DNA of 64,000 nucleotides. It comes from Deltaproteobacteria bacterium. GTDB lineage: Bacteria > Desulfobacterota > Desulfobacteria > Desulfobacterales > C00003060. A model generated the notes under the pieces. The model did no database searches. It was given only the letters and a program-made list of their open reading frames with translations, and had not been told where the DNA came from. Every line of letters starts with the position of its first letter. Position 1 is the first letter of the stretch. The position numbers and the translations under genes were made by a program. This document shows, piece after piece, positions 1 through 64,000 of the stretch. Location of the stretch: positions 3,535 through 67,534 of the forward strand of contig JAFDKF010000028.1 in assembly GCA_019307135.1 (NCBI GenBank). The letters are read 5' to 3'.

Positions 1-859
1 CATCGACAATCTTGAATTCATACCCGTGCTGTCTGGCAATTTGACTGATGGCCCGTGTGTCTTTTGGAAAGCATGACCCGCCAAAACCCGGCCCGGGATG
101 TAAGAACTTACGACCGATCCGTCCATCAAGCCCCATGCCCTTGGCCACCCTGTGCACGTCTGCACCCACATGCTCACAGATGGTTGCCATCTCGTTGATG
201 AAGGATATTTTCGTGGCCAGGAAGGCGTTGGATGCGTACTTGATCATTTCGGCTGTAGCCACATCCGTAATCACAAAGGGGGTCTCAATCAGGTAGAGGG
301 GATTGTAAAGGTCCTGGAGGATAGCGATAGCCTGTTCGCTCTCGGCACCGATTACGACCCTGTTGGGGCGCATGAAATCCTCAATGGCCGACCCTTCCCT
401 CAAAAATTCAGGGTTAGAGGCAACGTCAAAGGGACAGGGTTCGGCCTGGTTTTCCTTGATGATAGCCTTAATCAACTTCCCGGTGCCTACAGGAACCGTA
501 CTCTTTGTCACCACTACCTTGTAGCCATTCATGGTCTGGCCTATTGATCTGGCCACCTCCTCCACATACCTCAGGTCGGCGCTCCCCTCCTGGTCCGATG
601 GGGTGCCAACGGCAATAAGAATCACCAGGGCATTTCGCACACCCTCCTTGATATCTGTGGTAAAAGAGATGCGGCCTTCATTCATATTTTTTTCAATAAG
701 TTCTGCAAGTCCGGGCTCGTAGATCGGGACTTTTCCCTGGTTCAGCATACTAATCTTTGGTGCACCCCTGTCTACACAGGTTACCCTGAGTCCGAACTCG
801 GAGAAACAGGCTCCAGTGACAAGGCCCACATACCCTACGCCAACCACGCAGATATTCAT
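1..859 (-). CDS. ugd: UDP-glucose 6-dehydrogenase, N-terminal ~286 codons (3' end lies beyond window start)
   Basis: Absent from the ORF track because it is open at the window edge. My reverse translation from ATG 857-859 gives MNICVVGVGYVGLVTGACFSEFGLRVTCVD..GKVPIYEPGLAELI..ALVILIAVGTPS..VVTKSTVPVGTG, the classic UDPGDH N-terminal Rossmann pattern. Confidence 0.85.
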   Translation of the reverse strand, partial: MNICVVGVGYVGLVTGACFSEFGLRVTCVDRGAPKISMLNQGKVPIYEPGLAELIEKNMNEGRISFTTDIKEGVRNALVILIAVGTPSDQEGSADLRYVEEVARSIGQTMNGYKVVVTKSTVPVGTGKLIKAIIKENQAEPCPFDVASNPEFLREGSAIEDFMRPNRVVIGAESEQAIAILQDLYNPLYLIETPFVITDVATAEMIKYASNAFLATKISFINEMATICEHVGADVHRVAKGMGLDGRIGRKFLHPGPGFGGSCFPKDTRAISQIARQHGYEFKIVD

Positions 860-1367
860 TGAATCGTACCCCTTTGAGTTGTCATAACATAACGACGGTT
901 ATTAAGGTATTGCAAGTCCCTGAGAATTTCTAAGAGAATATTTCTCGGTCTGAAAAGGGCTTTTTAGCCTCCTTTTTGTTTCTTGTCAATCCAGGAGTTC
1001 TCACCAGTTTCTCCAATTCTTGGGAGCCTTGTATGAATTGGTCTCTGTCAGTCACTCTTCAAAAAGCATTAGTCTGACATTTTTCGGGTGTGTTTTAGGC
1101 GCAACCAGAGGACAGGCCTTGCAAAGACTTGCAATCCCACAAGAAACAACGAGATTGGCCGATTTGTGCCGGTCCCTTTTTCGGCATTCCTGGGCTCTTT
1201 CGCCGTTGCACCTTGACGAACAGTCGAATTTACATTAAACAATCAATGGGTTGACCGGCCTGATCTCCTCAACCCAGATCGGCAGGGCGGAAGCTTCACA
1301 CTTTCTTCTATGGTGAATGTTGGCAAGCAACAAAAAGGCCCTTGGATCCTCAGCAGGAAGAGCCCTC

Positions 1368-2498
1368 ATGGCTGAAAAAACGAAATTTGCATTTTGCCTG
1401 TTTAAATATTTTCCCTTTGGTGGGTTACAGCGAGACTTTCTGCGAATAGCCAAGGTCTGTCTGGAGCGTGGTCATCAAGTGGATGTGTATACCGGTTCCT
1501 GGCAAGGGGAGATACCGGATGGTTTGGACGTTTCAATACTTCCTCTTCGGGGTTTTACAAATCACCGGCGCTATGAATCCTTTGCTAAAAGGCTCAGTGA
1601 GTCTTTGGCTGCAAAGCACTATGATGCTGTCGTCGGATTCAACAAGATGCCCGGTTTGGATGTCTATTTTGCATCGGATACTTGTTTTGCCGCGAAAGCA
1701 AGTGCAAGAAGCTTTTGGTACCGTTTGACGGGACGCTGTCGGAGTTTTTTGCGTTTGGAGCGAGCCGTTTTCGATAGGGAGTCAAAGACAGAGATTCTAT
1801 TGATCTCCGAACAAGAAAAGGGGTTTTTCATGGACTATTACGGCACTGCCGAAGAGCGTTTTCATTTGTTACCTCCAGGAATTACCAGGGATCGCTTAGC
1901 GCTCCATAACGCTGCGGAGGTCCGTGCTGAATTGCGTTGTGAATTGGCTATCAGATGCGATCAGAACATCGTTTTAATGGTTGGCTCCGGCTTTAGGACC
2001 AAGGGTGTTGATCGCGCGATTCGAGCCATGTCAGCTTTACCTCCCAAGCTTCGTGGAAAAACGGTTTTATTGATCGTGGGTAAAGATAAATCCAAGCCTT
2101 TTCGGCGATTAGCCAAACGATTAGGTATTGCAGAGCAAATACGTTTTGTCTGTGGTCGCGAGGATGTGCCACGGTTTTTTGTGGCAGCGGATCTTTTGCT
2201 ACACCCTGCCTACAGTGAAAACACTGGTACGGTTTTAATTGAGGCAATGGCAGCAGGATTACCGGTCCTGGTTACTGATGTTTGTGGCTACAGTTATCAT
2301 ATTGAACGTGCCGGTGCTGGAGAATTAGTCCCTTCACCCTTTAAGCAAGAAACACTCAACGAACTGTTGGCCTCCATGTTAACTTCTGAGAAAAAAAGTC
2401 AGTGGCAACGCAGTGGCAGGGAGTATGTTGCCAATACCGATGTCTTTAGTCTGCCGGAAAAAGCTGCGGACATTATTGAACAGGTGGCAGCATGCTAG
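1368..2498 (+). CDS. waaG: LPS core glucosyltransferase I (WaaG/RfaG-like, GT4 fold)
   Basis: ORF 1317..2498. KFAFCLFKYFPFGGLQRDFLRIA, FNKMPGLDVYFA, DLLLHPAYSENTGTVLIEAMAAGLPVL and SLPEKAADII are collinear with E. coli WaaG as I remember it. Start moved to ATG 1368 (AGGAAG 7 nt upstream; matches the WaaG N-terminus). Confidence 0.85.
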   Translation: MAEKTKFAFCLFKYFPFGGLQRDFLRIAKVCLERGHQVDVYTGSWQGEIPDGLDVSILPLRGFTNHRRYESFAKRLSESLAAKHYDAVVGFNKMPGLDVYFASDTCFAAKASARSFWYRLTGRCRSFLRLERAVFDRESKTEILLISEQEKGFFMDYYGTAEERFHLLPPGITRDRLALHNAAEVRAELRCELAIRCDQNIVLMVGSGFRTKGVDRAIRAMSALPPKLRGKTVLLIVGKDKSKPFRRLAKRLGIAEQIRFVCGREDVPRFFVAADLLLHPAYSENTGTVLIEAMAAGLPVLVTDVCGYSYHIERAGAGELVPSPFKQETLNELLASMLTSEKKSQWQRSGREYVANTDVFSLPEKAADIIEQVAAC

Positions 2499-3310
2499 TG
2501 TTACCCAAGGCTTGGATAGAGTACTGGCAGGGCCAAGATGTCTTCGAGCAGTTATCAGCTCTAGAAGGCAGGGTCTATCGCGAACAAGATGGCCGTAAAA
2601 CGTTACGTTTTACCTTTAACGGCAAGAATTATTTCGCCAAGTTCCATCACGGGGTAGGCTGGAAAAAGATAATAAAAAATTTGCTGCAATTGCGTCTGCC
2701 AGTACTCGGCGCACAAAACGAATGGCGCGCTATCCAACGCCTTGAGGAATTGGGTATCAAAACCACGCGCTTAGTGGGATATGGTAAAAGAGGTTGGAAT
2801 CCTGCACGCCTTGAATCCTTTGTTATCACAGAAGAATTGGCTAATACCGTAAGCCTTGAGGATTTTTGTCGAGACTGGCCAACATCACCACCCAGTTATG
2901 CCTTGAAACGCGCCTTGATCACGGAAGTGGCAAAAATTGCTCGAACACTTCATGAAAATGGGATTAACCATCGGGATTTCTACATCTGCCATTTTTTGCT
3001 CGATATTTCGGCAGGGCCGGACAGGATTGATCCACGCCATTCAAGTCTTTATCTCATCGACTTGCACCGCATGCAGATACGCGACTGTATCCCAAGACGT
3101 TGGCGAGTTAAAGATATCGGCTCTTTGTACTTTTCGAGCATGGACATTGGTTTAACGAAGCGTGATTTATTGCGATTTATTTGGGTGTACAGAAACAAGC
3201 CATTACGAGCGACGCTATCTGAAGATAAAGTCTTTTGGCGGCAGGTGAAAAGACGTGCGATTGCGCTTTATAGTGAATTCTTTCAAAAAGATCCGACGCT
3301 CCTTTGGTGA
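2492..3310 (+). CDS. waaP: LPS core heptose(I) kinase
   Basis: LRFTFNGKNYFAKFH, IIKNLLQLRLPVLGAQNEW, GINHRDFYICHFLL, IDLHR and GSLYFSSMDIGLT are collinear with E. coli WaaP. Overlaps the waaG stop by 7 nt. Confidence 0.85.
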   Translation: MLVLPKAWIEYWQGQDVFEQLSALEGRVYREQDGRKTLRFTFNGKNYFAKFHHGVGWKKIIKNLLQLRLPVLGAQNEWRAIQRLEELGIKTTRLVGYGKRGWNPARLESFVITEELANTVSLEDFCRDWPTSPPSYALKRALITEVAKIARTLHENGINHRDFYICHFLLDISAGPDRIDPRHSSLYLIDLHRMQIRDCIPRRWRVKDIGSLYFSSMDIGLTKRDLLRFIWVYRNKPLRATLSEDKVFWRQVKRRAIALYSEFFQKDPTLLW

Positions 3311-3403
3311 TTCAGTGAATTCGCGTATTGTGAGACGATTACGAAAGGAACATTCGAGATTACACGGGAAATCACAACCTTTCGTGGAACTCTTTATTCA
3401 TGT

Positions 3404-4141
3404 TTGCCAGCTACCGGAGGAGAATGCTTGAACATTCCCTATCGAACCAAGGAAAAATGGATCGGCAAGTTTGTTGCCGGTAAGAACGTACTCGACCTGG
3501 GATGCGTGTGCCACGAACTGGACAAGGGGGACCGGCCGTGGCTGCACGGATTCATCTGCAAGCATGCCGAAAGCGTTCTCGGCGTGGACTACTTGCCCGA
3601 CGAGGTCGTCAAAATGCAGGAGCGCGGCTACCGGGCAATCTGCGAAAACGTCGAGGAAATGAATATCGGAAAGACATTTGATGTCGTAGTCGCCGGAGAC
3701 ATCCTGGAACATCTATCTAACTTGGGAAGGTTCTTTGAACGAGTTCAGGCACATCTAAAACCCGGCGGACTGCTGCTAGTGACCACGCCGAATCCTTTGA
3801 CCTTCGTTCGCTTTGTTCGCGTCCTGCTTAAAGGCAAGGAAGGGGCCAACCGCGAACATACCTGCTGGTTCACTAGCAAGGTGCTACGGCAACTGGCCCA
3901 ACGTTATGGGTTTTCCGTCGCTGAAGAGGCCTACCTGGACGATATACGCTTGTCGTATACCCTGTTTCCGAGGATTCCTACGCACGGCGGGGTGGTCAGA
4001 CGGACCTTCCGCCGGTTTTACAAATTTTCCGGCAGATTGTTGTGGCAACCAGCCGTACTGACCAATTCCCTGTTGTGCCTCGTCCGGCCGCAACTAGCCG
4101 AGACGCTCTGCATGGCGTTTACATACGAGGAAAAACCGTAA
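3404..4141 (+). CDS. class I SAM-dependent methyltransferase
   Basis: Motif I VLDLGCVCH, then DVVVAGDILEHL and LKPGGLLLVTTPN. The start is TTG with no in-frame ATG nearby, so the 5' end is uncertain. Confidence 0.7.
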   Translation: MPATGGECLNIPYRTKEKWIGKFVAGKNVLDLGCVCHELDKGDRPWLHGFICKHAESVLGVDYLPDEVVKMQERGYRAICENVEEMNIGKTFDVVVAGDILEHLSNLGRFFERVQAHLKPGGLLLVTTPNPLTFVRFVRVLLKGKEGANREHTCWFTSKVLRQLAQRYGFSVAEEAYLDDIRLSYTLFPRIPTHGGVVRRTFRRFYKFSGRLLWQPAVLTNSLLCLVRPQLAETLCMAFTYEEKP

Positions 4142-4163
4142 GGGACTAAATAGTGATGGTTTT

Positions 4164-5087
4164 CTAATGACTAAATGAGGAACGGAGAACTAATCGGATA
4201 TATTTTTTCAAATACGACCACTCCAATAACATTCGTGGGGCCACTTTAAGCGCTCTACGGTAATAGTGCATGGCAGCTTCCCGCTCTCCACCCAGATAGA
4301 AAATGCGAAACAAAGACAGACAACGCTTCGCATAGTACATTCGCCGATATTTAAATAACTCGGATGGCAAGATTTTTCTGTCAAACAGCACATCAACCAC
4401 TCGAAGACCTACGTCGCGAGCGATGTTCGTATTATAACGAAGGCTATCGGAGTGTTTGCAGATTCTAGCTATCGGCGTATCGATAACACGACAGTCATGT
4501 AATGCGAGTACTTGAGCGAAGACAGGAATATCCTCAACATTTCTTAGGTCTTCACAATACTTGATCGCGTTGAATATACGCCGGTGCATCAATGTGGCAC
4601 CATTCGAGATACTGATCTTTTTGTTGAGATAGGCCAGAAACCTTTGCTCGGGTTCATGGGGCAACCGCTTAACGTGATGAATTTTTTCATCGCCTTTGTC
4701 GCTGACCGATATATGGCCGCCAATTAACAAATCAACATCTCCCTCCTCATCCAGATGTTTACGCACTCGGCTGAGCGCACCATCAACCATTTCGTCATCC
4801 GCATCAAGAAAGATGAGGTATCTGCCTTTGCTCAGCCGAATACCCCTATTACGCGTTGCTGCAAGGCCACCATTGTCTTGATATTCGTAATGAACAAGAT
4901 TTGGATGCCTTGATGAATAATACTTGATGACTGGTTCGGAATCATCGGTCGACCCATCATTAACTACAACAATTTCGAAATCATCTCCATCCTGAGCCAA
5001 TACAGACTCAATGGCTCGCCCCACAGTATGTGCATAGTTGTAGCAAGGAATAACAACACTAAATAAAGGCTGACTCATTGCACTCAT
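4164..5087 (-). CDS. family 2 glycosyltransferase
   Basis: FSVVIPCYNYAHTVGRAIESVLAQ, FEIVVVNDGSTDDS and FLDADD (DxD) are GT-A/GT2 hallmarks. Confidence 0.8.
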   Translation of the reverse strand: MSAMSQPLFSVVIPCYNYAHTVGRAIESVLAQDGDDFEIVVVNDGSTDDSEPVIKYYSSRHPNLVHYEYQDNGGLAATRNRGIRLSKGRYLIFLDADDEMVDGALSRVRKHLDEEGDVDLLIGGHISVSDKGDEKIHHVKRLPHEPEQRFLAYLNKKISISNGATLMHRRIFNAIKYCEDLRNVEDIPVFAQVLALHDCRVIDTPIARICKHSDSLRYNTNIARDVGLRVVDVLFDRKILPSELFKYRRMYYAKRCLSLFRIFYLGGEREAAMHYYRRALKVAPRMLLEWSYLKKYIRLVLRSSFSH

Positions 5088-5110
5088 TCAAGAAATCATT
5101 AATATGGCCC

Positions 5111-6574
5111 TTAGAGCTTTATACTTGTGAGTTGATCACGAAACATTCTGGCGACTTCTGGCAAGTCCGTCCAGTTTTTCATCAAGCGCTTGCAGTCCCG
5201 TCGAAATGCTCGGCGGAATCGCCATCTGAGTCGATGTTCACACATACCATCCACATCGATAATGGAAAGACCTTCATTTGCAACGATAAAGTTCGTTGCC
5301 TTGAAATCGCCATGACTAATGGATGCATCGGCGAACAACTGGAGAAGTTTCCCGAACCGTTTCACCAAACCTTCTCGGTTAATCTCTCTTGCCCTGTCCG
5401 AGTGGAGCAAACGGTAAGCATCAATACCATCCACATATTCCATTATGAAGTAGGCCTTAGACCGAAAAGGGCCCCATCGTTTTTCCAAAAGCACGATCGG
5501 TTTGGGCGTAGGAATCCCCAGGAGGGCCAATCGGTGAGCATTACGCCACGAGACCCAGGCCCGGCTGGGGCGAAAGCAGCGCTTGATGGCATGCCAGGCA
5601 TTCTTGATATTGTACCGTTTGACCACCAGGCGTTGTCCACCCACTTCCACCAACGCCACAGTGGAGGTATTTCCGTCTTTCAGCAGCCTGCTTGCATCAA
5701 TCACTGGATCCGGATCATCCAAGAAGCAGGCCATTTTCTCCTTATAGAAGTCCCGGTCACAAACCATAAAACGCTCCCAGGCTTTTCGGCAAGCAAAGGC
5801 GGAGGATTCGCGATAGATTTTCTTAAGGTAATCCTTTTTTCTGCAATTTCGCTGGCTATGAACTTCTTTCATCAAGCTGGCGACCAGGCCGTGTCCCACA
5901 GGCCACGCTCTTCTTTCAGCGTACACCTGAAAAACTTTAGGAATCAACCAGTCAAACCGTGGATAGAGTTGAGCAAAGAATAACCCCATGTTTCTCAGAC
6001 TCTTTGCTTCCGGCAACGGCTTCCCCATCTGTCGTGTATCAACAGCATTACCATCGATTGTATAAATATCATCCCCACTTATCAGGAAGTTTCCTAAGTG
6101 CAGGTCATCCTGTTTAAGGCCAGCCTCGTGTTGATCAGCGATTGCGGCCACTGCCCGGCTTAGGAGTTCGCCACGTTGGTCAGTAGTCTTTGCCTGTTCC
6201 CAGGCTGCGGTAACATTTTGTACCGGTATAATTCGCTGAAAACCTAAAACCGGTGTATTATCAGGTGGAAGCACGCCCCTAAACATCAAGGCAGGCGTCT
6301 TGATGCCAGCAGCTCTAAAGGCACTTAGTCCCCTCTCTTCTCGGACACAATGCCGCTTAGCACTCCGACGGTCCAAAAAAAACTTAACAACGACCTGCTT
6401 ACCATTCCATTCACCAAAACACACAAGGCGTTTTCCTGGCAATACACGCAACACCCGGGTACAAACCAATTCACTAGGCTGGCCATTGCATTCCAATTTC
6501 AAGCGAAACGGAACCATCATAGAGCGCCCGGCAGAACGAAGATATTGACTGTCTACAGTTGACCCCATATTCAT
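5111..6574 (-). CDS. two-domain lipopolysaccharide kinase (Kdo/WaaP family), tandem kinase folds
   Basis: The N-terminal half has VVVKFF..QDDLHLGNFLI..IDGN. The C-terminal half has LVVKRYN..AWVSWRNAHRLALLGIPTP..YFIMEYVDG..HGDFKATNFIV..IDVDG. That gives two catalytic-loop/DFG-like sets in one 487-aa ORF. Confidence 0.7.
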   Translation of the reverse strand: MNMGSTVDSQYLRSAGRSMMVPFRLKLECNGQPSELVCTRVLRVLPGKRLVCFGEWNGKQVVVKFFLDRRSAKRHCVREERGLSAFRAAGIKTPALMFRGVLPPDNTPVLGFQRIIPVQNVTAAWEQAKTTDQRGELLSRAVAAIADQHEAGLKQDDLHLGNFLISGDDIYTIDGNAVDTRQMGKPLPEAKSLRNMGLFFAQLYPRFDWLIPKVFQVYAERRAWPVGHGLVASLMKEVHSQRNCRKKDYLKKIYRESSAFACRKAWERFMVCDRDFYKEKMACFLDDPDPVIDASRLLKDGNTSTVALVEVGGQRLVVKRYNIKNAWHAIKRCFRPSRAWVSWRNAHRLALLGIPTPKPIVLLEKRWGPFRSKAYFIMEYVDGIDAYRLLHSDRAREINREGLVKRFGKLLQLFADASISHGDFKATNFIVANEGLSIIDVDGMCEHRLRWRFRRAFRRDCKRLMKNWTDLPEVARMFRDQLTSIKL

Positions 6575-6627
6575 AATGACTTATCGCCATTCTTTTTTCT
6601 GAGTACGGTTTACCCCACTTCAGATCG

Positions 6628-8247
6628 TTACGCATTATCCTCCAAATTTAGAGTCTTGTGGAATTCCGGAGAACAATAAATGATAGCGATATTCTTTTTC
6701 CCCGTGAATTCCTTAACCTTTTTATAATATTCGAGTTCAGGGATCAAGTTCTTTCTCTTTACAGAAACTCTGACGATGATGAGATCCATCTGCTTTGCAA
6801 GTGCGAATTGTTCCATGCCAACATAATCATGACTCTCATTCATATGCCATATATCACCTCTTTGGCTACTCACATATTCGCTACTTCCTTCTCCTCCGCC
6901 ATAGATTTCTCTACCCGCATAGAATAAGAACCTCGCATCGGTGGCAATCATTTTGGCTTTATGAAACTCAGACGTCTTTGCCAACCATTCGCCGGCCATG
7001 CTTATGACCTTATCTTGTTTCGCAAGCACGCTAACGCACTTACAAACAGGCGATACAAGAAAAACGATGACAAAAACAGTTGCAAGGAATGTAGGCATTG
7101 AAGATCGCTTCAGGAACGCGAACATCCGTTCCATCCCCACACCAATCCAGGGATATAAGAGAAATGCAGGTGCAAACAAAAATCTGGTTGATACATTATC
7201 CCTCACAATAAGCGTATAATAGACCATCAAAAGGTAGAAGATCACCAGCCCAAGCACAAATACGCGAGTTTGCCGGAGTGAATGCCTGAAGCCCCAAAAA
7301 AGGGGGATAACAAAGAAGGGAAAGAGTACTTTGATGAGCGTCTGAAGGAGCCCGAAGAGATAAATAATGGGTATGTAGTGCCTGGCAATTGCAGCGAAAT
7401 TTTGGTGCAACCCGGAAAATGGTGAAGAGCTTTCCAAAGTTTTGAGCTTCTCATAAATCCGATAATAATTGTCGAGAAATCCAAGATGCAAGAGGTCTCG
7501 TAGCTCTCCCATGACCTGGTCCAGCCTATTTAGAGAGACCCCCTCCGGCCCCAGTGCTACAAAAAAGATCAGAAAAAGAAGAAGGGGAAAAGCGATCCAT
7601 ACAAGAATTCCTTTGAGAAGAGGACCTCTCTCCTGCGGCTTCCACACGCCCAGGCATATGAAGAAAAGAAGGTATACAGGAATCAAAATGACTCCTTCGA
7701 TCCTGAAGAGAAAGGAAAACCATGAAAAAAAGACAGCCATAAAAAAAAATACCAGCCTTGTTGATCGAATGGCGCGCTGAGCAAAATAGACTGCCCATGC
7801 GAAAAGAAATACAAAAGAGGGGCCGCGGATCACCTCCATAGCCCAATAATTGGCTAAAGGGGCGAGGGCGAACGTAAGGCACCCCCAAAAGGCTACCTTA
7901 CGGTCGAAGAGGTCGTTAGCCAGAAGGTACAGGGGAATAAGTGCCAGAACTAATGAGGTGATAGAGATGAGCCTGGCCGCTGCAACCCAATGAGGGACGA
8001 AATAATGTACGAATGCTATCACCAACGGATAAAAGGGCATAGGGTATAGGGCCAGCCCCTCTCTGAAATTTCCCAATGCAAATTGTTGAGCGGCAGAAAT
8101 ATAGAGTATGCCATCAGGGTTGATAACCTTATTGGACAGAGCGATTGAAACCTTTATGACAGCGGAGAGGCAAAGGACAAAAAACAACCCCCGTTTACTT
8201 TCAGACCATTTCGAAACATTTCTCAACATCATATCCATTCTCATCAT
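6628..8247 (-). CDS. polytopic GT-C glycosyltransferase (ArnT/PMT, GT39/GT83-like)
   Basis: About 11-12 predicted TM helices over the first ~400 aa, followed by a soluble C-terminal domain. The first periplasmic loop (NPDGILYISAAQQFALGNF) resembles the ArnT/PMT loop-1 motif. Lies in an LPS context. Confidence 0.55.
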   Translation of the reverse strand: MMRMDMMLRNVSKWSESKRGLFFVLCLSAVIKVSIALSNKVINPDGILYISAAQQFALGNFREGLALYPMPFYPLVIAFVHYFVPHWVAAARLISITSLVLALIPLYLLANDLFDRKVAFWGCLTFALAPLANYWAMEVIRGPSFVFLFAWAVYFAQRAIRSTRLVFFFMAVFFSWFSFLFRIEGVILIPVYLLFFICLGVWKPQERGPLLKGILVWIAFPLLLFLIFFVALGPEGVSLNRLDQVMGELRDLLHLGFLDNYYRIYEKLKTLESSSPFSGLHQNFAAIARHYIPIIYLFGLLQTLIKVLFPFFVIPLFWGFRHSLRQTRVFVLGLVIFYLLMVYYTLIVRDNVSTRFLFAPAFLLYPWIGVGMERMFAFLKRSSMPTFLATVFVIVFLVSPVCKCVSVLAKQDKVISMAGEWLAKTSEFHKAKMIATDARFLFYAGREIYGGGEGSSEYVSSQRGDIWHMNESHDYVGMEQFALAKQMDLIIVRVSVKRKNLIPELEYYKKVKEFTGKKNIAIIYCSPEFHKTLNLEDNA

Positions 8248-8332
8248 TTGAGTAATCTGTGACAGAATTCAACTCTATTACAGGAAATATCTATAGACAT
8301 TATGGAAAATTAAATGATGAAATGAATGCCAA

Positions 8333-9211
8333 CTAATAATCCAAAGAATTATCTTTAAGTATCTGGCCAGCATTTAGCGCCTCAAGTTCTTTCTTAAAAC
8401 GCTTTAAGCCTTTTCTGATGGTCTTTTTCCTGGAACCTAATTCAGGATGGAGCACCGCCGTAGCATGGTTAAGATGAACAACATACCGGCCAAGGAACTC
8501 TGAAGGAAGAAAAACCATTTTATATCCTTTATCGACTAGCTTCTTGTGCATTACCTTGCCGGCTGTTTCTGCTCCATCGGAAAATCTGAGGTTCATTTTT
8601 TCTATCAAATCCATACGATAGAGTGCGCAGTGGCTGCGCAAATAATAGTAGTCTTTTCCTTTTCCCTCCGAGGTTATATCGGTTTTGCCGATCAAACGAT
8701 AATAGCCACTTTGTCGCTGGTTTTCGATATCCTTAGCTTTATCGGTTTTGCCGATCAAACGACAGTAACCAATTCGCCGTTGATATTCGATAGCCTTTCC
8801 TAAGCGTTTCATAAAAGAAGGTTTTTTCTCCAGTTTCCAAGAACCAACCCCGGCGACAACCGGTTCTTTTTCTATTTCTGTTAATAACACATCCAGCCAT
8901 CTTGGATCCTTAAATAATGTATCTGTATGGATAGAAAAAACATAAGGCGTAGTGACCCGTTCTAAGGCAAGATCTAAAGCTCTGGAGTGAGATAAAGATG
9001 GGGTATCATCAAGTGCCTTCTTCCTTTCGATAAGTTCGATCCACTTCAGGCTTCTCAGATAGTCGAGTGATTCATCTTGAGAGTCATTGTCAATAACTAT
9101 GACATGGACCTTTTGCAGATCGGTATGTTTACGCAACAGACGTAAACACAGTTTGGTAAGCAGTAAGGTTTTATAGTTTGGTATTAGAACTGTAACTTTA
9201 GGATCAGGCAT
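8333..9211 (-). CDS. family 2 glycosyltransferase
   Basis: VTVLIPNYKTL..VIVIDNDSQDES..HTD is the GT2 pattern. Contains an internal 21-aa-spaced repeat (GYCRLIGKTD / GYYRLIGKTD). Confidence 0.75.
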   Translation of the reverse strand: MPDPKVTVLIPNYKTLLLTKLCLRLLRKHTDLQKVHVIVIDNDSQDESLDYLRSLKWIELIERKKALDDTPSLSHSRALDLALERVTTPYVFSIHTDTLFKDPRWLDVLLTEIEKEPVVAGVGSWKLEKKPSFMKRLGKAIEYQRRIGYCRLIGKTDKAKDIENQRQSGYYRLIGKTDITSEGKGKDYYYLRSHCALYRMDLIEKMNLRFSDGAETAGKVMHKKLVDKGYKMVFLPSEFLGRYVVHLNHATAVLHPELGSRKKTIRKGLKRFKKELEALNAGQILKDNSLDY

Positions 9212-9346
9212 GTCGTCTCTTTAATGTTTGATTCTGCAAAATGTACATAATTGCGTGATAAACCATTTCAACTTTGATATCTGCCATTCGAGATTCTTGA
9301 ATCTTAACATGGTTGTCTTTGTAAGGAAGTTACGAAACCACCAGTC

Positions 9347-10267
9347 TCACGCCTTTTTCGATCGGACCCTCCTTTTTTCTCTGCGGCGTTGTCGCCTGGC
9401 CAGATCTTCCGGGTATAAATGTGGATAGTGCCGTTTCCACCGTTTGTGAAACCAAAACCACTGCTCCGGATATGCCCTTACCGCCTTTTCGATAGCTGAG
9501 GTCATAATCTGTGTATTTGCCTTTGAGTCACTATGCACGTCATCTGTTCTCTTCAGGGTAAGAGCTGGTTCTACGACTAAGGTTAGCCCGGCGTCCGCTT
9601 CTCTGATACAGAAAACTGGCAGGACTGGGCAATCGTATCGTCTAGCCAGTAAAGCAGCGACGGGAGTTGCATTAACGGTTCGGCCGAAAAAAAGAACTTC
9701 AACTCCTTCTGAGCGTTTAGTTTCCTGGTCGATCAATAATCCCACCGCTCTTCCTTGGTGCAGCGTCCGAGCCATTTTGGGCAATGCTCGTTTCTTGTAC
9801 AGGATAATATTCCCAAAATGACCCCGAAACCTATGAATCCACCGATCAACAAGCTTGGACTCAATCTGCCTGGCCACCAATACTAGGGGCTTCTGGATGT
9901 AACAAGAAACAAATAGGTGAGACATTTCCCAGTTCCCTATGTGACCTGAAATCATGATAACGCCTTTTGGACTTCCTATAGCATTAAGCAGATTCCCTTT
10001 GCCCTTGATTCGGACTTTGCGCAGTATGTCCTCCCTGGAAAAACACGTCATTTGACAAATCTCCAGAACAGTAACCCCCAGGTGTTGAAAAATATGCCTG
10101 GAGAGTCTCCGGATGCGATCCAGGGACCATTCAGGATGGGTAAATTGCAAATTGCGCCTCACGATGCGTCGATGACGCAGATCCACACAGTATACAAACA
10201 TTCCCAGTAATTTGCCCACACGAGCAATGTGCTTTTGCGGAATATTTGCAATAAAATCTGTTAACAT
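9347..10267 (-). CDS. lpxL: lipid A secondary (lauroyl/myristoyl) acyltransferase, LpxL/HtrB family
   Basis: About 300 aa with an N-terminal anchor, the HIGNWE acyltransferase motif (HX4D/E type) and a C-terminal YPEQWFWFHKRWK typical of LpxL/LpxM/LpxP. Confidence 0.7.
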   Translation of the reverse strand: MLTDFIANIPQKHIARVGKLLGMFVYCVDLRHRRIVRRNLQFTHPEWSLDRIRRLSRHIFQHLGVTVLEICQMTCFSREDILRKVRIKGKGNLLNAIGSPKGVIMISGHIGNWEMSHLFVSCYIQKPLVLVARQIESKLVDRWIHRFRGHFGNIILYKKRALPKMARTLHQGRAVGLLIDQETKRSEGVEVLFFGRTVNATPVAALLARRYDCPVLPVFCIREADAGLTLVVEPALTLKRTDDVHSDSKANTQIMTSAIEKAVRAYPEQWFWFHKRWKRHYPHLYPEDLARRQRRREKRRVRSKKA

Positions 10268-10342
10268 GCTCCGTAAGAGCCTTGAGGCTTACCCGGTCTT
10301 TGTTGCCCTTGTTCTTCTCTTTTCCCCGCCATACGTATCCCC

Positions 10343-10390
10343 ATAAAATCGCTTCGCGATTTTAGACGACGCGGCTTCGCCGCTGAAAAA
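10343..10390. repeat. two-hairpin element, family E (ATAAAATCGC-n3-GCGATTTTA plus GC hairpin plus A-run), copy 1
   Basis: ataaaatcgcttcgcgattttag..gcggcttcgccgc tgaaaaaa. A second copy lies at 61703-61757. Confidence 0.6.
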
Positions 10391-10600
10391 ATAAGGATAA
10401 CAAGTAACAAAGAGTAGCTGAGCTGTCAATGCCCAACACAAGGGGCATTGTAGAGGATCTTGCGCAAGCCCTAAGAGGGAATGGAAATCCTGGAGCGCGC
10501 CATCGAGGCCATCGCCCCGAACGACACGGGCGTGACCTTGAAATCACGATATGTTGAGACCATTGCTTGCTTGACACACAAGCCTTATTTTTCTATGATT

Positions 10601-10766
10601 GTATACTTGTAAAAGGAATTCTTTACTGGATTCCCGCCTTCGCGGGAATGACGATTGGGTGCAAGTACCTGTCATTCCCGCGGAGGCGGGTACTGTTCTC
10701 AAGGCTTAAGCCGCAATCCAGTGAATAGTCGCAAAACATGATTTGCCCCAACTTTTTGAGAACTTA
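10601..10766. mobile_element. MITE-like palindromic element, family A, degenerate copy
   Basis: Core ggattcccgccttcgcgggaatgacg..gtcattcccgcggaggcggg, plus the right end ccagtgaatagtcgcaaaacatgatttgccccaactttttgagaacttac. A 24-nt insertion is present and the left end is decayed. Confidence 0.6.
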
Positions 10767-10812
10767 CGGAAATCAGGAACAAAATCGCATAGATGAATAA
10801 CATGCTCAAGGA

Positions 10813-11820
10813 ATGAGAATACTGCTTGTTCAGACAAGTTTCCTGGGAGATACAATTCTCTCTACTCCTGTTATTTCTGGCATCAAAAAGATTTATCCCG
10901 ATGCTGAGCTCTGGATGATGACAACACCGCTTGCCTCCTCGCTTGTCGTGCGCGATCCGCTTCTTGCTGGAGTTCTTACGTATGACAAGCGAGGACAGGA
11001 TGCAGGATTCTCTGGTCTGCTGCGAATGGAACGTCGAATCAGGGCGATGAGGTTTGACAGGGTGTATTCGCTTCATCGTTCTTCCCGCACGTCGATGCTG
11101 CTCTGGCTTTGCGGCATTCCAGTTCGCATCGGATTTGCGAATGCCAGGCTCAGCTTTCTCTATCATGAGATACGAGAACGAAATCCTAAAGACCATGATG
11201 TAGTCCGCAATCTGTCATTGCTTTCCGGGGAGGCTCCTCTCGAGTCACTGGAAGCGGAGCTCCGTTTATTCCCGCCCTTGAGAGACGAGCTTGACAATGA
11301 CATTAACAGAATGCTGCCTCAGCCTGCTGGTTATGTGGTACTTGTACCCGGAAGTGTTTGGAAAACCAAGATGTGGCACTGGAAGGGGTATCGTGAGGTA
11401 GCTCAGTTTTTGCTCAAACGAGGTTTTGCGGTGGTTCTCCTGGGAGCGCCATCAGATGAAGAGGTGAACGCCATGGTGGCTCAGGGGCTTGAAGTCGTCA
11501 ATTTTGCAGGAAAAACGAGTATCGCAGACGCGATGTACATTATAAAGAATGCAAGGCTCGTTGTGTGTAACGACAGTATGGCCCTTCATATTGCTTCTGC
11601 ATTTAAGGTTCCGAATGTTGCGATTTTTTGTGCGACATCCCCGCAATTTGGATTTTGTCCATGGAAGAATAAGGCAATCGTGATGGAAAAAGACCTTGCT
11701 TGCAAGCCTTGCAGCCGGCACGGGGGAAAAACGTGCCCAACGGGAACTGAGGCTTGCATGAAGGAACTTTCACATGTTGAAGTAATAAGCGCGACTAAAA
11801 CATTGCTGGATATTCAATGA
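10813..11820 (+). CDS. ADP-heptose:LPS heptosyltransferase (GT9)
   Basis: MRILLVQTSFLGDTILSTPV, VVLVPGSVWKTKMW and VVCNDSMALHIASAF are GT9 signatures. WaaC versus WaaF cannot be decided. Confidence 0.8.
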   Translation: MRILLVQTSFLGDTILSTPVISGIKKIYPDAELWMMTTPLASSLVVRDPLLAGVLTYDKRGQDAGFSGLLRMERRIRAMRFDRVYSLHRSSRTSMLLWLCGIPVRIGFANARLSFLYHEIRERNPKDHDVVRNLSLLSGEAPLESLEAELRLFPPLRDELDNDINRMLPQPAGYVVLVPGSVWKTKMWHWKGYREVAQFLLKRGFAVVLLGAPSDEEVNAMVAQGLEVVNFAGKTSIADAMYIIKNARLVVCNDSMALHIASAFKVPNVAIFCATSPQFGFCPWKNKAIVMEKDLACKPCSRHGGKTCPTGTEACMKELSHVEVISATKTLLDIQ

Positions 11821-12524
11821 GTACGGCACTAACCAAGACATATGATTCGTATCATTTCGGATTGGCATCGGATCTTGCTGACCGACAATTGAAACAGCTC
11901 GTTAGACTATTCAATACGCCTACAAATACCGTTGATTCGGTCCTTGGCGGAAGAAGCTCAGTTACCATTGCCCAGATTGAAGGGATAGGATCTGTGGTCG
12001 TTAAGTATTATACCCGCGGAGGGCTTCTTCGATACATGGTCAAACGAAGGTACGTGAAGTGGGGGGAAACCCGTTGCCAGACTGAGTATGAGCTATTGCA
12101 AAAAGTAAGGAACCTCGGTGTAAGTGCCCCCGAACCGATTGCCTATGCCTTCCAGGGCAGCTTGTTTTATAAAGGGTGGCTGGTAACCAGAGAGATTAAA
12201 CAGAAACAAACACTTGCTGAACTCAGTTGTGCAGATGAGGAACATGCTCAGATTGCGATGAAAGAGCTCATCAATCAGGTCTCCACTCTTGTCAACAATA
12301 ATATCTTTCATGTCGATTTGCATCCTGGCAATGTATTAGTGGACAGTCATGACCGCGTATTTCTCCTTGATTTTGACAAGGCCTGTCTTTCTCGGAAAAA
12401 CAAGAATAAGCTGCGAGATCAATACCTCAGTCGTTGGCGGCGCGCGGTAATCAAGCATCGGTTGCCGGAGATGCTCTGCGAAATGATGTGCACCGGACTT
12501 GGCAAAAATTACGAAGCTGAGTGA
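11817..12524 (+). CDS. Kdo kinase (KdkA)-like small LPS kinase
   Basis: 235 aa with VVKYYTRGG, FHVDLHPGNVLV and LLDFDKA. Size and motifs fit 3-deoxy-D-manno-octulosonate kinase. ATGA overlap with the upstream GT9. Confidence 0.55.
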   Translation: MSTALTKTYDSYHFGLASDLADRQLKQLVRLFNTPTNTVDSVLGGRSSVTIAQIEGIGSVVVKYYTRGGLLRYMVKRRYVKWGETRCQTEYELLQKVRNLGVSAPEPIAYAFQGSLFYKGWLVTREIKQKQTLAELSCADEEHAQIAMKELINQVSTLVNNNIFHVDLHPGNVLVDSHDRVFLLDFDKACLSRKNKNKLRDQYLSRWRRAVIKHRLPEMLCEMMCTGLGKNYEAE

Positions 12525-13594
12525 ACAATGGAGAGATAGCTATGGTCACCACTTCCACTCAAAAGCCACCTTCGGATGCTTCGATTCTGCTCATCCTGAT
12601 GGGATCTCTGGGGGATGTGGTGCGAGGGCTCTGTTTAGTGTCTCATATTAAGAATAATCTGCCACAGAGCAGGGTAACGTGGCTCATAGAGCCTAAATGG
12701 GCTGAACTGGTGGACTTTCATCCACAGATTGATAAAATGATTGTCTTTAACCGTCCCAGGGGTGTTCCAGCGGTATGGAATCTGTATAAGGATTTAGCTC
12801 AAGAACACTTTGATATTACCCTCGACCTTCAGCGTCACTTTAAGAGTGGCTTTTTCTCGCTGCTTTCCAGGGCAAAAAGACGGGTTGGTTTTAATCGACG
12901 AAATGCAAAGGAGTTTAATTGGCTCTTTAATAATGAACAAATTGATTACGTTAGCGACGAATTGCCTAAATTGCGTCATTATCTGAAGTTTACAGAATAC
13001 CTGGGGTTATCCGAACCAACTTTACTGGAATTCGGGTTTTCTTCGCTTGATTTGAAGGTTACTGTGCCGAGTATCGTCACTGAGATAAGCGATCCCTTTA
13101 TCGCTGTTGTGATGGGCTCCTCCTGGGAGTCAAAAGACTGGATATTTGAAGGGTATTGTGAATTGGTGAAAGATATTCTCTCTTCTGGAGAGAGGCAGGT
13201 TGTGCTCCTTGGCGATCATTCGAAGCGGACTTCTGCTGCCAGGCTCTTTGAAAAGATTGGCTCCTCAAGGCTGATCAATCTGGTTGGCAAGACATCTCTT
13301 CTTGAACTTGTCGCCGTACTCAAGGCGGCCGCAGCCGGTGTCGGCCCCGACTCCGGACCTGCTCATCTGGCGGCAGCGGTAGGGACTCCGTATGTATCGA
13401 TTTTTGGTCCAACATCCCCGAGACGAGTAGCACCCTATGGAAGTGAACACCTTGTGGTTCAGTCCGCAGTAAGCTGTGCTCCCTGTTATAAGAAGCGATG
13501 CCCTGGTCTTGACAGGCTCTGCATGCGCCTTGTGAGTGTTGAAGCGGTGGAGGAAAAACTTTCGGAAGCGCTTGCGATGCGTGGTGATAGATAG
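12521..13594 (+). CDS. ADP-heptose:LPS heptosyltransferase (GT9), second copy
   Basis: ILLILMGSLGDVVRGL, AVVMGSSWESKDW and GPDSGPAHLAAAVGTPYVSIFGPTSP. Start is GTG 12521 or ATG 12542. Confidence 0.8.
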   Translation: MNNGEIAMVTTSTQKPPSDASILLILMGSLGDVVRGLCLVSHIKNNLPQSRVTWLIEPKWAELVDFHPQIDKMIVFNRPRGVPAVWNLYKDLAQEHFDITLDLQRHFKSGFFSLLSRAKRRVGFNRRNAKEFNWLFNNEQIDYVSDELPKLRHYLKFTEYLGLSEPTLLEFGFSSLDLKVTVPSIVTEISDPFIAVVMGSSWESKDWIFEGYCELVKDILSSGERQVVLLGDHSKRTSAARLFEKIGSSRLINLVGKTSLLELVAVLKAAAAGVGPDSGPAHLAAAVGTPYVSIFGPTSPRRVAPYGSEHLVVQSAVSCAPCYKKRCPGLDRLCMRLVSVEAVEEKLSEALAMRGDR

Positions 13595-13625
13595 CCATAA
13601 CAACTTAGCAAATGAGGGTTCTTAT

Positions 13626-14657
13626 ATGAAGACAAAGACGCTAGCTGAATTGGCAGGGCATGTTGGTGGGCGGGTTTGTGGGGACGCAAGTTTGACAATT
13701 TCCTCTGCATCGACACTTGAGCGGGCAGGCGAGGGGAATATCAGCTTTCTTGCCAACCCCAAGTATGCCAAACTACTGAGAACTACCAAAGCCACGGCTG
13801 TGGTGGTGGGAGAGGAGCATGAATCCCTGGCTGCGCTACTAGTAGTAGATGATCCGTACTACGCGTTTACACAAATAGTTGTTCTATTGCACGGACACAG
13901 GGAACACAAAAAAACGGGAATCAGCAGCAAAGCTTCCATAGCCGAAACAGCCGTAGTGGGCAGGGATACTCACATCCATGATTTTGTGACTATTAGCGAT
14001 AGTGTTCGAATTGGCCACAGGTGTGTTCTTTATCCCGGGGTGTTTATCGGGCCGGATGTCGAGATAGGTGACGATTGTGTTCTTCACCCAAATGTGGTCA
14101 TTTATGAGCGGTGTGAGATTGGAAACAGGGTAATTATTCAAGCGAATGCAACAGTCGGAGAGGATGGGTTTGGATTTGCGACACATAAGGGTGAGCACCA
14201 CAAGATTCCACACATAGGCAGGACTCTCATTGAGGACGACGTGGAGATTGGGTCAGGATCTGCCATTGAGCGCGGAGCATTTGATGATACTGTGATAGGT
14301 GCTGGAAGTAAGCTCGGGGATTCGGTGGTGATAGGCCATGGGACAAGAGTCGGTCCGTATTGCCTGATTGTGGCCCAGGTGGGCATTGCGGGTTCCACAA
14401 CCCTGGGGCATCATTGTGTGGCCGGAGGACAGGTTGGTATTACCGGCCATATCAGAGTCGGAAACAGGGTTACTATTGCAGGTCAATCCGGGGTAATGGG
14501 CGACCTACCGGACGGTGCCGTGGTGTTCGGCACACCTGCCTTTGATGCAAAGAAAGCAAAGCGTGCATATGTAGTGCTCAAGTCCCTGCCTGACATGCAG
14601 AAGAGTTTCCGGGAGCTTGAAACTCGCGTCTCCAGTCTTGAAAAAACCGAGAAGTGA
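13626..14657 (+). CDS. lpxD: UDP-3-O-acylglucosamine N-acyltransferase, paralog outside the canonical cluster
   Basis: ORF 13536..14657 trimmed to ATG 13626 (MKTKTLAELAGHV). Has left-handed beta-helix hexapeptide repeats, GEDGFGFA, DDVEIG and VIGHG. Confidence 0.85.
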   Translation: MKTKTLAELAGHVGGRVCGDASLTISSASTLERAGEGNISFLANPKYAKLLRTTKATAVVVGEEHESLAALLVVDDPYYAFTQIVVLLHGHREHKKTGISSKASIAETAVVGRDTHIHDFVTISDSVRIGHRCVLYPGVFIGPDVEIGDDCVLHPNVVIYERCEIGNRVIIQANATVGEDGFGFATHKGEHHKIPHIGRTLIEDDVEIGSGSAIERGAFDDTVIGAGSKLGDSVVIGHGTRVGPYCLIVAQVGIAGSTTLGHHCVAGGQVGITGHIRVGNRVTIAGQSGVMGDLPDGAVVFGTPAFDAKKAKRAYVVLKSLPDMQKSFRELETRVSSLEKTEK

Positions 14658-14664
14658 TAGGAGG

Positions 14665-15474
14665 CTATTTTTTCACCTTACTTTTACGATGCTGGATATA
14701 TGCATCGCGAAGCGCCTCGTACGGATTAATGGCTGCCTTCTTGAGAGACTCGTAATCACCGATTTTGAAAGATTTCTCGTTTACGACCTCGTAGGCCTTG
14801 ATCCCCACGGCCGCTTCCATGGGTTCAACGTAAAAAACAGGATTCAAGAAGTAATCTCCGACCAAACCAACGGAGTCGCGCAGGGTGGAGGGGCCCAGAA
14901 AGGGCCACACAATGTAAAACCCGTTGCCGATTCCATAGACCCCAAGCGTCTGACCCAGGTCCTCCTCACTGGGATTCAGTTTGGGGTATTTTTTTGCCGG
15001 GTTTCCAAAGCCAAGCACGCCCACTGTGCTATTTAACAGGAAACGAACAGATTCGGCACCTGCCGCTTGCCATTTCCACTGAAGGATGCAACTAACCAAT
15101 CGGATCGGTGTGGTGAGGTTGGTGAAAAAATTTTTTACACCAGTCCTGACCGGGCTGGGAACTACCGCTCTGTATCCCCTGGCCACAGGCTTCAGAATCC
15201 AGAAGTAGAACTTGTCATTGAAGTGAAACATGCCCCGGTTCCAGAATGCCAGGGGGTCTGCCACCTGCACCTCATCTTCTTCAAATTCATCGTCAAAGAG
15301 ATCGAGTTCATCGTCAGAAAAAGCGTCATCAGAATCATCCTCAATGCCGGGGGCTGACGGAATCTGTTCCGCTTCGGCAGTTGTTATTTGCGAGTTCTGA
15401 TGAGCACACCCTGCCGAGAAAAAAGCGGAAACCAAAACAACCAGCAACAGATAGTTCAGTTGTTCTTTGGCCAT
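14665..15474 (-). CDS. mlaA: MlaA/VacJ outer-membrane lipoprotein
   Basis: DPLAFWNRGMFHFNDKFYFWILKPVARGYRAVVP..VKNFFTNLTTP is the VacJ signature. ATG 15474 gives the lipobox FFSAGC. Confidence 0.85.
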   Translation of the reverse strand: MAKEQLNYLLLVVLVSAFFSAGCAHQNSQITTAEAEQIPSAPGIEDDSDDAFSDDELDLFDDEFEEDEVQVADPLAFWNRGMFHFNDKFYFWILKPVARGYRAVVPSPVRTGVKNFFTNLTTPIRLVSCILQWKWQAAGAESVRFLLNSTVGVLGFGNPAKKYPKLNPSEEDLGQTLGVYGIGNGFYIVWPFLGPSTLRDSVGLVGDYFLNPVFYVEPMEAAVGIKAYEVVNEKSFKIGDYESLKKAAINPYEALRDAYIQHRKSKVKK

Positions 15475-15540
15475 ATTCTCAAAAAGTGGAGTTGTCAATA
15501 TTCACCACAGAGCACACGGAGACCGCAGATTAATGAATTT

Positions 15541-15734
15541 ATGGCATCCTTCATTTAGTAGTTTACACTCTGATCATGAGTTTTTTAGTAAATTTTTCAG
15601 TTTCTAAGCTGTCATTCCCGCGAAAGCGGGAATCCATAAAGGATACAACCACCGGATTCCCGCCTTCGCGGGAATGACGAATCAAACATACTCTAAAAAG
15701 TGTAAACTACTTTCGTCGAAATATGAAACATGCC
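15541..15734. repeat. family C shell (ATGGCATCCTTCATT..GTTTACAC inverted ends) enclosing a family A core
   Basis: Left end atggcatccttcatttagtagtttacac, right end agtgtaaactac..aaatatgaaacatgcc. The interior holds gtcattcccgcgaaagcgggaatcc and ggattcccgccttcgcgggaatgacg. Confidence 0.6.
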
Positions 15735-15778
15735 GAATTTATTATATTTTTTCTCTGCGCTCTCTGCGTCCTCTGTGG

Positions 15779-18289
15779 TTAATTATTTTTCTCCTCTTCC
15801 CCAAACGGCTTAAAAACGACTAACAGTTGTGGCAGCAGCGTCAGGTCGGCAATTAAGGCAATTAACATTGCCAATCCTGTCAGAAGGCCGAAATATATAC
15901 TCGGAATGAAATTGGACAAAACCAGGATTGAAAAACCGATGATGATCGTCACTGACGTATAGTACATGGCGTGGCCGATGGTTCCGTGGCAGCGATGAAC
16001 CGTCTTAATATAATTCCGATCGACTTTGAACTCATGTTTGAATCTGTGGATATAGTGAATCGTGTCATCGACAGCAATCCCTACACTAATTGCCGCGATT
16101 GTAATTGTCATCATGTCAAGGGGAATATTCAGCCAGCCCATGACACCAAGGACTACACCAATGGGAAGCATATTGGGAAAAATGGCGATGAGCGCTATTT
16201 TCAAAGACTTGAACAGGATCAGAAACATGCTCATCAACGCTAGTACGACTACTCCCAGAGTCAGGACCTGTGAACTGAACAGGCTCTGGAGCATATTGTT
16301 GTATAACACCAGCATCCCGGTTAAATGTGCATGCTCTTTCTTGATACCCAGTTTGCTGACCAGGTCATGTCGGATCTCTTTCAGCAACTTATCCCGCTTT
16401 AATGATTTTTCTGAATCCCTGACTCGGATTGAGAAACGGACCTCATCATTCTCCACGGACACATAAGGTTTTACCACCGTGCTTTTGAACTCGTCAGGTA
16501 TTTTGCTGTACAGCAGGGCCAGTGCAAAATTGTCTAACTCCTTGCCGTTGTTTAACTTTCTGCCGATCTTCATTATCGTTTCCAGTGACAGGACCTTGCC
16601 GGTTTCCGGCAGGCTGTCAAGATAATCATGGATTTTCTCAACCTGGGCCATCTTGTCAGAAGTAAACCAGTATTTCTCATCGTGTTGTGCTTCATCGAAT
16701 TCATCAAAGTCCTCAAATTCATCCTCATTTTGGGCGTCGGTTTCAGGTGCAACCTTTTGTGCTAATGCTTCGGGTTCATCCAATTCGATAATCACATCCA
16801 GGGGGGTGGTGCCACCCAGATTTTGATCAATAACTTTCATGCCCTGATAGATCTCGGTCGTATGTTTAAAGTAATCAATAAAACTGTTTTCAACCGCCAG
16901 CCTTGAGATCCCGATGGCACTGACAATAAAGGTAATACAACTTATTACCATTATCATGACGCCATGGGCTTCGGTGAATCTGGCTAAAAATGATGTCAAT
17001 GAGAAGTGTGAGTTCCGTCTGGCCTGTGGAGTTCCTTTTTTCATCAGCATTAACAGGGCAGGAAAGAGCAGGAATGTCATTACGAGAGAGAGGGTAATAC
17101 CGGCACTCATCATCCAGCCAAAGGTTATAACTGGCAGGATATCGCAGAGCAGCAGCGAACCAAACCCGGCGATAGTAGTCAGCGCGGCATACAGGCAGGG
17201 CCTCAGCATCAAAGAGACGGCATCGAGGATAAGCTTCCGGTGCTCAGCTTCAGGGTTATTGAAATGGAGTTCGCGGTACCGCACGATCAGATGGATCGTA
17301 ATCGCCATGGTGATGATAAGCTGTAAGGATATAAAGTTAGAGGATATAACAGTGACCTCCCAGCCAAACAATCCCAGCAGCCCCATCATAGAAATTGCAG
17401 AAAAAGCACAGCAGAGGATGGGCAAAAAGATCCAGCGCATTTTTCTAAAAACAACGCTTAAGGCGACGACCAGGAGAAAAAAAACCCCGAGACCGAATGT
17501 CTTAAGGTCGTTTTTGATAAACCTGATCAGGTCGTCTGCGATCATGCTAATACCGCCCAGAAAAAGTTCGGCATCCTGACGGTAGTTGTCCATAATCGCA
17601 CGAATTGCAGCAATATCCTGATGCCGGGCTTTTTTCATCTTGTCCCGGTGTTTTTGAAATTGCACGGCAACTTTTTTGAATTCAGCGACCTCTGCCGCAG
17701 ACAGCCGGTTAGTGGCTTGTTTTTCCCGCAAATGGTTGCGACGGGCCAGTAGATCCTGATAGATCTCATCGATCGGGAATTTGATCTGGAGTGCTGTCGT
17801 CTTAAGATCGGGGCTGACCAGCAGGTTTTGGTAGAGGGGACTCTTGCTGAACTCGATCCTGGCCAGTTTTTTGTCAACCGTTGGCGATTCGAGAGTCGGG
17901 AGATTGCTGGCCAGTTCCTTGAGCGGCACAGGCGGGCTTTCCAGCAAAGGGACATCCAGTATTGAAACTACCGATGACACCCGTTCCACCTGCTTTAATT
18001 CGTCCCGCAGTCGGGTCAGGTTTGCCAGCACCTTATCTGAAAACAAATCGTTTTTGGGGACATAGGCCATCAATAAATAATCTTGTAGTCCATAGCGCGA
18101 ATTAATAAGCCGCGAGTAACGCAGGTCTATGTCATGCTCGAGAACCAGCGTTTCCGCTGATGCGTCAAGCTTGAAGTCCTTAGCCTTATAGCCGAGGAAA
18201 GAAACCACCGCCAGAAGACAGATAATGACGAGTCCCGGCCGCTCAAGGATGACCTTGTCGAAAAAACGTCTCGGCAGTGAATGAAGCAA
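15779..18289 (-). CDS. RND-superfamily MMPL/HpnN-like transporter (COG1033-type predicted exporter)
   Basis: 836 aa with two 6-TM bundles (approx aa 260-415 and 690-825), each preceded by a large soluble domain. This is the MMPL/SSD-type layout. Start is TTG. Confidence 0.8.
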   Translation of the reverse strand: MLHSLPRRFFDKVILERPGLVIICLLAVVSFLGYKAKDFKLDASAETLVLEHDIDLRYSRLINSRYGLQDYLLMAYVPKNDLFSDKVLANLTRLRDELKQVERVSSVVSILDVPLLESPPVPLKELASNLPTLESPTVDKKLARIEFSKSPLYQNLLVSPDLKTTALQIKFPIDEIYQDLLARRNHLREKQATNRLSAAEVAEFKKVAVQFQKHRDKMKKARHQDIAAIRAIMDNYRQDAELFLGGISMIADDLIRFIKNDLKTFGLGVFFLLVVALSVVFRKMRWIFLPILCCAFSAISMMGLLGLFGWEVTVISSNFISLQLIITMAITIHLIVRYRELHFNNPEAEHRKLILDAVSLMLRPCLYAALTTIAGFGSLLLCDILPVITFGWMMSAGITLSLVMTFLLFPALLMLMKKGTPQARRNSHFSLTSFLARFTEAHGVMIMVISCITFIVSAIGISRLAVENSFIDYFKHTTEIYQGMKVIDQNLGGTTPLDVIIELDEPEALAQKVAPETDAQNEDEFEDFDEFDEAQHDEKYWFTSDKMAQVEKIHDYLDSLPETGKVLSLETIMKIGRKLNNGKELDNFALALLYSKIPDEFKSTVVKPYVSVENDEVRFSIRVRDSEKSLKRDKLLKEIRHDLVSKLGIKKEHAHLTGMLVLYNNMLQSLFSSQVLTLGVVVLALMSMFLILFKSLKIALIAIFPNMLPIGVVLGVMGWLNIPLDMMTITIAAISVGIAVDDTIHYIHRFKHEFKVDRNYIKTVHRCHGTIGHAMYYTSVTIIIGFSILVLSNFIPSIYFGLLTGLAMLIALIADLTLLPQLLVVFKPFGEEEKNN

Positions 18290-18324
18290 GTCCCTGTATT
18301 TTCAATAGGTTGCAGAATTTCCGA

Positions 18325-18473
18325 GTAACTTCTCAAAAAGTCTGGGTAATAGCTACTGGATTCCCGCCTTCGCGGGAATGACGATTGGCTGCAAATGCCT
18401 GTCATTCCCGCGAAGGCGGGAATCCAGTGAATAGTCGCAAAACATGATTTGCCCCAACTTATTGAGAAGTTAC
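18325..18473. mobile_element. MITE-like palindromic element, family A, full 149-bp copy
   Basis: The terminal inverted repeat gtaacttctcaaaaagtctgggtaa / ..ccccaacttattgagaagttac flanks two GC hairpins (attcccgc-cttc-gcgggaat). Same length and layout as 38257-38405. Confidence 0.7.
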
Positions 18474-19070
18474 TTTTCCGAGACGTTTATTTTCCGGTTC
18501 TTCGAGTTTTTCCAGAAGGTCGTCAATAGTGCCGCTGCTAAGGACCTGGTTAAATTGCGACCGGTAGGTTGTGATAAGGCTGACACCCTCGATCTCTATA
18601 TCATAGATCTTCCAGTTATGTTTTGATTTATATAGCTTGTATAACATGGATATTTTGTTGTCTTTTGAGATGAGGTCGGTTGGGATGTGAATTTTTTTCT
18701 TGACCTGAACAGGCGCATTATAGACGATCTTTTCATCTGTATAATTATAACGGGTCAGTTTTTCGAGATATGACTCCTTCAAACGTTTGATAAAAAGCTC
18801 CTTAAATCTCTCCTTCTTCTCTTTGGCCAGGCCGGGCCAGTACTTTCTCCCCAAAGTCAGCTTAGCCATTAGGGAAAAATCAAAGATTGGCGTAACGATT
18901 TCGATGATTGCTTTTTTCTTTGCTTCTATTTCAAGTTCTTTTTTTTGCAAGACCGAAATCACGGCCTCGAGCTTGCTTCTTAATGTCTCCTCGGCAGCAC
19001 TTTTATCATCCGCTATGACCGTCTGGCTCAACATCAGCAAGCTCAAAACAGCATACAGCAGGCTTTTCAT
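18459..19070 (-). CDS. mlaC: MlaC/Ttg2D-family periplasmic lipid-binding protein
   Basis: Signal peptide MKSLLYAVLSLLMLSQTVIA, then FDFSLMAKLTLGRKYW, F..LFIKRLKESY and WKIYDIEIEGVSLITTYRSQF match the MlaC pattern. The last 7 codons and the stop lie in a repeat element. Confidence 0.75.
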   Translation of the reverse strand: MKSLLYAVLSLLMLSQTVIADDKSAAEETLRSKLEAVISVLQKKELEIEAKKKAIIEIVTPIFDFSLMAKLTLGRKYWPGLAKEKKERFKELFIKRLKESYLEKLTRYNYTDEKIVYNAPVQVKKKIHIPTDLISKDNKISMLYKLYKSKHNWKIYDIEIEGVSLITTYRSQFNQVLSSGTIDDLLEKLEEPENKRLGKVTSQ

Positions 19071-19200
19071 AATTCATTCCTTTTTTTGCATATTGCGTCT
19101 TGCTCATATGCATTCCAACGGGACTCATTTTATGTCCCTCTGTACCAAGAACCCTGCTAATGTCATAAATAGAGAGGTTTTCTTTGCGCAATGCGATGAC

Positions 19201-19248
19201 GGGTTCACGGTTCAGAGGTTCAGGGTTCACCGAAAATCTGAACCGTTG
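19201..19248. repeat. GTTCAC-word hairpin fragment
   Basis: gggttcacggttcagaggttcagggttcaccgaaaatctgaaccg. Confidence 0.5.
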
Positions 19249-19274
19249 ATTCGCAAGTTCTGACTGGAGAAGGC

Positions 19275-19340
19275 ATGAGAATAGATCGATTTGAGGATAT
19301 TGAGGCATGGCAGTTGGCCCGGGAGCTAACTCGCAAGGTC
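19275..19340 (+). pseudogene. remnant of a four-helix-bundle (23S rRNA intervening-sequence type) protein gene
   Basis: ATG 19275 reads MRIDRFEDIEAWQLARELTRKV, the conserved N-terminus of that family. The frame then runs straight into a GTTCAC-word repeat and stops. Confidence 0.5.
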
Positions 19341-19581
19341 GTAACCATTCACGGGTTCAATGGTTCAGGGGTTCAGGGTTCACCGAACAAATGTTGAGAG
19401 CTGACCCCTTGTCACCGCCCGGTTGATGATTGAAAAAACAATCGACAATCGACAACCCCTGGCCCAGACCTGATTTACGGAGGCAGCAGCCTCTTCCAAT
19501 CAAGTCGCACCAGGGCGGGCGTAAATCGACAATCAAAAAAGGTAACCCTGAACGGTGAACTCTGAACCTGTGAACGCCTAC
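19341..19581. repeat. GTTCAC-family palindromic element (241 bp)
   Basis: Ends are gtaaccattcacgggttca.. and ..ctgaacctgtgaacgcctac. The interior holds caatcgacaatcgacaacc and aatcgacaatc words. Confidence 0.65.
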
Positions 19582-19668
19582 TTGATAGTTAAGCAAGGGG
19601 ATAAGTAGGCTTAAATTAGGAGAAAGGGTTGCTGCTTCGCATTCGGCAAGACCTGGATCGGCATCTTT

Positions 19669-20439
19669 TCAGTATCCAATATTTTCATGGTTCCCTTTCT
19701 TCCAGAAGATGTTTTTTTCAATAATCGCTCCATTGCTCATTGTATAGCATGAGGTGGAGCCCGAGATTCTTTTTGAAAGATAGGTGGAGTATTTATCGCT
19801 GAATTTAATTCTTTCGTCTAAAGCCTCTGAATAGACACCGGCCAGCCCGAGTATAAGCTCGCACACTTCCCTCACCGCATATTCATCCCCGACATGGGCG
19901 CAGATATAGTCGCAGAGATGGTTTTCTCTGACATAGCGCTCAAAAAGGGGGCTCGCCGTTCTCCTGACAAGGAACCTGAGGCCGCAGGCAGCGGCGATAG
20001 AAAGATCAAGCGCGTCATCAAAGACAAAGGCTATCCGGTCACGGGTAATCTCATATATACTTTCGATATGGTTGACGGCTTCGATCTTATTGGGCAGGCT
20101 GTAATACACAAACTGGAAGTGTTCTCTTCTGGAAAGCTCAAACGCAGACTTATTGTTCTGGCCCGTGATAATGCCAAACAAAGGAAGTTCATCGGACTTC
20201 AGCCAGTGGCCAAACCTGAGCAGGTTGGTCCCCATTGAATCAGGCTCAGCATATGCGCTGTGCGTGCCCTCCCCTTTTACGCCGGCATTAAACACACCGT
20301 CCCAGTCAAAAAGGTATACTTTTATGTTTTTAAGCTTTTCCGCTATCTGCGAAGCAGGTGTGATGAACTCGCCCCCGGCTTCTGAAAAAACCTTTTCAAC
20401 ACTTTCTGAAGATGTATTCACCTGGGTTGAGCGGTTCAA
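19669..20439 (-). CDS. HAD-superfamily phosphatase, divergent KdsC (Kdo-8-P phosphatase)-like
   Basis: Collinear with KdsC blocks: LFDWDGV (DxDGV), IITGQ, PNK, FDDALD, AVREVCELILGLAG. About 45 aa N-terminal and 50 aa C-terminal extensions. Start is TTG 20439 or GTG 20421. Confidence 0.6.
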   Translation of the reverse strand: MNRSTQVNTSSESVEKVFSEAGGEFITPASQIAEKLKNIKVYLFDWDGVFNAGVKGEGTHSAYAEPDSMGTNLLRFGHWLKSDELPLFGIITGQNNKSAFELSRREHFQFVYYSLPNKIEAVNHIESIYEITRDRIAFVFDDALDLSIAAACGLRFLVRRTASPLFERYVRENHLCDYICAHVGDEYAVREVCELILGLAGVYSEALDERIKFSDKYSTYLSKRISGSTSCYTMSNGAIIEKNIFWKKGNHENIGY

Positions 20440-20621
20440 CGTTCACAGTTCCCGGTTGAAGAGCCCTAACTGCTGTTAGCAAGAGGATAACGCGTCAATA
20501 GGGACGAATGTTATGTTTCACCCAATGGCTGAAAGAGGCTAATCTGAGCATTCTGTTATAAAGCTAAGCATATCAATAGATTATAACCTTTGAACCTTGA
20601 ACCCTGAACCTGGAACCGATC
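20425..20621. repeat. GTTCAC-word inverted arms around a ~125-bp interior
   Basis: Left arm ggttgagcggttcaacgttcacagttcccggttgaag, right arm cctttgaaccttgaaccctgaacctggaaccgatc. Confidence 0.5.
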
Positions 20622-20634
20622 ACTTTAGTATTCA

Positions 20635-21660
20635 TCAAGAGAGCAGGTCCTGTTTTATAAGGTCCTGGACATCTATCATTCCGATGAATTCATCATTGTC
20701 CAGAACAATGATATTATCGACCTGCCTGTCCTTGAAAATCTTTACAGCTTGGTACAGGAGCTCGTCTCCGCTAACCGTGAGCGGGGGATTATATGAAAAA
20801 TCGGACATCTTTTTGTTCATAAAGGATTCTGGATCGCGATTGAGCTGTCTTCTTAAGTCGCCGTCAGTAAAAATACCGGTAACCCTGCCGCTGTTATCAA
20901 GCACGGCAACAGCCCCCAGCCTGGAATCGGTCATCTGGACCATTGCGTCGAACACGGTATCCTTCAAGCGAACCGCGGGTTTTGCTTCTCTTATGATTTC
21001 TTTCACGCGCGTGGTCATGAGCTGCGTGTGTATCTCAAACTCCCTGATCCCGACCGTTGTGAAACTGTTTTCAGTAAGCTGTTTCATGACCTTCCAGGGA
21101 ACCGTGCAGGTATGGACGCCAATGTTTATGGCGTTCCGGACATGCTCCGGGTGCCGGACGGATGAAAACATGATTTTTGTATCATAGCCGTAAAATTCAA
21201 CAGCCTCCACGCACTGCTCTATCAAGGCAAGGGCGTCATGTCCTTCATCCTGAAGGCGTCCGACCAGGGGACAGACATAATCAGCGCCAGCGGCCATTGC
21301 CATATATGCCTGCTGGAGTGTGTACACCAGATGGACATTCACTCTCATCCCTTCATCTTTCATTTGCTTGCACGCCCTGACGCCTTCCAGGGAAACAGGG
21401 GTTTTAAAAACCGTTTTTCCCTTATCCAGCCCCAGTCCTATAAGACGGTGAGCCTCCTTCACGATCTCTTCACTGGTATCGCCCAGCGCTTCAATCTGCA
21501 GTACAGGAACTATCTTGGACAGTCTTACGATTGTGCCGTCAACATCGGTAATGCCGTGACGATGCATGAAAGTAGGTGTTGTTGTCAGGCCGGCCAGAAA
21601 ACCGAGTTTAAACGCCTCTTCAATCTCCTTTATGTCTGCTGAATCTAAATAAAGTTCCAT
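20635..21660 (-). CDS. fructose-6-phosphate aldolase/transaldolase (TalC/FSA)-type TIM barrel fused to a KdsD-type CBS pair
   Basis: aa 1-215 read MELYLDSADIKEI..GLTTTPT..TVFKTPVS (Schiff-base Lys position)..GADYVCPLVGR, collinear with E. coli FsaA. aa 225-341 form two CBS motifs containing GIFTDGDLRR, the KdsD/GutQ C-terminal signature. Confidence 0.8.
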   Translation of the reverse strand: MELYLDSADIKEIEEAFKLGFLAGLTTTPTFMHRHGITDVDGTIVRLSKIVPVLQIEALGDTSEEIVKEAHRLIGLGLDKGKTVFKTPVSLEGVRACKQMKDEGMRVNVHLVYTLQQAYMAMAAGADYVCPLVGRLQDEGHDALALIEQCVEAVEFYGYDTKIMFSSVRHPEHVRNAINIGVHTCTVPWKVMKQLTENSFTTVGIREFEIHTQLMTTRVKEIIREAKPAVRLKDTVFDAMVQMTDSRLGAVAVLDNSGRVTGIFTDGDLRRQLNRDPESFMNKKMSDFSYNPPLTVSGDELLYQAVKIFKDRQVDNIIVLDNDEFIGMIDVQDLIKQDLLS

Positions 21661-21731
21661 GGTAAAAATTCTCTTTCCTTTTGGTTTATTCCTGAAGGTT
21701 TCTTAAAAGTCATAAAATATTTACGGGTTAA

Positions 21732-22568
21732 TCATCTCCTCTGTTTAACTTCTATTTCATGAATATCCAGTAAAGGCCTTACAAAATCTTCCACGTCATA
21801 AACGTTGAGCATGCTTGACGCGTCACACAGCGCTTTTTCAGGCTCGGGGTGCGCTTCAATAAAGATGCCGTCCACGCCCGCGGCAACCCCTGCCCGCGAA
21901 AGGGTCGGCAGGAATTCCCTTGAGCCGCCCCTCGGATCCGCGCTTGGTATGCCGTATCTGCGCACGGAATGGGTAATGTCAAAGATCACCGGGAAACCGG
22001 TCTGGTTCAGGTGATAAAAACTCCTTGGATCAACAATAAGGTCGTTGTATCCGAAGGTGTAGCCCCTTTCAGTAAGGAGTATCCGGTCGTTCCCGAAATC
22101 GATGGCTTTCTGTGCCGGCTTCATCATATTGTCAGGCGCAAGGAACTGCCCGTGTTTTATATTGATCACCTTCCCTGTTTTCGCGGCAGCCTCGATCAGG
22201 GACGTCTGCATGCACAGGTAGGCAGGGATCTGGATAACATCCAGCACCTCCGCTGCCGCCGGGACCTGTTCCGAAAAGTGCACGTCGGATATAACCGGGA
22301 GGTCAAACTCTTTTTTTATCCTGCCAAGCAGTTTCAACCCCTCCTCAAAACCAGGCCCCCTGTAATTCTGTGAGGTGCTCCTGTTGTCTTTTTCAGCCGA
22401 AGACTTGTAAATAAGGGGAAGGTCCAGCCGTTCACAGGTCTCCTTCAAAACTTCCGCTGTCTTCATCATCAGGCTCTCTTCTTCAACAACACAGGGGCCT
22501 GCAATGAGGAAAAGCTTTTCACTGCCGCAACTGATATTTTTAACCTGTACGATCTTTTTGCGCTTCAT
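21732..22568 (-). CDS. kdsA: 3-deoxy-8-phosphooctulonate (Kdo-8-P) synthase
   Basis: LIAGPCVVE, YKSSAEKDNRSS-like, DVHF, IPAYLCMQT, FDITHS and GIFIEAHPEP form the KdsA pattern. Confidence 0.9.
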   Translation of the reverse strand: MKRKKIVQVKNISCGSEKLFLIAGPCVVEEESLMMKTAEVLKETCERLDLPLIYKSSAEKDNRSTSQNYRGPGFEEGLKLLGRIKKEFDLPVISDVHFSEQVPAAAEVLDVIQIPAYLCMQTSLIEAAAKTGKVINIKHGQFLAPDNMMKPAQKAIDFGNDRILLTERGYTFGYNDLIVDPRSFYHLNQTGFPVIFDITHSVRRYGIPSADPRGGSREFLPTLSRAGVAAGVDGIFIEAHPEPEKALCDASSMLNVYDVEDFVRPLLDIHEIEVKQRR

Positions 22569-22573
22569 CTATC

Positions 22574-22714
22574 GTAACCGTTCACGGGTTCAGAGGTTCA
22601 GTTAAAAGAATAGAGGTCAGAGATCAGAGGTCGGAGGTCTGGCTTCTGATCTCTGACTTCTGAACTCTGATCTCTGACTTCTGAACGGTGAACTCTGAAC
22701 CTGTGAACGCCTAC
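22574..22714. repeat. GTTCAC-family palindromic element (141 bp), nested arms
   Basis: Outer arms gtaaccgttcacgggttcagaggttcag / ctgaacggtgaactctgaacctgtgaacgcctac. Inner arms gaggtcagagatcagaggtcggaggtc / gatctctgacttctgaactctgatctctgacttc. The element starts 6 nt from the kdsA ATG. Confidence 0.75.
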
Positions 22715-22751
22715 CCGGATTTATATGTAACAAAAGAAACTGTTGACGCGG

Positions 22752-22780
22752 AGTATGTCCCAAGGCTTACAGGGTGTCAA
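22752..22780 (-). promoter_or_regulatory. candidate sigma70-like promoter upstream of the kdsA hairpin element
   Basis: The minus strand reads TTGACA-17 nt-CATACT. The transcript would carry the 141-nt palindrome as its 5' leader. Confidence 0.3.
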
Positions 22781-22836
22781 GTTAATTGTGAATACTGCAT
22801 GTTGCACTGTTTTATGATGATAAATACCGGCTCGAT

Positions 22837-23595
22837 TTACTCATAAAAGGAACGATTTGCCCTGATAATTTTTTCTACTTCCGGAATATCTTCCGGTCTG
22901 TCAACCCCGATACTTTTGTATTCAGTTTTTACTATATGAATCGGTATCCCGTTTTCAAGAAGGCGGAGTTGCTCGAGCTTTTCCGTCTGCTCCAGATATC
23001 CGGGCCCCAGTTCCACGAATTTTTTAAGGGTTCTCATCCGGAACGCGTAAATCCCGATGTGCAGAAAAAATTCCACTTTTTTATTGTCCCGCGGATACGG
23101 TATTGGGGACCGTGAGAAGTATAACGCCCTGAGATTGTTGTCAAAAACAACCTTGACGCGATCAGCGCTGTCTTTTTCACCCTGTGTGATCCTCCTTACA
23201 GGCGTTGTCACCTGCACAGCAGGATCGGAAAACGGCTGGATTAACCTTGTCAGCACATGCGGATCAAGCGCGGGTTCATCCCCCTGGATATTTATGACAA
23301 CATCATCTTCCTGAATAACATCAAGCCCTTCAGCGGCTTCAAGCACACGGTCGGATCCGCTCGGGTGGTCAGGGCTTGTCATTACCGTATCAACATCATT
23401 GGACTTTGCGTCGTTAAAAATCTTTTCGCTGTCGGTTGCAAGCACAACGCGTTGTAATATTTGACATTTTTTTGCCTGATTATAAACACGCCAGTACATT
23501 TTTCTGCCTTCGATTGCAGCGAGCGGCTTACCCTCAAAACGTGTTGAGCCGTAGCGGCACGGTATAATACCGTAGCAGGATGGAAGTTCAGTCAT
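22837..23595 (-). CDS. kdsB: 3-deoxy-manno-octulosonate cytidylyltransferase (CMP-Kdo synthetase)
   Basis: ORF 22837..23628 trimmed to ATG 23595. IIPCRYGSTRFEGKPL, ATDS, VINIQGDEP and LEQLRLLENG. Confidence 0.9.
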   Translation of the reverse strand: MTELPSCYGIIPCRYGSTRFEGKPLAAIEGRKMYWRVYNQAKKCQILQRVVLATDSEKIFNDAKSNDVDTVMTSPDHPSGSDRVLEAAEGLDVIQEDDVVINIQGDEPALDPHVLTRLIQPFSDPAVQVTTPVRRITQGEKDSADRVKVVFDNNLRALYFSRSPIPYPRDNKKVEFFLHIGIYAFRMRTLKKFVELGPGYLEQTEKLEQLRLLENGIPIHIVKTEYKSIGVDRPEDIPEVEKIIRANRSFYE

Positions 23596-23614
23596 GGTTT
23601 TACCTAAAGTGATC

Positions 23615-23712
23615 GGTTCAAGGTTCACGGTTCACGGTTCACGGTTCACGGTTCACGGTTTTAACCTCTGAACGTTGAACCGTTGAACCTTGAACCGTTG
23701 AACCGCTCAACC
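23615..23712. repeat. heptamer array (GGTTCAC)x5 paired with GTTGAAC-word arm
   Basis: ggttcaaggttcacggttcacggttcacggttcacggttcacgg tttta acctctgaacgttgaaccgttgaaccttgaaccgttgaaccg. Confidence 0.75.
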
Positions 23713-25003
23713 TAGATTTTACTCGTTTGTTCAGGTATTCGGTTATAAGCCCACACGCCCGGGCCGTCCCCCCCTGACGCGTTTTAACGTACTTAAGCGC
23801 GGCCTCTTGTACTTTTTTACGGTCAGGCGGCTGCTCTATCTCCCGGGCAAGCGTGTCCGCTGCCTCCTTCCAGTCAGAAACTTCACGGAGCAAACCCTGT
23901 TCCACTATTTCCAGGCCTACCCAGGAAAAGCTTTCCCAGTACCGGCCGATCACAGGTATTACTCCGCATAGCAGTGCTTCAAGAAAGTTCTGGCCGCCGA
24001 GCGGAGCAAGTGAACCTCCGACAAAAATAGCCGCGGCCAGCTGGTAGGCCATGGTCAATTCGCCAAATGTATCCCAGAGGATCACAGAACCTTTTTGAAC
24101 AGGTGGCCCTGTTTTTGACCGGAGCAACCACGGTATTTTAAGACGGTCAAGTGTCTTTGCCCACACCCCGATCCTGTGCATATGGCGTGGGAACAGCCCG
24201 ATTACTGTTTCAGGATGCCGGCCCGAGATGTCCGCAATGATCTTTTCAATGTCATCCTCTTCTTCCTGCCGGACAGAGCCCAGGACAAGAAACGGCGCGT
24301 CCGCCGGGATGATCTGCTTTACCCTGTTCTCCCCCGCGGGCGTATTCACGCTGTCTGCCGCCCGGTCGAATTTAATGTTCGGCATTGCACTGACCCTCTC
24401 TCTGCCGAATATCGCGGCAAACCGGTTTGCGTCATCTTCAGACACGGCAAGAATCCTGTCAGGGCTAAGTGAACGCGTAAGGGACGGCCATACCGTGTAT
24501 CTTTTTACATATTTTTCAGTAAGCCTGCCGTTTATGACACATATTTTACAGCCGCTTTTTTTCAGGGCTGACAGATGGCCGGGCCAGATTTCCGTCTCAA
24601 GAAGGACCATAAGCCGGGGCTGTATTTTCCGGACAGCTTTTTCCATAATTGAGGGACGGTCAAAAGGGAAATAGGCGGTTTCCGCTGTAATGCCCCTTGT
24701 GTTTGGCGTAATGTCACTGACAGCCTTTTCCAGTATTCCCATCCCCTGGACCGTGTTTGTTGTCAGGACAATTTTTACAGGATTTTCAGGATACAATGTT
24801 TTTAAAATCGACCATGCCAGGAAGGATTCGCCGACAGAGGCGGCCTGGATCCACAGGTCCGCAGGTCCGGATATTTCCCTTTTAAGAACCCGCTGGTCAA
24901 AACCGTCCGCAAGCCGTCTGTTTAACCTTAAAGCGGGGATGACAAGTCTCCATAAGAAATCATACAGAAGAAATGCGGTTTTTTCGGTTATTCCTGAAGG
25001 CAC
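23639..25003 (-). CDS. waaA: Kdo transferase
   Basis: WIQAASVGE, a GT30 Kdo-transferase N-domain and FVGGSLAPLGGQN. GTG start. The last ~25 codons (SRLSGSTVQGSTVQRSEVKTVNREP) are encoded by a heptamer repeat. Confidence 0.9.
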   Translation of the reverse strand: MPSGITEKTAFLLYDFLWRLVIPALRLNRRLADGFDQRVLKREISGPADLWIQAASVGESFLAWSILKTLYPENPVKIVLTTNTVQGMGILEKAVSDITPNTRGITAETAYFPFDRPSIMEKAVRKIQPRLMVLLETEIWPGHLSALKKSGCKICVINGRLTEKYVKRYTVWPSLTRSLSPDRILAVSEDDANRFAAIFGRERVSAMPNIKFDRAADSVNTPAGENRVKQIIPADAPFLVLGSVRQEEEDDIEKIIADISGRHPETVIGLFPRHMHRIGVWAKTLDRLKIPWLLRSKTGPPVQKGSVILWDTFGELTMAYQLAAAIFVGGSLAPLGGQNFLEALLCGVIPVIGRYWESFSWVGLEIVEQGLLREVSDWKEAADTLAREIEQPPDRKKVQEAALKYVKTRQGGTARACGLITEYLNKRVKSRLSGSTVQGSTVQRSEVKTVNREP

Positions 25004-25032
25004 GTATCAGGTTCCTCAAGCTTAATATAAGC

Positions 25033-25237
25033 GTAGGCGTTCACAGGTTCAGAGTTCACCGTTTCAGCCGTCGTAGCCTGCCGACTTCGCCATAGTAGCC
25101 ATAGGCTACGACGGCTGAAACGGCTACTATGGCGAAGTCGGCTCAGGGTTATCTTTCTTTCGTTAACCTTGCTTGTAGGACGGTTCAGATTTCGGTGAAC
25201 CCTGAACCTCTGAACCATTGAACCAATGAACGCTTAC
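25033..25237. repeat. GTTCAC-family palindromic element (205 bp) with interleaved-stem core
   Basis: Ends gtaggcgttcacaggttcagagttcaccg / cggtgaaccctgaacctctgaaccattgaaccaatgaacgcttac. For the core see the finding at 25064-25142. Confidence 0.7.
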
Positions 25238-25238
25238 C

Positions 25239-25829
25239 TCAAGACGTGAAATAAATAAAGGTGAAGAAATAGAACACTGCGAAAGATATGAGCACTGCTA
25301 TCAGGTTCCAGTGTCCATTGTTTTGCAAAAGAATGTTCCATCTGAAAAACCATAATAATTTCCAGTCAACCCGCTTAAAGGACGGCACGAACCGGTTTAC
25401 ATTTAGGCAATAATTTTCATATGCTTGCCCAAACAGTATCCGTAACTTTCTTTCCTCGCGTTTTACGCGGTTCACCATATAAAAATAATACAGCACAACA
25501 AAAACAAGGATTACCCAAACATTTCCGGTAAGGAGCAAGTAACCTAGTAATAGAAAAAAACGGCCGATGTACATCGGGTTTCTCATCAACATATAAAGCC
25601 CTTTAACGGCGAGTGTTCTATTTTTCTCCAGAGAAGCGAAGCACCAAAGCTGGATCAATTCACCGAATAGGCTCATAACAAGTCCCACGAAAAACCAAGA
25701 TGACTTTATTTGTGGGATCAAAATTATGAAGAAAACCAAAAAAATCGGATACCGAAGTTTTAACAGGGCCGATCTTAATACCTTATTGTTGAAAATTTCA
25801 TGGGTTCGATTCACTATATTATCGAGCAT
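25239..25829 (-). CDS. ICMT/Ste14/PEMT-family membrane methyltransferase
   Basis: 5-6 TM helices and the C-terminal motif GLYMLMRNPMYIGRFFLLLGY..EERKL, typical of isoprenylcysteine carboxyl methyltransferase-like enzymes. Confidence 0.75.
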   Translation of the reverse strand: MLDNIVNRTHEIFNNKVLRSALLKLRYPIFLVFFIILIPQIKSSWFFVGLVMSLFGELIQLWCFASLEKNRTLAVKGLYMLMRNPMYIGRFFLLLGYLLLTGNVWVILVFVVLYYFYMVNRVKREERKLRILFGQAYENYCLNVNRFVPSFKRVDWKLLWFFRWNILLQNNGHWNLIAVLISFAVFYFFTFIYFTS

Positions 25830-25936
25830 GTTACCTTCCTTCGGAACTTAGGGGCTTCGCCCCAATTGGAGTATTGGAGTACTGGAGTGATGGATTTACA
25901 TGACAGCAATATATTCCCATCAAATAGGCCATTATT

Positions 25937-26073
25937 TCAATAGGTTCTAAAATTTCTGAGTAACTTCTCAAAAAGTTCGGGTATGTTTATTATGAGCCAG
26001 TTTGCTGGATGCCCGCTTTCGCGGGCATGACGGGGGATTTATTACATTCGTCATTCCTGCGAAGGCGGGAATC
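25937..26073. mobile_element. MITE-like element family A, right end truncated
   Basis: ttcaataggttctaaaatttctgagtaacttctcaaaaagttcgggta..ggatgcccgctttcgcgggcatgacg..gtcattcctgcgaaggcgggaatc. Its left flank is shared with the 18.3 kb copy. Confidence 0.6.
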
Positions 26074-26685
26074 ACGTCTAACCATATCACGGATGGACTT
26101 TATTGCCCTGCCAGGCAGCCATAGATCGCTCAGGGTCTTGCCCAGGGCAAGCCTTCTCCTCTCCTTATTGGTCATGCTCTCAGGGTTAAGCTTTCCTTTT
26201 ACCTTGAGAAAACCCATTCGGTCAATGCTCGCCAGGAAATCCTTGAGCTTCCCTGGCCGTGGGATGTAAAGGCATGATGCGAAGTCTACGAGGTACGGAA
26301 GCCCACTATCGTCTATGCCGTAATTTCTCCTGTTCCTCAGGTCCAGATGCAGAACCCCCCTCTGGTGCATCTGCTCAATAATCTTTGAGAGTTTCTCAAA
26401 GTAGGCGCCATCTGGCTTCTTTGTTGTCGCTCTGAGGTTTTCGCCCCCCATATAGGATGTGACGAGAGTGTACCTATCTGGCCTGCCGGTGAGCTTTGGT
26501 ATACCGGATATGTCCTTTAGCCTTGAGTAGATAAAAGCCTCCCAGGAGACGAGCAGTATCCCCATCATGCGCACAGGCCAGGCTTTGTTCCTGTAAGTCT
26601 TTTCCACAAGGCATCTGCCATCAAGACGCATCAATGAAACATCAGGCCCGTAGATACGTTTCTTTTTAAAGACCATCTGTGTCAT
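25990..26685 (-). CDS. small RIO/Kdo-kinase-like protein kinase fold
   Basis: VEKTY..(Lys), catalytic loop VLHLDLRNRRN and DFASC (DFG-like). The C-terminal ~20 codons and the stop lie in a MITE-like repeat. Confidence 0.55.
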   Translation of the reverse strand: MTQMVFKKKRIYGPDVSLMRLDGRCLVEKTYRNKAWPVRMMGILLVSWEAFIYSRLKDISGIPKLTGRPDRYTLVTSYMGGENLRATTKKPDGAYFEKLSKIIEQMHQRGVLHLDLRNRRNYGIDDSGLPYLVDFASCLYIPRPGKLKDFLASIDRMGFLKVKGKLNPESMTNKERRRLALGKTLSDLWLPGRAIKSIRDMVRRDSRLRRNDECNKSPVMPAKAGIQQTGS

Positions 26686-26748
26686 ATGTTCACCAGGTAT
26701 CTCATTTCCTCTGTTGACAAGAACCTAGCTCCGCTTCGCTACGCAACT

Positions 26749-26838
26749 GGCCTCCGGCCGGTAGGCTTCCGGCCTCCGGCTCGTAGAGCCTACGCCTCGG
26801 AGAGCTCGTAGAGCCTACAGCTCGGAGAGGCCTACGCC
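26749..26838. repeat. direct word repeats (cctccggcc x2, tcgtagagcctac x2, ctcggagag x2)
   Basis: Read directly in the spacer between the kinase-like and SGNH genes. Confidence 0.5.
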
Positions 26839-28295
26839 CCGGAGGGAATAGTAGAACGGAAGTACCTCGACAATTCTTCGGCCACCGCAACGTGCCCAAG
26901 GGGGGTCCAATGCTGGTCGTAGGTGTAGTAAACCTGACGACCTCGCGCCGCCAGGCTCTGCAGCGCAGCGGTGGCGCTAACAAATCCGACGCCCTGGCTT
27001 TGGCAAAACTCGCGCAGGACATTCTCCTGGGAGTCCAGTCGGTCGTACAGTTTCTTCTTGAATTCTTTCGGCGCAGGCAGCCCGCGTTTTTTGAGTGAAG
27101 CAAACCCGTGCAGATGTTCCGGCGAAATATTTTCTTTTACCAGGGGCATTACTACATGGGGTTTACTCGGAGCGTATGCGAAAACCAGGCGGATCGTCTC
27201 CCGATCGCAGAGATCCTTGATCATTTTAAAAACCTTGACCGTGCTGGTCCAGCCGAAGGATTGGCGAAACTCGCATTCGGTCCAGTATAGGCGCATGAGA
27301 CGCTTGGGCTTGAAAGCGTAATATCTGGCACCAGGACCCGGTGGCACCGCAACGGGCATCCAGGAAAGTATTTCAGCACCCCGAACCGGGCCGTCGGCAT
27401 TGATAGGACCCAGGTGCTTGATAAAACCGGTTTTGAAACCTATTACAACGGGGGAGTATTTGATGGCTTTCACAATCCGTTTATCCAAAGGTTGGCCCGG
27501 GTTGCTCGAACCCTTTTCAAGCCTGACGCCTTTGAAGTCATTTCCTTCGTAAATCATGAAGATGGCCACCTTTGGTTTGAGGTCCAGGCCAAACGCCCGA
27601 AACGTGTTAAGATAATAGTCCGGCCGGCCACCCGAAATCCCCAAATTGTAGACGCTGCGGTTCAGTTTTTTCCCCAGGAGAACTGGCCACGGTTCATCGT
27701 CGGACACCCGTGACCCCTCTGTGAAGGAATCACCCATTGTCACAATATCATACTGTTCAAGGCTGGTGAGGTTCCGGTATCCACGGACATCGGTTGTTAG
27801 GGTGACGTCAACCGTAGGGTATCCTGCCGCGGGGTCGGGATAGGAGCGGGCAGTAGGTGGGGCGTCGGTGTAACGAATTTTATAGAAACTGTTAGGGGGA
27901 CGGTGACGTACGACATCATGAACGCGCTCCCCGGGCCAATTTTTTCTGAACTTAACTTGCTTTTCGATATAACGCGGTTTGCGAATAAGCTGACTCAGGA
28001 CATGGATCGCCAGCGTTGCAAGGATAACCGAGAACACGAGGGCTGCAACGCGAAAGGCCACTTGTTTCCCGCTGAGCTTCATTGAGGCCCAAAGGGCATA
28101 AGCAACCAGCCAGAGGATTGGCGTGAGGAAAAAGAGAATAGAAAACCACTCCACGGAGTATCTGCCAAGCAGGACATGGCGGTGTTCCGCGATTAGCTCC
28201 ACGACATTGCTGGGAAAAAGCCAAATGCAGAAACTGAGCGAGGCAATACCTAACGCCAAATAGATTTTAACCCGTTTTCCCTTTACCTTTTCCAT
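26832..28295 (-). CDS. membrane-anchored SGNH/GDSL-type hydrolase or acyltransferase (AlgJ/AlgX-like)
   Basis: Three N-terminal TM helices. SGNH blocks MGDSFTEG (I), NLGISGG (II), EGND (III) and YDQHWTPLGH (V, DxxH/DxHW as in AlgJ). Confidence 0.6.
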   Translation of the reverse strand: MEKVKGKRVKIYLALGIASLSFCIWLFPSNVVELIAEHRHVLLGRYSVEWFSILFFLTPILWLVAYALWASMKLSGKQVAFRVAALVFSVILATLAIHVLSQLIRKPRYIEKQVKFRKNWPGERVHDVVRHRPPNSFYKIRYTDAPPTARSYPDPAAGYPTVDVTLTTDVRGYRNLTSLEQYDIVTMGDSFTEGSRVSDDEPWPVLLGKKLNRSVYNLGISGGRPDYYLNTFRAFGLDLKPKVAIFMIYEGNDFKGVRLEKGSSNPGQPLDKRIVKAIKYSPVVIGFKTGFIKHLGPINADGPVRGAEILSWMPVAVPPGPGARYYAFKPKRLMRLYWTECEFRQSFGWTSTVKVFKMIKDLCDRETIRLVFAYAPSKPHVVMPLVKENISPEHLHGFASLKKRGLPAPKEFKKKLYDRLDSQENVLREFCQSQGVGFVSATAALQSLAARGRQVYYTYDQHWTPLGHVAVAEELSRYFRSTIPSGA

Positions 28296-28323
28296 CCAGC
28301 AATTCTTTCGCCATTTATTTTTC

Positions 28324-28427
28324 GTAACCGTTCACAGGTTCACCGTTCACCGTTCAGATTTTCGGTGAACCCTGAACCCTGAACCCTAAACCCTGAACCC
28401 TGAACCTCTGAACCCGTGAACGGTTAC
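28324..28427. repeat. GTTCAC-family palindromic element, compact 104-bp copy
   Basis: Perfect 12-nt termini gtaaccgttcac / gtgaacggttac. The arms are made of ggttcac and gaaccct heptamers. Confidence 0.8.
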
Positions 28428-28438
28428 AAAAGTTGTTT

Positions 28439-28597
28439 CTAAAACAATGCATAGATAAATGGTGCTACTGCACTGCTCTCCGTAAAAACGATCAGGGCAC
28501 CCAAAAGAACTAGAACCAGCACAATGGGCAACAACCAATAGCGCTTTCCAACCTTCAAGAATTCCCAGAATTCGGCTATGATGGATTGATTCGCCAT
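28439..28597 (-). CDS. DUF5989-family small membrane protein
   Basis: ORF 28439..28672 trimmed to ATG 28597. MANQSIIAEFWEFLKVGKRYWLLPIVLVLVLLGALIVFTESSAVAPFIYALF matches the DUF5989 consensus I recall (..KKFWLLPII..LGGL.V...S.VAPFIYTLF). Confidence 0.65.
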   Translation of the reverse strand: MANQSIIAEFWEFLKVGKRYWLLPIVLVLVLLGALIVFTESSAVAPFIYALF

Positions 28598-28614
28598 GTC
28601 TCTCTCCCTAACCC

Positions 28615-28803
28615 GGATAAACCGGAAATCCGAAGCACGAAATTCGAAACTCGAAACAAATCCAAAATCCAAATCTTCGAATGTTCAAAACATGGAATCT
28701 AAACTATTCGAGATAATTATGGTTGTGGATTCAGTTTTGGTCATTTGAATTTTGAAAATTGAAAATTTGTTTCGGATTTCGATATTCGGATTTCGAATTT
28801 ATT
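28615..28803. repeat. CGAAATCCGAA-family palindromic element, copy 1
   Basis: Left arm ataaaccggaaatccgaagcacgaaattcgaaa, right arm tttcggatttcgatattcggatttcgaatttatt. Confidence 0.7.
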
Positions 28804-28840
28804 TTCTCCCATAAAAAGTACGAAATAAATTATTAACGGA

Positions 28841-29242
28841 TTAATACCGTTTTAGAAACCGTTCCTTGGGTTGTACAGGCTCAGTGCGGTCTACCCAGTA
28901 AGACGAAGCCTTTTTGTCAGGCATGACAGGAAGTGGACGTCCACCGAAGATCCGCTTTATGAGAGCCGAAGGGGTAATCACCAGATAATATGCCAGGGTG
29001 AGCATCAGGATGGTTACGATTGTGCCCAGGAAGTGAGCAATCTTTAGCCAGCCAACATAGACAGGCTTTAGACGGGAAGGAATCACTATGAAACCACACC
29101 CTAAAATAGACAATAAACCAAAGAGGCAAGTAGGAAGAAGCTTTTCGCTCCAAAGCCCCAAAGCGCACAGACACCCGAACAAAACAAAGGCAACGAGTCC
29201 GAATTTCCGGGTTTCTTTGCTATTAGTCGAGGTCCAGTTCAT
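28841..29242 (-). CDS. SxtJ-family membrane protein
   Basis: ORF trimmed to ATG 29242. RKFGLVAF..GLW..LKPVYVGWLKIAHFLGTIVT..YYLVITPSALIKRIFGGRPL..SYW fits SxtJ. Overlaps the carbamoyltransferase stop. Confidence 0.65.
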   Translation of the reverse strand: MNWTSTNSKETRKFGLVAFVLFGCLCALGLWSEKLLPTCLFGLLSILGCGFIVIPSRLKPVYVGWLKIAHFLGTIVTILMLTLAYYLVITPSALIKRIFGGRPLPVMPDKKASSYWVDRTEPVQPKERFLKRY

Positions 29243-31049
29243 TACGCCAGTCTTCACTTTCCTCCCAGGACGGTTGTTCTTTCTTAAATAGCATACAATC
29301 TTCCATGACCAGTACGTCCATCTCGGTCCGCATAAAACACCGGTAAGCATCTTCCGGCGTACAGATGATGGGTTCGCCTCGGACGTTGAAACTCGTATTG
29401 ACTATCACGGCACAACCGGTCAATCTCTCAAATTCTGAGATGATGGCATGGTAGTCCGGCTTCTGGTTTTGATTCACTGTCTGGAGGCGAGCCGAATAAT
29501 CCAGGTGAGTCACAGCGGGCATGTCGCTTCTTTTCACCTTGAGGCGCTCCAGCATTGAGATCCCCTCGCTGGAAGGCTGAGGAAGACGTCTTCCCTCTCT
29601 GACACTTGCTACTAGAAGCATATACGGGGTTGGCCTGTCTATGTCAAAGTATTCGGATGCCTTTTCCTCTAATACAGAAGGGGCAAAAGGCCTGAAAGAT
29701 TCGCGATACTTTATTTTGAGGTTCATGACGGTCTGGGTATCTTCCCGCCTGGGGTCTCCAAGAATGCTTCTTGCCCCCAAAGCCCTTGGCCCAAACTCCA
29801 TCCGTCCCGTCATATATCCCACGATCTTTCCTTCAGTGATCTGCTCGGCAATGATTTCGGCTCTCTTACCCGAGTCGAGTTCATGATACGGGCAATCTTT
29901 ACTTTCGAGGAAGGATTTGACTGTTTCATTGGAAAAAGAAGGTCCAAGATATGATCCTTGCTGGCTATCATGTCCGGTAGCATTTGGCCTTTCATTTCCG
30001 AGATATCGGTGCCAAACGGATAGGGCTGCCCCCAGCGCTCCACCGGCATCGCCAGCAGCAGGCTGTATCCAGATATCTTCAAAAGGACCTTCCCTCAGTA
30101 TGCGGCCGTTAGCAACGCAGTTAAGGGCCACTCCGCCTGCAAGGCACAGATTCTTTTGATTCGTTTTTTTGTGAACATGGTTTGCCATTCTTAAGACGGT
30201 CTCTTCGGTAACGGCTTGAATACTTGCCGCAATGTCCATTTCCCTTTGGGTGATATCCGTTTCGGGTTTGCGGCAAGGTCCACCAAAGAGTTTGGCAAAG
30301 CGCCTGTTCGTCATGCGCAGGCCGCCCAGGAAATCAAAGTAAGAAAGATTTAACCGGATGGAGCCATCTTCTTTCAGATCTACCAGTTCCGAGAGGATGA
30401 GATCTTTGTACCGAGGCACGCCGTATGGGGCCAGGCCCATGAGCTTGTATTCGCCCGAGTTTACTTTGAACCCAGTAAAATAAGTAAAGGCAGAATAAAG
30501 CAACCCTAGAGAATCGGGGAAATGGAGTTCTTTTAGCAAAGTGATGTCCTTATCCTTTCCAAACCCGCAACTTGCGGTGGCCCATTCCCCAACGCCGTCA
30601 ATGGTCAAAATGGCTGCCTCGTTAAAAGGCGATGGATAAAAGGCGGAGGCGGCGTGGGCTTCATGGTGCTCCGTAAAGAGGACATCCCCTTCATAGCCTG
30701 TTTCTCTTTGAATGACTTTGGGAATGTGTAGCTTCTGACCAAGCCACAGAGGCATGGCTTCCAGCCACGATCGAAGGCCTCTAGGAGCTACCGTCAAGTA
30801 ACTCATAAGGAGACGCTCGAAAGTCAGGAAGGGTTTGTCATAGAAAACTACGTAATTCACGTCTTGAATCGTAATGCTTGCTTCATCCAAACAGTATTTG
30901 ATCGCATTCTTCGGGAATTTTGGATCGTGCTTTTTTCGTGTAAATCGTTCCTCTTGGACGGCGGCCAGAATATTGCCGTCTCGGACAAGACAGGCGGCGC
31001 TGTCATGGTACAAGCAGGAAATGCCGAGTATGTATATGTTATCCCACAT
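29223..31049 (-). CDS. NodU/CmcH-family carbamoyltransferase
   Basis: ILGISCLYHDSAACLVRDG..AAVQEERFTRKKHD, HHEAHAASAF, GGVALNCVANG and NTSFNVRGEPI form the full-length two-domain (Kae1-like plus YrdC-like C-terminal) pattern. Confidence 0.9.
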   Translation of the reverse strand: MWDNIYILGISCLYHDSAACLVRDGNILAAVQEERFTRKKHDPKFPKNAIKYCLDEASITIQDVNYVVFYDKPFLTFERLLMSYLTVAPRGLRSWLEAMPLWLGQKLHIPKVIQRETGYEGDVLFTEHHEAHAASAFYPSPFNEAAILTIDGVGEWATASCGFGKDKDITLLKELHFPDSLGLLYSAFTYFTGFKVNSGEYKLMGLAPYGVPRYKDLILSELVDLKEDGSIRLNLSYFDFLGGLRMTNRRFAKLFGGPCRKPETDITQREMDIAASIQAVTEETVLRMANHVHKKTNQKNLCLAGGVALNCVANGRILREGPFEDIWIQPAAGDAGGALGAALSVWHRYLGNERPNATGHDSQQGSYLGPSFSNETVKSFLESKDCPYHELDSGKRAEIIAEQITEGKIVGYMTGRMEFGPRALGARSILGDPRREDTQTVMNLKIKYRESFRPFAPSVLEEKASEYFDIDRPTPYMLLVASVREGRRLPQPSSEGISMLERLKVKRSDMPAVTHLDYSARLQTVNQNQKPDYHAIISEFERLTGCAVIVNTSFNVRGEPIICTPEDAYRCFMRTEMDVLVMEDCMLFKKEQPSWEESEDWRNELDLD

Positions 31050-31052
31050 TAT

Positions 31053-31226
31053 TCAGCTTTCTATCGGCTTTGCTTCATCGATGAGCATGATGGGAATGTC
31101 ATCCTTTATTTCATAAAGGAGTTTGCACTTGTCACAGATAAGTCCATCTTTTGTTTCATTCAGATAAATGTCCCCTTTGCATTTGGGACAGGCCAAGATA
31201 TCCAACAACTCCTGACTGATTGCCAT
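31053..31226 (-). CDS. Trm112/YcaR (UPF0434) zinc-ribbon protein, 57 aa
   Basis: Below the ORF-track size cutoff. My translation is MAISQELLDILACPKCKGDIYLNETKDGLICDKCKLLYEIKDDIPIMLIDEAKPIES. GGAGG RBS upstream. E. coli ycaR sits beside lpxK/kdsB. Confidence 0.75.
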   Translation of the reverse strand: MAISQELLDILACPKCKGDIYLNETKDGLICDKCKLLYEIKDDIPIMLIDEAKPIES

Positions 31227-31260
31227 GATTTTACCTCCTTTTGTAAAAAAACGGTTAAAT

Positions 31261-31555
31261 GGTTGAGTAGTCGAGTGGTCAAGTGGTCAAGTGGTCAAGT
31301 GGTCAAGTGGTCACTTGTCACTTGTCACTTGTCACTTGTCACTTGTCACTTGTCACTTGTTATTTGTTATTTGTCATTTGTTATTTGTCATTTGTTATCA
31401 GGGAAAGTGAGCTAAAGTGAGCTAAAGTGCCTAAAGTTGAAAACCCCAATTCCGCATTCCGTACTCTTTTCAAGGCGTGAGCCGCAAATCCGCATTCCGT
31501 ACGTTCCTGGTTCACAAACAACCACTCAACTACTCAACTACTCGACCACTCAACC
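31261..31555. repeat. composite microsatellite mosaic inside a GGTTGAG-word hairpin
   Basis: Outer arms ggttgagtagtcgagtggtc / actactcgaccactcaacc. The interior holds (ggtcaagt)x4, (gtcactt)x6, (gttattt/gtcattt)x5, (gagctaaagt)x2+gcctaaagt and ccgcattccgtac x2. Confidence 0.8.
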
Positions 31556-32487
31556 AGATCCCGGATCCACTCATACTCCGTTAGGAGCCCCTCTTGGATC
31601 AACACTTTCGGCTTATATCCCAGTTTTTCTTTAGCCTTGGTCATATCGGCCATGGTGTGCCGCACATCCCCCTTTTGCTTAGCCTGATAGTCTATCTCCA
31701 GTTCTCTGCCCGCTATCTCCTTTATTATTTCAATGACCCCATTCAGAGTAATACGTGAGCCTCCCCCAATATTGAATACCTCGCCTGGAAGAGCTTTTTC
31801 TAAAGCCAGCCAGTTTGCCTCTACAATATCGTCCACGTGAGTGAAGTCTCTGCTCTGTTCACCATCCCCGTATACCTTAAGAGGTTTGTCCTGCAAGGCC
31901 CATGTAAAGAAGCGATGAAAGGCCATGTCTGGTCGCTGCCGGGCACCATAAACCGTGAAATATCGCAGTGAAACCGCTGGTATTCCAAAATTTTTGCAGT
32001 AAAGAAAACAAAGGTGTTCTGCAGCCAACTTTGAAACACCATACGGGGAAACCGGACACGGCAGGGAAGATTCCCTCATGGGAAGATCTCTGGTATCTCC
32101 GTAAACCGAAGAGGAGGAAGCATAAACAAATTTGTTGACAGGTCTTTCCCTGCATGCCTCAAGGAGCATCTGGGTGGCAACAATATTGTTATCAGAGTAA
32201 ATCTTAAAGTTTTGTCCCCAACTTGCCCGCACCCCCGCCTGGGCCGCTTGATGAAAAACGACATCAACCCCGTCCAAAAGCTTTGTCAAGTCCACTTGAA
32301 CAAGGCTCGCTTCAACAAACTCAAAATTCTGATGCTTCCTCAAATCAGCAATACTTGCTTCCTTTATGGATCTAGGATAGTAATCCATAAAATTATCGAT
32401 GCCTACAACCTCAAATCCTTTTTCAATCAAATATTCGCACAAATGCGATCCAATAAAACCAGCCGCCCCTGTCACTAAAGACTTCAT
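31534..32487 (-). CDS. NAD-dependent nucleotide-sugar epimerase/dehydratase (extended SDR)
   Basis: MKSLVTGAAGFIGSHL (GxxGxxG), SSSSVYG and YGVSKLAAE (YxxxK). The stop codon lies in a repeat arm. Confidence 0.85.
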   Translation of the reverse strand: MKSLVTGAAGFIGSHLCEYLIEKGFEVVGIDNFMDYYPRSIKEASIADLRKHQNFEFVEASLVQVDLTKLLDGVDVVFHQAAQAGVRASWGQNFKIYSDNNIVATQMLLEACRERPVNKFVYASSSSVYGDTRDLPMRESSLPCPVSPYGVSKLAAEHLCFLYCKNFGIPAVSLRYFTVYGARQRPDMAFHRFFTWALQDKPLKVYGDGEQSRDFTHVDDIVEANWLALEKALPGEVFNIGGGSRITLNGVIEIIKEIAGRELEIDYQAKQKGDVRHTMADMTKAKEKLGYKPKVLIQEGLLTEYEWIRDLVEWSSS

Positions 32488-32569
32488 TTTGCCCCCCCCC
32501 CTTTTGCAACCTCGAGGTTAAAGAAAGCTCCATTTACTCTTGCTGTTAACTCATTATTTTGGGATGAAT

Positions 32570-33685
32570 CTAAGGGATAATTTGGCTCTTTAAATACCTT
32601 GTAAAGGCTTCTATATCATCCCCAAACGAGATGGAAATCGCAAGAACAAAGAGTTGCGGCATTGATGGAATCTCCGTCAAAATATTCACGTAATCCTTCT
32701 CGGTCGTGATGATGTTGTCCACATTCAGGTCCCTGGCCCTTCTCCAAATGAGCCCCAGATCGTGATGGGCGTACCGATGATGGTCCGGAAACTCCAAGAA
32801 ACCAGCGACATGGCCTTCAAGCTTGGCAATGGTTTCACGAAAGAACTCATTTCGGGCAATACCAGAAAAAGCAAAAAGCCTTCGTCCCTTCAAACTCGCT
32901 AGATCGAGGGCCTTCTTTCGGGCAGGCACAAACAGCGTTTCAGGTACATGCATGCACCTGAAAATCGGACGCCCCTGGACATAGGGCTCAATCATAGAGC
33001 TCCCTCGAGTCAAATTGCTGTCTTCTGTCCATCGAGTTAGGACGAAGGCACTGGCTCGTTTTATCTGTTCCACAGGTTCCCGCAGTGTGCCCCTTGGAAT
33101 GCAATAGCCATTGCCAAAGGGCCGTGTGCTGTCTAAAAGCAATAGGTCTAAATCCCTTTTCAAAGGCAAGTGCTGAAACGCATCGTCAAGGACCAGGACT
33201 GATGCGCCGAACCTGCTAATGGCCCGTCTGCCAGCCCGATAGCGGTCCTTTCCCACGAGCAAAGGGGTCCCCTTGAGCTTTGAGGCAAGGAGTTGCGGTT
33301 CGTCACCCGATGCCCGCAGTCCCATAAATGTGGTCTTACCATCTGACACAATTCCTCCGGAACGTTGTGTATAACCACCATATCCCCTGCTGATGACAGC
33401 TACCTTTAGGCCAAGCCCTTTCAATAGACTTGACACATAGTGCACCATAGGGGTCTTTCCAGTGCCGCCCATGGTTATATTGCCTATGGATACAACCTTG
33501 CACGGGAGACTCTTCTGCTCAAGAATACCATTCTCGTAGAGATGTATCCTGGATCTTGCCGCCAGTTGGTATACCTGGGAACATGCGTAAAGTACCCATT
33601 CAGAAGGTGATGAAAAGGCCGATTCAGCAACATCCCCTTGAGTCATCACCCGCTGTATGGAATTGCGGATTAAGGAAAAGCCCAT
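32570..33685 (-). CDS. lpxK: tetraacyldisaccharide 4'-kinase
   Basis: VVSIGNITMGGTGKTPMV P-loop, ISRGYGG, GDEP and VLDDAFQH. Confidence 0.9.
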   Translation of the reverse strand: MGFSLIRNSIQRVMTQGDVAESAFSSPSEWVLYACSQVYQLAARSRIHLYENGILEQKSLPCKVVSIGNITMGGTGKTPMVHYVSSLLKGLGLKVAVISRGYGGYTQRSGGIVSDGKTTFMGLRASGDEPQLLASKLKGTPLLVGKDRYRAGRRAISRFGASVLVLDDAFQHLPLKRDLDLLLLDSTRPFGNGYCIPRGTLREPVEQIKRASAFVLTRWTEDSNLTRGSSMIEPYVQGRPIFRCMHVPETLFVPARKKALDLASLKGRRLFAFSGIARNEFFRETIAKLEGHVAGFLEFPDHHRYAHHDLGLIWRRARDLNVDNIITTEKDYVNILTEIPSMPQLFVLAISISFGDDIEAFTRYLKSQIIP

Positions 33686-33698
33686 ACGTCAACCATGT

Positions 33699-34775
33699 TC
33701 AACTGGTATTGAGTAGCATGAGGGTGCCAAGACATGCAAATATGGCGTTGGTTAACCAGGCGGCTATCATTGGTGGCAATATCTCGCCATATCCCAAGGA
33801 TAAACAGAAGCTGTAAAGGGTCCAGTAAAGGAATGCCATCCCAATACCGTAAACAACACTACTGGCAAACCCTTCTTTCTTTTTTCTCCACAAGGCCAGG
33901 CCAGTCCCCACAATGCTCATGATAACACAAACAAGTGGAAAAGCTATTTTGGCGTTGAGGTCCACCCTGTAGCTGGTGGCATCGTATCCTTCTTCTTCCA
34001 CCTCCTGTATGTATGCAGACAGCTCACCATAACTCATTTCTTCACACTTCTTCACCACCCTCTTCAGGTCTTCGGGAACAAATTCAAGCCTTGCAGGACT
34101 TTCTACCCGATAGGTTACTTTGTAGCTTCTATCATCCTTCACCAGGTCCTGCTCGACAACATTGAACAAATGCCATCTTCCTCCCTTGTAAACACCCTTT
34201 TGAGCATCAATCCGCTTTGTCAGGCGGAAGCCCTCGTCAAAATAATTCAGTGTTACGCCGAATATAGTCTCATTAGAGGGCTTAAAATATGTAATGTGGG
34301 AAATGGAGCGATTACCTTTGATCCAGATATTCTTTTCCCTGGAAGTAACCGCAGATTCTTTTTTGACTTCACTGTGCCATATTTTATTTGCTCTCCCCAT
34401 AGTTATCGGGACCAACACCTCGCAAAAGAAGAAAAGCAGAGCACTGAATATCAGCCCCAGAACAAGGACAGGCTTGAACAGATAAAAAACGCTCACCCCA
34501 CCACTTTTCAAGGCTACTATCTCATTACTGTTGACCATTAGGCCAAAGACTATGAGCACAGCCAGCAACACCCCCACTGGCGTTATCTGTGCCACTATAA
34601 AAGGAATCTTGAGCGCAAAAAAAGCAAGGGCCCTTGAGATGGGCAGCCTGGCCTCCAGAAAATTGTCGATCTTTCCAAAAAAATCGACGGCCATATATAT
34701 GCCCACGACAGTGGCCACGACTATACAAAAATACTTCAGTAATTCCCTGGTCAGGTACTTGTGAATTATCGTCAT
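33699..34775 (-). CDS. lptG: LPS export ABC permease LptG
   Basis: ORF 33699..34901 trimmed to ATG 34775 (MTIIHKYLTRELLKYF). YjgP/YjgQ family, 6 TM plus a periplasmic beta-jellyroll. Second of the lptF-lptG pair. Confidence 0.75.
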   Translation of the reverse strand: MTIIHKYLTRELLKYFCIVVATVVGIYMAVDFFGKIDNFLEARLPISRALAFFALKIPFIVAQITPVGVLLAVLIVFGLMVNSNEIVALKSGGVSVFYLFKPVLVLGLIFSALLFFFCEVLVPITMGRANKIWHSEVKKESAVTSREKNIWIKGNRSISHITYFKPSNETIFGVTLNYFDEGFRLTKRIDAQKGVYKGGRWHLFNVVEQDLVKDDRSYKVTYRVESPARLEFVPEDLKRVVKKCEEMSYGELSAYIQEVEEEGYDATSYRVDLNAKIAFPLVCVIMSIVGTGLALWRKKKEGFASSVVYGIGMAFLYWTLYSFCLSLGYGEILPPMIAAWLTNAIFACLGTLMLLNTS

Positions 34776-34776
34776 A

Positions 34777-34881
34777 GTTACCGTTCGCCGTTCACTGTTA
34801 ACCGTTGTCCGCCTTATCGAGCGCATCTGGTCATTACGACCTTCTGTTTGTCGGTGAACGGAAAACGGTGAACGGTCAACC
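34777..34881. repeat. GTTCAC-word hairpin exactly filling the lptF-lptG junction
   Basis: Arms gttaccgttcgccgttcactgttaaccgttg / cggtgaacggaaaacggtgaacggtcaacc. Contains the lptF TGA and ends 2 nt from the lptG ATG. Confidence 0.7.
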
Positions 34882-36060
34882 CTCACGCTTTTCAATACCA
34901 ATTCTGTCGCATTGCGTGTTAACGAAACGGGTCAGTCCTGGCAAGAGGGGGCGTTCTTTTGCACTCAAGATGAGTAGATATAGACCAACAGACCCGATCA
35001 CCAGGTTAGGGCCCCACATGCAAACGACCGGCGGGCATACCCCTGCCTCGCCAAAGACCCAGCCCGCAGACAGAAATATGTAGTAAATTAGAAAGAAAAA
35101 CAGACCAAGAACCATCCCAAAAGATCGCTTTGCAGACTTTGATTGAACTCCCAGGGGGACTGCTATAAGTCCAAAGACAAAACATGCAAAGGGGATGGAG
35201 AATTTTTTGTGATATTCCATCAACGTCAAATAGTATTTTGCATTTTTCCTGGCAGCTTCCCTTAAACTGTGGCGTAATTCCCCCAAACTCATCTCTTTTC
35301 TCCCTTTTTGGCCATGTTTTCTTGCAGATAGAACCTGGGCGACTTCAAGCTTAAAATCATAGATATCGAAGCTAACAGAATGTGCGGTTTTATTCTTCTG
35401 GTCCACCTTATTGATAATCCCGTTGAACAGTCTCAACCGGAAGGTCAGTCTTTCCGGATCGAAAAAAAACTTCCCCTTGGGAGCAACAACAGTGCTTACC
35501 GTTCCTGGAGTCTGCCGGTCTTCAATAAAAACATCGCCCAGGGTCTTGTCTTGCGCGTCGATTTTACCCACATACAGCATAACATTCTTGAAACTGTCGT
35601 TGAATGTCCTCTCTTTTAGCCCTATGTCAATATTCGATTTGGCGGCTTCAAACAGCAACGCCTTAAAAGAAAGCCTCCCCCACGGCGACCCATATATACA
35701 CATAAAACCGGTCACCAAACACCCCATAAGACAAAAGACGAATACGGGAAAAAGAAGCCTGAAGATGCTAAGCCCTGCCGATTTCAGTGCAGTGATCTCA
35801 TTGTCATTTGACAATCTCAGAAAAGCAAGTAGCACACCCATCATGATCGACATAGGAAGAACAAAAACCAGGAAAGAAGGTATGGAGCAGATCAACATGA
35901 GGAGGACAGAAGAGACACTCACCCTATGGTTCACGATCAGGTCCGTAACATCGAGTATCTCGGCCATCAGGAAAATAAGGGTAAACAAGATCAGGTTGAT
36001 GAGAAAGGGAGGTATCATCTCCCTGAAGACATATCTGTTGATATGGGTGTTCAGTTTCAT
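34876..36060 (-). CDS. lptF: LPS export ABC permease LptF
   Basis: MKLNTHINRYVFREMIPPFLINL; YjgP/YjgQ family architecture. First of the pair. Confidence 0.75.
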   Translation of the reverse strand: MKLNTHINRYVFREMIPPFLINLILFTLIFLMAEILDVTDLIVNHRVSVSSVLLMLICSIPSFLVFVLPMSIMMGVLLAFLRLSNDNEITALKSAGLSIFRLLFPVFVFCLMGCLVTGFMCIYGSPWGRLSFKALLFEAAKSNIDIGLKERTFNDSFKNVMLYVGKIDAQDKTLGDVFIEDRQTPGTVSTVVAPKGKFFFDPERLTFRLRLFNGIINKVDQKNKTAHSVSFDIYDFKLEVAQVLSARKHGQKGRKEMSLGELRHSLREAARKNAKYYLTLMEYHKKFSIPFACFVFGLIAVPLGVQSKSAKRSFGMVLGLFFFLIYYIFLSAGWVFGEAGVCPPVVCMWGPNLVIGSVGLYLLILSAKERPLLPGLTRFVNTQCDRIGIEKREG

Positions 36061-36134
36061 CTGGGGTGTGAATCACAGCTGTTGGCAATGAGAAAATCCA
36101 TGTCCGTCTGCTACGTATTTAGCTTTGGGGAAAA

Positions 36135-36164
36135 GGTGTCAGGTTTCGGGTTTCAGGTGTCAGG
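36135..36164. repeat. GGTTTCAGG/GGTGTCAGG word array (single arm)
   Basis: ggtgtcaggtttcgggtttcaggtgtcagg. Confidence 0.5.
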
Positions 36165-36176
36165 ATCGAGAAACTT

Positions 36177-37934
36177 TCATCTGTTATCGTCAAACTGCAT
36201 TTCGTGAAGCTTAGAATACTCACCACGGAGGGCCAAGAGTTCCTCGTGTTTGCCCTCCTCTACAATCGTCCCGTTCACAATCACGATGATCCGATCAGCA
36301 TGTCGAACAGTGGAAAGCCTGTGGGCGATCACAAAGGTCGTCCGCCCCTTCATCAAATTTTCAAGGGCACGCTGAACAGCCAGTTCCGACTCAGTATCGA
36401 GTGAGGAGGTGGCTTCGTCCAGAATCAGGATAGGGGCATTCCTCAAAAGCGCACGGGCAATGCAAATGCGCTGCTTTTCCCCCCCGGAAAGCCGTACACC
36501 ACTTTCGCCGACAATAGTGTCGAACTTGTCGTGAAAACTTTGAGTGAAATCATAAGCGTAGGCGGCCCTGGCAGCTGCAATGATGTCGGCCTCTGACGCA
36601 TTAAGATTGCCATAGGTAATATTGTTTCTAATGGTATCATTGAAAAGAATGGGGTCTTGCGTGACAATGCCTGTCTGTCTGCGAAGAGAGCCAATGGTCA
36701 CATCCCGGACATCATGCCCGTCAATGAGGATTGCCCCTTCGGTCACATCATAAAAGCGCGGAATCAAATTCACCAGGGTGGTCTTGCCACCGCCGCTGAC
36801 GCCTACCAGGGCTATAACTTCGCCGCTTTTCACCTCAAGATTGATGTTTCTCAGGACCAGTTGCTCGTCATATTTGAAAGACACATTTCGGAAAACCACT
36901 CCGTGATCCTTTGGCTCGAGCTCCACAGCATCCTGCCGCTCTATAATGTCCGAATCAGTATCGAGAATGTCATAGATTCGAACAGCCGCAGCCAGGCCTT
37001 CCTGGATAACGTTGTTCAGTGGACTGATTCTCTTGACAGGCGCATACAACATGATGAGCGCGGCCATAAAAGAAAAGAAGGTCCCTGGTGTCGAGGTCCC
37101 CGTGATCACCTTGTATCCACCGTACCAGATAATAAAAGTGATGCCGATGCCACCTAGCAGTTCCATCACGGGCGAAGACATCGATTTTATCTTTACAGCT
37201 TTCATTTCATACTTGAACAACTGAAGGGTTCTTTCAAAAAAACGCTTATTTTCGTACGGTTCCATCGCAAATGCCTTTACGATTCTCGTCCCCGTAAAGG
37301 TCTCATGGAGAAGGGAACTCATGTCTGCAATGGCTTCCTGGCACCGGGTGCTGAACTGCCGTACGCGCCTGCCGAATTTCACAATAGGAACTACGGCAGC
37401 AGGAAAAACAGTGATTGCAATCAAGGCCAGTTTCCAGTCCCGGTAAAAGATGACGAATAGCAGGCCTATGATTGTAAAGGAATCTTTTAACAGTGCTGTA
37501 ACAGCATTGGACACCATCCCTTTGACAATGTTAACGTCGTTGATAATCCTTGCCATCAGGACGCCAGTCTCATGTTTGTGGAAAAAGGATAAGGGCAGCA
37601 TCTGAATGTGACTGTAAAGCTGATCACGCAATCTCTTGATAATGCTTTGGCCTACATAATTCATGAGATATGCCTGTCCAAAGTAGGCAGCCCCTCTCAA
37701 TATGTAGAGCATGATGATGGCAAGGGGGAGGAGCTTCAACATCCTAACATTTTTATTAAAAAAGATTTCGTCCAGTACAGGCTTGACAAGATAGGCCGTT
37801 GCTGCGGTCAATGATGCCACCAGCATCATGCACAACATGGCCACAAGGAGACGAAGCCACTGTAATTTTACAAGCGCCAGAATTCTCCGGTATATTTTTG
37901 ATGAATCTGTGCGACGTTTCTTGTTCTTAGCCAT
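36177..37934 (-). CDS. msbA: lipid A/LPS flippase ABC transporter (fused TMD-NBD)
   Basis: ORF trimmed to ATG 37934. Six-TM exporter domain, Walker A GVSGGGKTT, LSGGEKQRICIARAL and ILILDEATSSLD. Position between lpxB/DUF374 and lptFG-lpxK. Confidence 0.85.
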   Translation of the reverse strand: MAKNKKRRTDSSKIYRRILALVKLQWLRLLVAMLCMMLVASLTAATAYLVKPVLDEIFFNKNVRMLKLLPLAIIMLYILRGAAYFGQAYLMNYVGQSIIKRLRDQLYSHIQMLPLSFFHKHETGVLMARIINDVNIVKGMVSNAVTALLKDSFTIIGLLFVIFYRDWKLALIAITVFPAAVVPIVKFGRRVRQFSTRCQEAIADMSSLLHETFTGTRIVKAFAMEPYENKRFFERTLQLFKYEMKAVKIKSMSSPVMELLGGIGITFIIWYGGYKVITGTSTPGTFFSFMAALIMLYAPVKRISPLNNVIQEGLAAAVRIYDILDTDSDIIERQDAVELEPKDHGVVFRNVSFKYDEQLVLRNINLEVKSGEVIALVGVSGGGKTTLVNLIPRFYDVTEGAILIDGHDVRDVTIGSLRRQTGIVTQDPILFNDTIRNNITYGNLNASEADIIAAARAAYAYDFTQSFHDKFDTIVGESGVRLSGGEKQRICIARALLRNAPILILDEATSSLDTESELAVQRALENLMKGRTTFVIAHRLSTVRHADRIIVIVNGTIVEEGKHEELLALRGEYSKLHEMQFDDNR

Positions 37935-37960
37935 ACTGGATATGAAATAGGAAAAGATTT

Positions 37961-38169
37961 CCACCTGTGCGGTTAAGAAACTATACAAAACCAATCACGA
38001 AAACACGAAAGTACGAAAACACGAAATAAAACGTGAGTTATTCTCGTTCCCATGCTCTGCGTGGGAACGTAAGCGTCCAGCGGTAGGGTTACAACGCAGA
38101 GCATTGTAACCAGTATATCGTCGTGCTGTCCGAAGGTATGACCTGGGCAAACTGTCCAACCGCACAGGT
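37961..38169. repeat. inverted-repeat-bounded element containing two hairpins with complementary loops
   Basis: ccacctgtgcggtt (37961) pairs with aaccgcacaggt (38158). The interior holds acgaaaacacgaaagtacgaaaacacgaaa words and hairpins at 38045-38069 and 38087-38111. Confidence 0.55.
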
Positions 38170-38256
38170 CGAAAGATTTGAACGGAGGACCTAAAAAACC
38201 CTTTCTTAAAAGGTTATTTTATTCCTTTAACTTTAGGCACCTTAGCTCACTTTGGG

Positions 38257-38405
38257 GTAACTTCTCAATAAGTCCGGGTAATCGCTGCTGGATTCCCGCC
38301 TTCGCGGGAATGACGATTGGGTGTAAGTGGCTGTCATTCCCGCGAAAGCGGGAATCCAGTAAATAGTCGTGAAATCTGATTTACCCGAACTTATTGAGAA
38401 GTTAC
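38257..38405. mobile_element. MITE-like palindromic element, family A, full 149-bp copy
   Basis: A 25-nt terminal inverted repeat, gtaacttctcaataagtccgggtaa / ttacccgaacttattgagaagttac, flanks the two attcccgc..gcgggaat hairpins. Confidence 0.75.
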
Positions 38406-38415
38406 ACTTTGGGTG

Positions 38416-39102
38416 TTAGTCTATCGCGTGACCATAGTATAGGTCCACAAATTTTGTGATTCGATTCAGTTCTGCTTCAAGGTTTGCGCGATAGACCTCT
38501 TTTGTCTCTGCATCGACTTTGCACGGGACTGAAATAGGTGTGCCATAGATAACTCTACCTTCAGTAAACGGACAGGGAAGCATAAACCGATCCCAACTGG
38601 CAAAGATCTTTATCCTCTCTGCGCTGTAGCTGAGAGGTACAATAGGATATCCTGTCTTTTGAGCCAGAGTTATAACGCCGGGCTGAACCCTGAACCGGGG
38701 GCCCCTTGGACCATCCGGAACCACAACTCCGGGGCAAATCTCTTCCTTAAGGGCCTTGATTAACCTTGCCAGAGCTCGAACGCCGTGCCGTGAGGTGGAA
38801 CCCCGGATTGTCTTATGGCCTTGACGCTTCAGTATTTGCGCAATGATCTCCCCGTCCTTGGATTTGCTGACGAGGATGGCGGCACCCAACCGCTTGTAAA
38901 GGTAGCTAAGCATAAGTATTCTCGAATGCCAAAAGGCAAAGATAAATCTCCCTGACTCGATCTCCGCCCTGGCCTTATCAAAGTCAATAGTCCGAATGCG
39001 GATCGTGCTGCAAATCAGGTCGGTCAAACCTTTCCCGAGCCAGCCGACCAGCCACCACTTCAACGTATTCCGTATGGGGTTAATTGAGTTTGTTGGGTTC
39101 AT
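38416..39102 (-). CDS. DUF374-family (lysophospholipid acyltransferase-like) protein
   Basis: FAFWHSRILMLSY..LVSKSKDGEIIAQILKRQGHKTIRGSTSRHG..VVPDGPRGPRF fits the DUF374 pattern. ATG 39102 chosen because upstream codons (NPTNSMNPTNPTNSTNP) are repeat-encoded. Confidence 0.7.
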   Translation of the reverse strand: MNPTNSINPIRNTLKWWLVGWLGKGLTDLICSTIRIRTIDFDKARAEIESGRFIFAFWHSRILMLSYLYKRLGAAILVSKSKDGEIIAQILKRQGHKTIRGSTSRHGVRALARLIKALKEEICPGVVVPDGPRGPRFRVQPGVITLAQKTGYPIVPLSYSAERIKIFASWDRFMLPCPFTEGRVIYGTPISVPCKVDAETKEVYRANLEAELNRITKFVDLYYGHAID

Positions 39103-39197
39103 TGGGTTTGTTGAGTTTGTCGGGTTTGTCGGGTTCATTGAGTTTGTCGGGTTATAACTCAACAAACACAAGAAACCATGTAAACTCAACAAACACG
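39077..39197. repeat. family D hairpin (GGGTTYATTGAG/GGGTTTGTYG words, loop, AACTCAACAAACAC words), copy 1
   Basis: The central ggttataactcaacaaacacaagaaac is shared with copy 2. Contains the lpxB stop and the DUF374 ATG. Confidence 0.7.
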
Positions 39198-40334
39198 GTT
39201 GCCCGAAAGCAACCTGATGGCCACCTCCGCAGCCCGTTTCGAGGCCCCTGGAGCGCCCAGACTCTGTGCAACATGACGCAGCTTGTGCCGGATTTCAGCA
39301 AGCCCTTTTTCGTCTCTGAGCATCTGTGACGCCTGGTGGGCAATCTTTTTGGCTGACGCTTCGTGCTGAATCAGCTCTGGCACGATCGGTCTTTCAGCAA
39401 CCAGGTTGGCCATGCCAATATGTTTTACGCGAATCAGGCGCTTTCCAAGCCAGTAACTGAGAGGCGATACCTTATACACGATAATCATAGGCGTGCCCGC
39501 TATGGCCGCCTCCAATGTCACGGTCCCAGAAGCTGTTATGACCAATGAGGCCTCATCCAATACATCTCGAAGCCCATCGCGCAGGATCAAAAACCTTGCG
39601 GTTCCCCCCTCAACAATGGTCTCTACGAGGGTCCTGTCCACCGAAGAGGCCACAGGTATAGCAAAGCGGATACCTGGAAGCTGTTCCGAAAGAATATCTG
39701 CCGCATGCACCATGGTGGGAAGGAGACGCGTAATCTCCCCGTTTCGGCTTCCAGGCAGCAGCCCGATCAGCAAGCTGTCCCCCTTGAGATTTCCCTTTTT
39801 CTCCCTCGATGTCCCGGACGTCATGCTGTCCAGTAAAGGATGCCCAACAAAGGTCACGGGGACATGCCATTTCTTGTAAAAGGCTACCTCAAAAGGGAAA
39901 ATCACGACCATATGATCAACCACATTCTTGATCTTTTTTACCCTCCCGGTCCGCCACGCCCATACTTGCGGACTAATGTAATACATGACAGGGATACCCA
40001 GTTTTTTGGCACCAGCGGCAACGTGCAGGTTAAAGTCCGGAAAATCGATCAAAATAAGGAGATCGGGGCGAATTTTACTTAGCCCTTTCTTGACAACCCT
40101 GAGAGCACTCAGAATGACTCTGAACTTCAAAAAGGCCTCCGAAATCCCGACGACAGCTATTTGGGAATTGTCAACCATCAGGCGAACGCCGGCCTGTTGA
40201 AGGGCGTTTCCACCTATACCAAAGAAATCGAGCTCTCGATTGAGAGCCCGAATAGCCTTTACCAGATGCGCACCGTGCATGTCACCGGAGGCTTCTCCGG
40301 CGATAATCATTATCTTTTTGTCTTGCAACTTCAC
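39186..40334 (-). CDS. lpxB: lipid-A-disaccharide synthase
   Basis: IMIIAGEASGDMHGAHLV, DFPDFNL, YYISPQVWAWR and LPGSR. Start is GTG (or ATG 40313). Confidence 0.9.
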   Translation of the reverse strand: MKLQDKKIMIIAGEASGDMHGAHLVKAIRALNRELDFFGIGGNALQQAGVRLMVDNSQIAVVGISEAFLKFRVILSALRVVKKGLSKIRPDLLILIDFPDFNLHVAAGAKKLGIPVMYYISPQVWAWRTGRVKKIKNVVDHMVVIFPFEVAFYKKWHVPVTFVGHPLLDSMTSGTSREKKGNLKGDSLLIGLLPGSRNGEITRLLPTMVHAADILSEQLPGIRFAIPVASSVDRTLVETIVEGGTARFLILRDGLRDVLDEASLVITASGTVTLEAAIAGTPMIIVYKVSPLSYWLGKRLIRVKHIGMANLVAERPIVPELIQHEASAKKIAHQASQMLRDEKGLAEIRHKLRHVAQSLGAPGASKRAAEVAIRLLSGNRVC

Positions 40335-40405
40335 AACTCATCGTTCGCTTATTAAATTCGTACTTAGATTAATTCTTATATGGACCTAAATCTTTATCCC
40401 GTTTT

Positions 40406-40527
40406 GGTTTCAGGTTTCAGGGCACATGTAGGTTTCAGGTGTCAGTGTTCTCAGGAAAGAGAAACGCAAAAACTGAAACCTGACACCCGACACCTGGAAC
40501 CTGGTTTCTGAAACCCGAAACCTGAGG
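40406..40527. repeat. GGTTTCAGG-word hairpin
   Basis: Arms ggtttcaggtttcagggcacatgtaggtttcaggtgtcag / ctgaaacctgacacccgacacctggaacctggtttctgaaacccgaaacctgagg. Confidence 0.7.
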
Positions 40528-40595
40528 AGTATATAGATTCTCAAAATTAACAAAAGTCTATCCCTATTAAGCGAATGATAAGAGGTCACTTTAGC

Positions 40596-41549
40596 TCACT
40601 TTAGGCACTTCAATGTCTCCTCGATCTGGTCCATGATGCTAAGGGCAACCCGCAGGGCATTCCGCCCGTCTCTCCCCGATACCAACGGGGCCTCACGATT
40701 TCTTACGGACCGTATAAATGCCTCCAGCTCAGATTCCAGGGAATCGGCTTTCTCAAAGCTTGTTCGTTGCAAAGACATGCCGGGGATGGGAAGCTCGGTA
40801 CCCTTCCCGTCCTTCCGGACAATCGTAATCTCATGATTCGCATAATCGACCGAAACATAGGTATCTTTCTGGAAAATACGTATCTTTCGCATGTTTTTCA
40901 GGGAAATACGGCTGGCAGTTATATTGGCAACACAGCCATTCTCAAAGACAAGCCGCACGTTGGCGACGTCCACGCAAGAAGATATGACCGGAACACCTGC
41001 CGCATGAATGCTCTTGAGTTCTGACCTGACAAAACTTAATATGATATCGATGTCATGGATCATCAAATCTAAAACTACATCCACTTCGGTTCCCCGTTCC
41101 TTAAAAACACTCAAACGGTGAGACTCTATGAAGAGGGGACGGTCCACGACTTCCCTCAGGGCTATCACCGCGGGATTGAATCGCTCCAGATGCCCCACCT
41201 GGATGATTGGGCCGTGGGAATCTGCAATCTTTATTAGAGCATCTGCCTCCTCAAGAGTCTCTGTTATGGGCTTTTCGATCAAGACATCCACATTATTTTC
41301 CAAGAAATCACGGCTAATGTAAAAATGAAGGGGGGTGGGTACCACCACACTCACTGCGTCTACTTCACCTATGAGATCTCTGTAATCGGTAAAAGATTCC
41401 GTTCCAAGCCGTTTTGCAACGTTTTGCGCCCTTTCGGTAATGATGTCCACCACACCCGCAAGCTTCACCCCATCCATCCGGGCATATTTCTCAGCGTGAA
41501 ACCTGCCGAGGTATCCGACTCCCACGACGCCTACACGTAACTCTTTCAT
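40596..41549 (-). CDS. Gfo/Idh/MocA-family NAD(P) oxidoreductase (candidate GnnA-type UDP-GlcNAc 3-dehydrogenase)
   Basis: LRVGVVGVGYLGRFHA Rossmann motif, EKP motif (LIEKPIT) and GHLERFNP. Sits between lpxI and lpxB. Confidence 0.8.
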   Translation of the reverse strand: MKELRVGVVGVGYLGRFHAEKYARMDGVKLAGVVDIITERAQNVAKRLGTESFTDYRDLIGEVDAVSVVVPTPLHFYISRDFLENNVDVLIEKPITETLEEADALIKIADSHGPIIQVGHLERFNPAVIALREVVDRPLFIESHRLSVFKERGTEVDVVLDLMIHDIDIILSFVRSELKSIHAAGVPVISSCVDVANVRLVFENGCVANITASRISLKNMRKIRIFQKDTYVSVDYANHEITIVRKDGKGTELPIPGMSLQRTSFEKADSLESELEAFIRSVRNREAPLVSGRDGRNALRVALSIMDQIEETLKCLK

Positions 41550-41559
41550 AGCTTGCTCA

Positions 41560-41625
41560 GTAGCGTGCCCCCTCTGTGGGGCACATCCCCAAAGGCAATC
41601 GTGGGGGACAGAGCCCCCACGCTAC
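41560..41625. repeat. REP-like three-way structure (outer stem gtagcg/cgctac enclosing two G/C hairpins)
   Basis: gtgcccc-ctctgt-ggggcac and cgtggggg-acagag-cccccacg. Confidence 0.55.
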
Positions 41626-41634
41626 AAACCCTCA

Positions 41635-42441
41635 CTATTCTACACCTATAATCACAATCCCGCTTCGATCAGCCAGTGCAACCATCTCTTCCCTGCCAAA
41701 GACCACCGTCTTGCCTGCCTCAACGGCCAGGACCGACGCTCCAACATCACGCATGGTCTCAATGGTTTTGACCGCGACGGCCGGCATGTCGAATCGCATA
41801 TCCTGGTTGGGCTTACTTGCCTTCACAACGACCGTTTTTTCCTTTCCAAGCCCCCCTCCTCGCGTTATGGTGGCATCAGTACCATCAATAGCCTCAACCG
41901 CCATCACTGACCTGTCCCGAACCACCACAGTCTGGCCAATATCCAACCTTCCAATCTCCTTGACTATACGCCATCCGAAATGTACATCGGCCATCTCGGA
42001 CCTGGTCGGCTTGCGCCGTGTCCAGCATCCTCTTTTTGCCAGGAGTTCGGGCACCAAGAAAGTAGAAGGGTGAATGGTTATCCCCTCTTTTTCCAACTCG
42101 CCGGCAAAGGCCCGCAGGAGTCCATCGTCCTGCGTATGATCCATAGTGGCCAGTACCTTCAGAGCCCTCAGGTCCGGCCTCACCCCTGAAAACATCTTGG
42201 TCTTGGTGATGGCCCCAGCCAATACCGCATCACTGACTCCATTTTCCTTAAAAAATGCAATAAGTCGCTTCAATTGGCCGATCTTTACCCACCTTATCGC
42301 CTCTACAAGGTTTTCCAGTCGGGGATCGGTTTCCCCAACATGGGCTATTGCGTAAACCTTCAACCCCCTTTCCCTGGCCGCCTTTGAAAAAATGCCGGGG
42401 AACTGCCCGCTCCCGGCTATGAGTCCGATTTTTGGGTTCAT
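41635..42441 (-). CDS. lpxI: UDP-2,3-diacylglucosamine pyrophosphatase LpxI (DUF1009)
   Basis: ORF trimmed to ATG 42441. KIGLIAGSGQFP, EIGRLDIGQTVVV and AVEAIDGTDATI are collinear with Caulobacter LpxI as I recall it. Confidence 0.8.
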   Translation of the reverse strand: MNPKIGLIAGSGQFPGIFSKAARERGLKVYAIAHVGETDPRLENLVEAIRWVKIGQLKRLIAFFKENGVSDAVLAGAITKTKMFSGVRPDLRALKVLATMDHTQDDGLLRAFAGELEKEGITIHPSTFLVPELLAKRGCWTRRKPTRSEMADVHFGWRIVKEIGRLDIGQTVVVRDRSVMAVEAIDGTDATITRGGGLGKEKTVVVKASKPNQDMRFDMPAVAVKTIETMRDVGASVLAVEAGKTVVFGREEMVALADRSGIVIIGVE

Positions 42442-42535
42442 TGAGTTCATTGAGTTCATTGAGTTTATTGGGTTTATTGGGTTTATTGGGTCATAACTCG
42501 ACAAACTCAAGAAACTCAACCAACACAATAAACCC
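42434..42535. repeat. family D hairpin, copy 2
   Basis: (ttcattgag)x3 (tttattggg)x3 tcataactcgacaaactcaagaaactcaacc. Contains three in-frame ATGs, the last being the lpxI start. Confidence 0.7.
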
Positions 42536-42546
42536 CAAAAACCGTG

Positions 42547-43320
42547 TTATCTCGTTATCCCCCGCTCAGAGGACTTGATAAATTCTATAAAATTAACAAC
42601 CTCCGGTATCTGATCTACCTCAGCAGCAACCCTTTCAATCCCTTCGTTCAAGGTCAATTCTAGCCGAAACAGGATTCGATAGGTCCTCTTGAGGGCATGC
42701 ATGGTCTCTGTTGAAAAGCCATGCCGCTTCAAACCCACGGCATTCAACCCGTGGAGTCTGGCGCGGGGTGTGCCGGATGCCAGTACGTATGGCGGAATAT
42801 CCTTTGTCACACCAGTCACGCCACCTATAAAGGCATAGTCTCCGATCCGCACAAACTGGTGAACGGCTACAAAGGCACCCAGGGTGGCACAATCTCCCAC
42901 CCTGATGTGGCCGGCAAGGGTGGCAGCATTTGCAAAGATCACCTTTTGCCCGGTCAAGCAATCATGCGCAATGTGCGTGTAGGCCATCAAAAAATTCTCT
43001 TCGCCGATCTCGGTGATTCCGCCGCCGGCCTCAGTCCCCCTGTGAATTGTCACAAATTCTCGGACTGTGGTTCCCCGACCAATCTTTACGACCGACTTCT
43101 CTCCCCCAAATTTCAGGTCCTGAGGAACAGCACCTATGGCTGCGTGTTGAAATATTTTGCAATCAGCCCCGATGGTCGTGTACTGATCTATGGTAACGTG
43201 AGGGCCAATGATAGTGCCTGCATGTATTTTGACGTCACCGGCTATTACGGAATACGGTCCGATCTCAACATTAGAATCTATCTCGGCCCCGGGATCAACG
43301 ATTGCAGTAGGATGTATCAT
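42547..43320 (-). CDS. lpxA: acyl-ACP:UDP-GlcNAc O-acyltransferase
   Basis: MIHPTAIVDPGAEIDSNVEIGPYSVI, hexapeptide repeats, HIAHDC and a C-terminal helical domain. Confidence 0.9.
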   Translation of the reverse strand: MIHPTAIVDPGAEIDSNVEIGPYSVIAGDVKIHAGTIIGPHVTIDQYTTIGADCKIFQHAAIGAVPQDLKFGGEKSVVKIGRGTTVREFVTIHRGTEAGGGITEIGEENFLMAYTHIAHDCLTGQKVIFANAATLAGHIRVGDCATLGAFVAVHQFVRIGDYAFIGGVTGVTKDIPPYVLASGTPRARLHGLNAVGLKRHGFSTETMHALKRTYRILFRLELTLNEGIERVAAEVDQIPEVVNFIEFIKSSERGITR

Positions 43321-43763
43321 GGTTCTTCTCCTATCATGGCCATGACCTCAGCCTCCGCAACCAGAGTTCCGGCCACAGTCGCCTTACCGGACATCTTGAA
43401 AACGTTCACGCGTCTTTTGATAGGAATTATTTCTAAGATGAGCTGGTCTCCTGGAATCACAGGTTTTCTGAAACGGGCCTTATCAATGCCCATAAAATAG
43501 ATCAGTTCTTTCCTCTTCTCCTCAGAACGAGAAGCATTAGCAAGGATTGCTCCTGCCTGCGCCATGGCTTCAACGATCAGCACGCCTGGCATAATGGGTG
43601 TCCCTGGAAAGTGTCCCTGGAAGAATGGTTCATTCATGGTTACATTCTTGAGGCCAACAATACGCTCATCGGGTACCATTTCTACGATCCGATCAACCAG
43701 AACAAAGGGATACCGATGGGGCAAAAGCTCCATGATCTTTCGAATGTCATATACCGTTTCCAT
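43317..43763 (-). CDS. fabZ: 3-hydroxyacyl-ACP dehydratase
   Basis: LPHRYPFVLVDRI, FFQGHFPGTPIMPGVLIVEAMAQ. 4-nt overlap with lpxA. Confidence 0.9.
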   Translation of the reverse strand: METVYDIRKIMELLPHRYPFVLVDRIVEMVPDERIVGLKNVTMNEPFFQGHFPGTPIMPGVLIVEAMAQAGAILANASRSEEKRKELIYFMGIDKARFRKPVIPGDQLILEIIPIKRRVNVFKMSGKATVAGTLVAEAEVMAMIGEEP

Positions 43764-43838
43764 GTGTCATTTCCTTCCAACAGCTTGCCTGTGATTACAA
43801 TTGCTTAACATCAAACGGAAAAGCCGTTGACATGTTGA

Positions 43839-44066
43839 GTGCCTAAAGTGAACTAAAGTGAGCTAAAGTGCCTAAAATTTAATGCATAAAACACACAACT
43901 CTGCCTCGATCATCATTTGGGCCAATCTGTGGGAGCGGCTTTCCGGCCGCGACGGTCGCGGCAAGAATGCCGCTCCCACACAAATGAAGAAGTACCCGAA
44001 ACCATGATCAAGGCCAACAATTCAATAAGCTGTAAGTCCTTGAACTTTAGGCACTTTAGACACTTT
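43839..44066. repeat. CTAAAGTG-word arms enclosing a TGTGGGAGCGGC REP-type hairpin (43928-43980)
   Basis: Arms gtgcctaaagtgaactaaagtgagctaaagtgcc / actttaggcactttagacacttt. Inner hairpin tgtgggagcggctttccggccgcgacggtcgcggcaagaatgccgctcccaca. Confidence 0.7.
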
Positions 44067-44071
44067 GTATT

Positions 44072-45094
44072 CTATGACTTTTCCATCTTCTCAATTCGTT
44101 TCTCCAATTCTCTTAGCTTTTTTTTCATATCCGGAAGCTTGGGGATAATGCTGGACGCTTTTAACCAAAGCCGATGGGGCATTCCCGGGAAACCGGATAC
44201 AATCTGGCCGTCCTGTATCGACTTGGCAATCCCTGCCTGGGGGCCGATTGTGACCCCGTTGCCAATGGTGACATGTTCTGCCACTCCTGCCTGCCCAGCG
44301 AGTATCGCATGATTTCCAATCATTACACTGCCTGATATGCCTACCTGTGCAACAAGGACTGTATCCTCGCCCACCACTACATTGTGAGCGATGTGAACCA
44401 GATTATCTGTCTTGACGCCCCGCTTGATCCACGTCCTCCCAAAGGTCGCCCTGTCGATTGCATTGCAAGCGCCGATCTCCACATCATCATCGATGCGCAC
44501 GGTACCAACCTGTGGAATCCTATAATACCGATCACCATCAGATGCGAAGCCAAAACCATCGCTCCCGATCACAGAACCTGCATGGATCATTACTCTGCTG
44601 CCGATTTCGCATCGTTCCAGAATCGATACATTGGGATACACAACGACATCATCCCCTATCGCCACGCCATTGGCAACCACAACCCCGGGATATAAAGTGA
44701 CGCGGTCACCCAGAGTCACATAGTCTCCAATAAACACACACGGATACACGGAAACATCAATGCCACATTTGAAATCCTTGCCCACATGGGCGTCCTGACT
44801 GATCCCAATCACCGGGCGGCAAACCGGATGAAACAAGGTAGATACCTTGGCCAGGGCCAAAGAGGGATTTTCAACACGCACAAGGATCTTTTTGGATTCG
44901 CAGACCCCGTGCGAGACGATCACAGCAGCTGCCCGGGTCTCGTCAACGCGCTTCTTGTAGCTGGCAGATGCAGCAAAGGTGATATCATCCGGACCGGCAT
45001 TTTCAAACGGAGCAACACCTCTGATGATGAAGTCACCATCACCTACAACCTCACCCCGGACCAGTTCGGCAATCTTATGTACAGGCAGTTCCAT
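44072..45094 (-). CDS. lpxD: UDP-3-O-acylglucosamine N-acyltransferase (canonical skp-lpxD-fabZ-lpxA position)
   Basis: Hexapeptide repeats, GSDGFGFA, DDVEIGA and HIAHNVVVG. Confidence 0.9.
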   Translation of the reverse strand: MELPVHKIAELVRGEVVGDGDFIIRGVAPFENAGPDDITFAASASYKKRVDETRAAAVIVSHGVCESKKILVRVENPSLALAKVSTLFHPVCRPVIGISQDAHVGKDFKCGIDVSVYPCVFIGDYVTLGDRVTLYPGVVVANGVAIGDDVVVYPNVSILERCEIGSRVMIHAGSVIGSDGFGFASDGDRYYRIPQVGTVRIDDDVEIGACNAIDRATFGRTWIKRGVKTDNLVHIAHNVVVGEDTVLVAQVGISGSVMIGNHAILAGQAGVAEHVTIGNGVTIGPQAGIAKSIQDGQIVSGFPGMPHRLWLKASSIIPKLPDMKKKLRELEKRIEKMEKS

Positions 45095-45112
45095 TGTTCG
45101 TTATTCAAGAAT

Positions 45113-45165
45113 TGTGGGAGCGGCTTTTCAGCCGCGAAGCTCGCGGCAAGAATGCCGCTCCCACA
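45113..45165. repeat. TGTGGGAGCGGC REP-type hairpin, second copy (same orientation)
   Basis: tgtgggagcggcttttcagccgcgaagctcgcggcaagaatgccgctcccaca. With 43928-43980 it brackets lpxD. Confidence 0.7.
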
Positions 45166-45168
45166 AAT

Positions 45169-45741
45169 CTATTGTTTTTTCTTTGACTCCGCCGATTCGC
45201 CTTCTTTCTTGCCACGCTTTGCATCCATGGCATTGTATTCTTCTATGACCTTGTCGGTGATGTCAATGGCGTTGGGTGCGTAAACCACGCCCCCTACACG
45301 ACGATCAATAATCAACGAGTACCCGCCAGCTTTCCCTGTTCTTTCAACTATCTCAAAAACATCTTTCTGGATTTGCCCTAGAAGATTGATGTTGAGATCT
45401 CTTAGAACATCCTGATATCGCCTCTGGAGAGACTTCAGGTCATTAACCTTGACACGCAGGTCCTGTTCCTTTGCCTCGCGTGCCTCATTACTCATGACCA
45501 GGGCCTTTTGATCCAGGGTCTTCCTTAGCTCTTCAATCTCAGCCCCTTTCTTCTTGAGAATCTGTTCCATTTTCTTTCCCTGGCTCTTGATCTCAACGGA
45601 TGACCGCTTACCAGGATTGGATTTGTCGATTATCTTCTGGAGATCGATGACTCCTATTTTTTGCACCTCGGCCCCATAAGCGATTCCGCTCAGGCCAAAT
45701 AAACAAAGGGTTAACGTTAAGAATAGGTTGCGAATATTCAT
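45169..45741 (-). CDS. skp: periplasmic chaperone Skp/OmpH
   Basis: ATG 45741 with a GGAGG RBS. Signal peptide, Lys/Glu-rich coiled coil and the OmpH position between bamA and lpxD. Confidence 0.8.
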   Translation of the reverse strand: MNIRNLFLTLTLCLFGLSGIAYGAEVQKIGVIDLQKIIDKSNPGKRSSVEIKSQGKKMEQILKKKGAEIEELRKTLDQKALVMSNEAREAKEQDLRVKVNDLKSLQRRYQDVLRDLNINLLGQIQKDVFEIVERTGKAGGYSLIIDRRVGGVVYAPNAIDITDKVIEEYNAMDAKRGKKEGESAESKKKQ

Positions 45742-45758
45742 GAAAAACCTCCTTTTTT

Positions 45759-45884
45759 GGTCATTAGTCATTGGTTGCTGGAAACTGGAAACTGGTTATT
45801 GATTTCAGCTTCTTTCAATTCCGAATTGCGAATTCGGTATGTTCCGCATTCGTGCTAACTAATCACTGACCACTGAACACTGAC
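45759..45884. repeat. word mosaic (gtcattagtcatt, ggaaact x2, gaattgcgaattc, cactgaccactgaacactgac)
   Basis: Read directly in the bamA-skp spacer; the arms are loosely complementary. Confidence 0.5.
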
Positions 45885-48536
45885 TCAAAACGCCATCCCC
45901 ATTGAGAACTCCCAGCTATGATCGCCTTTCTGATCTTGTTTATCATCCAAAATGTAGCCATACTCCAAACGGATGGGGCCCATGGGCGAATACCATCGAA
46001 AACCATAGCCTGCACTTCTTCGCAGCTCTCCGAGGTCTATATCTTCTCTATTGTCATAGGCGTTGCCCGCATCGTAGAAAAGGACCCCCATGAGACCTGC
46101 ATCTTTTACGAGCGGAAAGATAAACTCCACGTTGAACTGCACCATCTTGTTGCCGCCTATCTTATTGTTCTCACGATCCCTCGGGCTGATATCCCGCCAG
46201 TCATAACCCCGCACCGAGCTCATGCCGCCCAGGTAGAAACGCTCCCAATCAGGCATCTTGTAATCATCTGGATCGTCCTGCAGGCCATCGCCTATGTAGC
46301 CTATGCGGCCATGCAGGAAACCGACTGTACCCCAAAAAAGGGGAATATACCATCCGGAATCCGCAACATACTTGGTAAACCCAATATCTCCGCCCATAGG
46401 TGTTCCTGCGTGTTTGACCATAATGCTGTTGTTCGAACCTTCAGTGGGATTGAAAATGCGGTCCCTTGAATCGCGGCGCAGGATGGCGGTTATCGTATGG
46501 CCAACGTTTTCCCCCTCCATCTTCTGGATAGACTTCGCGGCCTCATCAGTATCAATATTCTTGATGTCCGCCCGGTCATAGTTGTATGACAGGGATGCCC
46601 GGGTGTAATCAAAAACGGGGTACCCAAACCGAAGGGTGCCCCCGAGGCTGTCCTTGTCATAGGTATCATAGTCCCGAGTAGTGTCGTAAAGATCAAAACC
46701 TGCTGACAGGGGAATATCAAAGAGCCAGGGTTCAGTAAAGCTCAGTGTATAACTGGTGCTTCTTCCGCCCAGTTGGGCCCTCACATTCAGGATCTGGGCA
46801 CGTCCAAACAGGTTTCTCTGTGAAATCGAAACCATACCAAACAGGTTTTCCATGGAGCTGTATCCTGCACCAAAGCTGAAAGCGCCTGTCGGTTTTTCAG
46901 TTACACCAATCTTGAGAATCATCTTGTCGTCAGCGCTTCCCTTGGTGGTATTTACCTTGATATCCTCAAAAAACTCGAGACGGTAAAGATTTCGTACCCC
47001 ACGCTTTAAGCGCCTGCCGCTGAACAATTCCTGCTCATACACCTCCAACTCTCTGCGAATGACCTTGTCACGGGTCTGGGTATTGCCCGTTATGATGATC
47101 TTTTCAAAATAGACCAGTGGTCCCTTGTTGATCAAATATGTGACGTTGGCTGTAAGTTTCTTCGGGTCCCGGTCAATACGCGGTAAAATATCTGCATAGG
47201 CATAACCTGCATCTGAGTATATGTCTTGAAGCGTCAAAACGTCTTCTCGTACAATTTCGCGGTTGTAAACATTTTCCTCAGTAATCTTTATCTTTTTTAA
47301 CAGTTCGCTTTTTGGCTGAATCAAAGCCCCCTCAATGTCCACCTCGCCAACCTTGAACCGGGGTCCTTCATCAATCTTGATGTTGATATGAATCCACTTT
47401 CCCTCATAGGTCAGCTTTGGCTCAGCTACTTTTGCTTGAATGTAACCATGATTATGATAGTGTCCGGCTATCCTGGACACGTCCAGGTCCAAGACTTCAT
47501 GATCCAGATCTCCTGACGAAGTAAGCCACGAGAAGAACCCTTTCTCCTGGGTCTTCATGAAGTCCTTCAATGTCTCGCTGTCATAGGCCTTGTTCCCTTC
47601 AAAACAAATGGCCTTAATGTATACCTTTTCACCCTCTGTGATGATAAAATCAAGATCAGCACGATTCTCTGACACAGGCTTTGTCTCATAGGTCACCTTG
47701 ATATAATGATACCCTTTTTCCTTGTAAAGATTTTCAATTTGACTCAGGTCGCCTTGAACCTTGTTTATGTTCAAGATGGAACCTGACCTGACGCTGATGA
47801 CATCTTTGATTTTTTCATCATCGAACTCTTTGTTACCCTCAATTCCGATATTGCGGATGGTTTCGTTTTCAGCAACCCGAAAAGTGACCACTTTGCCTTG
47901 TGGAGTACTGGAGACTTCCACGCGAACATCACCAAAATATCCCATTTTGTAAATTGACTTTAGATCATCCCGAAGATGCTTTGCCAGATAGATATCTCCC
48001 TTCTTGGTCTTCATGACTCTTTTGATCGCCTCAGATTCTATCCGTTTGTTCCCTGTGATGATGATCTCTGCCACCTTTTCCCGCCTGAAAACCTTCATCC
48101 CAAGGTCTCTGGTTAGCCTTTGAACAGAATCAAGCAAGGTCTCAAGGCCCTCCCCTTCAACATAAACGGGCCCTGGAGGAGCATCCCCGTATGATTCCAT
48201 AACCTTGACATCCAAACTGAAGCGTTTACCAATCCTGGTAAAACTCCCCCATATCACAAAATCAGCCCCCACACGGAGCCCCAATGTCCGCAAAAGCTTT
48301 AGGTCGCCTTTCTCAGTGCTGGGCAGTCTTTCAAGTGGTTCGCCAGCATCGATAACCACGACTCCTTCGTCTCTTAGTTGCTTTTCAACAAGATCCCGGA
48401 TCTGACCCTTTAAGTAGTCGAGCCTTTCCGAGGCGTGAACTTCGAACGGAAGGACAACGACACGAATCTCCTCCTGAGCTATCGCGCTGGCTCCAGAAAG
48501 CAGCAGTATTGACGCAAACAACAACCACTTGAGCAT
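45885..48536 (-). CDS. bamA: outer-membrane protein assembly factor BamA
   Basis: Signal peptide, five POTRA-like repeats, a C-terminal 16-strand barrel with RGY motif (VRGYDW) and a terminal ..FSMGMAF. ATG 48536. Confidence 0.9.
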   Translation of the reverse strand: MLKWLLFASILLLSGASAIAQEEIRVVVLPFEVHASERLDYLKGQIRDLVEKQLRDEGVVVIDAGEPLERLPSTEKGDLKLLRTLGLRVGADFVIWGSFTRIGKRFSLDVKVMESYGDAPPGPVYVEGEGLETLLDSVQRLTRDLGMKVFRREKVAEIIITGNKRIESEAIKRVMKTKKGDIYLAKHLRDDLKSIYKMGYFGDVRVEVSSTPQGKVVTFRVAENETIRNIGIEGNKEFDDEKIKDVISVRSGSILNINKVQGDLSQIENLYKEKGYHYIKVTYETKPVSENRADLDFIITEGEKVYIKAICFEGNKAYDSETLKDFMKTQEKGFFSWLTSSGDLDHEVLDLDVSRIAGHYHNHGYIQAKVAEPKLTYEGKWIHINIKIDEGPRFKVGEVDIEGALIQPKSELLKKIKITEENVYNREIVREDVLTLQDIYSDAGYAYADILPRIDRDPKKLTANVTYLINKGPLVYFEKIIITGNTQTRDKVIRRELEVYEQELFSGRRLKRGVRNLYRLEFFEDIKVNTTKGSADDKMILKIGVTEKPTGAFSFGAGYSSMENLFGMVSISQRNLFGRAQILNVRAQLGGRSTSYTLSFTEPWLFDIPLSAGFDLYDTTRDYDTYDKDSLGGTLRFGYPVFDYTRASLSYNYDRADIKNIDTDEAAKSIQKMEGENVGHTITAILRRDSRDRIFNPTEGSNNSIMVKHAGTPMGGDIGFTKYVADSGWYIPLFWGTVGFLHGRIGYIGDGLQDDPDDYKMPDWERFYLGGMSSVRGYDWRDISPRDRENNKIGGNKMVQFNVEFIFPLVKDAGLMGVLFYDAGNAYDNREDIDLGELRRSAGYGFRWYSPMGPIRLEYGYILDDKQDQKGDHSWEFSMGMAF

Positions 48537-48543
48537 CCTCACC

Positions 48544-49233
48544 TCAATCTATTTCCACTACCTTTCCGTCTACCAGTGTCACCCTGCGGGACAACTTATC
48601 AGCCAACTTCATATTGTGGGTGACTACCACCGCTGTAATGGCATCATTACGGTTCAACGAGATCAAAAGATCATGTATCGACTCAGCGGTCCTTGCATCC
48701 AGATTACCAGTGGGCTCGTCCGCCAACAGGATCGATGGTTTCAATACCAGAGATCTGGCCACAGCCACCCTTTGCTGCTCTCCCCCTGATAGTTCCCCAA
48801 TATGATGTCCAAGACGATCCTTCAGACCAACCCGAGTCAGGATAGCTTCGGCCCGCTCACACGCCTCTTTGGTATTCATACCTCTAATCAAGGCGGGCAT
48901 CATGGTGTTTTCCAGAGCATTGAATTCTGGCAGCAGGTGGTGAAATTGAAACACAAAGCCGATGGTCTGATTGCGAAAAGAGGCGAGTCTTCGCTCGTCG
49001 TAAGTAAAAACGCTTTCTCTCTTATAGTGGACCTCGCCATGGTCTGGTCGTTCTAAGGTACCCAGCACATGGAGAAATGTTGACTTACCCACACCAGAAG
49101 CCCCCACAATAGCAACCATCTCTCCCTCGTAAATTTTCAGATCTACACCTCGCAATACGTCCACACGATTACCATTGGTAATAAAGGATTTTCGGACATC
49201 TATGACATCTATCAGTGGCTGCTGGCTATTCAT
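48544..49233 (-). CDS. lolD: lipoprotein-releasing ABC ATPase
   Basis: GASGVGKST, LSGGEQQRVAVARSL, LLADEPTGNLD. Adjacent to a LolC/E permease. Confidence 0.8.
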   Translation of the reverse strand: MNSQQPLIDVIDVRKSFITNGNRVDVLRGVDLKIYEGEMVAIVGASGVGKSTFLHVLGTLERPDHGEVHYKRESVFTYDERRLASFRNQTIGFVFQFHHLLPEFNALENTMMPALIRGMNTKEACERAEAILTRVGLKDRLGHHIGELSGGEQQRVAVARSLVLKPSILLADEPTGNLDARTAESIHDLLISLNRNDAITAVVVTHNMKLADKLSRRVTLVDGKVVEID

Positions 49234-50455
49234 ACCTGATGGCTGCTGCAGGGTCCAATCTGGACGCCTGATAGGAGGGATAGAGGGTGGCCAAAAAGCT
49301 GATGGCTATGGCAGACAGGGCTATCAGGGCCACATCGCCCACCTGCACCCTGACGGGAAGCGTAGAAATGTAGTACACATCGCTCGGAAGTTTCACAAAT
49401 TCGTACCGCTTCAATAGAAAACAAAGCACGCTGCCTCCCGCTATTCCGAGGATGGTACCAACAACACCTATGACAAGACCATTCAACATAAAAATCTTCA
49501 TGATGCTCTTACTACTGGCACCCATGGATTTGAGTATTGCAATATCTTTTGTCTTCTCCATGACCATCATAATCAGGGTGCTGATGATATTGAAGGCGGC
49601 TACCAAAATAATCAAGACCAGGATGATAAACATCACAACCTTTTCCAGTTTCAAGGCCGAAAAAAAACTCTTGTTCATTTGCATCCAGTCCTGTGTCCAA
49701 TAGGCAGTACCCAGACGATCCAGAACAGACCTTGAGATCTTATCAACACTGTAAATGTCATCCACCTTAACCTCTATGCCATGAACCGACTGCCCGAGCC
49801 TGAGGAGTCGCTGGGCCGACTCAATGGAAACGTAGGCAAAGGATGTGTCATAGTCGTACATGCCTGAATCAAAAAGACCCACGACCTTAAACTTCTTCAT
49901 ATGAGGTATGCGACCTCCAACGGGGGTCAGGCTGCCACCAAAGGGTGATACGACGTACACTTCGTCTCCCGGATACGCCGTCAACAGCCGGGAAAGCTCC
50001 TTTCCCAGTATGATGCCGGCTGGCACCTCACTGGCCCCCAAAAGCCGCAAATCGGTCTCCTTCACACTCTTTTCCAGGTCTACTACTCGTCCGGCCCGCG
50101 AAGGATCAATCCCTCTCAAGACAGCCCCGGAAACGCGAGAACCACGACGGAGCATGACCTGGCTGTAAATAAAAGGAGCTGTAGCTCTTACACCCTCCAC
50201 GGCCTCAATCTTTGCCATGACCTCATCATGTTGGTCTAACTTGCCAATGCGGCTCATGACCCTGATATGGGCATTTGCCCCCAATATCTTGGACTTAATG
50301 TCTGTCCCGAATCCCGTCATCACCGCCAGTACGACCATCATGGCCATTACTCCAAGCATAACCCCAGCGACGGAAATGAATGTGATAACGGAAATAAAAG
50401 CCTGTTTTCGTCTGGCCCGAAGATATCGAAAGCCGATAAAAAATTCAAATGACAT
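49226..50455 (-). CDS. lipoprotein-releasing system permease LolC/LolE
   Basis: MacB/FtsX-type: TM1, a large periplasmic domain, then a C-terminal FtsX 3-TM bundle (KDIAILKSMGA). Confidence 0.8.
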   Translation of the reverse strand: MSFEFFIGFRYLRARRKQAFISVITFISVAGVMLGVMAMMVVLAVMTGFGTDIKSKILGANAHIRVMSRIGKLDQHDEVMAKIEAVEGVRATAPFIYSQVMLRRGSRVSGAVLRGIDPSRAGRVVDLEKSVKETDLRLLGASEVPAGIILGKELSRLLTAYPGDEVYVVSPFGGSLTPVGGRIPHMKKFKVVGLFDSGMYDYDTSFAYVSIESAQRLLRLGQSVHGIEVKVDDIYSVDKISRSVLDRLGTAYWTQDWMQMNKSFFSALKLEKVVMFIILVLIILVAAFNIISTLIMMVMEKTKDIAILKSMGASSKSIMKIFMLNGLVIGVVGTILGIAGGSVLCFLLKRYEFVKLPSDVYYISTLPVRVQVGDVALIALSAIAISFLATLYPSYQASRLDPAAAIRYE

Positions 50456-50468
50456 GATTGGTTGTCTC

Positions 50469-50620
50469 GTTAAGCCGGTTGAGCCGGTTAAGCCGGTTTA
50501 TTGGTTGCTGGTCACTGGTTACTGGTTACTCGATGCTGGATGCTGGATACTCGTTACTGGTTACTGGGGTTGCCTTTCATTCCGCAATCCGCAATCCGCA
50601 TTCGTCTCATTCCGCAATCG
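50469..50620. repeat. one-stranded microsatellite mosaic (no inverted partner)
   Basis: (gttaagccg/gttgagccg)x3, (ggttactg/ggtcactg)x5, (gatgctg)x2, (ccgcaat)x3-4. Confidence 0.7.
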
Positions 50621-50624
50621 AACA

Positions 50625-52097
50625 CTAATGACGTCTCAATTGCGGAAATAGAACCACTTCACGAATAGAAGCCGCATTGGTCAGCAGCATTACAAATCGG
50701 TCTATCCCAACACCTTCGCCTGCTGTCGGAGGCATGCCGTATTCGAGTGCCGTCACGTAATCTTCATCCATATAGTGAGCTTCTTGGTCACCAGCCTCTC
50801 GGTCGGCAACTTGATCCAAGAAGCGCCTTTTTTGGTCAACCGGATCATTCAATTCCGAAAACCCGTTGGCAATCTCCCGCCCTCCAATAAAGAGTTCAAA
50901 TCGCTCTGTCATGTTAGAGTCTGAACTGCTCCTCCTGGCAAGGGGTGAGATCTCCACCGGATACCCTATGACAAACGTCGGTTCAATGAGCTTCGGTTCT
51001 ACCAACACATCAAATAATTTCGTGAGGATATTGCCAACTCGCCTTGTTTTTCTAATCTCAATCCCTTCTGATCTGGCAAAATCGAGCAAACGCTCGCGAT
51101 CATCCAACATAGAAGCTTCAATGCCGCCCAGCTCGCTCAAAGCATCTCTCAGCCTTAACCGAGGCCATGGCCCGGTCATATCAATCGCGTTACCCTGATA
51201 CGTAAAGTGCGTATCTCCCAAAACTTGCCGGGTCACGAATACAAACATCTCCTCGGTAAGCGACATAAGGTCCTTGTGGGTCGCGTAGGCTTGATAGAAC
51301 TCCAGCATTGTAAACTCGGGATTGTGCTGGGTTGAGATCCCCTCGTTCCTAAAACTGCGATTAATTTCAAAGACCCGATCAAATCCCCCTATCACCAATC
51401 GCTTCAGGTAAAGCTCTGGTGCAATCCGTAAGAAAAGCTCCATCCCCAGGGCATCGTGGAAGGTCTTGAAAGGAGCTGCCTCAGCCCCCCCAGGTATGGG
51501 TTGCATCATAGGCGTCTCCACCTCTAAGAAACGTTGCTCCAAGAGAAAATCTCGGAAGGCTTGAATGATGCGCGCCCTCTTGATAAAGATATCCCGAACA
51601 TTCGGGTTCATGATGAGATCAAGGTACCTTTGACGGTAGCGTTTTTCCGGATCCCTTAATCCGTGGAACTTCTCGGGAAGAGGTCTGATAGCCTTGCAAA
51701 GGAGTCGAATCTCCTTGGCCAAAATGGTCCACTCGCCCGTCCTGGTCTGAAACACATTTCCTTTTATCCCAATAAAGTCGCCAACATCGAACTGTTTGAA
51801 TAAGGCATATGCCTCCTTGCCAATCTCGTCTCGTTTTATGTAGGCCTGAAGCTGTCCTGTATAATCTCTAAAATGAATAAAGGTCGCCTTTCCAAAAGAC
51901 CTGAGTCCGGTTATGCGGCCTGCCATGGCAAACATGGCCGTACTGTCCACGGCCCCTGCCCGCTCATCAATGTACCCTTTTACGGCATCAACCGTGTGTG
52001 ACACCTTGAGGTCGTTGGGATAAAGCTCAATACCCTGATCAGCCAACGCCCTTGACTTCTCACGTCGCTGGCGGATTACTTCACTCGTTTCGTCCAT
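50625..52097 (-). CDS. lysS: lysine--tRNA ligase, class II
   Basis: OB-fold N-domain, FLEVETPMM, FRNEG and GEGVGIDRFVMLL. ATG 52097 preferred over TTG 52145. Confidence 0.9.
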   Translation of the reverse strand: MDETSEVIRQRREKSRALADQGIELYPNDLKVSHTVDAVKGYIDERAGAVDSTAMFAMAGRITGLRSFGKATFIHFRDYTGQLQAYIKRDEIGKEAYALFKQFDVGDFIGIKGNVFQTRTGEWTILAKEIRLLCKAIRPLPEKFHGLRDPEKRYRQRYLDLIMNPNVRDIFIKRARIIQAFRDFLLEQRFLEVETPMMQPIPGGAEAAPFKTFHDALGMELFLRIAPELYLKRLVIGGFDRVFEINRSFRNEGISTQHNPEFTMLEFYQAYATHKDLMSLTEEMFVFVTRQVLGDTHFTYQGNAIDMTGPWPRLRLRDALSELGGIEASMLDDRERLLDFARSEGIEIRKTRRVGNILTKLFDVLVEPKLIEPTFVIGYPVEISPLARRSSSDSNMTERFELFIGGREIANGFSELNDPVDQKRRFLDQVADREAGDQEAHYMDEDYVTALEYGMPPTAGEGVGIDRFVMLLTNAASIREVVLFPQLRRH

Positions 52098-52181
52098 AGT
52101 GGAGCTGTCCGTCTTCGTAGGGTAAGACCTTAGAATTTGTGTCAAGTCTTATCACACTGCCTTTTTTGACATAGGTAGTTT

Positions 52182-52305
52182 CTTGAGTTCGTTGAGTTCG
52201 TTGTGTTTGTTGTGTTAAAGTCCTATGAACTCAATAAACTCAATAAACACTACAAACACAATAAACACAATAAACACAATAAACACAATAAACACAATAA
52301 ACACT
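52182..52305. repeat. GAGTTCGTT/GTGTTTGTT arm paired with (AAACACAAT)x5 nonamer array
   Basis: Left arm cttgagttcgttgagttcgttgtgtttgttgtgtt, right arm gaactcaataaactcaataaacactacaaacacaataaacacaataaacacaataaacacaataaacac. Confidence 0.75.
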
Positions 52306-52502
52306 TCGTTATTCGATTCGCGATTGAGCTAACGTATTTGCCTGGAGGTGTCAAGATAAAAGGCCCGGCGGGTCTATTCGGAAACTCTACAACTTACTGA
52401 AACTATAGCACTTTATTAGCCTGGTTGCAATTCCAAGAAAGGAATGGAAGAAAGGAATGGAAGCGAACTAAGAGTTCCTTAGAAGTAACTCCAACCACCG
52501 CC

Positions 52503-53714
52503 CTATCCGCCAACTATGCTCGCCATCTTGAAAATAGGCAAATACATGGAAACAACCAGCCCACCGATGGTAACACCCAAAAACGCCATCATAAACGGCT
52601 CAATCATAGCGGTCAGATTCCCAACTGCAGCATCTACCTCATCATCGTAAAAATCGGCTATTTTTCCCAGCATGGCATCCAGGGCCCCTGTAGACTCTCC
52701 CACTGCCACCATCTGACACACCATGGACGGAAACACCCCGCTCTCACTCATGGGGTCTGCCATCGTGCGCCCCTCTGTGATAGCCGATTGGACCTTGTAA
52801 ATAGCCGCTTCAACGGTCTTGTTGCCCGCCGTCTTTGCCACTATGTCCAGTGCCTCCAAGATGGGCACCCCGCTGCTGATCATGGTGCTCATGGTCCGCG
52901 TAAACTTGGCCACGGCGACCTTGCGCAAGAGGGAGCCGAAGACAGGCAGCTTGAGCATAATGTCGTCCACCAACACACGTCCCTTTTCAGTGGAATAAAA
53001 CCGCTTGAATGCAAAAACAAAAACCACGACTGCGCCGATTATGTAATGGATATTGCCTTTGACAAAGTTGCTAATGCCCACCACGATCTGGGTAGGGGCT
53101 GGAAGGGCCCCCCCAAAATCAGCAAACATCTTCTGAAAAACCGGGATTACAAAGACCAAGATCACACCGACCACGAGAGCGGCGATAACAAGGACAATAA
53201 TGGGATAGGTCATGGCTCCCTTGACCTGTTTCTTCAGTTTCATGGCCTTTTCCATGTAACCGGAAAGGCGATCCAAGATTGTATCTAAGATGCCGCCCAC
53301 TTCGCCGGCTGCAACCATGTTAACAAACAGGTCGTCAAAAATATTGGGGTATTTTCCCAGGGCATCCGCAAGGGTTGAGCCTTGTTCCACAGAGTCCTTG
53401 ATCTCCTTCAAGGTTTTCTTAAAGGTTTTGTTCTCTTGCTGGGAGTACAGAATATCAAGGCTCTGAATCAGCGGGAGTCCGGCATCGATCATGGTTGCAA
53501 ATTGTCTTGCAAACACCACCACCTCGGCTGTTTGCACCTTGGGTTGCATGAAGGAGACATTTTCAAAAAGATCCTTCGGCTTTTCCTTTATCTTCGTAGG
53601 TTTTATCTGCATACGACCCAGTTGCGCACGCACTGCCCTCTCATGAGGGGCCTCTATTTCACCCTTCTGGGTTGTCCCCTTCCTGTCTTCTCCTTTCCAA
53701 ATAAAGACCGGCAT
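52503..53714 (-). CDS. pilC: type IV pilus / T2SS platform protein (PilC/GspF family)
   Basis: Two T2SSF repeats (FARQFATMIDAGLPL.. and FTRTMSTMISSGVPI..) and 3 TM helices. Confidence 0.85.
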   Translation of the reverse strand: MPVFIWKGEDRKGTTQKGEIEAPHERAVRAQLGRMQIKPTKIKEKPKDLFENVSFMQPKVQTAEVVVFARQFATMIDAGLPLIQSLDILYSQQENKTFKKTLKEIKDSVEQGSTLADALGKYPNIFDDLFVNMVAAGEVGGILDTILDRLSGYMEKAMKLKKQVKGAMTYPIIVLVIAALVVGVILVFVIPVFQKMFADFGGALPAPTQIVVGISNFVKGNIHYIIGAVVVFVFAFKRFYSTEKGRVLVDDIMLKLPVFGSLLRKVAVAKFTRTMSTMISSGVPILEALDIVAKTAGNKTVEAAIYKVQSAITEGRTMADPMSESGVFPSMVCQMVAVGESTGALDAMLGKIADFYDDEVDAAVGNLTAMIEPFMMAFLGVTIGGLVVSMYLPIFKMASIVGG

Positions 53715-53975
53715 AGTTCACCTCATTCTATGATTGACGATTTTCGATTGACTATTGACTATTTGAAGAACAAGCTCTTGATTCTTGAATTGTAAATCTT
53801 TAATTTATCATCAATGTTCCTCAAATACAACAGTAGCTTCCGTCCTCGTGTCCATCCATGAATGTCATGCAAAAAGCCGGCCACTCAACAGGTTTTCAAT
53901 TCACAAATGGCGGATTTCTCGATAAGCAAGGCCGCTCTGGTGGAATAGCCTTGCCATAAAGTGTACAAAATCTTG

Positions 53976-54004
53976 TTGACAAGCCCAAAATGGGTTGATA
54001 AAAA
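53976..54004 (+). promoter_or_regulatory. candidate sigma70-like promoter for the PxxKW gene
   Basis: TTGACA-17 nt-TAAAAA, about 37 nt upstream of ATG 54041. Confidence 0.35.
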
Positions 54005-54040
54005 CGCCAAGATTTTTGCTATCGAAGGGGGGTGATTCCG

Positions 54041-54319
54041 ATGGTTTGTACAAGTGTAAAGAAAGGGTTGGAGTGCATCTTTATGACCAAGAAAGGTTGT
54101 TCCTTTAATGGTGGGGTTTGCCACCAAATCGTGGAGGAATGCCATGGATGTAGCCGAGCTTCAGAGTTCGTTTCCGGCTGGTATTGCACGGCCTGTCCGG
54201 ATCCTTTGGTCAAGTGGAGAAATGGCGATTGCAACTTCGCCACCCACGTTACAAAGGAAACCCAGACCAAAAATACTAAGATCAATCCACTCAAGGCGTC
54301 CAAGAGAAAGACCCGCTAG
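54041..54319 (+). CDS. PxxKW-family cysteine-rich small protein
   Basis: ECIFMTKKGCSFNGGVCHQIVEECHGCSRA..GWYCTACPDPLVKWRNGDCNFATHV. The Cys spacing and P..VKW motif fit my recollection of that family. GGGGG RBS before ATG 54041. Confidence 0.5.
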   Translation: MVCTSVKKGLECIFMTKKGCSFNGGVCHQIVEECHGCSRASEFVSGWYCTACPDPLVKWRNGDCNFATHVTKETQTKNTKINPLKASKRKTR

Positions 54320-54334
54320 GTTTAGAGATCAGTG

Positions 54335-54356
54335 GTCAGTGGTCAGTTCCACTGAC
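54335..54356. terminator. 8-bp stem hairpin between convergent genes (word-derived); no clear U-tract
   Basis: gtcagtgg-tcagtt-ccactgac lies between the PxxKW stop and the aminotransferase stop. Confidence 0.25.
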
Positions 54357-55549
54357 TAAACCAGCTTCCCAAGAGCATCCTCTATTCTGTCGAGCCCTTC
54401 CTTTATGGTTCCAAGACCTGTTGCATAGGAAAATCTTATAAAACTGTCATCACCAAAGGCTATTCCTGGTACCAGGGCCACTCGTGCTGCGGCTAAAAGG
54501 TGCTCACAAAGGCCGGCGGAACCCTTTATGGTTGTTCCTTCCGTCTTGGCACTGAAATAATAGCTGAAATTCGGAAATGCATAGAAGGCCCCGCCAGGCA
54601 CATTGCAATGGACTCCTGTAATGGCATTCAAGCGCTGTAATAGGTATCTCCGCCGCTCGTCAAAGGCCTGGACCATGGTTTGGATGAAACCTTGTGGTCC
54701 GTTCAAGGCCGCAACCGCAGCCTTCTGTGCTATGGAGTTGGGGTTTGAGGTGCTCTGGCTCTGGATTTTTGTCATCCCTGCAATGACTTCACGCGCTCCG
54801 GCCACATATCCGATGCGCCAGCCCGTCATCGCATAGGTCTTGGATAGCCCATTTACGACAAAGGTCTTAGATTTTACCTCCTCACTCACCTGGGCAATGC
54901 TGCAAAAGGATCTATCGTCAAAGATCAGTTTTTCATAGATTTCATCTGAAACGACCCCAATATCATATTTTAAGATCACCTTGGCCAAGGCATCCAACTC
55001 GGATTCGGTGTAGACCGAACCAGTCGGGTTGGAAGGGCTGTTGAGAATCAACAGTTTTGTTCGAGGCGTAATGGCCGTCTCAAGAGACTCTGGCGACAAT
55101 TTAAAATCATCTGCTTCCCCTGTTCTAACAATCACAGGATCAGCACCAGCAAGAATCACAATCGGTGGATAGGATACCCAGTACGGGGCAGGGATTATCA
55201 CCTCATCGCCTGGGTTCAACAAGGCATGAGCCAGGTTGTAGAGAACGTGTTTTCCTCCACAGGAAACCATTACCTCGTCACGTTCGTAACTGAGGGTGTT
55301 ATCGCGCCGAAATTTTTCTATGATAGCATCTTTAAGCTCAGGAATACCACCCACGGCCGTATATCGTGTAAATCCATCCTCCATGGCCCGCATGGCCTCA
55401 TCCCTGATGTGTCTGGGGGTATCAAAATCGGGTTCTCCAACACCGAAGCTGATCACATCCACACCCGCCTGTCTCATGGACACAGCCTTTGCGTTTATGG
55501 CCAGGGTAGGAGACGGCTTGATCGCCTTGATTCGTTCGGACAAGAACAT
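54356..55549 (-). CDS. class I/II PLP-dependent aminotransferase (aspartate aminotransferase-like)
   Basis: ORF trimmed to ATG 55549 (GAGGAGGGG RBS). GEPDFDTP, LLILNSPSNPTG and SKTYAMTGWRIGY (PLP lysine). Confidence 0.85.
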   Translation of the reverse strand: MFLSERIKAIKPSPTLAINAKAVSMRQAGVDVISFGVGEPDFDTPRHIRDEAMRAMEDGFTRYTAVGGIPELKDAIIEKFRRDNTLSYERDEVMVSCGGKHVLYNLAHALLNPGDEVIIPAPYWVSYPPIVILAGADPVIVRTGEADDFKLSPESLETAITPRTKLLILNSPSNPTGSVYTESELDALAKVILKYDIGVVSDEIYEKLIFDDRSFCSIAQVSEEVKSKTFVVNGLSKTYAMTGWRIGYVAGAREVIAGMTKIQSQSTSNPNSIAQKAAVAALNGPQGFIQTMVQAFDERRRYLLQRLNAITGVHCNVPGGAFYAFPNFSYYFSAKTEGTTIKGSAGLCEHLLAAARVALVPGIAFGDDSFIRFSYATGLGTIKEGLDRIEDALGKLV

Positions 55550-55663
55550 TAGCCCCTCCTCAATCTCCTCGAACCTTTTCTCTTGACCGAGGGTATGAGC
55601 CTGCTTAAAATGAAAATTTAGTCCATGTTTTTCGTGAATCGTGAAAAAAAGGTAACAGTTCAC

Positions 55664-55760
55664 CGCAGAGTTCGCAGAGAACGCAGAGACAATTCGTGCT
55701 TTCGTACCTTCGTGATTGAGCTATAGTGAACAAATAACGATTCCCGAATAACGAAACCTC
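55664..55760. repeat. word mosaic ((cgcagag)x3, cgtgctttcgtaccttcgtg, (aataacga)x2)
   Basis: Read directly in the divergent spacer between the aminotransferase and ClC genes. Confidence 0.5.
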
Positions 55761-55772
55761 CAGTACCAAAGA

Positions 55773-58061
55773 TTGAATAAAAAGGCAATTCCTTTGAAAA
55801 AGAAAAAGTGGCCCAGCTATTCTATGCTGAAGATCAGAAGTACCCGCATTACCATGGCAGGGAAATGGATATTCTACTATGTCCTGATAGGGCTCATTGC
55901 CGGTCTGGGCGCTATGGCCTTTCAGTATCTATGCCAGATGGGCTCGCATATCTTCATGGATCAAATAGCAGGCTACCGCCCGCCCCCGCCTGCTGGAGAG
56001 CCTCACCTTTTCCACCCAACGGACACACCCTTTAATCGCTGGATGCTCTTCTTTCTCCCGGCTCTGGGAGGCATTATGAGCGGATGGCTTGTGTATACCT
56101 TTGCACCCGAGGCAGAAGGCCATGGCACGGATGCGGCCATCGATGCCTATCACAATAAGGGCGGGTTTATCCGAGGAAGAATACCTTTTATCAAGACCAT
56201 CGCCTCTGCGATCACCATAACCTCTGGCGGCTCAGGAGGTCGCGAGGGGCCCATCGCTCAAATCGGGGCCGGATTTGGCTCGTTCCTTGCGACAAAGTTG
56301 AAACTCTCTGATCGGCAGCGTCGCATCATGTTGGCGGCAGGCATAGGAGCAGGCGTGGGAAGCATCTTTCGGGCACCCCTTGCCGGGGCCCTCTTTGCAG
56401 CCGAGGTGCTCTACCGTGACCCGGAATTTGAATCAGAGGTGATCATCCCGGCTGGCATCTCTTCGGTCGTTGCGTACTGCCTCTTCTGCCTCTTCTTCGG
56501 ATGGGGTTCGCTATTTGAATCTCAGGATTTTATTTTTCAAAACCCCTTGGAACTGGGGCCTTACATTGTGCTTGCATTCGTCTTGGTTGGAGGCGGGATC
56601 CTGTATATCAAGTCCTTTTATGGAGTCCAACGCATCGCCAGGGCTGTAAAGATCCCAAATCATATCAAGCCGGCCATTGGAGGTCTGTGTACAGGGGCCA
56701 TCGGTTTTTTTCTCCCTGAAACCTTGTCCTTTGGTTACGGTTTTGCCCAAATAGCCTTAGACAATCAACTGCCCACACTTCTTCTCCTTGGCATAGCCAT
56801 AGGAAAAATATTCACCACCTCTTTTTCCATCGGTTCCGGGGGCAGCGGTGGTGTCTTTGGCCCGTCTGTTGTCATCGGCGGAGCCTTGGGAGGGGCAGTA
56901 GGCAGGACCTTCCATGCCATTGTGCCAGGGATTGTGACACAGCCTGGGGCCTTTGTGGTGGTTGGCATGGCAGGGTTCTTTGCCGCTGTTTCCAATGCCC
57001 CAATCTCAACCATTATCTTTGTTAGCGAGATGACGAACTCATATCATCTGCTGCTGCCCAGCCTGCTGGTTTGCTCCCTTGCTTTCTTGCTTTCACGGAA
57101 ATGGACCATTTATGTAAAGCAGGTACGAACCAAGATAGACTCCAATGCACACCGCGGAGACTTTTTTGTTGACGTTCTTGGCACCATTCGGGTGAAAGAA
57201 CTTATGCCTCAGGTGAGAAAGGTCGAATTGGTCCCTGAAGATATGCCGTTTTCGGCTTTCAGAAAGATGTTTTCTTCGACCGATCAGCATTACTTCCCGG
57301 TGGTGAACAAGGAAAACAGGCTGACGGGCATTTTCTCCATTAACGATATTCGAGGCATCCTCTTCGATCAGGCAATTGGCGATCTTGTGGTCATGGAAGA
57401 TATCGCCAACCCGGATATCATCGTCACAACACCCTCTGAAGATCTGAATGAAGTACTCAAGAAATTTACCATTCGCAACCTTCACAGGCTCCCTGTTGTC
57501 AAGGAAGAAGACCACACGATTTTGATAGGGATGCTAGATCGCAGGGAGGTCATCCAGTATTACAACCAGAAGGTTCAAGAAATCAAATCGACATACCATA
57601 GAGTCGAGATAGAATCAGATCGTGAAGTCAGCCAACTAAAAAACGTACCCGTAGGCCGGGCTATGAGGCGAGAAATAGAAACGATCCGCTCAGATATGCC
57701 ACTCAGACAACTCAGGGAATTTGTATACCACAGCAAGTTTAATACCTTTCCTGTAGTTGATGCCCCGGGCCAGTTGATCGGTATACTTTCCTTATCCGAC
57801 TGCCAGAAAACCTTTGATGAAAATGCCGAGAAAGCGTTGACCGCCCAAGACATCGCTACGCATGATGTGGTGACTGTGACCGAAGATGACAGTCTATTTT
57901 TAGCCCTGACGAGAATTATCCAAGGAGATTTTTCCGTTCTCCCTGTGGTGAACAAACAGAATCCAAAACACATCACGGGAGTTATCAGCCGAAGGGATAT
58001 CATGTCTGCCTATGACGATATTGTCATCAGGAAGGTCCTGATAGACGAGTCAGCGGCCTGA
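55773..58061 (+). CDS. ClC-family chloride channel/antiporter with two C-terminal CBS pairs
   Basis: GSGGREGP, GKIFTTSFSIGSGGSGGVFGPS and a ~10-12 TM core, then four CBS motifs. TTG start; alternatives are ATG 55824 and 55854. Confidence 0.85.
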   Translation: MNKKAIPLKKKKWPSYSMLKIRSTRITMAGKWIFYYVLIGLIAGLGAMAFQYLCQMGSHIFMDQIAGYRPPPPAGEPHLFHPTDTPFNRWMLFFLPALGGIMSGWLVYTFAPEAEGHGTDAAIDAYHNKGGFIRGRIPFIKTIASAITITSGGSGGREGPIAQIGAGFGSFLATKLKLSDRQRRIMLAAGIGAGVGSIFRAPLAGALFAAEVLYRDPEFESEVIIPAGISSVVAYCLFCLFFGWGSLFESQDFIFQNPLELGPYIVLAFVLVGGGILYIKSFYGVQRIARAVKIPNHIKPAIGGLCTGAIGFFLPETLSFGYGFAQIALDNQLPTLLLLGIAIGKIFTTSFSIGSGGSGGVFGPSVVIGGALGGAVGRTFHAIVPGIVTQPGAFVVVGMAGFFAAVSNAPISTIIFVSEMTNSYHLLLPSLLVCSLAFLLSRKWTIYVKQVRTKIDSNAHRGDFFVDVLGTIRVKELMPQVRKVELVPEDMPFSAFRKMFSSTDQHYFPVVNKENRLTGIFSINDIRGILFDQAIGDLVVMEDIANPDIIVTTPSEDLNEVLKKFTIRNLHRLPVVKEEDHTILIGMLDRREVIQYYNQKVQEIKSTYHRVEIESDREVSQLKNVPVGRAMRREIETIRSDMPLRQLREFVYHSKFNTFPVVDAPGQLIGILSLSDCQKTFDENAEKALTAQDIATHDVVTVTEDDSLFLALTRIIQGDFSVLPVVNKQNPKHITGVISRRDIMSAYDDIVIRKVLIDESAA

Positions 58062-58811
58062 AGTGTACTTTACTTCCCTTAAGAACAGCCCGTGGGCAGG
58101 TGCTGTTATCCCGGCTTGTTTGCGGTCCTTTGATATCAGAATATCCTCAAAGGCCCCTGGCGGGATTTTCCTAAGCCCCACATCAACAAGAGTTCCCACA
58201 ATGTTTCGTACCATGTGCCGCAGGAACCCGTCGGCTTCAATACTGAAGACCACGTAACAATCCGCATCCTTTCCGGTCAGGCTTACATCTATTGCGGTCC
58301 GAACGGCATGGGATCGGGGGCTACCAGCTCCCTCGAAGGCTGAAAAGTCGTGCTCACCCTTCAGGCAAAGCATAGCTGTCCTCATCGCATCGAGGTCAAG
58401 GGGTTTTCTGATGTGCCATGCATACTGCCTGAAGAGGGCAGCCGGGGTGGGCCGATTCAAGATACGGTAATCGTAGACCTTGCTCCGAGCATCGTATCGA
58501 GCATGAAACGTCTCGTCAACCGCTGCACAATCTTTGATGACAATATCTGGAGGAAGGAGGCTGTTCAGGCCTTTTGCAAAGACATCAGACGTGAGTCTCG
58601 TCTCCAGGCAAAAGCTCGCCACCTGGCCTGTGGCATGTACCCCGGCATCGGTTCGTCCGGAACCAATCAGCGTGACGGGCTGTTCTGTCATCGTCTTCAG
58701 CGCATCCTCTATGGTCCCCTGAATCGTACATGTATTACTCTGACGCTGCCAGCCATGATAGCCTGTGCCGTCATATTCGATAATGAGCTTGAAGTTCTGC
58801 AATAGAATCAA
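58050..58811 (-). CDS. truA: tRNA pseudouridine(38-40) synthase
   Basis: IEYDGTGYHGWQRQ, GSGRTDAGVHA, RHMVRNIVG. TTG start. Convergent 12-nt overlap with the ClC gene. Confidence 0.9.
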   Translation of the reverse strand: MILLQNFKLIIEYDGTGYHGWQRQSNTCTIQGTIEDALKTMTEQPVTLIGSGRTDAGVHATGQVASFCLETRLTSDVFAKGLNSLLPPDIVIKDCAAVDETFHARYDARSKVYDYRILNRPTPAALFRQYAWHIRKPLDLDAMRTAMLCLKGEHDFSAFEGAGSPRSHAVRTAIDVSLTGKDADCYVVFSIEADGFLRHMVRNIVGTLVDVGLRKIPPGAFEDILISKDRKQAGITAPAHGLFLREVKYTSGR

Positions 58812-58947
58812 GTGCCTAAAGTGAGCTAAAGTGCCTAAAGTGCCTAAAGTGCCTAAAATTAAAGGAACAAAACTAGATTTTAAAAAAGCTTCTACAAATC
58901 CTCAACTTTAGCTCACTTTAGGCACTTTAGCTCACTTTAGCTCACTT
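58811..58947. repeat. nonamer hairpin (GCCTAAAGT/GAGCTAAAGT)x5 vs (ACTTTAGCTC/ACTTTAGGC)x5
   Basis: The arms at 58811-58857 and 58904-58947 exactly fill the argC-truA spacer. Confidence 0.8.
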
Positions 58948-58948
58948 A

Positions 58949-59986
58949 TTAAATAGGAAAAGGGACCTGATCCAGGCCAGCTGTCTCGGCGAGTCCGACC
59001 ATGATATTCATATTCTGGACAGCTTGACCAGAGGCCCCTTTGACAAGGTTGTCAATCGCTGAGATCAGAACCAGGCGCCTGGTCCGCTCGGCCACCTGAA
59101 ATCCCACATCGCAGTAGTTGGTGCCTCTTACGTACATGGTGTTCGGGAATTTGCCCCTCGGGCAGATCCGGACAAAAGGCTTGTCCGCATAGAAGGAATC
59201 AAGGTAGGAGGCCACATCCTGGGTCAAGACATCCTCCTTCAACCCAACGTAGATCGTAGTTAGCATCCCCCTGGTCATGGGCACCAGGTGCGGCGTGAAA
59301 GTTATGTGGATAGTGCGATCCGCAAAGATACTCAAGACCTCGTCCATCTCCGGGTTATGGCGGTGCTCGGCCACTTTGTACGCCCTAAGGCCTTCGTTCA
59401 CCTCACAAAAATGCGTTGCCAGACTGACGGAACGTCCGGCGCCACTCGTGCCTGACTTGGAATCCGCAACAATGCTCTCAGGGTCAATAAACGGGGCCTT
59501 GATTAACGGCAGCAGAGGGAGAAGGACGCTCGTGGGATAACAACCCGGGTTCCCAACCAGAGAGGCTTTTTGAATATCGTCAAAACAGATCTCAGGAAGC
59601 CCGTAGACCGCTGTTGCAAGCAAATCCTTGGCCTGATGGGGCTCATACCAGGCCTCATACAGGGCAGGGTCCTTGAACCTAAAATCCGCGCTCAGGTCAA
59701 TGACCTTTTTCCCCCGGTCAATGAGTCCGGGCACAACCCCCATGGATGCCTTGTGCGGAAGCGCCGTAAATATGACGTCGGCCGCCTCGGATAAAGCCTC
59801 TTCTGAAAAAGCCTGGCAGGTCAAATTAACAATCCCGGCCATGGCAGGATAGATATCGGAAAAGGGTCGTCCAGCATACTGGCGAGAGGTAATCATCGTC
59901 AGTTCTGCATCGGGATGGCCTGACAAAATCCTTACCAGCTCCGCACCTGCATAGCCGGTCCCACCAATAACTGCCACATTAAGCAT
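58949..59986 (-). CDS. argC: N-acetyl-gamma-glutamyl-phosphate reductase
   Basis: VIGGTGYAGAEL, GNPGCYPTS (active-site Cys), DNLVKGASGQAVQN. GGAGG RBS. Confidence 0.9.
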   Translation of the reverse strand: MLNVAVIGGTGYAGAELVRILSGHPDAELTMITSRQYAGRPFSDIYPAMAGIVNLTCQAFSEEALSEAADVIFTALPHKASMGVVPGLIDRGKKVIDLSADFRFKDPALYEAWYEPHQAKDLLATAVYGLPEICFDDIQKASLVGNPGCYPTSVLLPLLPLIKAPFIDPESIVADSKSGTSGAGRSVSLATHFCEVNEGLRAYKVAEHRHNPEMDEVLSIFADRTIHITFTPHLVPMTRGMLTTIYVGLKEDVLTQDVASYLDSFYADKPFVRICPRGKFPNTMYVRGTNYCDVGFQVAERTRRLVLISAIDNLVKGASGQAVQNMNIMVGLAETAGLDQVPFPI

Positions 59987-60023
59987 GTTACCTCCAGGAA
60001 AAGTGAGCTAAAGTGCCCTATAG

Positions 60024-60098
60024 TGGTTTATTGGTTAAGTTGTCGATTGGTTGAGTGGTTACCGACTTAACTGCTCAACTACTTAACAACTCAACTAA
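60024..60098. repeat. GGTTAAGT/GGTTGAGT word hairpin
   Basis: Arms ggtttattggttaagttgtcgattggttgagtggttacc / gacttaactgctcaactacttaacaactcaac. Confidence 0.55.
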
Positions 60099-60356
60099 AT
60101 TCAAAATATGTTAAGGAATTTCCTTTGTCAAATCAAAACGCAATTGCCGCCGTTTGCCAAATGCGGGGTATTTCGAGATTCATACACTGCTATGAATAAA
60201 TCCGAATATCCAATTTCGTATTTTCCAGATTGTCCGGGTTAGGTGATTAAGGGTAAGCTTTATAGTTTGGGCTTGACCGCGGATAGGAAAAAAGGGTTGA
60301 AGGTGGGAGAAAAACAGGCAAGCAAGGTCATGGACAAAAGTTGTCACTCGTGTCCA

Positions 60357-60575
60357 TTACTTGAATCGATATGTAATTCTCCCCCGGGACAAGTCATACG
60401 GTGAGAGTTCTACAGTTACAAGGTCTCCGGGCAGGATTTTGATAGAGTACTTCCGCATTTTTCCACAGGGATGGGCCAGCACCTGATGCTTATTCTCCAA
60501 CTCCACCTTATAGGTGCCGTGCGACATGTTCTGAATGACCTTGCCCTTTACCTCGATGGCTTCTTCTTTGGCCAT
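60357..60575 (-). CDS. infA: translation initiation factor IF-1
   Basis: [48 protein letters not shown]. Confidence 0.9.
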
Positions 60576-60664
60576 AATCAATTCACCCTCTTCTTCTAGT
60601 GTTTGTTGTGTTTACACTGAAACTCTCAGCCCCTCCCTTTCAAAAATTGTAAATGACCAGCCAG

Positions 60665-61054
60665 CTATCGCTTTGAATACTGGAAACGAGCACGTGCGCC
60701 CTTTTGCCCGTATTTTTTCCTCTCTTTCACCCTGGCATCACGCCTGACAATGCCTGCCTTCTTCAGTATTGGCCTGAACTCTGGATTGAACTGAAGCAAA
60801 GTCTTCGTAATACCATGCCGAATGGCGGCCGCCTGTCCGGAAACACCGCCACCCGTGACATTGACTTTCACGTCAAAGCTACCATAGGTATCTGTCAGGA
60901 CGAAGGGCTGTTCTACGACCATCTTGGCAGTCTCCCTGCCAAAATAATCTTCGATGGTTCGATTGTTAATGGTGATGATACCTTTTCCAGGCTTTAGCCA
61001 CGTTCTGGCCACAGAAGTCTTCCGTTTTCCAGTACCGTAATAAGATTCTGCCAT
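60665..61054 (-). CDS. rpsI: 30S ribosomal protein S9
   Basis: [56 protein letters not shown]. Confidence 0.95.
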
Positions 61055-61071
61055 GAGATACTCCAATACCC

Positions 61072-61500
61072 CTATAGTTGCAGTCTTTCGGGTTGCTGTG
61101 CCACATGCGGGTGTTCGGGTCCAGCATAAACCTTTAGTTTCTTCAACATGTTACGCCCGAGTCTGTTCTTGGGAAGCATCCCCCTTACTGCGCGAATCAC
61201 CAAATCCTCAGGTCGCTTTTGCAAAAGTTGCTTGGCGGTCATCGATTTAAGGCCACCAACATAACCGCTGTGGCGATAATAGAGCTTTTCATTCCATTTC
61301 TTACCAGTCAAGGCGACTTTGTTTGCGTTTATCACAATCATGTGGTCGCCAGTGTCAACGTGCGGTGTGTAGATGGGCTTATGCTTTCCCCGGAGGCGGC
61401 CAGCAACAAAACTGGCCAGTCTGCCCAAGATACACTCGCTGGCATCCACAACGTACCACTTTCTCTCCACTTCTGCCGGTTTTGCACTATACGTTTTCAT
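61072..61500 (-). CDS. rplM: 50S ribosomal protein L13
   Basis: [43 protein letters not shown]; forms an operon with rpsI. Confidence 0.95.
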
Positions 61501-61542
61501 TATTCAGTCTTTTCGCATCCTCATAGCTTTTCCAAAACCTAA

Positions 61543-61571
61543 ATTTTATTCTTTTTGCAAGCCTATGTCAA
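61543..61571 (-). promoter_or_regulatory. sigma70-like promoter for rplM-rpsI(-infA)
   Basis: The minus strand reads TTGACA-17 nt-TAAAAT, about 43 nt upstream of the rplM ATG. Confidence 0.45.
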
Positions 61572-61664
61572 GATAAAAATGCCAACGAGAAACTTAAAAT
61601 TACTTATCTGAAAATCTGTGCTTACAAACTGCGTGCCCCTACCTGGACGTACCGACTATTTTGT

Positions 61665-61693
61665 TTGACATCTTACCCTATTTCCAATACATT
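61665..61693 (+). promoter_or_regulatory. candidate sigma70-like promoter for the CYTH gene
   Basis: TTGACA-17 nt-TACATT. The leader would include family E hairpins. Confidence 0.3.
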
Positions 61694-61702
61694 GCACAAG
61701 TT

Positions 61703-61757
61703 ATAAAATCGCTCCGCGATTTTATGTGACGTCCCGCTACAAGCGGGACTCAAAAAA
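61703..61757. repeat. two-hairpin element family E, copy 2
   Basis: ataaaatcgctccgcgattttat..gtcccgctacaagcgggac tcaaaaaagg. Confidence 0.6.
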
Positions 61758-61836
61758 GGAAATTCCTATACTGTGAACATACGTCCCATCTCAGCAATTC
61801 CTGAATGTCAAGAAGCTATCATCAAGCAAAAGTCCT

Positions 61837-62478
61837 ATGATTTCAATGCCTCGTAAAAATTCCGAGACGCTGCACGGTCCCCTCGAAATTGAGGTGAAGT
61901 TTCATCTGCCCGAGATCAAGCCCATACGAGACCGCATGCTTGCCATGGGTACCACCCACTGTGGCCGAGTGTTTGAAACCAACGTCAGGTATGAAGATGC
62001 ATCAAAGAGTCTCAAGAAACAAGGCATTCTCTTGAGACTCCGAAAAGATGATCGAATCCGGCTGACCTTTAAGTCAAGTCTCTCTCGCCCTGATACTCAA
62101 TTTAAGATACACCGAGAGCTGGAGGTAGAAGTGGGTGATTTTGATGTCTGCCACTCCATTTTACAGGGTCTGGGCTTTCACCCGGAGCAGGCATACGAGA
62201 AATGGCGGGAGACCCTTGTTTTTGACAACACGAATCTCCTTATCGACACAATGCCCTACGGTATGTTCCTCGAAATTGAGGGACAAAAATCTCACATCCG
62301 CAATATGGCAGATCGGCTTGGCCTGAAGTGGGAAGAAAGGATTTTGCTGAATTACCTGGAGATCTTTGAAATTGTTCAGCGTGAAGAGGGCCTCCCTTTC
62401 AGGGATATAACCTTTGAGAACTTCAAAGCAACACATTTGGACATAAGAAAATACCTCCCTTTACTCTATGCAGAGTAA
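61837..62478 (+). CDS. CYTH-domain protein (class IV adenylate cyclase / triphosphatase-like)
   Basis: The EIEVKF (ExExK) motif at the N-terminus and ~200 aa size fit the CyaB/ThTPase family layout. Confidence 0.7.
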   Translation: MISMPRKNSETLHGPLEIEVKFHLPEIKPIRDRMLAMGTTHCGRVFETNVRYEDASKSLKKQGILLRLRKDDRIRLTFKSSLSRPDTQFKIHRELEVEVGDFDVCHSILQGLGFHPEQAYEKWRETLVFDNTNLLIDTMPYGMFLEIEGQKSHIRNMADRLGLKWEERILLNYLEIFEIVQREEGLPFRDITFENFKATHLDIRKYLPLLYAE

Positions 62479-62542
62479 CTCCTGGAAGGGAGCATTCCCG
62501 GGTTTTTATTGACCTCAGCCATGACGTTTTGCTTGCATCAAG

Positions 62543-62774
62543 AAACCGGAAAATCCGAAATCCGAAATCCGAAGCACGAAACAAATACAAATGACCAAAG
62601 CACAAAATCCTAAACAATATGACATAGAAAATCAAAGGCTTGCATTGGCAAAAAAGACAATACTGCGTCAAGGTGAATAAACGTTTTGAACATTTGATAT
62701 TTGAATTTCGAATTTGTTTGCGGCTTACGCCTTGAAAACAGTACGGATTTCGATATTCGGATTTCGGATTTATT
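62543..62774. repeat. CGAAATCCGAA-family palindromic element, copy 2
   Basis: Left arm aaaccggaaaatccgaaatccgaaatccgaagcacgaaacaaatacaaatgaccaaa, right arm ttgaatttcgaatttgtttgcgg..cggatttcgatattcggatttcggatttatt. Confidence 0.7.
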
Positions 62775-62820
62775 CACAGCGGTGTGAGAATTTGCCAATG
62801 CTCGCGTCTTGGGGTGAACA

Positions 62821-63591
62821 ATGAAGAGACTGTCAGTGCTGTCCCTGAATCTCCGGTTTGGTCTTGCTGACGACGGCCCCAATGCGTGGGACCATCGCAA
62901 ACAGAGCGTGGTGAAGCTTTTTAAGAGACAAAGTCCTGATTTGATTGCCACTCAGGAAGCCAATCATTTCCAGATCGATTTCTTAGCCGAGAACCTGCCT
63001 GAATACAGCTACACAGGGAGACGGCACCCTGCTCCCAAATTCTGGCAGGACAATATCCTGTTTTATCGCAAAACGATCGTTTGCAAGGATAATCTCCACT
63101 TTTTCTTGAGTCAAACACCCCATATCCCGAGCCGGTCTTTTGGAAGCCGCTATCCCAGGCAGGGCACCCTTGGGCTTTTCCATCTCAACAGCCAACCCTT
63201 AATTTGTATTGACACCCACTTTGATTTTGAGACACCCGCCCAGATGGGAGCCGCGCGGGTGATCAAGGAACAACTGGCATCATATGATCATGAGATTCCA
63301 ACCATTCTCATGGGCGATTTCAACGCCACACCCGAAAGCCTTTGCTATCAATGGCTGACGGGCAAAGAGGTCGATGGAAAAAATGGCTTGGATTTTAGTG
63401 AAACCTTTACGATGCCCTATCCCAGCACATTCCATCGATTCACGGGGGAGCCGGCTGGCGGTTACATTGACTGGATATTGTACAGGGGACCTGTCCGCCT
63501 TAAAGCTTGTGAGGTCCTGCAAGGGCCGGTAGACGGGACCTACCCTTCAGACCACTTTCCTGTAACAGCCATCTTTGAGTTAGGCGCTTAG
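62821..63591 (+). CDS. endonuclease/exonuclease/phosphatase (EEP) family protein
   Basis: SLNLRFG, LIATQEA, GDFN and a C-terminal SDHFPV. Confidence 0.8.
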   Translation: MKRLSVLSLNLRFGLADDGPNAWDHRKQSVVKLFKRQSPDLIATQEANHFQIDFLAENLPEYSYTGRRHPAPKFWQDNILFYRKTIVCKDNLHFFLSQTPHIPSRSFGSRYPRQGTLGLFHLNSQPLICIDTHFDFETPAQMGAARVIKEQLASYDHEIPTILMGDFNATPESLCYQWLTGKEVDGKNGLDFSETFTMPYPSTFHRFTGEPAGGYIDWILYRGPVRLKACEVLQGPVDGTYPSDHFPVTAIFELGA

Positions 63592-63644
63592 CGACGTAAC
63601 ATCGACAAGAGATTGTCGGTATGACATAATTTTTTGTATTTATT

Positions 63645-63926
63645 TGGCATCCTTCATTCCTCGGTTTACACTTATCAAGGATGCGGGCGCCAAGAGATAA
63701 GTTCTTTTGTTCCTACTTTTTGGTGTCAGGTGTACTTTTTGGTGTCGGGTGTCAGGTTTCAGGTGTCAGGTGCAAGAAACACTGACACCTGAAACCTGAA
63801 CACTGAAACCTGAAACCTGAAACCTGAAACCCCAAATCTGAAACCTGAACACTGAAACCTGAAACCTGAAACCTGGGGTGGTGAAAAAAAGTGTAAACTA
63901 CTTTATGGCGAAAATGAAGGATGCCA
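63645..63926. repeat. family C shell enclosing a GGTGTCAGG / GAAACCT-heptamer hairpin core
   Basis: Shell tggcatccttcatt..ggtttacac / gtgtaaactac..aaaatgaaggatgcca. Core ggtgtcaggtgt..ggtgtcgggtgtcaggtttcaggtgtcagg versus (gaaacct)n. Confidence 0.7.
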
Positions 63927-64000
63927 TTTATTTTAATTAAAATTGATGGTCTCGTAAAAATTCCAAATTAGACGGCAAAGTAAAAAACTCCAAATTCAAG

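Follow-up and report, generated by a model that had tools for sequence, protein, structure and literature searches.

Cyanobacterial STRR sequences consist of tandem heptamer units, and hairpins formed by them between co-transcribed genes (hupS-hupL) have already been described (PMC2670836). The repeats analysed here, in a 64,000-nt stretch of DNA (the window), resemble STRR sequences in being tandem, mostly 7-nt, intergenic units, in which an array and its complement are able to form a hairpin between co-transcribed genes. They differ in their host, an uncultured sulfate-reducer relative of the Desulfobacterales rather than a filamentous or heterocystous cyanobacterium, and in comprising about twenty families, with periods of 7–10 nt, systematic nesting, conserved ends, non-orthologous copies and a G-first polarity. 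One family observed in relatives, (ACCAATG)n, seems to be the STRR2 unit TTGGTCA in rotated form.

A REP is defined as a palindromic unit of 20–40 bp, one end of which carries an unpaired tag, either GTAG or CGTC (PMC3733652). In common with REP, BIME and REPIN sequences, the present repeats include short, multi-copy intergenic palindromes and inverted doublets that fold into larger structures, mainly in same-direction spacers (PMC3733652, PMC3116915), and true tagged doublets are found at 41560–41625, 15608–15680, 18354–18473 and 38257–38405. Most of the arms in the window, however, are tandem sub-repeats that pair solely with a distant partner arm; moreover, REPs are mobilised by RAYT transposases, whereas no RAYT gene was found in the window. 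A sequence-only reading of this DNA had likened its spacers to STRR heptamers combined with REP/BIME-like palindromes. That comparison was apt on both counts, given the tagged doublets and the STRR hairpins known between co-transcribed genes.

Similarities to MITEs, nested ones included, and to the very small dispersed repeats (SDRs) of Nostoc are also evident, namely terminal inverted repeats, a size of 60–350 bp, copies across loci and genomes, and insertion into other repeats. In contrast to those elements, only one copy here displays a target-site duplication, many of the hairpins are nothing but arrays and end raggedly, and an autonomous partner was not found in the window or in the scanned flanks of relatives. 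SDRs are reportedly embedded in tandem heptamer repeats.

The TAACTGA repeats of marine Beggiatoaceae are direct repeats of one word. No secondary structure is predicted for them, a single inverted case was reported among 170 sets, and they have been proposed to be arrays of sites for an RNA-binding regulator (PMC4679880). Such repeats, and long simple sequence repeats (LSSRs; 5–11 nt) generally, share with those of the window the form of intergenic heptamer arrays, often abutting start codons with a weak Shine-Dalgarno sequence, and a patchy occurrence in sediment-dwelling and filamentous bacteria that looks horizontal in origin (PMC4679880). The window differs in having many words, mostly in inverted pairs, and strong predicted structure.

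Abundance and location of the arrays

Arrays were called with Tandem Repeats Finder (TRF; score of at least 30), with 20 dinucleotide shuffles as a control, and hits were merged. It is apparent that the window is rich in short-period arrays: 66 were found, totalling 2398 nt, compared with 3–12 arrays covering 59–251 nt in the shuffles, i.e. approximately 7-fold fewer. About 50 of them lie outside long ORFs, in some 9.2 kb of sequence, and almost all are intergenic; short hits within ORFs were at the level expected by chance. Arrays or recurring 14-mers cover 33% of the non-coding bases between 10.3 and 64 kb, as against 2.1% of the coding bases. A census in the window of the words listed in the sequence-only reading agreed with its claim of intergenic word arrays, most words being 7–100 times denser in non-coding than in coding DNA. 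The density ratio was 4.6 for CGCAGAG, and enrichment was weak (approximately 2- to 2.5-fold) for GGTTCAA, CCGCAAT and GGTTACTG.

With the gene model used here, TRF arrays were present in 24 of the 31 spacers longer than 60 bp between 10268 and 64000, or in 26 of 33 when two spacers masked by over-long ORFs were added; four further spacers contain REP-type palindromes only, without arrays. The earlier estimate of 30–32 of 38 spacers is thus roughly right only if all palindromic repeats are counted. No array was detected by TRF in any of the four spacers longer than 60 bp in 1–10267. Same-direction spacers longer than 60 bp contain arrays in 22 of 27 cases; for divergent spacers the figure is two of four, and those arrays are small.

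When the window was considered together with 123 loci, 489 arrays were obtained, with periods of 7 (168 arrays), 8 (83), 9 (88) and 10 nt (64). The approximately twenty word families are alike in architecture. Adjacent array pairs were inverted-complementary in 67 of 153 cases; on this ground, and in view of the many words and strong predicted folds, regulatory direct repeats of the TAACTGA type were rejected as the identity of these arrays.

Paired arms and their matching

An inverted-repeat search of the window revealed complementary arms 27–49 nt long and 73–100% complementary. At seven loci, five of them cited as examples in the sequence-only reading, fold z-scores ranged from –3.3 to –9.0, and none of 200 shuffles folded equally well. 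The facing complementary arms and their nesting, one word family within another, were real features of the sequence.

Simple hairpins include (GGTTCAC)n / (GTTGAACC)n at 23614–23713 (z = –8.9), CCGTTCAC / GTGAACGG in the lptF-lptG spacer (34777–34881), CTAAAGTG(A/C)(G/C)C at 58810–58947, with a 27-nt core that is 100% complementary (z = –9.0), and GGTGTCAGG / GAAACCT x14 at 63714–63875 (z = –5.8). Hairpins of 9-mers are found between lpxB and the DUF374 gene (GGGTTCATTGAG-type / AACTCAACA, 39077–39194), in the lpxA-lpxI spacer (42429–42543, z = –6.4) and 5′ of a class II aminoacyl-tRNA synthetase gene, where the second arm of TTGAGTTCG / AACACAATA has 8.6 copies (52178–52304, z = –3.3). Layered structures are also present. 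At 43843–44066, outer CTAAAGTG / CACTTTAG arms surround another inverted repeat as well as an inner GTGGGAGCGGC... palindrome; a further copy of this palindrome lies at 45108–45170. At 31266–31556, GTCACTT x12, AGTGGTCA x6 and a solitary AAAGTGAGCT array occur with outer CAACCACT / GTAGTTGAGTGG arms (z = –5.2), and the words shift gradually along the array. The arrays at 31281–31437 had been considered partnerless, but (GTGACAA)n pairs there with (TTGACCAC)n (z = –5.2). The same description held for 50469–50620: at 50469–50600, GTTAAGCCG x3, TTACTGG x10 and TCCGCAA x3 have no partner (z = +2.0), and on the sense strand G-rich words are followed by approximately 100 nt of C/A-rich unstructured words.

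Locus-specific matching of the two arms was not upheld. The own-arm pairing score ranked in the top 3 among 37 loci in 25 cases, but for most large same-family loci an arm from a foreign locus paired equally well or better (own versus foreign scores of 47 vs 56, 46 vs 61, 42 vs 62 and 32 vs 59). Complementarity within a locus is hence no better than that between loci of the same family, an outcome that the sequence-only reading had itself named as refuting its view, and one that would be expected for copies of an element with imperfect inverted ends. The idea of free 7–12-nt modules is correspondingly weakened, the words being sub-repeats of longer conserved element ends.

Conserved ends and composite elements

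One such end, GTAGGCGTTCACAGGTTCAGAGTTCACCGTT (End A), is present in exact form at 19548–19581, 22681–22714 and 25033–25063, as well as in two other genomes, L025 and L095, with unrelated flanks. A second (End B) is found at 22574–22601 and 28400–28427. Among word-array termini, End A is the only one that opens with GTAG. Both ends bound the nested hairpin element at 22574–22714 (z = –8.5), with End B (GTAACCGTTCACGGGTTCAGAGGTTCAG) at 22574–22601, End A on the reverse strand at 22681–22714 and AGAGGTC / TCTGACC arrays as inner arms. End A leads the element at 25033–25231, in which outer arms of GGTTCA words surround a perfect 21-bp inner palindrome, and the GGTTCAC-family hairpin at 28327–28427 terminates in End B on the reverse strand. 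The GGTTCAC-family composite at 19201–19581 comprises arrays at 19201–19229 and 19348–19383, an (ACAATCG)n array (19438–19455) and the terminal End A; the (ACAATCG)n array is split by a 63-nt CCCGCCCTGG...GGCCAGGG mini-element (19457–19519). Arrays of three different word families are interrupted by this mini-element, always at one set position in the repeat unit, and no target-site duplication was seen at its insertions.

The element at 40343–40582, in the gfo-lpxB spacer, is MITE-like: it has terminal inverted repeats (CTTATCATTCGCTTAATA / TATTAAGCGAACGATGAG), a size of approximately 240–330 bp, non-orthologous copies and presence/absence polymorphism. Internally, AGGTGTC/AGGTTTC arrays face GAAACCT arrays. 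No target-site duplication is evident at the window copy; the copy in L009, in the DUF374-msbA spacer, is flanked by TGGTAA...TGGTAA and is the sole copy with a visible duplication. A second MITE-like element, AAATCCG / CGGATTT at 28617–28802, belongs to one of the few C-first families; a second copy is located at 62551–62771, and 62550–62794 matches both 28617–28802 and the lpxB-DUF374 spacer of L009, which holds a third copy at a different junction.

Inverted doublets forming larger hairpins are multi-copy in the window. The REPIN-like doublet at 41560–41625 (GTAGCGTGGGGGCTCTGTCCCCCACG ... GTGCCCCACAGAGGGGGCACGCTAC) consists of REP palindromes that carry the GTAG tag and are inverted relative to each other, and each doublet of the ATTCCCGCGAAGGCGGGAAT family carries the CGTC tag in one unit. 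The ATTCCCGCGAAGGCGGGAAT-core doublet at 15608–15680 is nested within outer inverted repeats of the spacer 15499–15778, with more copies at 10624–10767, 18354–18473 and 25935–26073, and a CGTC-tagged doublet enclosed by an inverted repeat of 25 nt (38257–38405) adjoins a partial CTAAAGTG hairpin (38172–38253). The REP/BIME-like palindromes of the sequence-only reading are therefore physically present; the arms of the word arrays are not self-palindromic units. No transposase or RAYT was found among the window proteins or in the scanned flanks of close relatives.

Polarity and tests for an RNA-level signature

In array hairpins the G-rich arm is the 5′ arm in a ratio of 56:10, whereas ordinary inverted repeats are unbiased (67:56). 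The C/A-rich, G-poor arm is closest to the downstream gene, in either reading direction. Simple transposition does not predict this G-first regularity, which may reflect a survival filter on insertions.

The sense strand showed no excess of G·U among arm mismatches (43 G·U vs 35 A·C, with 96 transversions), folding showed no strand preference, minimum free energies being similar on both strands, and an Rfam search matched no family. Terminator-like sites (a short G+C-rich stem and a T run) numbered 13, compared with 16.0 ± 4.4 in shuffles, and none was at a word hairpin; intrinsic terminators were accordingly rejected as the identity of these hairpins.

Turnover in relatives

Genes that are 86–98% identical in relatives are separated by entirely different spacers. 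The lpxA-lpxI junction measures 4–14 nt in most lineages, approximately 115 nt in the window and 200–220 nt in L012, L014 and L088, where the words are different; in two 98% strains (L002 and L082) it keeps just two units of one arm. The lpxI-gfo spacer exists in four versions in four strains that are approximately 98% identical. The CTAAAGTG family occupies this junction in many lineages. In L083 the GTAG-tagged doublet of 41560–41625 follows a CTAAAGTG array. 'Empty' junctions retain single words, e.g. AGGCACTT. Smaller changes were also observed: a 26-nt indel at a hairpin apex (40451–40476) separates the window from the near-identical contig L001, and between L003 and L004 a single arm next to the lpxI start varies in length by one 9-nt unit. 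Phase-variable simple sequence repeats (contingency loci) switch a reading frame or promoter spacing through such changes in unit number; this one is in frame, with no on/off consequence evident, and most arrays lie outside both ORFs and promoters. Distribution in the Desulfobacterales is patchy, with words common to several genomes. Of the three roles that had been offered for the repeats, these comparative data back that of a footprint left by a mobile repeat-generating mechanism. RNA 3′-end or stability functions and translation control received no positive support, given hairpins that are unconserved at orthologous junctions and the results of the preceding section.

Insertions overwrite gene ends, truncating or extending proteins. 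The waaA ORF has its final ~25 codons and its stop codon within the 23614–23713 hairpin, and the GFO/IDH/MocA oxidoreductase gene takes its last codons and its TGA stop from the CTAAAGTG array at 40586–40610 (reverse strand), the ends of the relatives' genes being different. Translation of lpxI starts at an ATG (42441) in the last CTCAATGAAC unit of the 42429–42543 hairpin, with no Shine-Dalgarno sequence upstream.

Discussion

We consider it reasonably probable that these spacers are nested REPIN/MITE-like mobile palindromes combined with STRR-like slippage arrays, any RNA effects being secondary. The spacers of this Desulfobacterales genome would have been colonised by several small, non-autonomous, hairpin-forming repeat families: REP/REPIN-like doublets, MITE-like elements with terminal inverted repeats, STRR-like hairpins with tandem arms of 7–10-nt sub-repeats and the mini-element of approximately 63 nt. 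Copies would spread in trans by means of enzymes encoded elsewhere, and insertions would survive only between genes, often landing within earlier repeats, which would produce the nested, mirror-ordered arms. Replication slippage would then add units to the arrays or remove them, and deletions would erode them. The two arms would be complementary because the element is an inverted repeat, rather than through locus-by-locus upkeep. Against mobility stand the lack of a transposase or RAYT in the window and the scanned flanks, the single visible target-site duplication and the G-first polarity; some twenty families of like construction would also call for either numerous enzymes or a tolerant one, and the single words at empty junctions and the gradual change of words are also consistent with growth in place.

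Such growth, without transposition, would involve amplification of a word by slippage and synthesis of the opposite arm by fold-back or template switching at a hairpin or break, and would predict centre-outward palindromes with the G-rich strand running 5′ to 3′ towards the apex on both strands. The restriction of the G-first polarity to array hairpins is in its favour, as are ATGAA-type native start regions similar to adjoining units, the one-unit change between strains and an indel positioned exactly at an apex. It is nonetheless quite doubtful, since ends of 28–34 nt recur unchanged in other genomes and at loci that are unrelated, the same composite element is found at different junctions, and an arm matches its own partner no better than it does foreign ones, which argues against continuing arm-to-arm templating. 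Host-selected RNA elements, acting in protection of mRNA from 3′ exonucleases, in translation coupling or gating, or as sites for RNA-binding regulators, seem unlikely, although roles of this kind have been given speculatively to STRR hairpins in cyanobacterial operons (PMC2670836). The preference for same-direction spacers, the lpxI start codon, the arm nearest the downstream gene and the hold of the CTAAAGTG family on the lpxI-gfo junction would all suit them; a presence at orthologous junctions that varies even where strains are 98% identical, the lack of a G·U excess amid many transversions, equal folding of both strands, the absence of Rfam matches and of a terminator signature, and insertions that alter proteins do not. 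Assembly artefact or chance low-complexity sequence is exceedingly improbable. The genome is metagenome-derived and related contigs often stop near repeats, but 13.4 kb, together with its arrays, is found again at 99.8% identity in an independent contig from JGI, arrays of the same kind occur in dozens of independent assemblies and in the complete Desulfonema magnum genome, and shuffled sequence is poor in them; independent assemblies effectively refute this explanation.

The hairpin repeats do not look like a new coding system. If the spacers were colonised by mobile palindromes as proposed, operon transcripts would carry intercistronic stem-loops, and effects of these on mRNA stability or translation would be a by-product of the insertions, or at most a filter on which of them persist.

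Genomic context of the arrays

The window belongs to an uncultured bacterium of the Desulfobacterales; besides its 64 kb, the analysis drew on related loci (numbered with the prefix L) totalling about 1.3 Mb, and gene starts were partly inferred. A long outer-membrane and lipid A cluster occupies the minus strand of the window from approximately 15.7 to 52 kb, with genes for MlaA/MlaC, KdsA, KdsB, WaaA, LpxK, LptF/G, MsbA, LpxB, LpxI, LpxA, FabZ, LpxD, Skp, BamA and LolCDE-like proteins; housekeeping genes come after it. The nearest LpxA loci (98 %) derive from cold-seep MAGs, with Desulfonema magnum at 70 %, and a JGI metagenome contig matches the window over 13.4 kb at 99.8 % identity.

The first part of the window (1–10267) encodes LPS core glycosyltransferases and kinases and a lipid A acyltransferase. 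Its four spacers longer than 60 bp contain no arrays and its G+C content falls to 42 %; this region may have a history different from that of the remaining window. Within it, a glycosyltransferase family 2 gene (8333–9211) carries a tandem duplication of 63 nt (8677–8797; 1.9 copies, 82 % match).

Word arrays and complementary arms

The sequence-only reading held that the spacers between 10343 and 63926 consist of short words arranged as complementary arms. It is apparent that the arrays are real: 66 merged short-period arrays (2398 nt; TRF score ≥30) were found in the window, versus 3–12 (59–251 nt) in 20 dinucleotide shuffles. They are also intergenic: long ORFs leave ~9.2 kb of the window uncovered, and about 50 of the arrays are situated there, the 18–20-nt matches inside ORFs being at chance level. 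Arrays or recurring 14-mers cover 33 % of non-coding versus 2.1 % of coding bases between 10.3 and 64 kb. Most of the words originally listed were 7–100 times denser in non-coding DNA; the exceptions were CGCAGAG (4.6-fold) and GGTTCAA, CCGCAAT and GGTTACTG (about twofold). The manual count of 30–32 array-bearing spacers out of 38 is approximately correct only with every palindromic repeat included; arrays proper were present in 24 of the 31 spacers longer than 60 bp, or 26 of 33 with two spacers masked by over-long ORFs; four further spacers contain REP-type palindromes only.

The inverted arms are 27–49 nt long and 73–100 % complementary, and folding of the seven spacer loci tested gave z-scores of −3.3 to −9.0. 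Of two arrays thought to be without a partner, that at 50469–50620 does lack one (z +2.0) and that at 31281–31437 has one (z −5.2). CRISPR and intrinsic terminators were rejected, and loci of simple phase variation judged unlikely, on the grounds of period, the absence of a T-tract and location. Immediately after the large array cluster, a small minus-strand ORF (31101–31226; MAISQELLDILACPKCKGDIYLNE...), absent from the list of ORFs of at least 80 aa, follows a strong Shine–Dalgarno sequence; by eye, its product looks like a Trm112/YbaR-type zinc-ribbon protein.

Nested elements and conserved ends

Nesting was observed as proposed, with outer arms of one word family surrounding the arms of another, or a G+C-rich palindrome, at 43764–44071, 25004–25238, 37995–38415, 15499–15778 and 22574–22714. 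The words are not free modules, being often fragments of longer conserved units. One element terminus, GTAGGCGTTCACAGGTTCAGAGTTCACCGTT (End A, which starts GTAGGCGTTCAC...), recurs without change at three positions in the window (19548–19581, 22681–22714 and 25033–25063) and in two related loci (L025 and L095), and in these copies unrelated flanking DNA starts exactly at GTAG. A second end, GTAACCGTTCACGGGTTCAGAGGTTCAG, is present twice (22574–22601 and 28400–28427). A GTAG-tagged REP doublet (41560–41625) and, in at least four places, CGTC-tagged doublets with a ATTCCCGCGAAGGCGGGAAT core match the published REP definition (PMC3733652).

AGGTTTC/GAAACCT arrays lie within a ~240-bp element bounded by terminal inverted repeats. 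Another element, CCCGCCCTGG...GGTCTGGGCCAGGG, measures 62–102 nt and interrupts arrays belonging to three word families, at a constant position within the unit and with no obvious target duplication (window 19457–19519; L009, three times; L012, L038, L052, L002, L102 and L018). In behaviour it is like a mini mobile element that targets arrays.

The ATTCCCGCGAAGGCGGGAAT palindromes make up a multi-copy element of ~150 bp (10624–10767, 15608–15680, 18354–18473, 25935–26073 and 38257–38405): they are arranged as inverted doublets, one unit of which bears the CGTC tag, and the element also has an outer 25-nt inverted repeat, GTAACTTCTCAATAAGTCCGGGTAA. Its core resembles the neisserial dRS3 motif, ATTCCC-N8-GGGAAT. 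Hairpin-forming, G+C-rich tandem repeats of 22–25 nt (GGCCTCCGGCTCGTAGAGCCTAC) lie at 26749–26835, and related sequence occurs at the msbA–lptF junction of L009 (about 17380–17420).

Repeats also extend into gene ends. The lpxI ATG falls within the last 9-mer unit of an array, the stop codon of an oxidoreductase gene sits in a CTAAAGTGA word, and the final ~25 codons of waaA pass through a hairpin. Just before the lpxI start, loci of different lineages (L088, L093, L097–L102 and L109) carry a recurrent ...(C)CAATGAC(C/T)ATG or ...GTGACCATG, even where there is no array; this motif may represent either a leftover unit or a leader that has a function.

Comparison with related loci

Genes are 75–98 % identical among relatives, while the intervening spacers show no alignment at all. 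The lpxA–lpxI junction measures 4–14 nt in most lineages. It reaches ~115 nt in L003, L004, L010 and the window itself, and L012, L014 and L088 have 200–220 nt there, built from other words; two units of one arm are all that is left in L002 and L082, whose genes are 98 % identical. Four strains sharing ~98 % identity each have their own version of the lpxI–gfo spacer. Between L003 and L004 the difference is a single 9-nt unit, confined to one arm, and differences between strains were not compensatory in the four sequences compared, in which the pairing register of a periodic array is ambiguous. From L001 (99.8 % identical) the window is distinguished over 13.4 kb by one SNP and by a single indel, of 26 nt, exactly at a hairpin apex (40451–40476); the indel may be a true apex deletion or an assembly difference. 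Downstream of lpxI in L093 and L106, unrelated sequence that looks structured stands in place of gfo over several hundred bases and may be an inserted element.

Elements also recur at other junctions: the window gfo–lpxB element is found at the DUF374–msbA junction of L009, and L009 has the AAATCCG element, present twice in the window, at a third junction. Array density varies patchily among the Desulfobacterales, with words shared by many genomes (CTAAAGTG, TGGAGTA, GGTTCAC, AGGTGTC/GAAACCT and TAGTCGAG). The D. magnum locus (L064; strain 4be13, complete genome CP061800) has direct arrays reaching 50 heptamers and one array hairpin, with features of note at 598–1291, 11037–11177, 11231–12523 and 14444–14795. 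These include a 78-nt repeat (8.9 copies, 98 % identity) and (ATGACAA)x50; (CCTAACA)x20 lies directly upstream of a transposase gene in this locus, and a short CCTAACA array downstream.

Polarity of the inverted arrays

Among 67 inverted array pairs from the window and 123 related loci, G exceeded C in the 5′ arm of 57 (termed G-first) and C exceeded G in five, a property that is identical whichever strand is read. CTAAAGT preceded ACTTTAG arrays 22 times, and the reverse order was never seen. Because automatic clustering of the words chained nearly all of them into one cluster, families were grouped by hand and a control of non-array inverted repeats was added. About 19 families were G-first versus two C-first, although they are not fully independent, since families may share descent. 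With exact inverted 10-mers, array hairpins were 56 : 10 G-first, versus 67 : 56 for other inverted repeats.

This polarity could possibly reflect selection against a C-rich Rho loading site exposed ahead of transcription of the partner arm, an advantage of a CA-rich leader beside the downstream start codon, or a generating mechanism that is itself polar.

Origin of the array hairpins

Taken together, we consider that the spacers are probably composed of nested REPIN/MITE-like mobile palindromes and STRR-like slippage arrays; RNA effects would be secondary. The view that the hairpins are instead host-selected RNA elements appears unlikely. Folding energy was alike on both strands, and in 19 sense-oriented hairpins the arms, paired over only about 81 %, gave 741 matches, 43 G·U-type and 35 A·C-type mismatches and 96 transversions, and hence no sense-strand RNA signature. 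As neither folding energy nor mismatch type was strand-asymmetric, the argument for RNA-level selection was dropped. An Rfam scan of the whole window matched no family, and a promoter and terminator scan of 36–53 kb found nothing beyond shuffles, with terminator-like sites at chance level.

Growth of the arrays in place, through slippage and fold-back synthesis, is judged more doubtful. The arms of each locus had been described as matching one another specifically. Own arms did score about 30–60, versus a median of about 13 for arms of other loci, yet in most large loci same-family foreign arms paired as strongly or more strongly, so that complementarity belongs to the element family and not to the locus. 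An assembly artefact or chance is a highly improbable source of the pattern. Regarding a mobiliser, Pfam searches of 40 window proteins and of 10 non-syntenic ORFs from related loci revealed no transposase in the window or, in close relatives, in the neighbourhood of arrays; the only match was the CCTAACA-flanked, ISAzo13-family DDE transposase of D. magnum.

A speculative suggestion, considered unlikely, is that array hairpins owe their formation or upkeep to a dedicated, word-indifferent mechanism, which sediment and filamentous bacteria (Desulfonema and relatives, Beggiatoaceae and cyanobacteria) would share through horizontal transfer. Candidates would be a structure-directed enzyme or fold-back synthesis adding G-rich repeats toward the apex, or a host protein reading heptad words. 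Such a mechanism, if true, would account for both the G-first polarity and the sharing of one architecture by many word families.

The closest known systems are cyanobacterial STRR hairpins, GTAG/CGTC REPs and REPINs, MITEs and small dispersed repeats, and TAACTGA/LSSR heptamer arrays. Within the set of papers searched, no description of heptamer repeats or such organization in Desulfobacterales was found, which is weak evidence of novelty, and a search for STRR consensus units returned nothing usable.

Repeats cause related genomes to assemble into short contigs and also cause mis-annotation: the start and stop codons of lipid A/LPS genes, and as many as ~25 of their terminal codons, fall within them. 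As the spacers change much faster than genes, seep sulfate reducers could be typed to strain level with them. In filamentous cyanobacteria, STRR-like heptamer hairpins have lacked an explanation since 1990. They occur in Desulfobacterales too, including the cultured D. magnum, in which their origin could be tested, and the array hairpins, G-first unlike ordinary inverted repeats, and the array-targeting mini-element offer mechanistic entry points.

Follow-up and report, generated by a model that had tools for sequence, protein, structure and literature searches.

A putative proton-driven lipid-shuttle module of MlaC-like, RND and MlaA-like proteins in a Desulfobacterales genome

The mlaC-RND-mlaA locus

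The window, by which we mean the whole 64-kb stretch of DNA analyzed here, contains three adjoining genes on the minus strand. They encode an MlaC-like protein, an RND protein and an MlaA-like lipoprotein, in this order (Table 1). The preliminary description had reported MlaA, RND and MlaC as consecutive and co-oriented, and its open reading frames proved to be exact. The mlaA-like gene starts with TTG, with an alternative ATG start at 15474. Judged from its sequence, the triad is a real gene module.

The LPS cluster of the window ends at the triad. On one side there is a convergent lpxD. The other flank runs on the same strand as the triad and carries a kdsC-like gene, an FSA/TAL-CBS fusion, kdsA, kdsB, waaA and lpxK, followed further along by lptFG, msbA, lpxB, lpxI, a second lpxD, skp, bamA and lolCD. 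The triad had been described as the tail of an LPS supercluster. This was correct for its location, but the link to LPS did not extend beyond the window, as the contexts of the triad in its relatives were unrelated. Because the genomic context is not conserved and the neighborhood differs among relatives, we rejected the triad as a functional part of the LPS supercluster.

Table 1. Features of the triad and its intergenic regions (positions in the window)
Feature	Position	Strand	Details
mlaC-like, periplasmic lipid-binding protein, first gene of the module	18459..19070	-	203 aa; Pfam MlaC PF05494, 138.6 bits, E=2.3e-40
RND gene, MmpL/HAE3/HpnN/NPC1 lipid-transporter class	15779..18289	-	836 aa; Pfam MMPL PF03176, 109 bits
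mlaA-like	14665..15498	-	277 aa; Pfam MlaA PF04333, 240.5 bits over residues 80-273
Long predicted alpha-helical hairpin in RND periplasmic domain 1 (residues 175-235)	17585..17767	-	AF2 helices H175-192, H198-235
Disordered acidic-aromatic RND loop, residues 506-536, ..ETDAQNEDEFEDFDEFDEAQHDE.., start of periplasmic domain 2	16682..16774	-	pLDDT <50
Candidate proton-relay Asp741, TM10, motif G-I-A-V-D-D-T-I-H-Y	16067..16069	-	at least 90% conserved, 42 family members
Acidic-aromatic stretch, MlaA N-terminal tether residues 52-76, IEDDSDDAFSDDELDLFDDEFEEDE	15271..15345	-	same motif type as RND loop
Palindromic repeat, two inverted 25-mers GTCATTCCCGCGAAGGCGGGAATCC, between mlaC and RND gene	18358..18425	.	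RNA hairpin -62 kcal/mol, z=-12
Second copy of GTCATTCCCGCGAAGGCGGGAATCC palindromic element, between RND gene and mlaA	15611..15678	.	hairpin -55 kcal/mol, z=-9.6
Non-coding gap, 600 bp, upstream of mlaC	19071..19668	.	three copies of GTGAACCCTGAACCYCTGAACC-type repeat

Properties of the three proteins

The MlaC-like protein belongs to the MlaC family by its Pfam match (PF05494, 139 bits) together with a Sec signal peptide (cleavage ..VIA/DD). Its calculated pI is about 9.5, and the MlaC is basic in most triads. Among the NCBIfam models, HpnM (TIGR03481) gave 72 bits (cutoff 160) and MlaC gave 48 bits (cutoff 195). The protein is under both cutoffs and therefore is neither an HpnM nor an MlaC equivalog. 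Relatives scored 65-129 bits with the HpnM model, all below the cutoff. In the PDB, its relatives were MlaC/Ttg2D (E=1e-11 to 1e-7). We searched the PDB with a Malaciobacter MlaC for a solved MlaC of C. jejuni, and no close match was found.

The best NCBIfam model for the RND protein was HAE3 (TIGR00921), at 167 bits (cutoff 352). The two HpnN models gave 117 bits (TIGR03480, cutoff 752) and 94 bits (NF052374, cutoff 1100), and the BstA model only 18 bits (cutoff 1400). HpnN in the PDB was matched at E=5e-8, with the match spanning a single TM bundle. The protein had been called HpnN-like, which holds at the superfamily level but not in the sense of an HpnN equivalog. Among the matches listed, the closest protein shared 91% identity with the window RND, and the family comprised 4141 clusters of 50% identity at E<1e-30. 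There were no RND-MlaC fusion proteins among the homologues listed.

The AF2 model of the RND protein (pLDDT 85, pTM 0.81) has 12 TM helices, with one periplasmic domain between TM1-2 and a second one between TM7-8. Together with the Foldseek result and the Pfam MMPL match, this model points to an MmpL/HpnN-type fold. MmpL4/5 were the top structural matches (TM 0.74-0.79), followed by NPC1-type proteins, HpnN and MmpL3, with a probability of 1.0. NCR1 and NPC1L1 were also matched. The conservation of Asp741 was assessed in 42 RND-family sequences of 31-89% identity. This residue aligns with the motif GLGVD(344)FSIQY in TM4 of HpnN (5khn), and D344 is reportedly essential in HpnN. Asp741 is thus a candidate for the conserved intramembrane acidic residue suited to proton coupling.

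The best structural matches (TM 0.6-0.79) were the mycobacterial MmpL3 and MmpL4/5 and the sterol transporters BstA and NPC1, all of them lipid or siderophore RNDs. Like these, the window protein combines 12 TM helices with two periplasmic domains. Several such RNDs use accessory or carrier proteins, as MmpL4/5 do (with MmpS and AcpM). Unlike these transporters, with which it shares 12-14% identity, the window RND has MlaC and MlaA as its putative partners, no MmpS, and a helical hairpin in periplasmic domain 1.

The MlaA-like protein has a lipobox (..FSAG-C31) with Cys31. The MlaA chains of the PDB matched it at E=6e-26. Their conserved domain begins at residue 10-14, whereas in the window protein about 48 aa precede the MlaA domain as an unusually long tether, which carries an acidic-aromatic motif. 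The NCBIfam MlaA equivalog model gave 107 bits (cutoff 375). By these scores, it is a member of the family and not an equivalog.

Distribution and gene order in other genomes

We compared the locus with 80 related loci, one genome per species. The only recurrent co-oriented neighbors of the RND gene were MlaC (40/80 loci) and MlaA (30/80 loci). MlaC was directly upstream of the RND gene in 37 of the 80 loci and downstream in three more. The gene order was mlaC-RND-mlaA in 16 loci, mlaA-mlaC-RND in 12 and RND-mlaC in three. Among the taxa represented were Desulfobacterales, Planctomycetota (with anammox lineages), Nitrospirota, SAR324, Elusimicrobia, Lentisphaerae and Campylobacterota. When there was enough flanking sequence and the RND identity was at least 54%, 18 of 28 loci had the full triad and five more had mlaC-RND alone. 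As the adjacency of the three genes is conserved across phyla, it is far beyond chance. The synteny that the preliminary description had proposed to look for in relatives was therefore present in many phyla, and no other neighbor was conserved. About 20-25 related RNDs, mostly gammaproteobacterial and of 46-52% identity, had no MlaC or MlaA nearby. Judged by gene linkage, the partnership of the RND is thus not a strict one.

Between the window and CP070769.1 (L001), the nucleotide sequences are about 91% identical across the three genes only, and the flanks are unrelated. In addition, the RND tree groups by gene order and not by taxonomy. These sequence comparisons indicate that the three genes move as a unit and are a mobile module. 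In 12 loci, the stop codon of mlaC and the start codon of the RND gene overlap by 4 nt, which supports a putative translational coupling of mlaC and RND in the relatives. The window itself has no such overlap, but a spacer of 169 nt.

The canonical mla locus and the MlaFEDB genes

In three gammaproteobacterial MAGs (L048, L050 and L054), the RND gene was directly upstream of mlaC in the canonical (ibaG)-murA-hisG locus. The order in L048 was rpoN-lptB-lptA-lptC-kdsC-kdsD-yrbG, followed by the divergent RND-mlaC-murA-hisG. By its gene order, L048 has the mlaFEDCB-ibaG-murA locus that is canonical in E. coli and Pseudomonas, and the RND gene fills the mlaFED(B) slot. L050 and L054 share the downstream order RND-mlaC-(BolA/ibaG)-murA-hisG. 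The upstream flank of L050 differs from that of L048, and that of L054 is cut by the contig end. The slot is readable in L048.

No MCE (MlaD) or MlaE gene was found in the 64-kb window, in which the sole small ABC system is LolCD-like. A jackhmmer search with the MlaD and MlaE of E. coli, covering 1241 ORFs of 82 sequences, gave no match in the window, nor in 81 related loci up to 10 kb from the RND gene. The queries were validated by PDB matches of 397 and 543 bits. The claim that there are no MlaFEDB genes nearby was therefore sustained. This absence holds for the module and the window and is not extendable to the whole genome. Desulfococcus oleovorans Hxd3 is the only cultured member of the Desulfobacteraceae with a published Mla census. 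It has MlaD/E/F-like genes and no MlaB, and its single MlaC adjoins its single MlaA, both away from the MlaD/E/F-like genes. Since these genes are present elsewhere in D. oleovorans, the RND may complement an ABC engine instead of replacing it. By the same token, MlaC and MlaA could work for an ABC engine, either in place of the RND or alongside it.

Like the canonical Mla systems of E. coli, Acinetobacter and Pseudomonas, the module encodes an MlaA-family and an MlaC-family protein, and their export signals are as expected. Unlike them, it is without the MCE ring, the MlaE permease, the MlaF ATPase and the MlaB STAS protein, and its energy source would be the proton gradient, not ATP.

An acidic-aromatic motif in the RND and MlaA proteins

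The periplasmic loop of the RND and the tether of MlaA have an acidic-aromatic stretch in common ('DEFDEF'). We scored this motif by a composition window with a background control, as strict regular expressions were too narrow for the MlaA tethers. An acidic-aromatic window was found at the loop position in 83% of the family RNDs (70/84). Among the RND-linked MlaA proteins, 22 of 31 (71%) had the motif, always within the N-terminal tether. Comparatively, it was found in 30 of 1078 unrelated neighboring ORFs (3%) and in one of 44 MlaC proteins. The motifs of RND and MlaA seemed slightly more similar within the same genome (32.5) than between genomes (30.3), with a permutation P of about 0.01 that ignores kinship, which is a weak difference on which we do not build. 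The loop at residues 506-536 of the RND is a candidate MlaC-recruiting motif. The motif could also reflect a mere shared compositional habit.

A putative lipid shuttle and its alternatives

We propose, with a probability of about 0.6, that the products of the three genes form a single lipid-shuttle system of the envelope, in which the RND would do the job of MlaFEDB. The RND in the inner membrane would draw on the proton gradient, as its MmpL/HpnN-type fold and Asp741 in TM10 suggest, and would transfer a membrane lipid from the outer leaflet of this membrane to its own periplasmic domains, or back. At these domains, the lipid would pass to or from MlaC, a soluble and basic carrier, which in turn would shuttle it between the RND and MlaA, the lipoprotein of the outer membrane. 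The disordered acidic-aromatic stretches of the RND loop and the MlaA tether might recruit MlaC at both ends. In this way, the RND would take over the role that the ATP-driven MlaFEDB has in the canonical system. The cargo is most likely a glycerophospholipid or a lysophospholipid. We infer the physical partnership, the energy coupling, the cargo and the direction of transport from evidence that is comparative throughout. The suggestion of the preliminary description that the RND is the inner-membrane partner of MlaC and MlaA gained strong comparative support from the synteny, the movement as a unit, the coupling, the position in the mla locus and the shared motif.

The concept of an RND-MlaC-MlaA shuttle is not new; it has already been published as a hypothesis. 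In C. jejuni, mlaA (Cj1371), mlaC (Cj1372) and an RND gene (Cj1373) form an operon, for which such a shuttle was proposed in a 2026 preprint (bioRxiv 10.64898/2026.08.28.747810). According to this study, there is translational coupling of mlaC to the RND gene, MlaEFD is encoded elsewhere, and the C. jejuni MlaC binds phospholipids and lysophospholipids and acts independently of the Mla system of E. coli. The experiments concern CjMlaC only, not the RND. As in C. jejuni, the three gene families are adjacent and co-oriented in the window. Unlike in C. jejuni, the order in the window is mlaC-RND-mlaA, the spacers contain palindromic inserts, mlaC and the RND gene are not coupled, and the organism belongs to the Desulfobacterales. 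The Campylobacterota relatives with the order mlaA-mlaC-RND have an overlap of mlaC and the RND gene, and their RNDs are 48% (L069, Malaciobacter) and 54% (L039, Sulfurimonadaceae) identical to that of the window. We infer a kinship of the window RND to Cj1373 only through these two homologues. An Mla variant free of MlaFEDB, as suggested in the preliminary description, is supported for the module by the comparative evidence, but it is not a new idea, as two preprints propose it. The window triad adds a Desulfobacterales example to this recently recognized, putative system, and its own value is mainly that of a well-documented added member with comparative observations.

More tentatively, and with somewhat less than an even chance, the RND family as a whole might be a widespread PMF-driven inner-membrane partner of MlaC that complements MlaFEDB or, as suggested by the gene order of some Gammaproteobacteria, fully replaces it, with the RND loop and the MlaA tether recruiting MlaC through 'DEFDEF'. 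If so, many diderm phyla would run a bidirectional or alternative phospholipid shuttle outside the E. coli paradigm. Phospholipid traffic between the Gram-negative membranes and the direction of Mla are a long-standing question, and nearly all studies of it concern Proteobacteria. With an RND that is driven by protons and coupled to MlaC and MlaA, this traffic would have a second power source with a different mechanism. The module is not limited to Campylobacter or to hopanoid producers, but is also present in sulfate reducers, anammox bacteria, Nitrospirota and Elusimicrobia. In addition, the candidate docking motif makes the hand-over between RND, MlaC and MlaA directly testable with peptides and mutants.

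For the direction of transport, we lean slightly to the outward one, from the inner to the outer membrane, because every characterized bacterial RND of this fold exports (to our knowledge, MmpL3/4/5, HpnN and BstA). Inward transport would fit the known role of MlaA, the RND in the mlaFED slot of L048 and the precedent of NPC2-to-NPC1 transfer equally well. In E. coli, the architecture of MlaA with OmpC/F serves extraction from the outer leaflet. It is conceivable, if rather unlikely as a whole, that the tripartite system works in reverse, with the RND as a PMF-driven functional stand-in for MlaFEDB in retrograde transport. The RND gene fills the mlaFED(B) slot in L048 and is directly upstream of mlaC in L050 and L054, and the MlaA domain strongly matches the canonical lipoprotein (240 bits). 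The Foldseek matches to NPC1, NCR1 and NPC1L1 are consistent with the same idea; such RND proteins receive sterol from a soluble carrier and deliver it into a membrane. However, the characterized bacterial RNDs of this fold are all exporters (the BstA model scored 18 bits here), and C. jejuni and D. oleovorans retain MlaFED beside the RND, so that a further engine for retrograde transport would be superfluous. The authors of the C. jejuni study also prefer anterograde transport (bioRxiv 10.64898/2026.08.28.747810).

A hopanoid pathway of HpnN, HpnM and HpnS was proposed for Proteobacteria by analogy with MlaFEDB-MlaC-MlaA in a 2025 preprint (PMC12324291), in which the HpnM/S module was described solely in Alpha- and Gammaproteobacteria (with the former Betaproteobacteria counted among the latter). 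Like this pathway (HpnN structures 5khn and 6wu0), the window encodes an MmpL/HpnN-class RND together with members of the MlaC and MlaA families. The triad might then export hopanoids, or another polycyclic or isoprenoid lipid, which we consider improbable. The HpnM model does beat the MlaC model on the MlaC-like protein (72 vs 48 bits), the RND is related to HpnN in both structure and sequence, and SHC and HpnN-like proteins are reportedly common in Desulfobacterota (PMC12324291). The triad is also carried by anammox Planctomycetota (L028 and L032), which are known hopanoid producers. However, the scores are far below the curated cutoffs for both HpnN and HpnM, and the match to HpnN in the PDB covers one TM bundle only. 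Nor is there linkage to hopanoid genes: no hpn or shc gene was found in the window, and no such family recurred among the neighbors in 81 loci, so that the RND is not part of an hpn cluster, an assignment that the preliminary description had named as evidence against its own reading. Moreover, Campylobacterota, a phylum that reportedly lacks SHC (PMC12324291), carry the triad (L039, L069 and C. jejuni), and the C. jejuni MlaC binds phospholipids. Because of the model scores and the taxonomic distribution, we rejected the RND as an HpnN orthologue.

There is a similarly small chance that MlaC and MlaA serve only an unlinked ABC/MCE complex of the MlaFED type, and that the RND is an unrelated transporter sharing their operon and exporting, for example, another amphiphile or an LPS-related lipid. 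MlaD/E/F-like genes are indeed apart from the MlaA-MlaC pair in D. oleovorans Hxd3, MlaEFD is encoded elsewhere in C. jejuni, and mlaA is also unlinked from mlaFEDCB in E. coli. The window triad also adjoins Kdo and lipid A genes. However, this LPS context is not kept in the relatives, and a passenger would not stay with mlaC over more than 10 phyla, with 4-nt overlaps. The RND gene directly upstream of mlaC at the usual mlaFED position of a canonical locus, and the rare acidic-aromatic motif common to RND and MlaA, also argue against an unrelated transporter.

Intergenic sequences

The triad of the window is loosely packed, with spacers of 169 nt (mlaC-RND) and 280 nt (RND-mlaA). As both contain very stable hairpins, the co-transcription of the triad is only putative. 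The promoter of the module is presumably in the 600-bp gap upstream of mlaC. A scan of 14400-19800 for sigma-70 promoter and terminator consensus sequences gave none above the shuffled expectation and no convincing minus-strand promoter for the module, and an Rfam scan of the whole window gave no matches. The palindromic inserts are missing in the 91% identical triad of L001, the spacers of which are about 155 and about 184 nt shorter. In the window, the arms of the GTCATTCCCGCGAAGGCGGGAATCC palindrome had nine matches, against zero expected.

Organization of the triad

The preliminary description had reported that genes for a MlaA-like lipoprotein, an RND protein and a MlaC-like protein are consecutive and co-oriented. 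We found three minus-strand ORFs exactly where it had placed them (Table). It had also stated that no MlaFEDB genes lie nearby, and no MCE or MlaE gene was present in the 64-kb window. The triad is flanked by a large LPS/outer-membrane supercluster, with a convergent lpxD on one side and, on the other flank and the same strand, a kdsC-like gene, an FSA/TAL-CBS fusion, kdsA, kdsB, waaA, lpxK, lptF, lptG, msbA, lpxB, lpxI, a second lpxD, skp, bamA and lolCD. The position at the end of this supercluster was as described, but the placement is not conserved and warrants no functional reading.

Table. Positions of the triad genes, neighboring features and repeats in the window and in related loci
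Feature	Position	Strand	Remarks
mlaC-like gene	19070..18459	minus	203 aa; Sec signal peptide; Pfam MlaC E=2.3e-40
RND gene	18289..15779	minus	836 aa; Pfam MMPL
mlaA-like lipoprotein gene	15498..14665	minus	277 aa; lipobox Cys31; Pfam MlaA 240 bits
lpxD	13536-14657	plus	
lpxD paralogue	44072-45094	minus	
FSA/TAL-CBS fusion	20635-21660	minus	341 aa; fructose-6-phosphate-aldolase/transaldolase domain (TIGR00875, 172 bits) and KdsD/KpsF-like CBS pair
KdsC-like phosphatase	19669-20439	minus	256 aa (KdsC model length 187 residues); 50 bits to KdsC equivalog (cutoff 208); no Pfam match at threshold used
Palindromic element	15611-15678, 18358-18425, 38290-38357		two inverted 25-mers
Palindromic element, degenerate	26007-26074		
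Palindromic element, single arm	10628-10652		
Palindromic element, locus L071	5026-5125, 18930-19054		
GTGAACCCTGAACCYCTGAACC-type repeat	19209-19230, 19362-19383, 19555-19576, 22688-22709, 25038-25059, 25195-25216, 28393-28414		
Longest-ORF calls with 'NPTNPTNSTNPMNP' N-termini	38416-39192, 41635-42528		
Second RND, locus L001	5988-8160	plus	724 aa; MMPL and sterol-sensing-domain matches
mlaC-RND neighborhood, locus L025	12511-13500		no downstream mlaA

Conservation and transfer of the triad

The RND family comprises 4141 clusters at 50% identity with E<1e-30. Among the matches listed, the closest relatives (75-91% identity) were all from Desulfobacterales MAGs. An alignment of 42 diverse members was scanned against one genome per species, which gave 80 loci; the three window proteins then served as jackhmmer queries against the ORFs called in these loci, and all 1241 ORFs were clustered. 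Only two neighbor families recurred, a MlaC-like one, adjacent and co-oriented in 40 cases, and a MlaA-like one in 30, and the third-ranking cluster was a generic sensor-kinase family at 12 loci. The gene order was mlaC-RND-mlaA in 16 loci, mlaA-mlaC-RND in 12 and RND-mlaC in three, and the mlaC stop overlapped the RND start by 4 nt in 12 loci. When the RND identity was at least 54% and the flanks were adequate, 18 of 28 loci had the full triad and five more had mlaC-RND alone; of 25 RNDs that were more distant and mainly gammaproteobacterial, 20 stood alone. Judged from these gene neighborhoods, the association of mlaC, RND and mlaA is beyond chance.

Synteny in relatives had been named as a check on the proposal, and it was conserved in many phyla among the 80 loci. 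Carriers of the triad included Desulfobacterales, Phycisphaerae, Pirellulales, Sedimentisphaerales, Nitrospirota, SAR324, Lambdaproteobacteria, Elusimicrobia, Lentisphaerae, the anammox lineages Brocadiaceae and Scalindua and, in Campylobacterota, Malaciobacter canalis and a Sulfurimonadaceae MAG. In a neighbor-joining tree, the RNDs clustered by gene order and not by taxonomy, which indicates that the module was transferred as a unit. The window and CP070769.1 (locus L001) share about 91% nucleotide identity, which is confined to the three triad genes. The flanks are unrelated, the L001 triad being surrounded by proS, relA, a second SSD-type RND and a sensor kinase, with no LPS cluster. This second, shorter RND lies two genes upstream of the triad.

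Some close relatives (L025, L006, L008, L009 and L041; RND identity 65-87%) have mlaC-RND and no downstream mlaA, so linkage to mlaA was repeatedly lost. Stand-alone RNDs with 46-51% identity occur in cultured Psychromonas, Thalassomonas, Marinobacter, Exilibacterium and Desulfogranum (L051, L074, L077, L056 and L076), and the acidic, aromatic-rich periplasmic loop was kept where checked (L051, L074, L076 and L077). These organisms are tractable systems for asking whether the RND acts together with an unlinked MlaC.

An RND in the canonical mla locus

In L048, a Pseudomonadota MAG, the leftward arm contains mgtE, rapZ, rpoN, lptB, lptA, lptC, kdsC, kdsD and yrbG, and the divergent arm contains RND, mlaC (after a gap of only 82 nt), murA, hisG, DAHP synthase, hisD, petABC and a GST-family gene in the sspA position. 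By comparison with E. coli K-12 and the P. aeruginosa PA4448-PA4462 region, this is the canonical mlaFEDCB-ibaG-murA locus, with the place of mlaF, mlaE, mlaD (and mlaB) taken by the RND gene. Two other gammaproteobacterial MAGs, L050 and L054, have the same downstream order, RND-mlaC-(BolA/IbaG)-murA-hisG; upstream, L050 differs from L048 and the L054 contig ends just before RND. Jackhmmer searches of the 1241 ORFs found no MlaD or MlaE homologues within 10 kb of RND in 81 loci; the E. coli queries were validated by PDB matches at 397 and 543 bits. We regard the RND in the mlaFED slot of L048 as the strongest single evidence for an RND acting as the inner-membrane partner of MlaC.

Structure and relationships of the RND protein

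The AlphaFold2 model, built from the 42-member alignment (pLDDT 85, pTM 0.81), has 12 TM helices and two periplasmic domains. The first holds a long helical hairpin (residues 175-235), and the second opens with a disordered loop (residues 506-536). In Foldseek searches, the model fell among lipid-transporting RNDs, with MmpL4/5 first (TM 0.74-0.79), followed by NPC1-type proteins, HpnN (about 0.65) and MmpL3, at only 12-14% sequence identity throughout. From sequence and model together, the protein is assigned to the MmpL/HAE3 class; the NCBIfam scores (HAE3 167 bits, HpnN 117, MMPL/actII 114) are each far under the curated cutoff. Its earlier labeling as MMPL/HpnN-like was right as to MMPL and the fold of the HpnN/MmpL group, but it is not an HpnN orthologue, since the HpnN model score is below cutoff and PDB HpnN was matched at only E=5e-8. 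The C-terminal TM bundle aligns to the N-terminal TM bundle of HpnN, and Asp741 in TM10 (G-I-A-V-D-D-T-I-H-Y), nearly invariant in the family, is aligned opposite G-L-G-V-D-F-S-I-Q-Y in HpnN TM4. Asp741 is a plausible candidate for a proton-relay residue.

A shared acidic-aromatic motif

The disordered loop of the window RND reads ETDAQNEDEFEDFDEFDEAQHDE. In PDB MlaA chains the conserved domain begins at chain residue 10-14, whereas in the window MlaA-like lipoprotein a tether of about 48 residues, containing DDAFSDDELDLFDDEFEEDE, separates it from the lipid anchor. We defined an acidic-aromatic window as 20 residues with at least eight D/E, at least two F/W/Y and at most one K/R. Such windows were found in 70 of 84 family RNDs, always in the same loop, and in 22 of 31 RND-linked MlaA proteins, always in the N-terminal tether, compared with 1/44 MlaC proteins and 30/1078 remaining ORFs. 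Examples from distant phyla are L042 (RND DDDFSEFDEFEDE, MlaA DDDFSDFDDEFGEE) and L016 (RND DDEFDEFDEFDELDE, MlaA ETFADDEFDLLEDELDE). The calculated pI values of the MlaC partners are mostly 8.9-10.2. We infer from these sequences that donor and acceptor might both recruit MlaC via one short linear motif. The similarity between RND and MlaA motifs was only marginally higher within genomes than between them, and some triads have no motif or have an acidic MlaC.

Possible function

We consider it likely (about 0.6) that the three proteins are parts of a single lipid shuttle, driven by the RND as a proton-powered inner-membrane engine; the RND loop and the MlaA tether would each draw in MlaC by the acidic-aromatic motif. 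Of the proposal that the RND is the inner-membrane partner of MlaC and MlaA, the partnership gained from the cross-phylum synteny, the L048 slot and the shared motif, and the engine role stays at the level of a proposal. Transport might run in either direction. The canonical role of MlaA, the NPC2-to-NPC1 precedent and the RND's occupation of the mlaFED slot in L048 would fit retrieval from the outer to the inner membrane; in favor of export, all characterised bacterial relatives sharing the fold are, to our knowledge, exporters. We lean slightly to export. The cargo is most likely a glycerophospholipid or lysophospholipid; hopanoids are unlikely, considering model scores far under the cutoffs, the lack of linked hpn or shc genes, the RND not being part of an hpn cluster, and the presence of the family in Campylobacterota, reported to be without SHC (PMC12324291).

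The RND-MlaC-MlaA idea is anticipated by two preprints. PMC12324291 (July 2025) names HpnM (MlaC-like) and HpnS (MlaA-like) and proposes that they export hopanoids with HpnN in Alpha- and Gammaproteobacteria. In C. jejuni, mlaA (Cj1371), mlaC (Cj1372) and the RND gene Cj1373 share an operon in which mlaC and RND are translationally coupled, with the MlaEFD genes at another site. CjMlaC was found to bind both phospholipids and lysophospholipids and to act independently of the E. coli Mla system, and RND-driven anterograde transport was proposed (bioRxiv 10.64898/2026.08.28.747810, August 2026). Beyond these, a full-text literature search found no paper in which an MMPL or RND protein is connected with MlaC and MlaA. 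According to a published census of Mla genes, in Desulfococcus oleovorans Hxd3 the single MlaA (ABW68084) adjoins the single MlaC (ABW68083) away from MlaD/E/F-like genes, and MlaB is absent; the mlaEFD cluster of Desulfovibrio, Desulfomicrobium, Desulfocapsa and Pelobacter contains both genes, MlaA and MlaC (PMC10665443, Supplementary Data 1). It is well supported that the triad is a real instance of a recently recognised system, with its function at the proposal stage. The central shuttle hypothesis, already published, is of interest to envelope biologists. New relative to the searched literature are the breadth of the triad across phyla, the movement of its three genes together, an RND gene located upstream of mlaC in the canonical gammaproteobacterial mla locus (in L048, in the mlaFED slot) and the motif common to RND and MlaA.

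Other features of the window

Two lpxD paralogues occur within the one LPS supercluster. The plus-strand copy reaches the LpxD models. At its 5' end the longest ORF overlaps the heptosyltransferase gene before it, which makes the internal ATG the probable true start. The FSA/TAL-CBS fusion lies between kdsA and the kdsC-like gene, the expected place of kdsD (SIS+CBS), and no gene with an SIS domain was seen within the window. FSA can form arabinose-5-phosphate from glycolaldehyde and G3P; therefore, the fusion may supply the Kdo precursor by a non-orthologous route.

A REP/MITE-like palindromic element consists of two inverted 25-mers (GTCATTCCCGCGAAGGCGGGAATCC) 18 nt apart. Its arms had nine matches in the window (0 expected), with predicted RNA hairpins of -55 to -62 kcal/mol. 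Two copies are inserted in the triad spacers relative to the 91%-identical L001, and a contig of the gammaproteobacterium Oceanicoccus carries four exact copies of the 25-mer. The second intergenic repeat family had seven matches (0 expected), three of them in the gap of 600 bp that lies upstream of mlaC. The unusual 'NPTNPTNSTNPMNP' N-termini of two longest-ORF calls are probably read-through of these GTGAACCCTGAACCYCTGAACC-type repeats.

Follow-up and report, generated by a model that had tools for sequence, protein, structure and literature searches.

How do stop codons, C-terminal tails and even start codons of envelope genes come to lie inside repeats? The lipid A/Kdo/LPS-export gene cluster of an uncultured Desulfobacterales bacterium, a relative of sulfate reducers, raises this question, since the initial annotation of the window (the whole 64,000-nt stretch of DNA analyzed) had placed seven stops and two starts in repeats. 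We found all nine codons at the quoted positions on the minus strand, and the gene names were supported by Pfam; the kinase-like ORF gave no Pfam match. A BLAST comparison of the window with its own 4.3-Mb genome located eight of the nine within intervals having at least three further copies. The odd one is the lptF stop; it falls in the opening word of a palindrome specific to this locus, the arms of which draw on the shared word vocabulary. All seven stops are inside repeats as claimed, six of them in multi-copy intervals. Each of the quoted codons is within or right next to a repeat able to form a hairpin, and nearly all such repeats are multi-copy.

Judging from comparisons with related genomes, we consider it very likely (probability of about 0.85) that small non-coding hairpin repeats colonized the junctions of the cluster and thereby replaced stops, tails and one start. 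Three kinds of elements were distinguished (Table 1): family A, which consists of classical MITEs; family P, which is polar and MITE-like and has sharp ends; and hairpins of tandem 7-10-nt words. Sites that are empty or differently filled in relatives bear out the view that insertion takes place flush with the edge of a reading frame or a little way inside it, giving stops, tails and one start. Two comparisons suggested by the initial annotation were carried out. Alignment of protein ends showed repeat-encoded tails unrelated to those of orthologues (the ends of MlaC, the kinase-like protein, WaaA, epimerase, LptF, LpxB and Gfo are not conserved), and relatives lacking a given insertion made the repeat contribution to each gene visible. 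An assembly artefact is an unlikely source of the insertions because the independent MAG L001 shares three of them.

Table 1. Repeats, genes and codons discussed in the text (window positions)
Feature	Position	Strand	Remarks
Family-A MITE, 149 bp	18325..18473		17-nt terminal inverted repeat GTAACTTCTCAAWAAGT; carries mlaC stop
mlaC	18459..19070	-	Pfam MlaC 2.3e-40
Palindromic element, ends GTAGGCGTTCAC.../...GTGAACGGTTAC	22574..22714		5 nt before kdsA ATG (22566-68)
Heptamer-word hairpin (GGTTCAN)n / (GTGAACC)n, waaA-kdsB gap	23592..23721		TRF arrays; holds waaA tail and stop
waaA	23639..25003	-	29 residues past last homologous residue (..EYLN), ~26 repeat-encoded
Family-A copy	25960..26073		lacks ~35 nt of gene-proximal end; REP core encodes kinase-like tail
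Kinase-like ORF	25990..26685	-	27 MITE-encoded residues (DSRLRRNDECNKSPVMPAKAGIQQTGS) and stop
Family-E element	28603..28824	-	CCGGGTTAGG end ~10 nt before DUF5989 ATG (28595-97)
Octamer-word arm (GGTTGAGT-type)	31519..31560		holds epimerase stop; part of composite repeat 31254-31560
NAD-dependent epimerase gene	31534..32487	-	Pfam Epimerase 2.4e-63; tail WSSS and stop from word array
Locus-specific palindrome of CCGTTCAC/GTGAACGG words, lptF-lptG gap	34776..34878		lptF TGA in first word
MITE upstream of msbA	37961..38171		terminal inverted repeat CGACCTGTGCGGTT; target duplication AAATCTTT
Second family-A MITE	38257..38405		6 nt after DUF374 stop; target duplication CCCAAAGT
Nonamer-word hairpin (GTTGAGTTT)n / (AAACYCAAY)n, lpxB-DUF374 gap	39073..39196		holds lpxB stop 39186-88
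Family-P MITE, 246 bp	40337..40582	-	terminal inverted repeat CTYATCRTTCGCTTAATA; inner AGGTTTC/GAAACCT hairpin
lpxI	41635..42441	-	repeat-supplied start; conserved core from KIGLIAGSG; Pfam LpxI_N begins at first residue past repeat
Nonamer-word hairpin between lpxA (stop 42547-49) and lpxI	42430..42546		three candidate lpxI ATGs: 42457-59, 42448-50, 42439-41
CTAAAGTG-word palindrome, asd-truA gap	58812..58948		asd stop 58949-51; truA TTG 58809-11 or 58800-02
Stop codons	mlaC TAA 18459-61; kinase-like TAA 25990-92; waaA TGA 23639-41; epimerase TGA 31534-36	-	
Stop codons	lptF TGA 34876-78; lpxB TGA 39186-88; Gfo/Idh/MocA TGA 40596-98	-	
Start codons	lpxI ATG 42439-41; DUF374 ATG 39100-02	-	

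Family-A MITEs

By its sequence features family A is a classical MITE: short, non-coding and multi-copy, with inverted termini, target duplications and empty sites. The copy at mlaC has the terminal inverted repeat at both ends, is bordered by an 8-bp target duplication (18474-18481 and 18317-18324) and folds as RNA at -90.9 kcal/mol. Genome-wide we counted 20 full copies, nearly all flanked by 8-bp direct repeats, 145 BLAST matches and 171 terminal repeats. The GTAA ends and 8-bp duplications presumably fit the IS66 family; a search for an autonomous parent IS yielded no more than a fragment of an IS66-type transposase on contig C153, some 260 nt away from one terminal repeat that matches. 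The core of the element consists of two CGTC-1-type REP hairpins arranged head to head, an assignment made by reading the sequence against the published description (PMC3733652): CGTCATTCCCGCGAAGGCGGGAATCCAG and its inverted partner carry the CGTC tag, an 8-bp stem beginning with AT, a 4-nt loop and a CCA tail. These REPs were not found in the flanks of eight examined Y1_Tnp matches (17 such matches occur in the genome).

The mlaC MITE is missing at the same site in genomes G006 and G023. Its terminus supplies the last four residues of MlaC, VTSQ, and the TAA stop; MlaC of relatives ends in ENKQSAS or ENKPPAS, and deletion of the element in silico restored an end ..RLGNSATY followed by a stop. 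The tail LGKVTSQ, attributed as a whole to the repeat, is repeat-encoded in VTSQ and the stop; its LG belongs to the native protein, and its K derives from the target duplication. For the kinase-like gene, orthologues in G006 and G011 end in IRDMIR(Y/H)VRTSFLGSA without a MITE, and G023 carries a different insertion of ~290 nt at the same codon. Two further MITEs, the second family-A copy and the one upstream of msbA, are absent from L001, which retains a single CCCAAAGT and a single AAATCTTT at the respective sites. The stop of an SGNH-like gene (26832-34), not listed before, was also observed inside a 22-25-nt word array.

Word-array hairpins at gene ends

The words of the waaA-kdsB hairpin have up to 168 other copies in the genome, and the hairpin folds at -58 kcal/mol (z -6.5). 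In five relatives WaaA stops 2-14 residues past the equivalent position, with matches ending at residue 425-426 of 454, so that the repeat contributes about 26-29 residues; ~26 residues were found to be repeat-encoded, vs. the ~25 proposed. The other additions are smaller: four residues in the epimerase, three in LpxB and one in Gfo/Idh/MocA. Relative L007 has the epimerase array with another word order and a stop four codons earlier, and L008 has no array at this site. LpxB ends in ..LLSGNRVC vs. ..LLSGH in relatives, and its tail in L001 reads SNCVC vs. GNRVC in the window.

The lptF-lptG palindrome folds at -42 kcal/mol (z -2.1), and only its arms match elsewhere. It ends 1-2 nt ahead of the lptG ATG (34773-75), which confirms the adjacency; the ATG itself is ancestral and not given by the repeat, as L007 has a 48-nt spacer and an identical lptG ATG. 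Both the lptF ATG and the msbA stop were seen flush with a repeat at 36063-36176, an addition to the earlier list. Tandem 7-nt words in intergenic DNA are familiar as the STRR heptamer repeats of cyanobacteria; the words described here likewise stand in tandem between genes, but they form complementary hairpin arms and are interleaved with MITEs.

Repeats at gene starts

At the gfo-lpxB junction a family-P MITE, preceded by CTAAAGTG words (40583-40601) that contain the gfo stop, splits an ancestral GTGA overlap that is uninterrupted in L007; the gap measures about 260 nt in the window and L001. The Gfo/Idh/MocA tail LKCLK owes only its last K and the stop to the repeat, LKCL being ancestral (L007 has TLKCLTL and a stop without insertion). 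The lpxB GTG (40332-34), an ancestral codon still in use, is flush with the ATG-bearing right end of family P; this start had not been listed. Family P has at least 12 further copies with sharp ends and fixed polarity. In all eight informative copies it is oriented stop-[L..R]-start between co-directional genes, with the ATG end towards the downstream start, and 10 of 19 right ends are within 40 nt of an ORF start. The ATG of the end ..ACGATGAG is the sole start for a uvrC-like ORF of 608 aa and also heads a 260-aa ORF. In the element neither a sigma-70-type promoter match nor a Shine-Dalgarno-like sequence before its ATG was found.

The claim that lpxI starts inside a repeat proved correct: every possible start codon is repeat-borne, and the stretch from the repeat to the conserved core contains neither ATG nor GTG nor TTG. 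No element is present in L007, L002, L005 or L006, and in the first three a single nt separates the stop of lpxA from the start of lpxI (TAG-G-ATG/GTG). A hairpin of 105-115 nt occupies the junction in the window and in the 97% strain L001, where the words and the LpxI N-terminus differ. RNA structure prediction, also proposed initially, gave -49.7 kcal/mol (z -5.8) with all three lpxI AUGs paired in a stem beginning 3 nt after the lpxA UAA.

Other starts lie close to repeats. The kdsA start is indeed within a few nt of an element, at 5 nt rather than 6; this element has words with up to 211 copies and folds at -55 kcal/mol. The CCGGGTTAGG end of family E precedes ORF starts by 5-20 nt in about 11 of 18 copies, DUF5989 (Pfam 3.2e-24) being one downstream gene. 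The asd-truA palindrome abuts truA (Pfam 3e-42) as described, the gene itself (58050-58811) lying outside the range given for the claim; G002 has a ~20-nt spacer and no repeat. A Shine-Dalgarno sequence is absent, as stated, from kdsA, lptG, lpxI, lpxB and truA, but for lptG and lpxI a good one was also lacking in the ancestors without a repeat, so the absence is not due to the repeat alone.

Genome-wide scale and RNA folding

Repeats make up 9.6% of the genome, 37% of intergenic bases and 3.3% of ORF bases. In a gene set of simple long-ORF calls, 377 of 2554 stops (14.8%) are in a repeat vs. 8 of 20 in the cluster (binomial P=0.005, the genes not being independent). At least 30 nt of repeat before the stop was seen in only 36 of the 377 repeat-touching stops. 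The element hairpins fold at -39 to -91 kcal/mol, and in 403 repeat-filled spacers the sense strand folds better in 242 and the antisense in 159 (P=2e-4).

Origin of the tails and starts

Ancestral junctions were short, the extremes being a 4-nt overlap and a spacer of about 85 nt. Since the genes are under selection, the surviving insertions are only those lying flush or a few codons into a frame. With an element upstream of an old stop, translation would continue into it up to the first in-frame stop, and 1-29 unrelated residues stand in for the old tail. At lpxA-lpxI the element split the stop/start junction with loss of the old ATG, leaving an in-frame ATG in its A/C-rich 3′ arm as the sole start. 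The proposal that the elements are tolerated as tails agrees with the data: the tails are unlike the ends of orthologues and differ between ~97% identical strains, and sister species have other elements at these junctions.

A different origin is possible, though doubtful, for the word arrays, which could have arisen on the spot from word-like local sequence, through slippage, duplication and gene conversion, the codons then stemming from local expansion and not from a mobile element. Word number and order at the same site differ between the window and both L001 and L007, the hairpins show neither target duplications nor fixed termini, and the ancestral gfo (AAGTGCCTAA) and lptG (ACGGTTTTCCGC) junctions resemble local words. 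Yet the same word families recur at numerous loci that are not linked and also elsewhere in the genus, in other genomes, whole hairpins appear at once relative to repeat-free relatives, with no intermediates, and several "arrays" form the interior of discrete elements whose ends are defined. More improbable still is that some repeat-located starts were mis-called and the true ones lie outside. For lptG and lpxB the start is an ancestral codon, in truA another TTG follows 9 nt into the gene, and DUF374, for which the repeat does hold two in-frame ATGs (39136-38 and the quoted 39100-02), has a possible alternative TTG (39061-63) just downstream, conserved in all close relatives. Against this, the start of DUF374 in more distant orthologues lies 10-20 codons ahead of LKWW, in L006 the TTG is replaced by TTA, lpxI offers no alternative, and stops are not mis-callable once homology fixes the frame.

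It is unlikely, if somewhat less so than mis-calling, that the hairpins are kept for operon expression, as devices of translation coupling or occlusion, REP-like mRNA stabilizers, processing sites or portable start cassettes, the overlaps being by design. The paired lpxI AUGs, the uniform orientation of family P and its use as the uvrC-like start, the position of family-E ends before many starts and the slightly better sense-strand folding all point that way. However, insertions are present or absent between ~97% identical strains, and sister species retain the same genes with none or unrelated elements at the same junctions. The sense/antisense gap is just 1.7 of about 69 kcal/mol, no sigma-70-type promoter was found in the family-P copy, and polarity could also reflect strand-specific transposition.

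Relation to known repeat systems

CGTC-1 REPs include Neisseria dRS3 and Rickettsia RPE-6; REPs are reported at 20 bp or less from the 3′ ends of ORFs, and their termini often give the stop codon (Di Nocera, De Gregorio and Rocco 2013, PMC3733652). The family-A core, CGTC-ATTCCCGC-GAAG-GCGGGAAT-CCA as a head-to-head dimer, matches CGTC-1 as described among these GTAG-/CGTC-tagged REPs, but is enclosed in an element of 149 bp that has 17-nt terminal inverted repeats of its own and is flanked by 8-bp target duplications, and no link to a RAYT-type gene was found in the flanks of the eight Y1_Tnp matches. In Coxiella burnetii, QMITE1/QMITE2 overlap functional gene 3′ ends by 1-50 bp, giving stops and C-terminal residues, and EnhC has a 33-residue strain-specific QMITE extension (PMC5896051). 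MITE-derived stops and residues are shared with our case; here, by contrast, many families and also a start codon are involved, the host is a free-living Desulfobacterales, and repeat density is 9.6% vs. under 1%. Reviews mention repeats that extend gene 3′ or 5′ ends and RPEs translated within host proteins (PMC3184786, PMC10969869). Our palindromic repeats likewise appear to be encoded as part of host proteins, but RPEs mostly lie inside ORFs with host sequence on both sides, whereas here homology ends at the element and never resumes, every case replacing a terminus.

Neisseria REP2 and Borrelia upstream repeats bring a promoter, ribosome-binding site and ATG (PMC3184786). Family P is similarly placed directly upstream of genes in one orientation, with an end ATG apparently used by at least two ORFs; unlike them it has MITE-like inverted termini and no recognizable promoter or Shine-Dalgarno sequence. 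The MITE Chunjie from Geobacter uraniireducens, as summarized in reviews, forms very stable RNA hairpins, sits in an operon without breaking it and has some copies that overlap genes (Chen et al. 2008, via PMC3184786 and PMC10969869). From that summary, it is comparable as a hairpin MITE within an operon of a related delta-type lineage and differs in its 9-bp duplications and sequences.

The phenomenon is real, yet a dense example of a kind already known from REPs, QMITEs and RPEs in other bacteria. As the tails are not conserved, we infer that the new tails and N-termini are probably neutral or mildly harmful by-products and not functional protein parts. The strict polarity of family P and the slightly better folding of the sense strand suggest that neutrality may not be the whole story. 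As highly stable hairpins in the transcript, the elements would place the stop of the upstream gene and the start of the downstream gene side by side at the base of the stem, and ribosomes finishing the upstream gene might open the stem and keep the genes coupled; at lpxA-lpxI the structure predicted in silico makes such translational coupling plausible.

Repeats in the envelope gene cluster

The 18-44 kb part of the window is a single minus-strand gene cluster whose gene names have Pfam support except for the kinase-like ORF, which has no hit; it is carried by an uncultured Desulfobacterales MAG of 314 contigs and 4.3 Mb. For comparison we used L001, a strain with ~97% DNA identity to the window; L007 (= G002), a sister species with 85-90% identity and synteny from window position 31 kb onward; L002-L005 (~85-89% identity); and the more distant L006, L008 and L009 (60-75% identity). 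The ends of mlaC and the kinase-like gene were compared in the related genomes G006, G011 and G023.

A BLAST search of the genome with the window as query revealed 36 intervals with at least three further copies, which make up 8.1% of the window and occupy almost all intergenic gaps of the cluster. Three repeat kinds were distinguished, all predicted to fold strongly as RNA (-39 to -91 kcal/mol).

Features of the window, with coordinates as window positions
Feature	Position	Strand	Description
Cluster genes, first half		minus	mlaC, kdsC-like, FSA/CBS, kdsA, kdsB, waaA, PEMT-like, kinase-like ORF, SGNH-like, DUF5989, carbamoyltransferase, Trm112-like
Cluster genes, second half		minus	epimerase, lpxK, lptG, lptF, msbA, DUF374, lpxB, Gfo/Idh/MocA, lpxI, lpxA, fabZ
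Family A	18325-18473; 38257-38405		149 bp, 17-nt inverted termini
Family A, shortened copy	25960-26073		
Family P	40337-40582		sharp ends CTTATCATTCGCTTAATA... and ...TATTAAGCGAACGATGAG, inner heptamer hairpin
Word-array hairpins			7-10-nt word array, then array of its complement
Family E	28603-28824		~18 related ends in the genome
Tandem word array	26749-26847		22-25-nt, GGCCTCCGGCTCGTAGAGCCTAC-like
Window-only elements vs L001	43845-44072; 38257-38405; 37961-38171		
L001-only extra	between lpxI and gfo		~160 nt
FSA-CBS gene	20635-21660		kdsD position of the Kdo operon; transaldolase/FSA barrel fused to CBS pair (Pfam TAL_FSA + CBS)
FSA-CBS stop	20635-37		7 nt outside element
PEMT-like stop	25239-41		1-2 nt outside element
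DUF374 repeat ATG	39100-02		
Ten-G run	32491-32500		4 nt ahead of epimerase ATG, in ribosome-binding position; AAGGAAGGGCAAT in L007

Family A is a textbook MITE, a small non-coding mobile element: it has 20 full copies in the genome, almost all flanked by 8-bp target duplications, and the 38257-38405 site is empty in the near-identical strain L001. Its core, a head-to-head hairpin pair, fits the published description of the CGTC-1 REP (PMC3733652). Across the 171 family-A terminal repeats of the genome, a TTA motif (frequencies of 57%, 57% and 51% at positions -15 to -13) is followed by 4 nt and then by the 8-bp duplicated site, and the insertion-site motif is often GTTA(C), similar to the element's own end. 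Copies at the ends of long ORFs were too few to support targeting of stop codons. The search for a parent transposase gave only an IS66-type fragment close to one terminal repeat, and no pair of terminal repeats lying 0.6-4 kb apart had common flanking duplications. The genome also carries 17 Y1_Tnp loci (e.g. C232:1127-2185) encoding ~340-aa proteins with an N-terminal Y1 (IS200-like) transposase domain. No obvious RAYT link to the CGTC REPs was seen: the flanks of the eight loci examined contained no such REPs.

Family P has at least 12 further copies, with no visible target duplication. The word-array hairpins, among them GGTTCAC/GTGAACC, GTTGAGTTT/AAACTCAAC, GGTTGAGT and CTAAAGTG, are specific to locus and strain in both number and order of words. 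The SGNH-like gene has its TAG stop in the tandem word array, which is missing from the initial annotation.

In place of the 17.5 kb at window 13.6-31 kb (the transporter/mlaC/Kdo/waaA/carbamoyltransferase part), contig C195 of the sister species G002 has only 6 kb; waaA is inverted there and only 60% identical, and identity in the flanks of the segment is 85-92%. An exchange has taken place in this part of the envelope cluster.

Stop codons and C-terminal tails

The initial annotation held that the repeats donate stops, tails and starts to the envelope genes. Every codon it cites is at the position it gives, and the stops of mlaC, waaA, the kinase-like ORF, the epimerase, lpxB and Gfo/Idh/MocA lie in multi-copy intervals, as claimed. 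The lptF stop is in a palindrome too, in its first word; this palindrome is unique as a whole but built from shared words. The last ~22 residues of LptF bear no relation to the LptF ends of L007, L006 and L008 and have no further copy elsewhere; of this end, the palindrome contains the stop alone. BLAST coverage was misleading for the FSA-CBS and PEMT-like stops, which were not counted.

Comparison with relatives showed how far each tail is repeat-encoded. MlaC ends in ENKRLGKVTSQ in the window, and in ENKQSAS and ENKPPAS in the MITE-free G006 and G023. Removal of the MITE with one duplication copy restores the end RLGNSATY, indicating that the MITE entered five codons ahead of the old stop. 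The whole tail LGKVTSQ had been assigned to the repeat; by these comparisons, only VTSQ and the TAA are derived from the MITE. For the kinase-like ORF, the end IRDMIR(Y/H)VRTSFLGSA of G006 and G011 is replaced in the window by 27 residues from the REP core of the shortened family-A copy. In G023, an unrelated insertion of ~290 nt occupies the same codon and has left the old tail stranded downstream.

Homology of WaaA with five relatives stops at EYLN, and the relatives terminate 2-14 residues further on. The window protein continues for 29 extra residues through a heptamer arm, with its stop in the GTGAACC arm, where TGA is present in all frames. The epimerase ends in LVEWSSS in the window, in LVE in L007 with the same array, and differently in L008, which lacks the array; LpxB ends in LLSGH in relatives, LLSGNRVC in the window and LLSSNCVC in L001. 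In L007, Gfo/Idh/MocA ends in TLKCLTL, its TGA overlapping the lpxB GTG. An insertion of ~260 nt after AAGTGCCTAA gives the end TLKCLK in the window and L001. The proposed origin of LKCLK from CTAAAGTG words was thus mostly wrong: K and the stop are new, but LKCL is already in L007. Stop codon usage inside and outside repeats was alike (TGA, 41% vs. 40%), with no sign of a special preference.

Start codons and Shine-Dalgarno sequences

The ATGs of lpxI and DUF374 both lie inside multi-copy repeat intervals. At the lpxA-lpxI junction L007 has GAGATAG-G-ATGAAACGAATCGGACTC (MKRIGLIAG), with GTG as the start in L002 and L005. A 105-115-nt hairpin sits there in the window and L001, the old ATG being gone. 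Ahead of the conserved KIGLIAGSG, the possible in-frame starts are limited to three ATGs, all in the CAATGAACT words of the 3' arm, and the N-terminus differs with the words (MNPTNPTNPK in L001 vs. MNPK in the window). Among the donated starts, lpxI is the firmest case.

For DUF374 the repeat ATG is the probable, though not certain, start. Its conserved core begins LKWW, with a TTG common to close relatives, which leaves doubt; however, the TTG is replaced by TTA in L006, where an ATG lies 20 codons upstream, and in L007 an ATG is found 10 codons upstream, which favors the repeat codon. The lptG and lpxB starts both adjoin an element but are ancestral, and the starts of kdsA, truA and DUF5989, placed by the initial annotation at 6 nt, abutting and 18 nt, are near elements but at distances of 5, 0-9 and ~10 nt.

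Shine-Dalgarno sequences are absent ahead of kdsA, lptG, lpxI, lpxB and truA, and present in most other cluster genes. Occupation of the space by the repeat had been offered as the cause, but the repeat-free lptG and lpxI of L007 also have no good one. The ten-G run may be a tract prone to slippage, or a site sensitive to assembly.

Flush insertion and turnover

Ancestral junctions in the relatives range from a 4-nt overlap to ~85 nt, so that an element between two selected genes must touch both. Genome-wide figures, which rest on heuristic long-ORF gene calls, agree that elements lie flush against, or slightly inside, reading frames. Repeated 13-mers account for 9.6% of the genome, 37% of intergenic bases and 3.3% of ORF bases. 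About one stop in seven (377 of 2554 long ORFs) touches a repeat, in a further 1334 long ORFs a repeat follows the stop within 200 nt, and repeat density peaks in the first 5 nt past the stop. In the cluster the proportion is 8 of 20, ~2.7-fold the genome average. Only 36 of the 377 repeat-touching stops have at least 30 nt of repeat ahead of them, whereas random sequence runs for 10 codons without a stop ~62% of the time; this points to stop-rich element edges, to selection against long tails, or to both.

Over the 9 kb shared with L001 we found four presence/absence differences and several word changes. The elements that fill the lpxI-gfo and lpxB-DUF374 gaps vary between the window, L001, L007 and L002-L004, which argues against a conserved function of any particular insertion.

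Possible role in expression

Some features hint at more than neutrality. All three AUGs are paired in the predicted lpxA-lpxI stem, which begins 3 nt past the UAA; a ribosome terminating at lpxA would open the stem base. Among 403 repeat-filled spacers between co-directional genes, folding is better for the sense than for the antisense strand (242 vs. 159 cases, P=2e-4), with a mean difference of only 1.7 kcal/mol. All eight informative family-P copies are flanked by co-directional genes: the left end is at the upstream stop, and the right end (..ACGATGAG), which bears an ATG, is at the downstream start. A uvrC-like ORF on contig C9 has no possible start other than this ATG. Family E terminates in CCGGGTTAGG at a distance of 5-20 nt from many ORF starts. 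Its related ends read TTTCCGGTTTATCCGGGTTAGG, with starts 5-20 nt on in ~11 of 18 copies, and the final AGG may contribute to a Shine-Dalgarno sequence.

These features agree with either selection for an expression-compatible orientation or strand-specific transposition. A sigma-70 promoter scan of 38000-43000 gave sites no commoner than in shuffled sequence, and the family-P element had none. An unlikely proposal is that palindromes are tolerated in tightly coupled operons because the stem would loop the insert out of the RNA and set the upstream stop beside the start in the 3' arm, allowing termination-reinitiation over 100-260 nt. Families P and E might then have evolved termini that act as portable starts (ATG or partial Shine-Dalgarno), inserting or surviving only in the sense orientation.

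Known systems and implications

REP termini are known to give stop codons and to lie within 20 bp of ORF ends (PMC3733652), Coxiella MITEs overlap the 3' ends of functional genes and add tails (PMC5896051), repeats extending 3' and 5' gene ends, and also upstream repeats bearing an ATG, have been reviewed (PMC3184786), and RPE fusions have been reviewed (PMC10969869). A literature search on STRR/heptamer repeats gave nothing relevant. The phenomenon is of a known kind and represents no new kind of system; its density here is unusual.

Gene ends in repeat-rich uncultured genomes should not be relied on as they stand: a repeat holds the start of lpxI, a likely essential lipid A gene, and the strain-specific termini to be expected from automatic callers are not protein features. 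The cluster also provides natural before/after pairs, in which an overlapping stop/start is compared with one split by a 105-nt or 260-nt hairpin, and these junctions can be used to study how operon coupling survives insertion.
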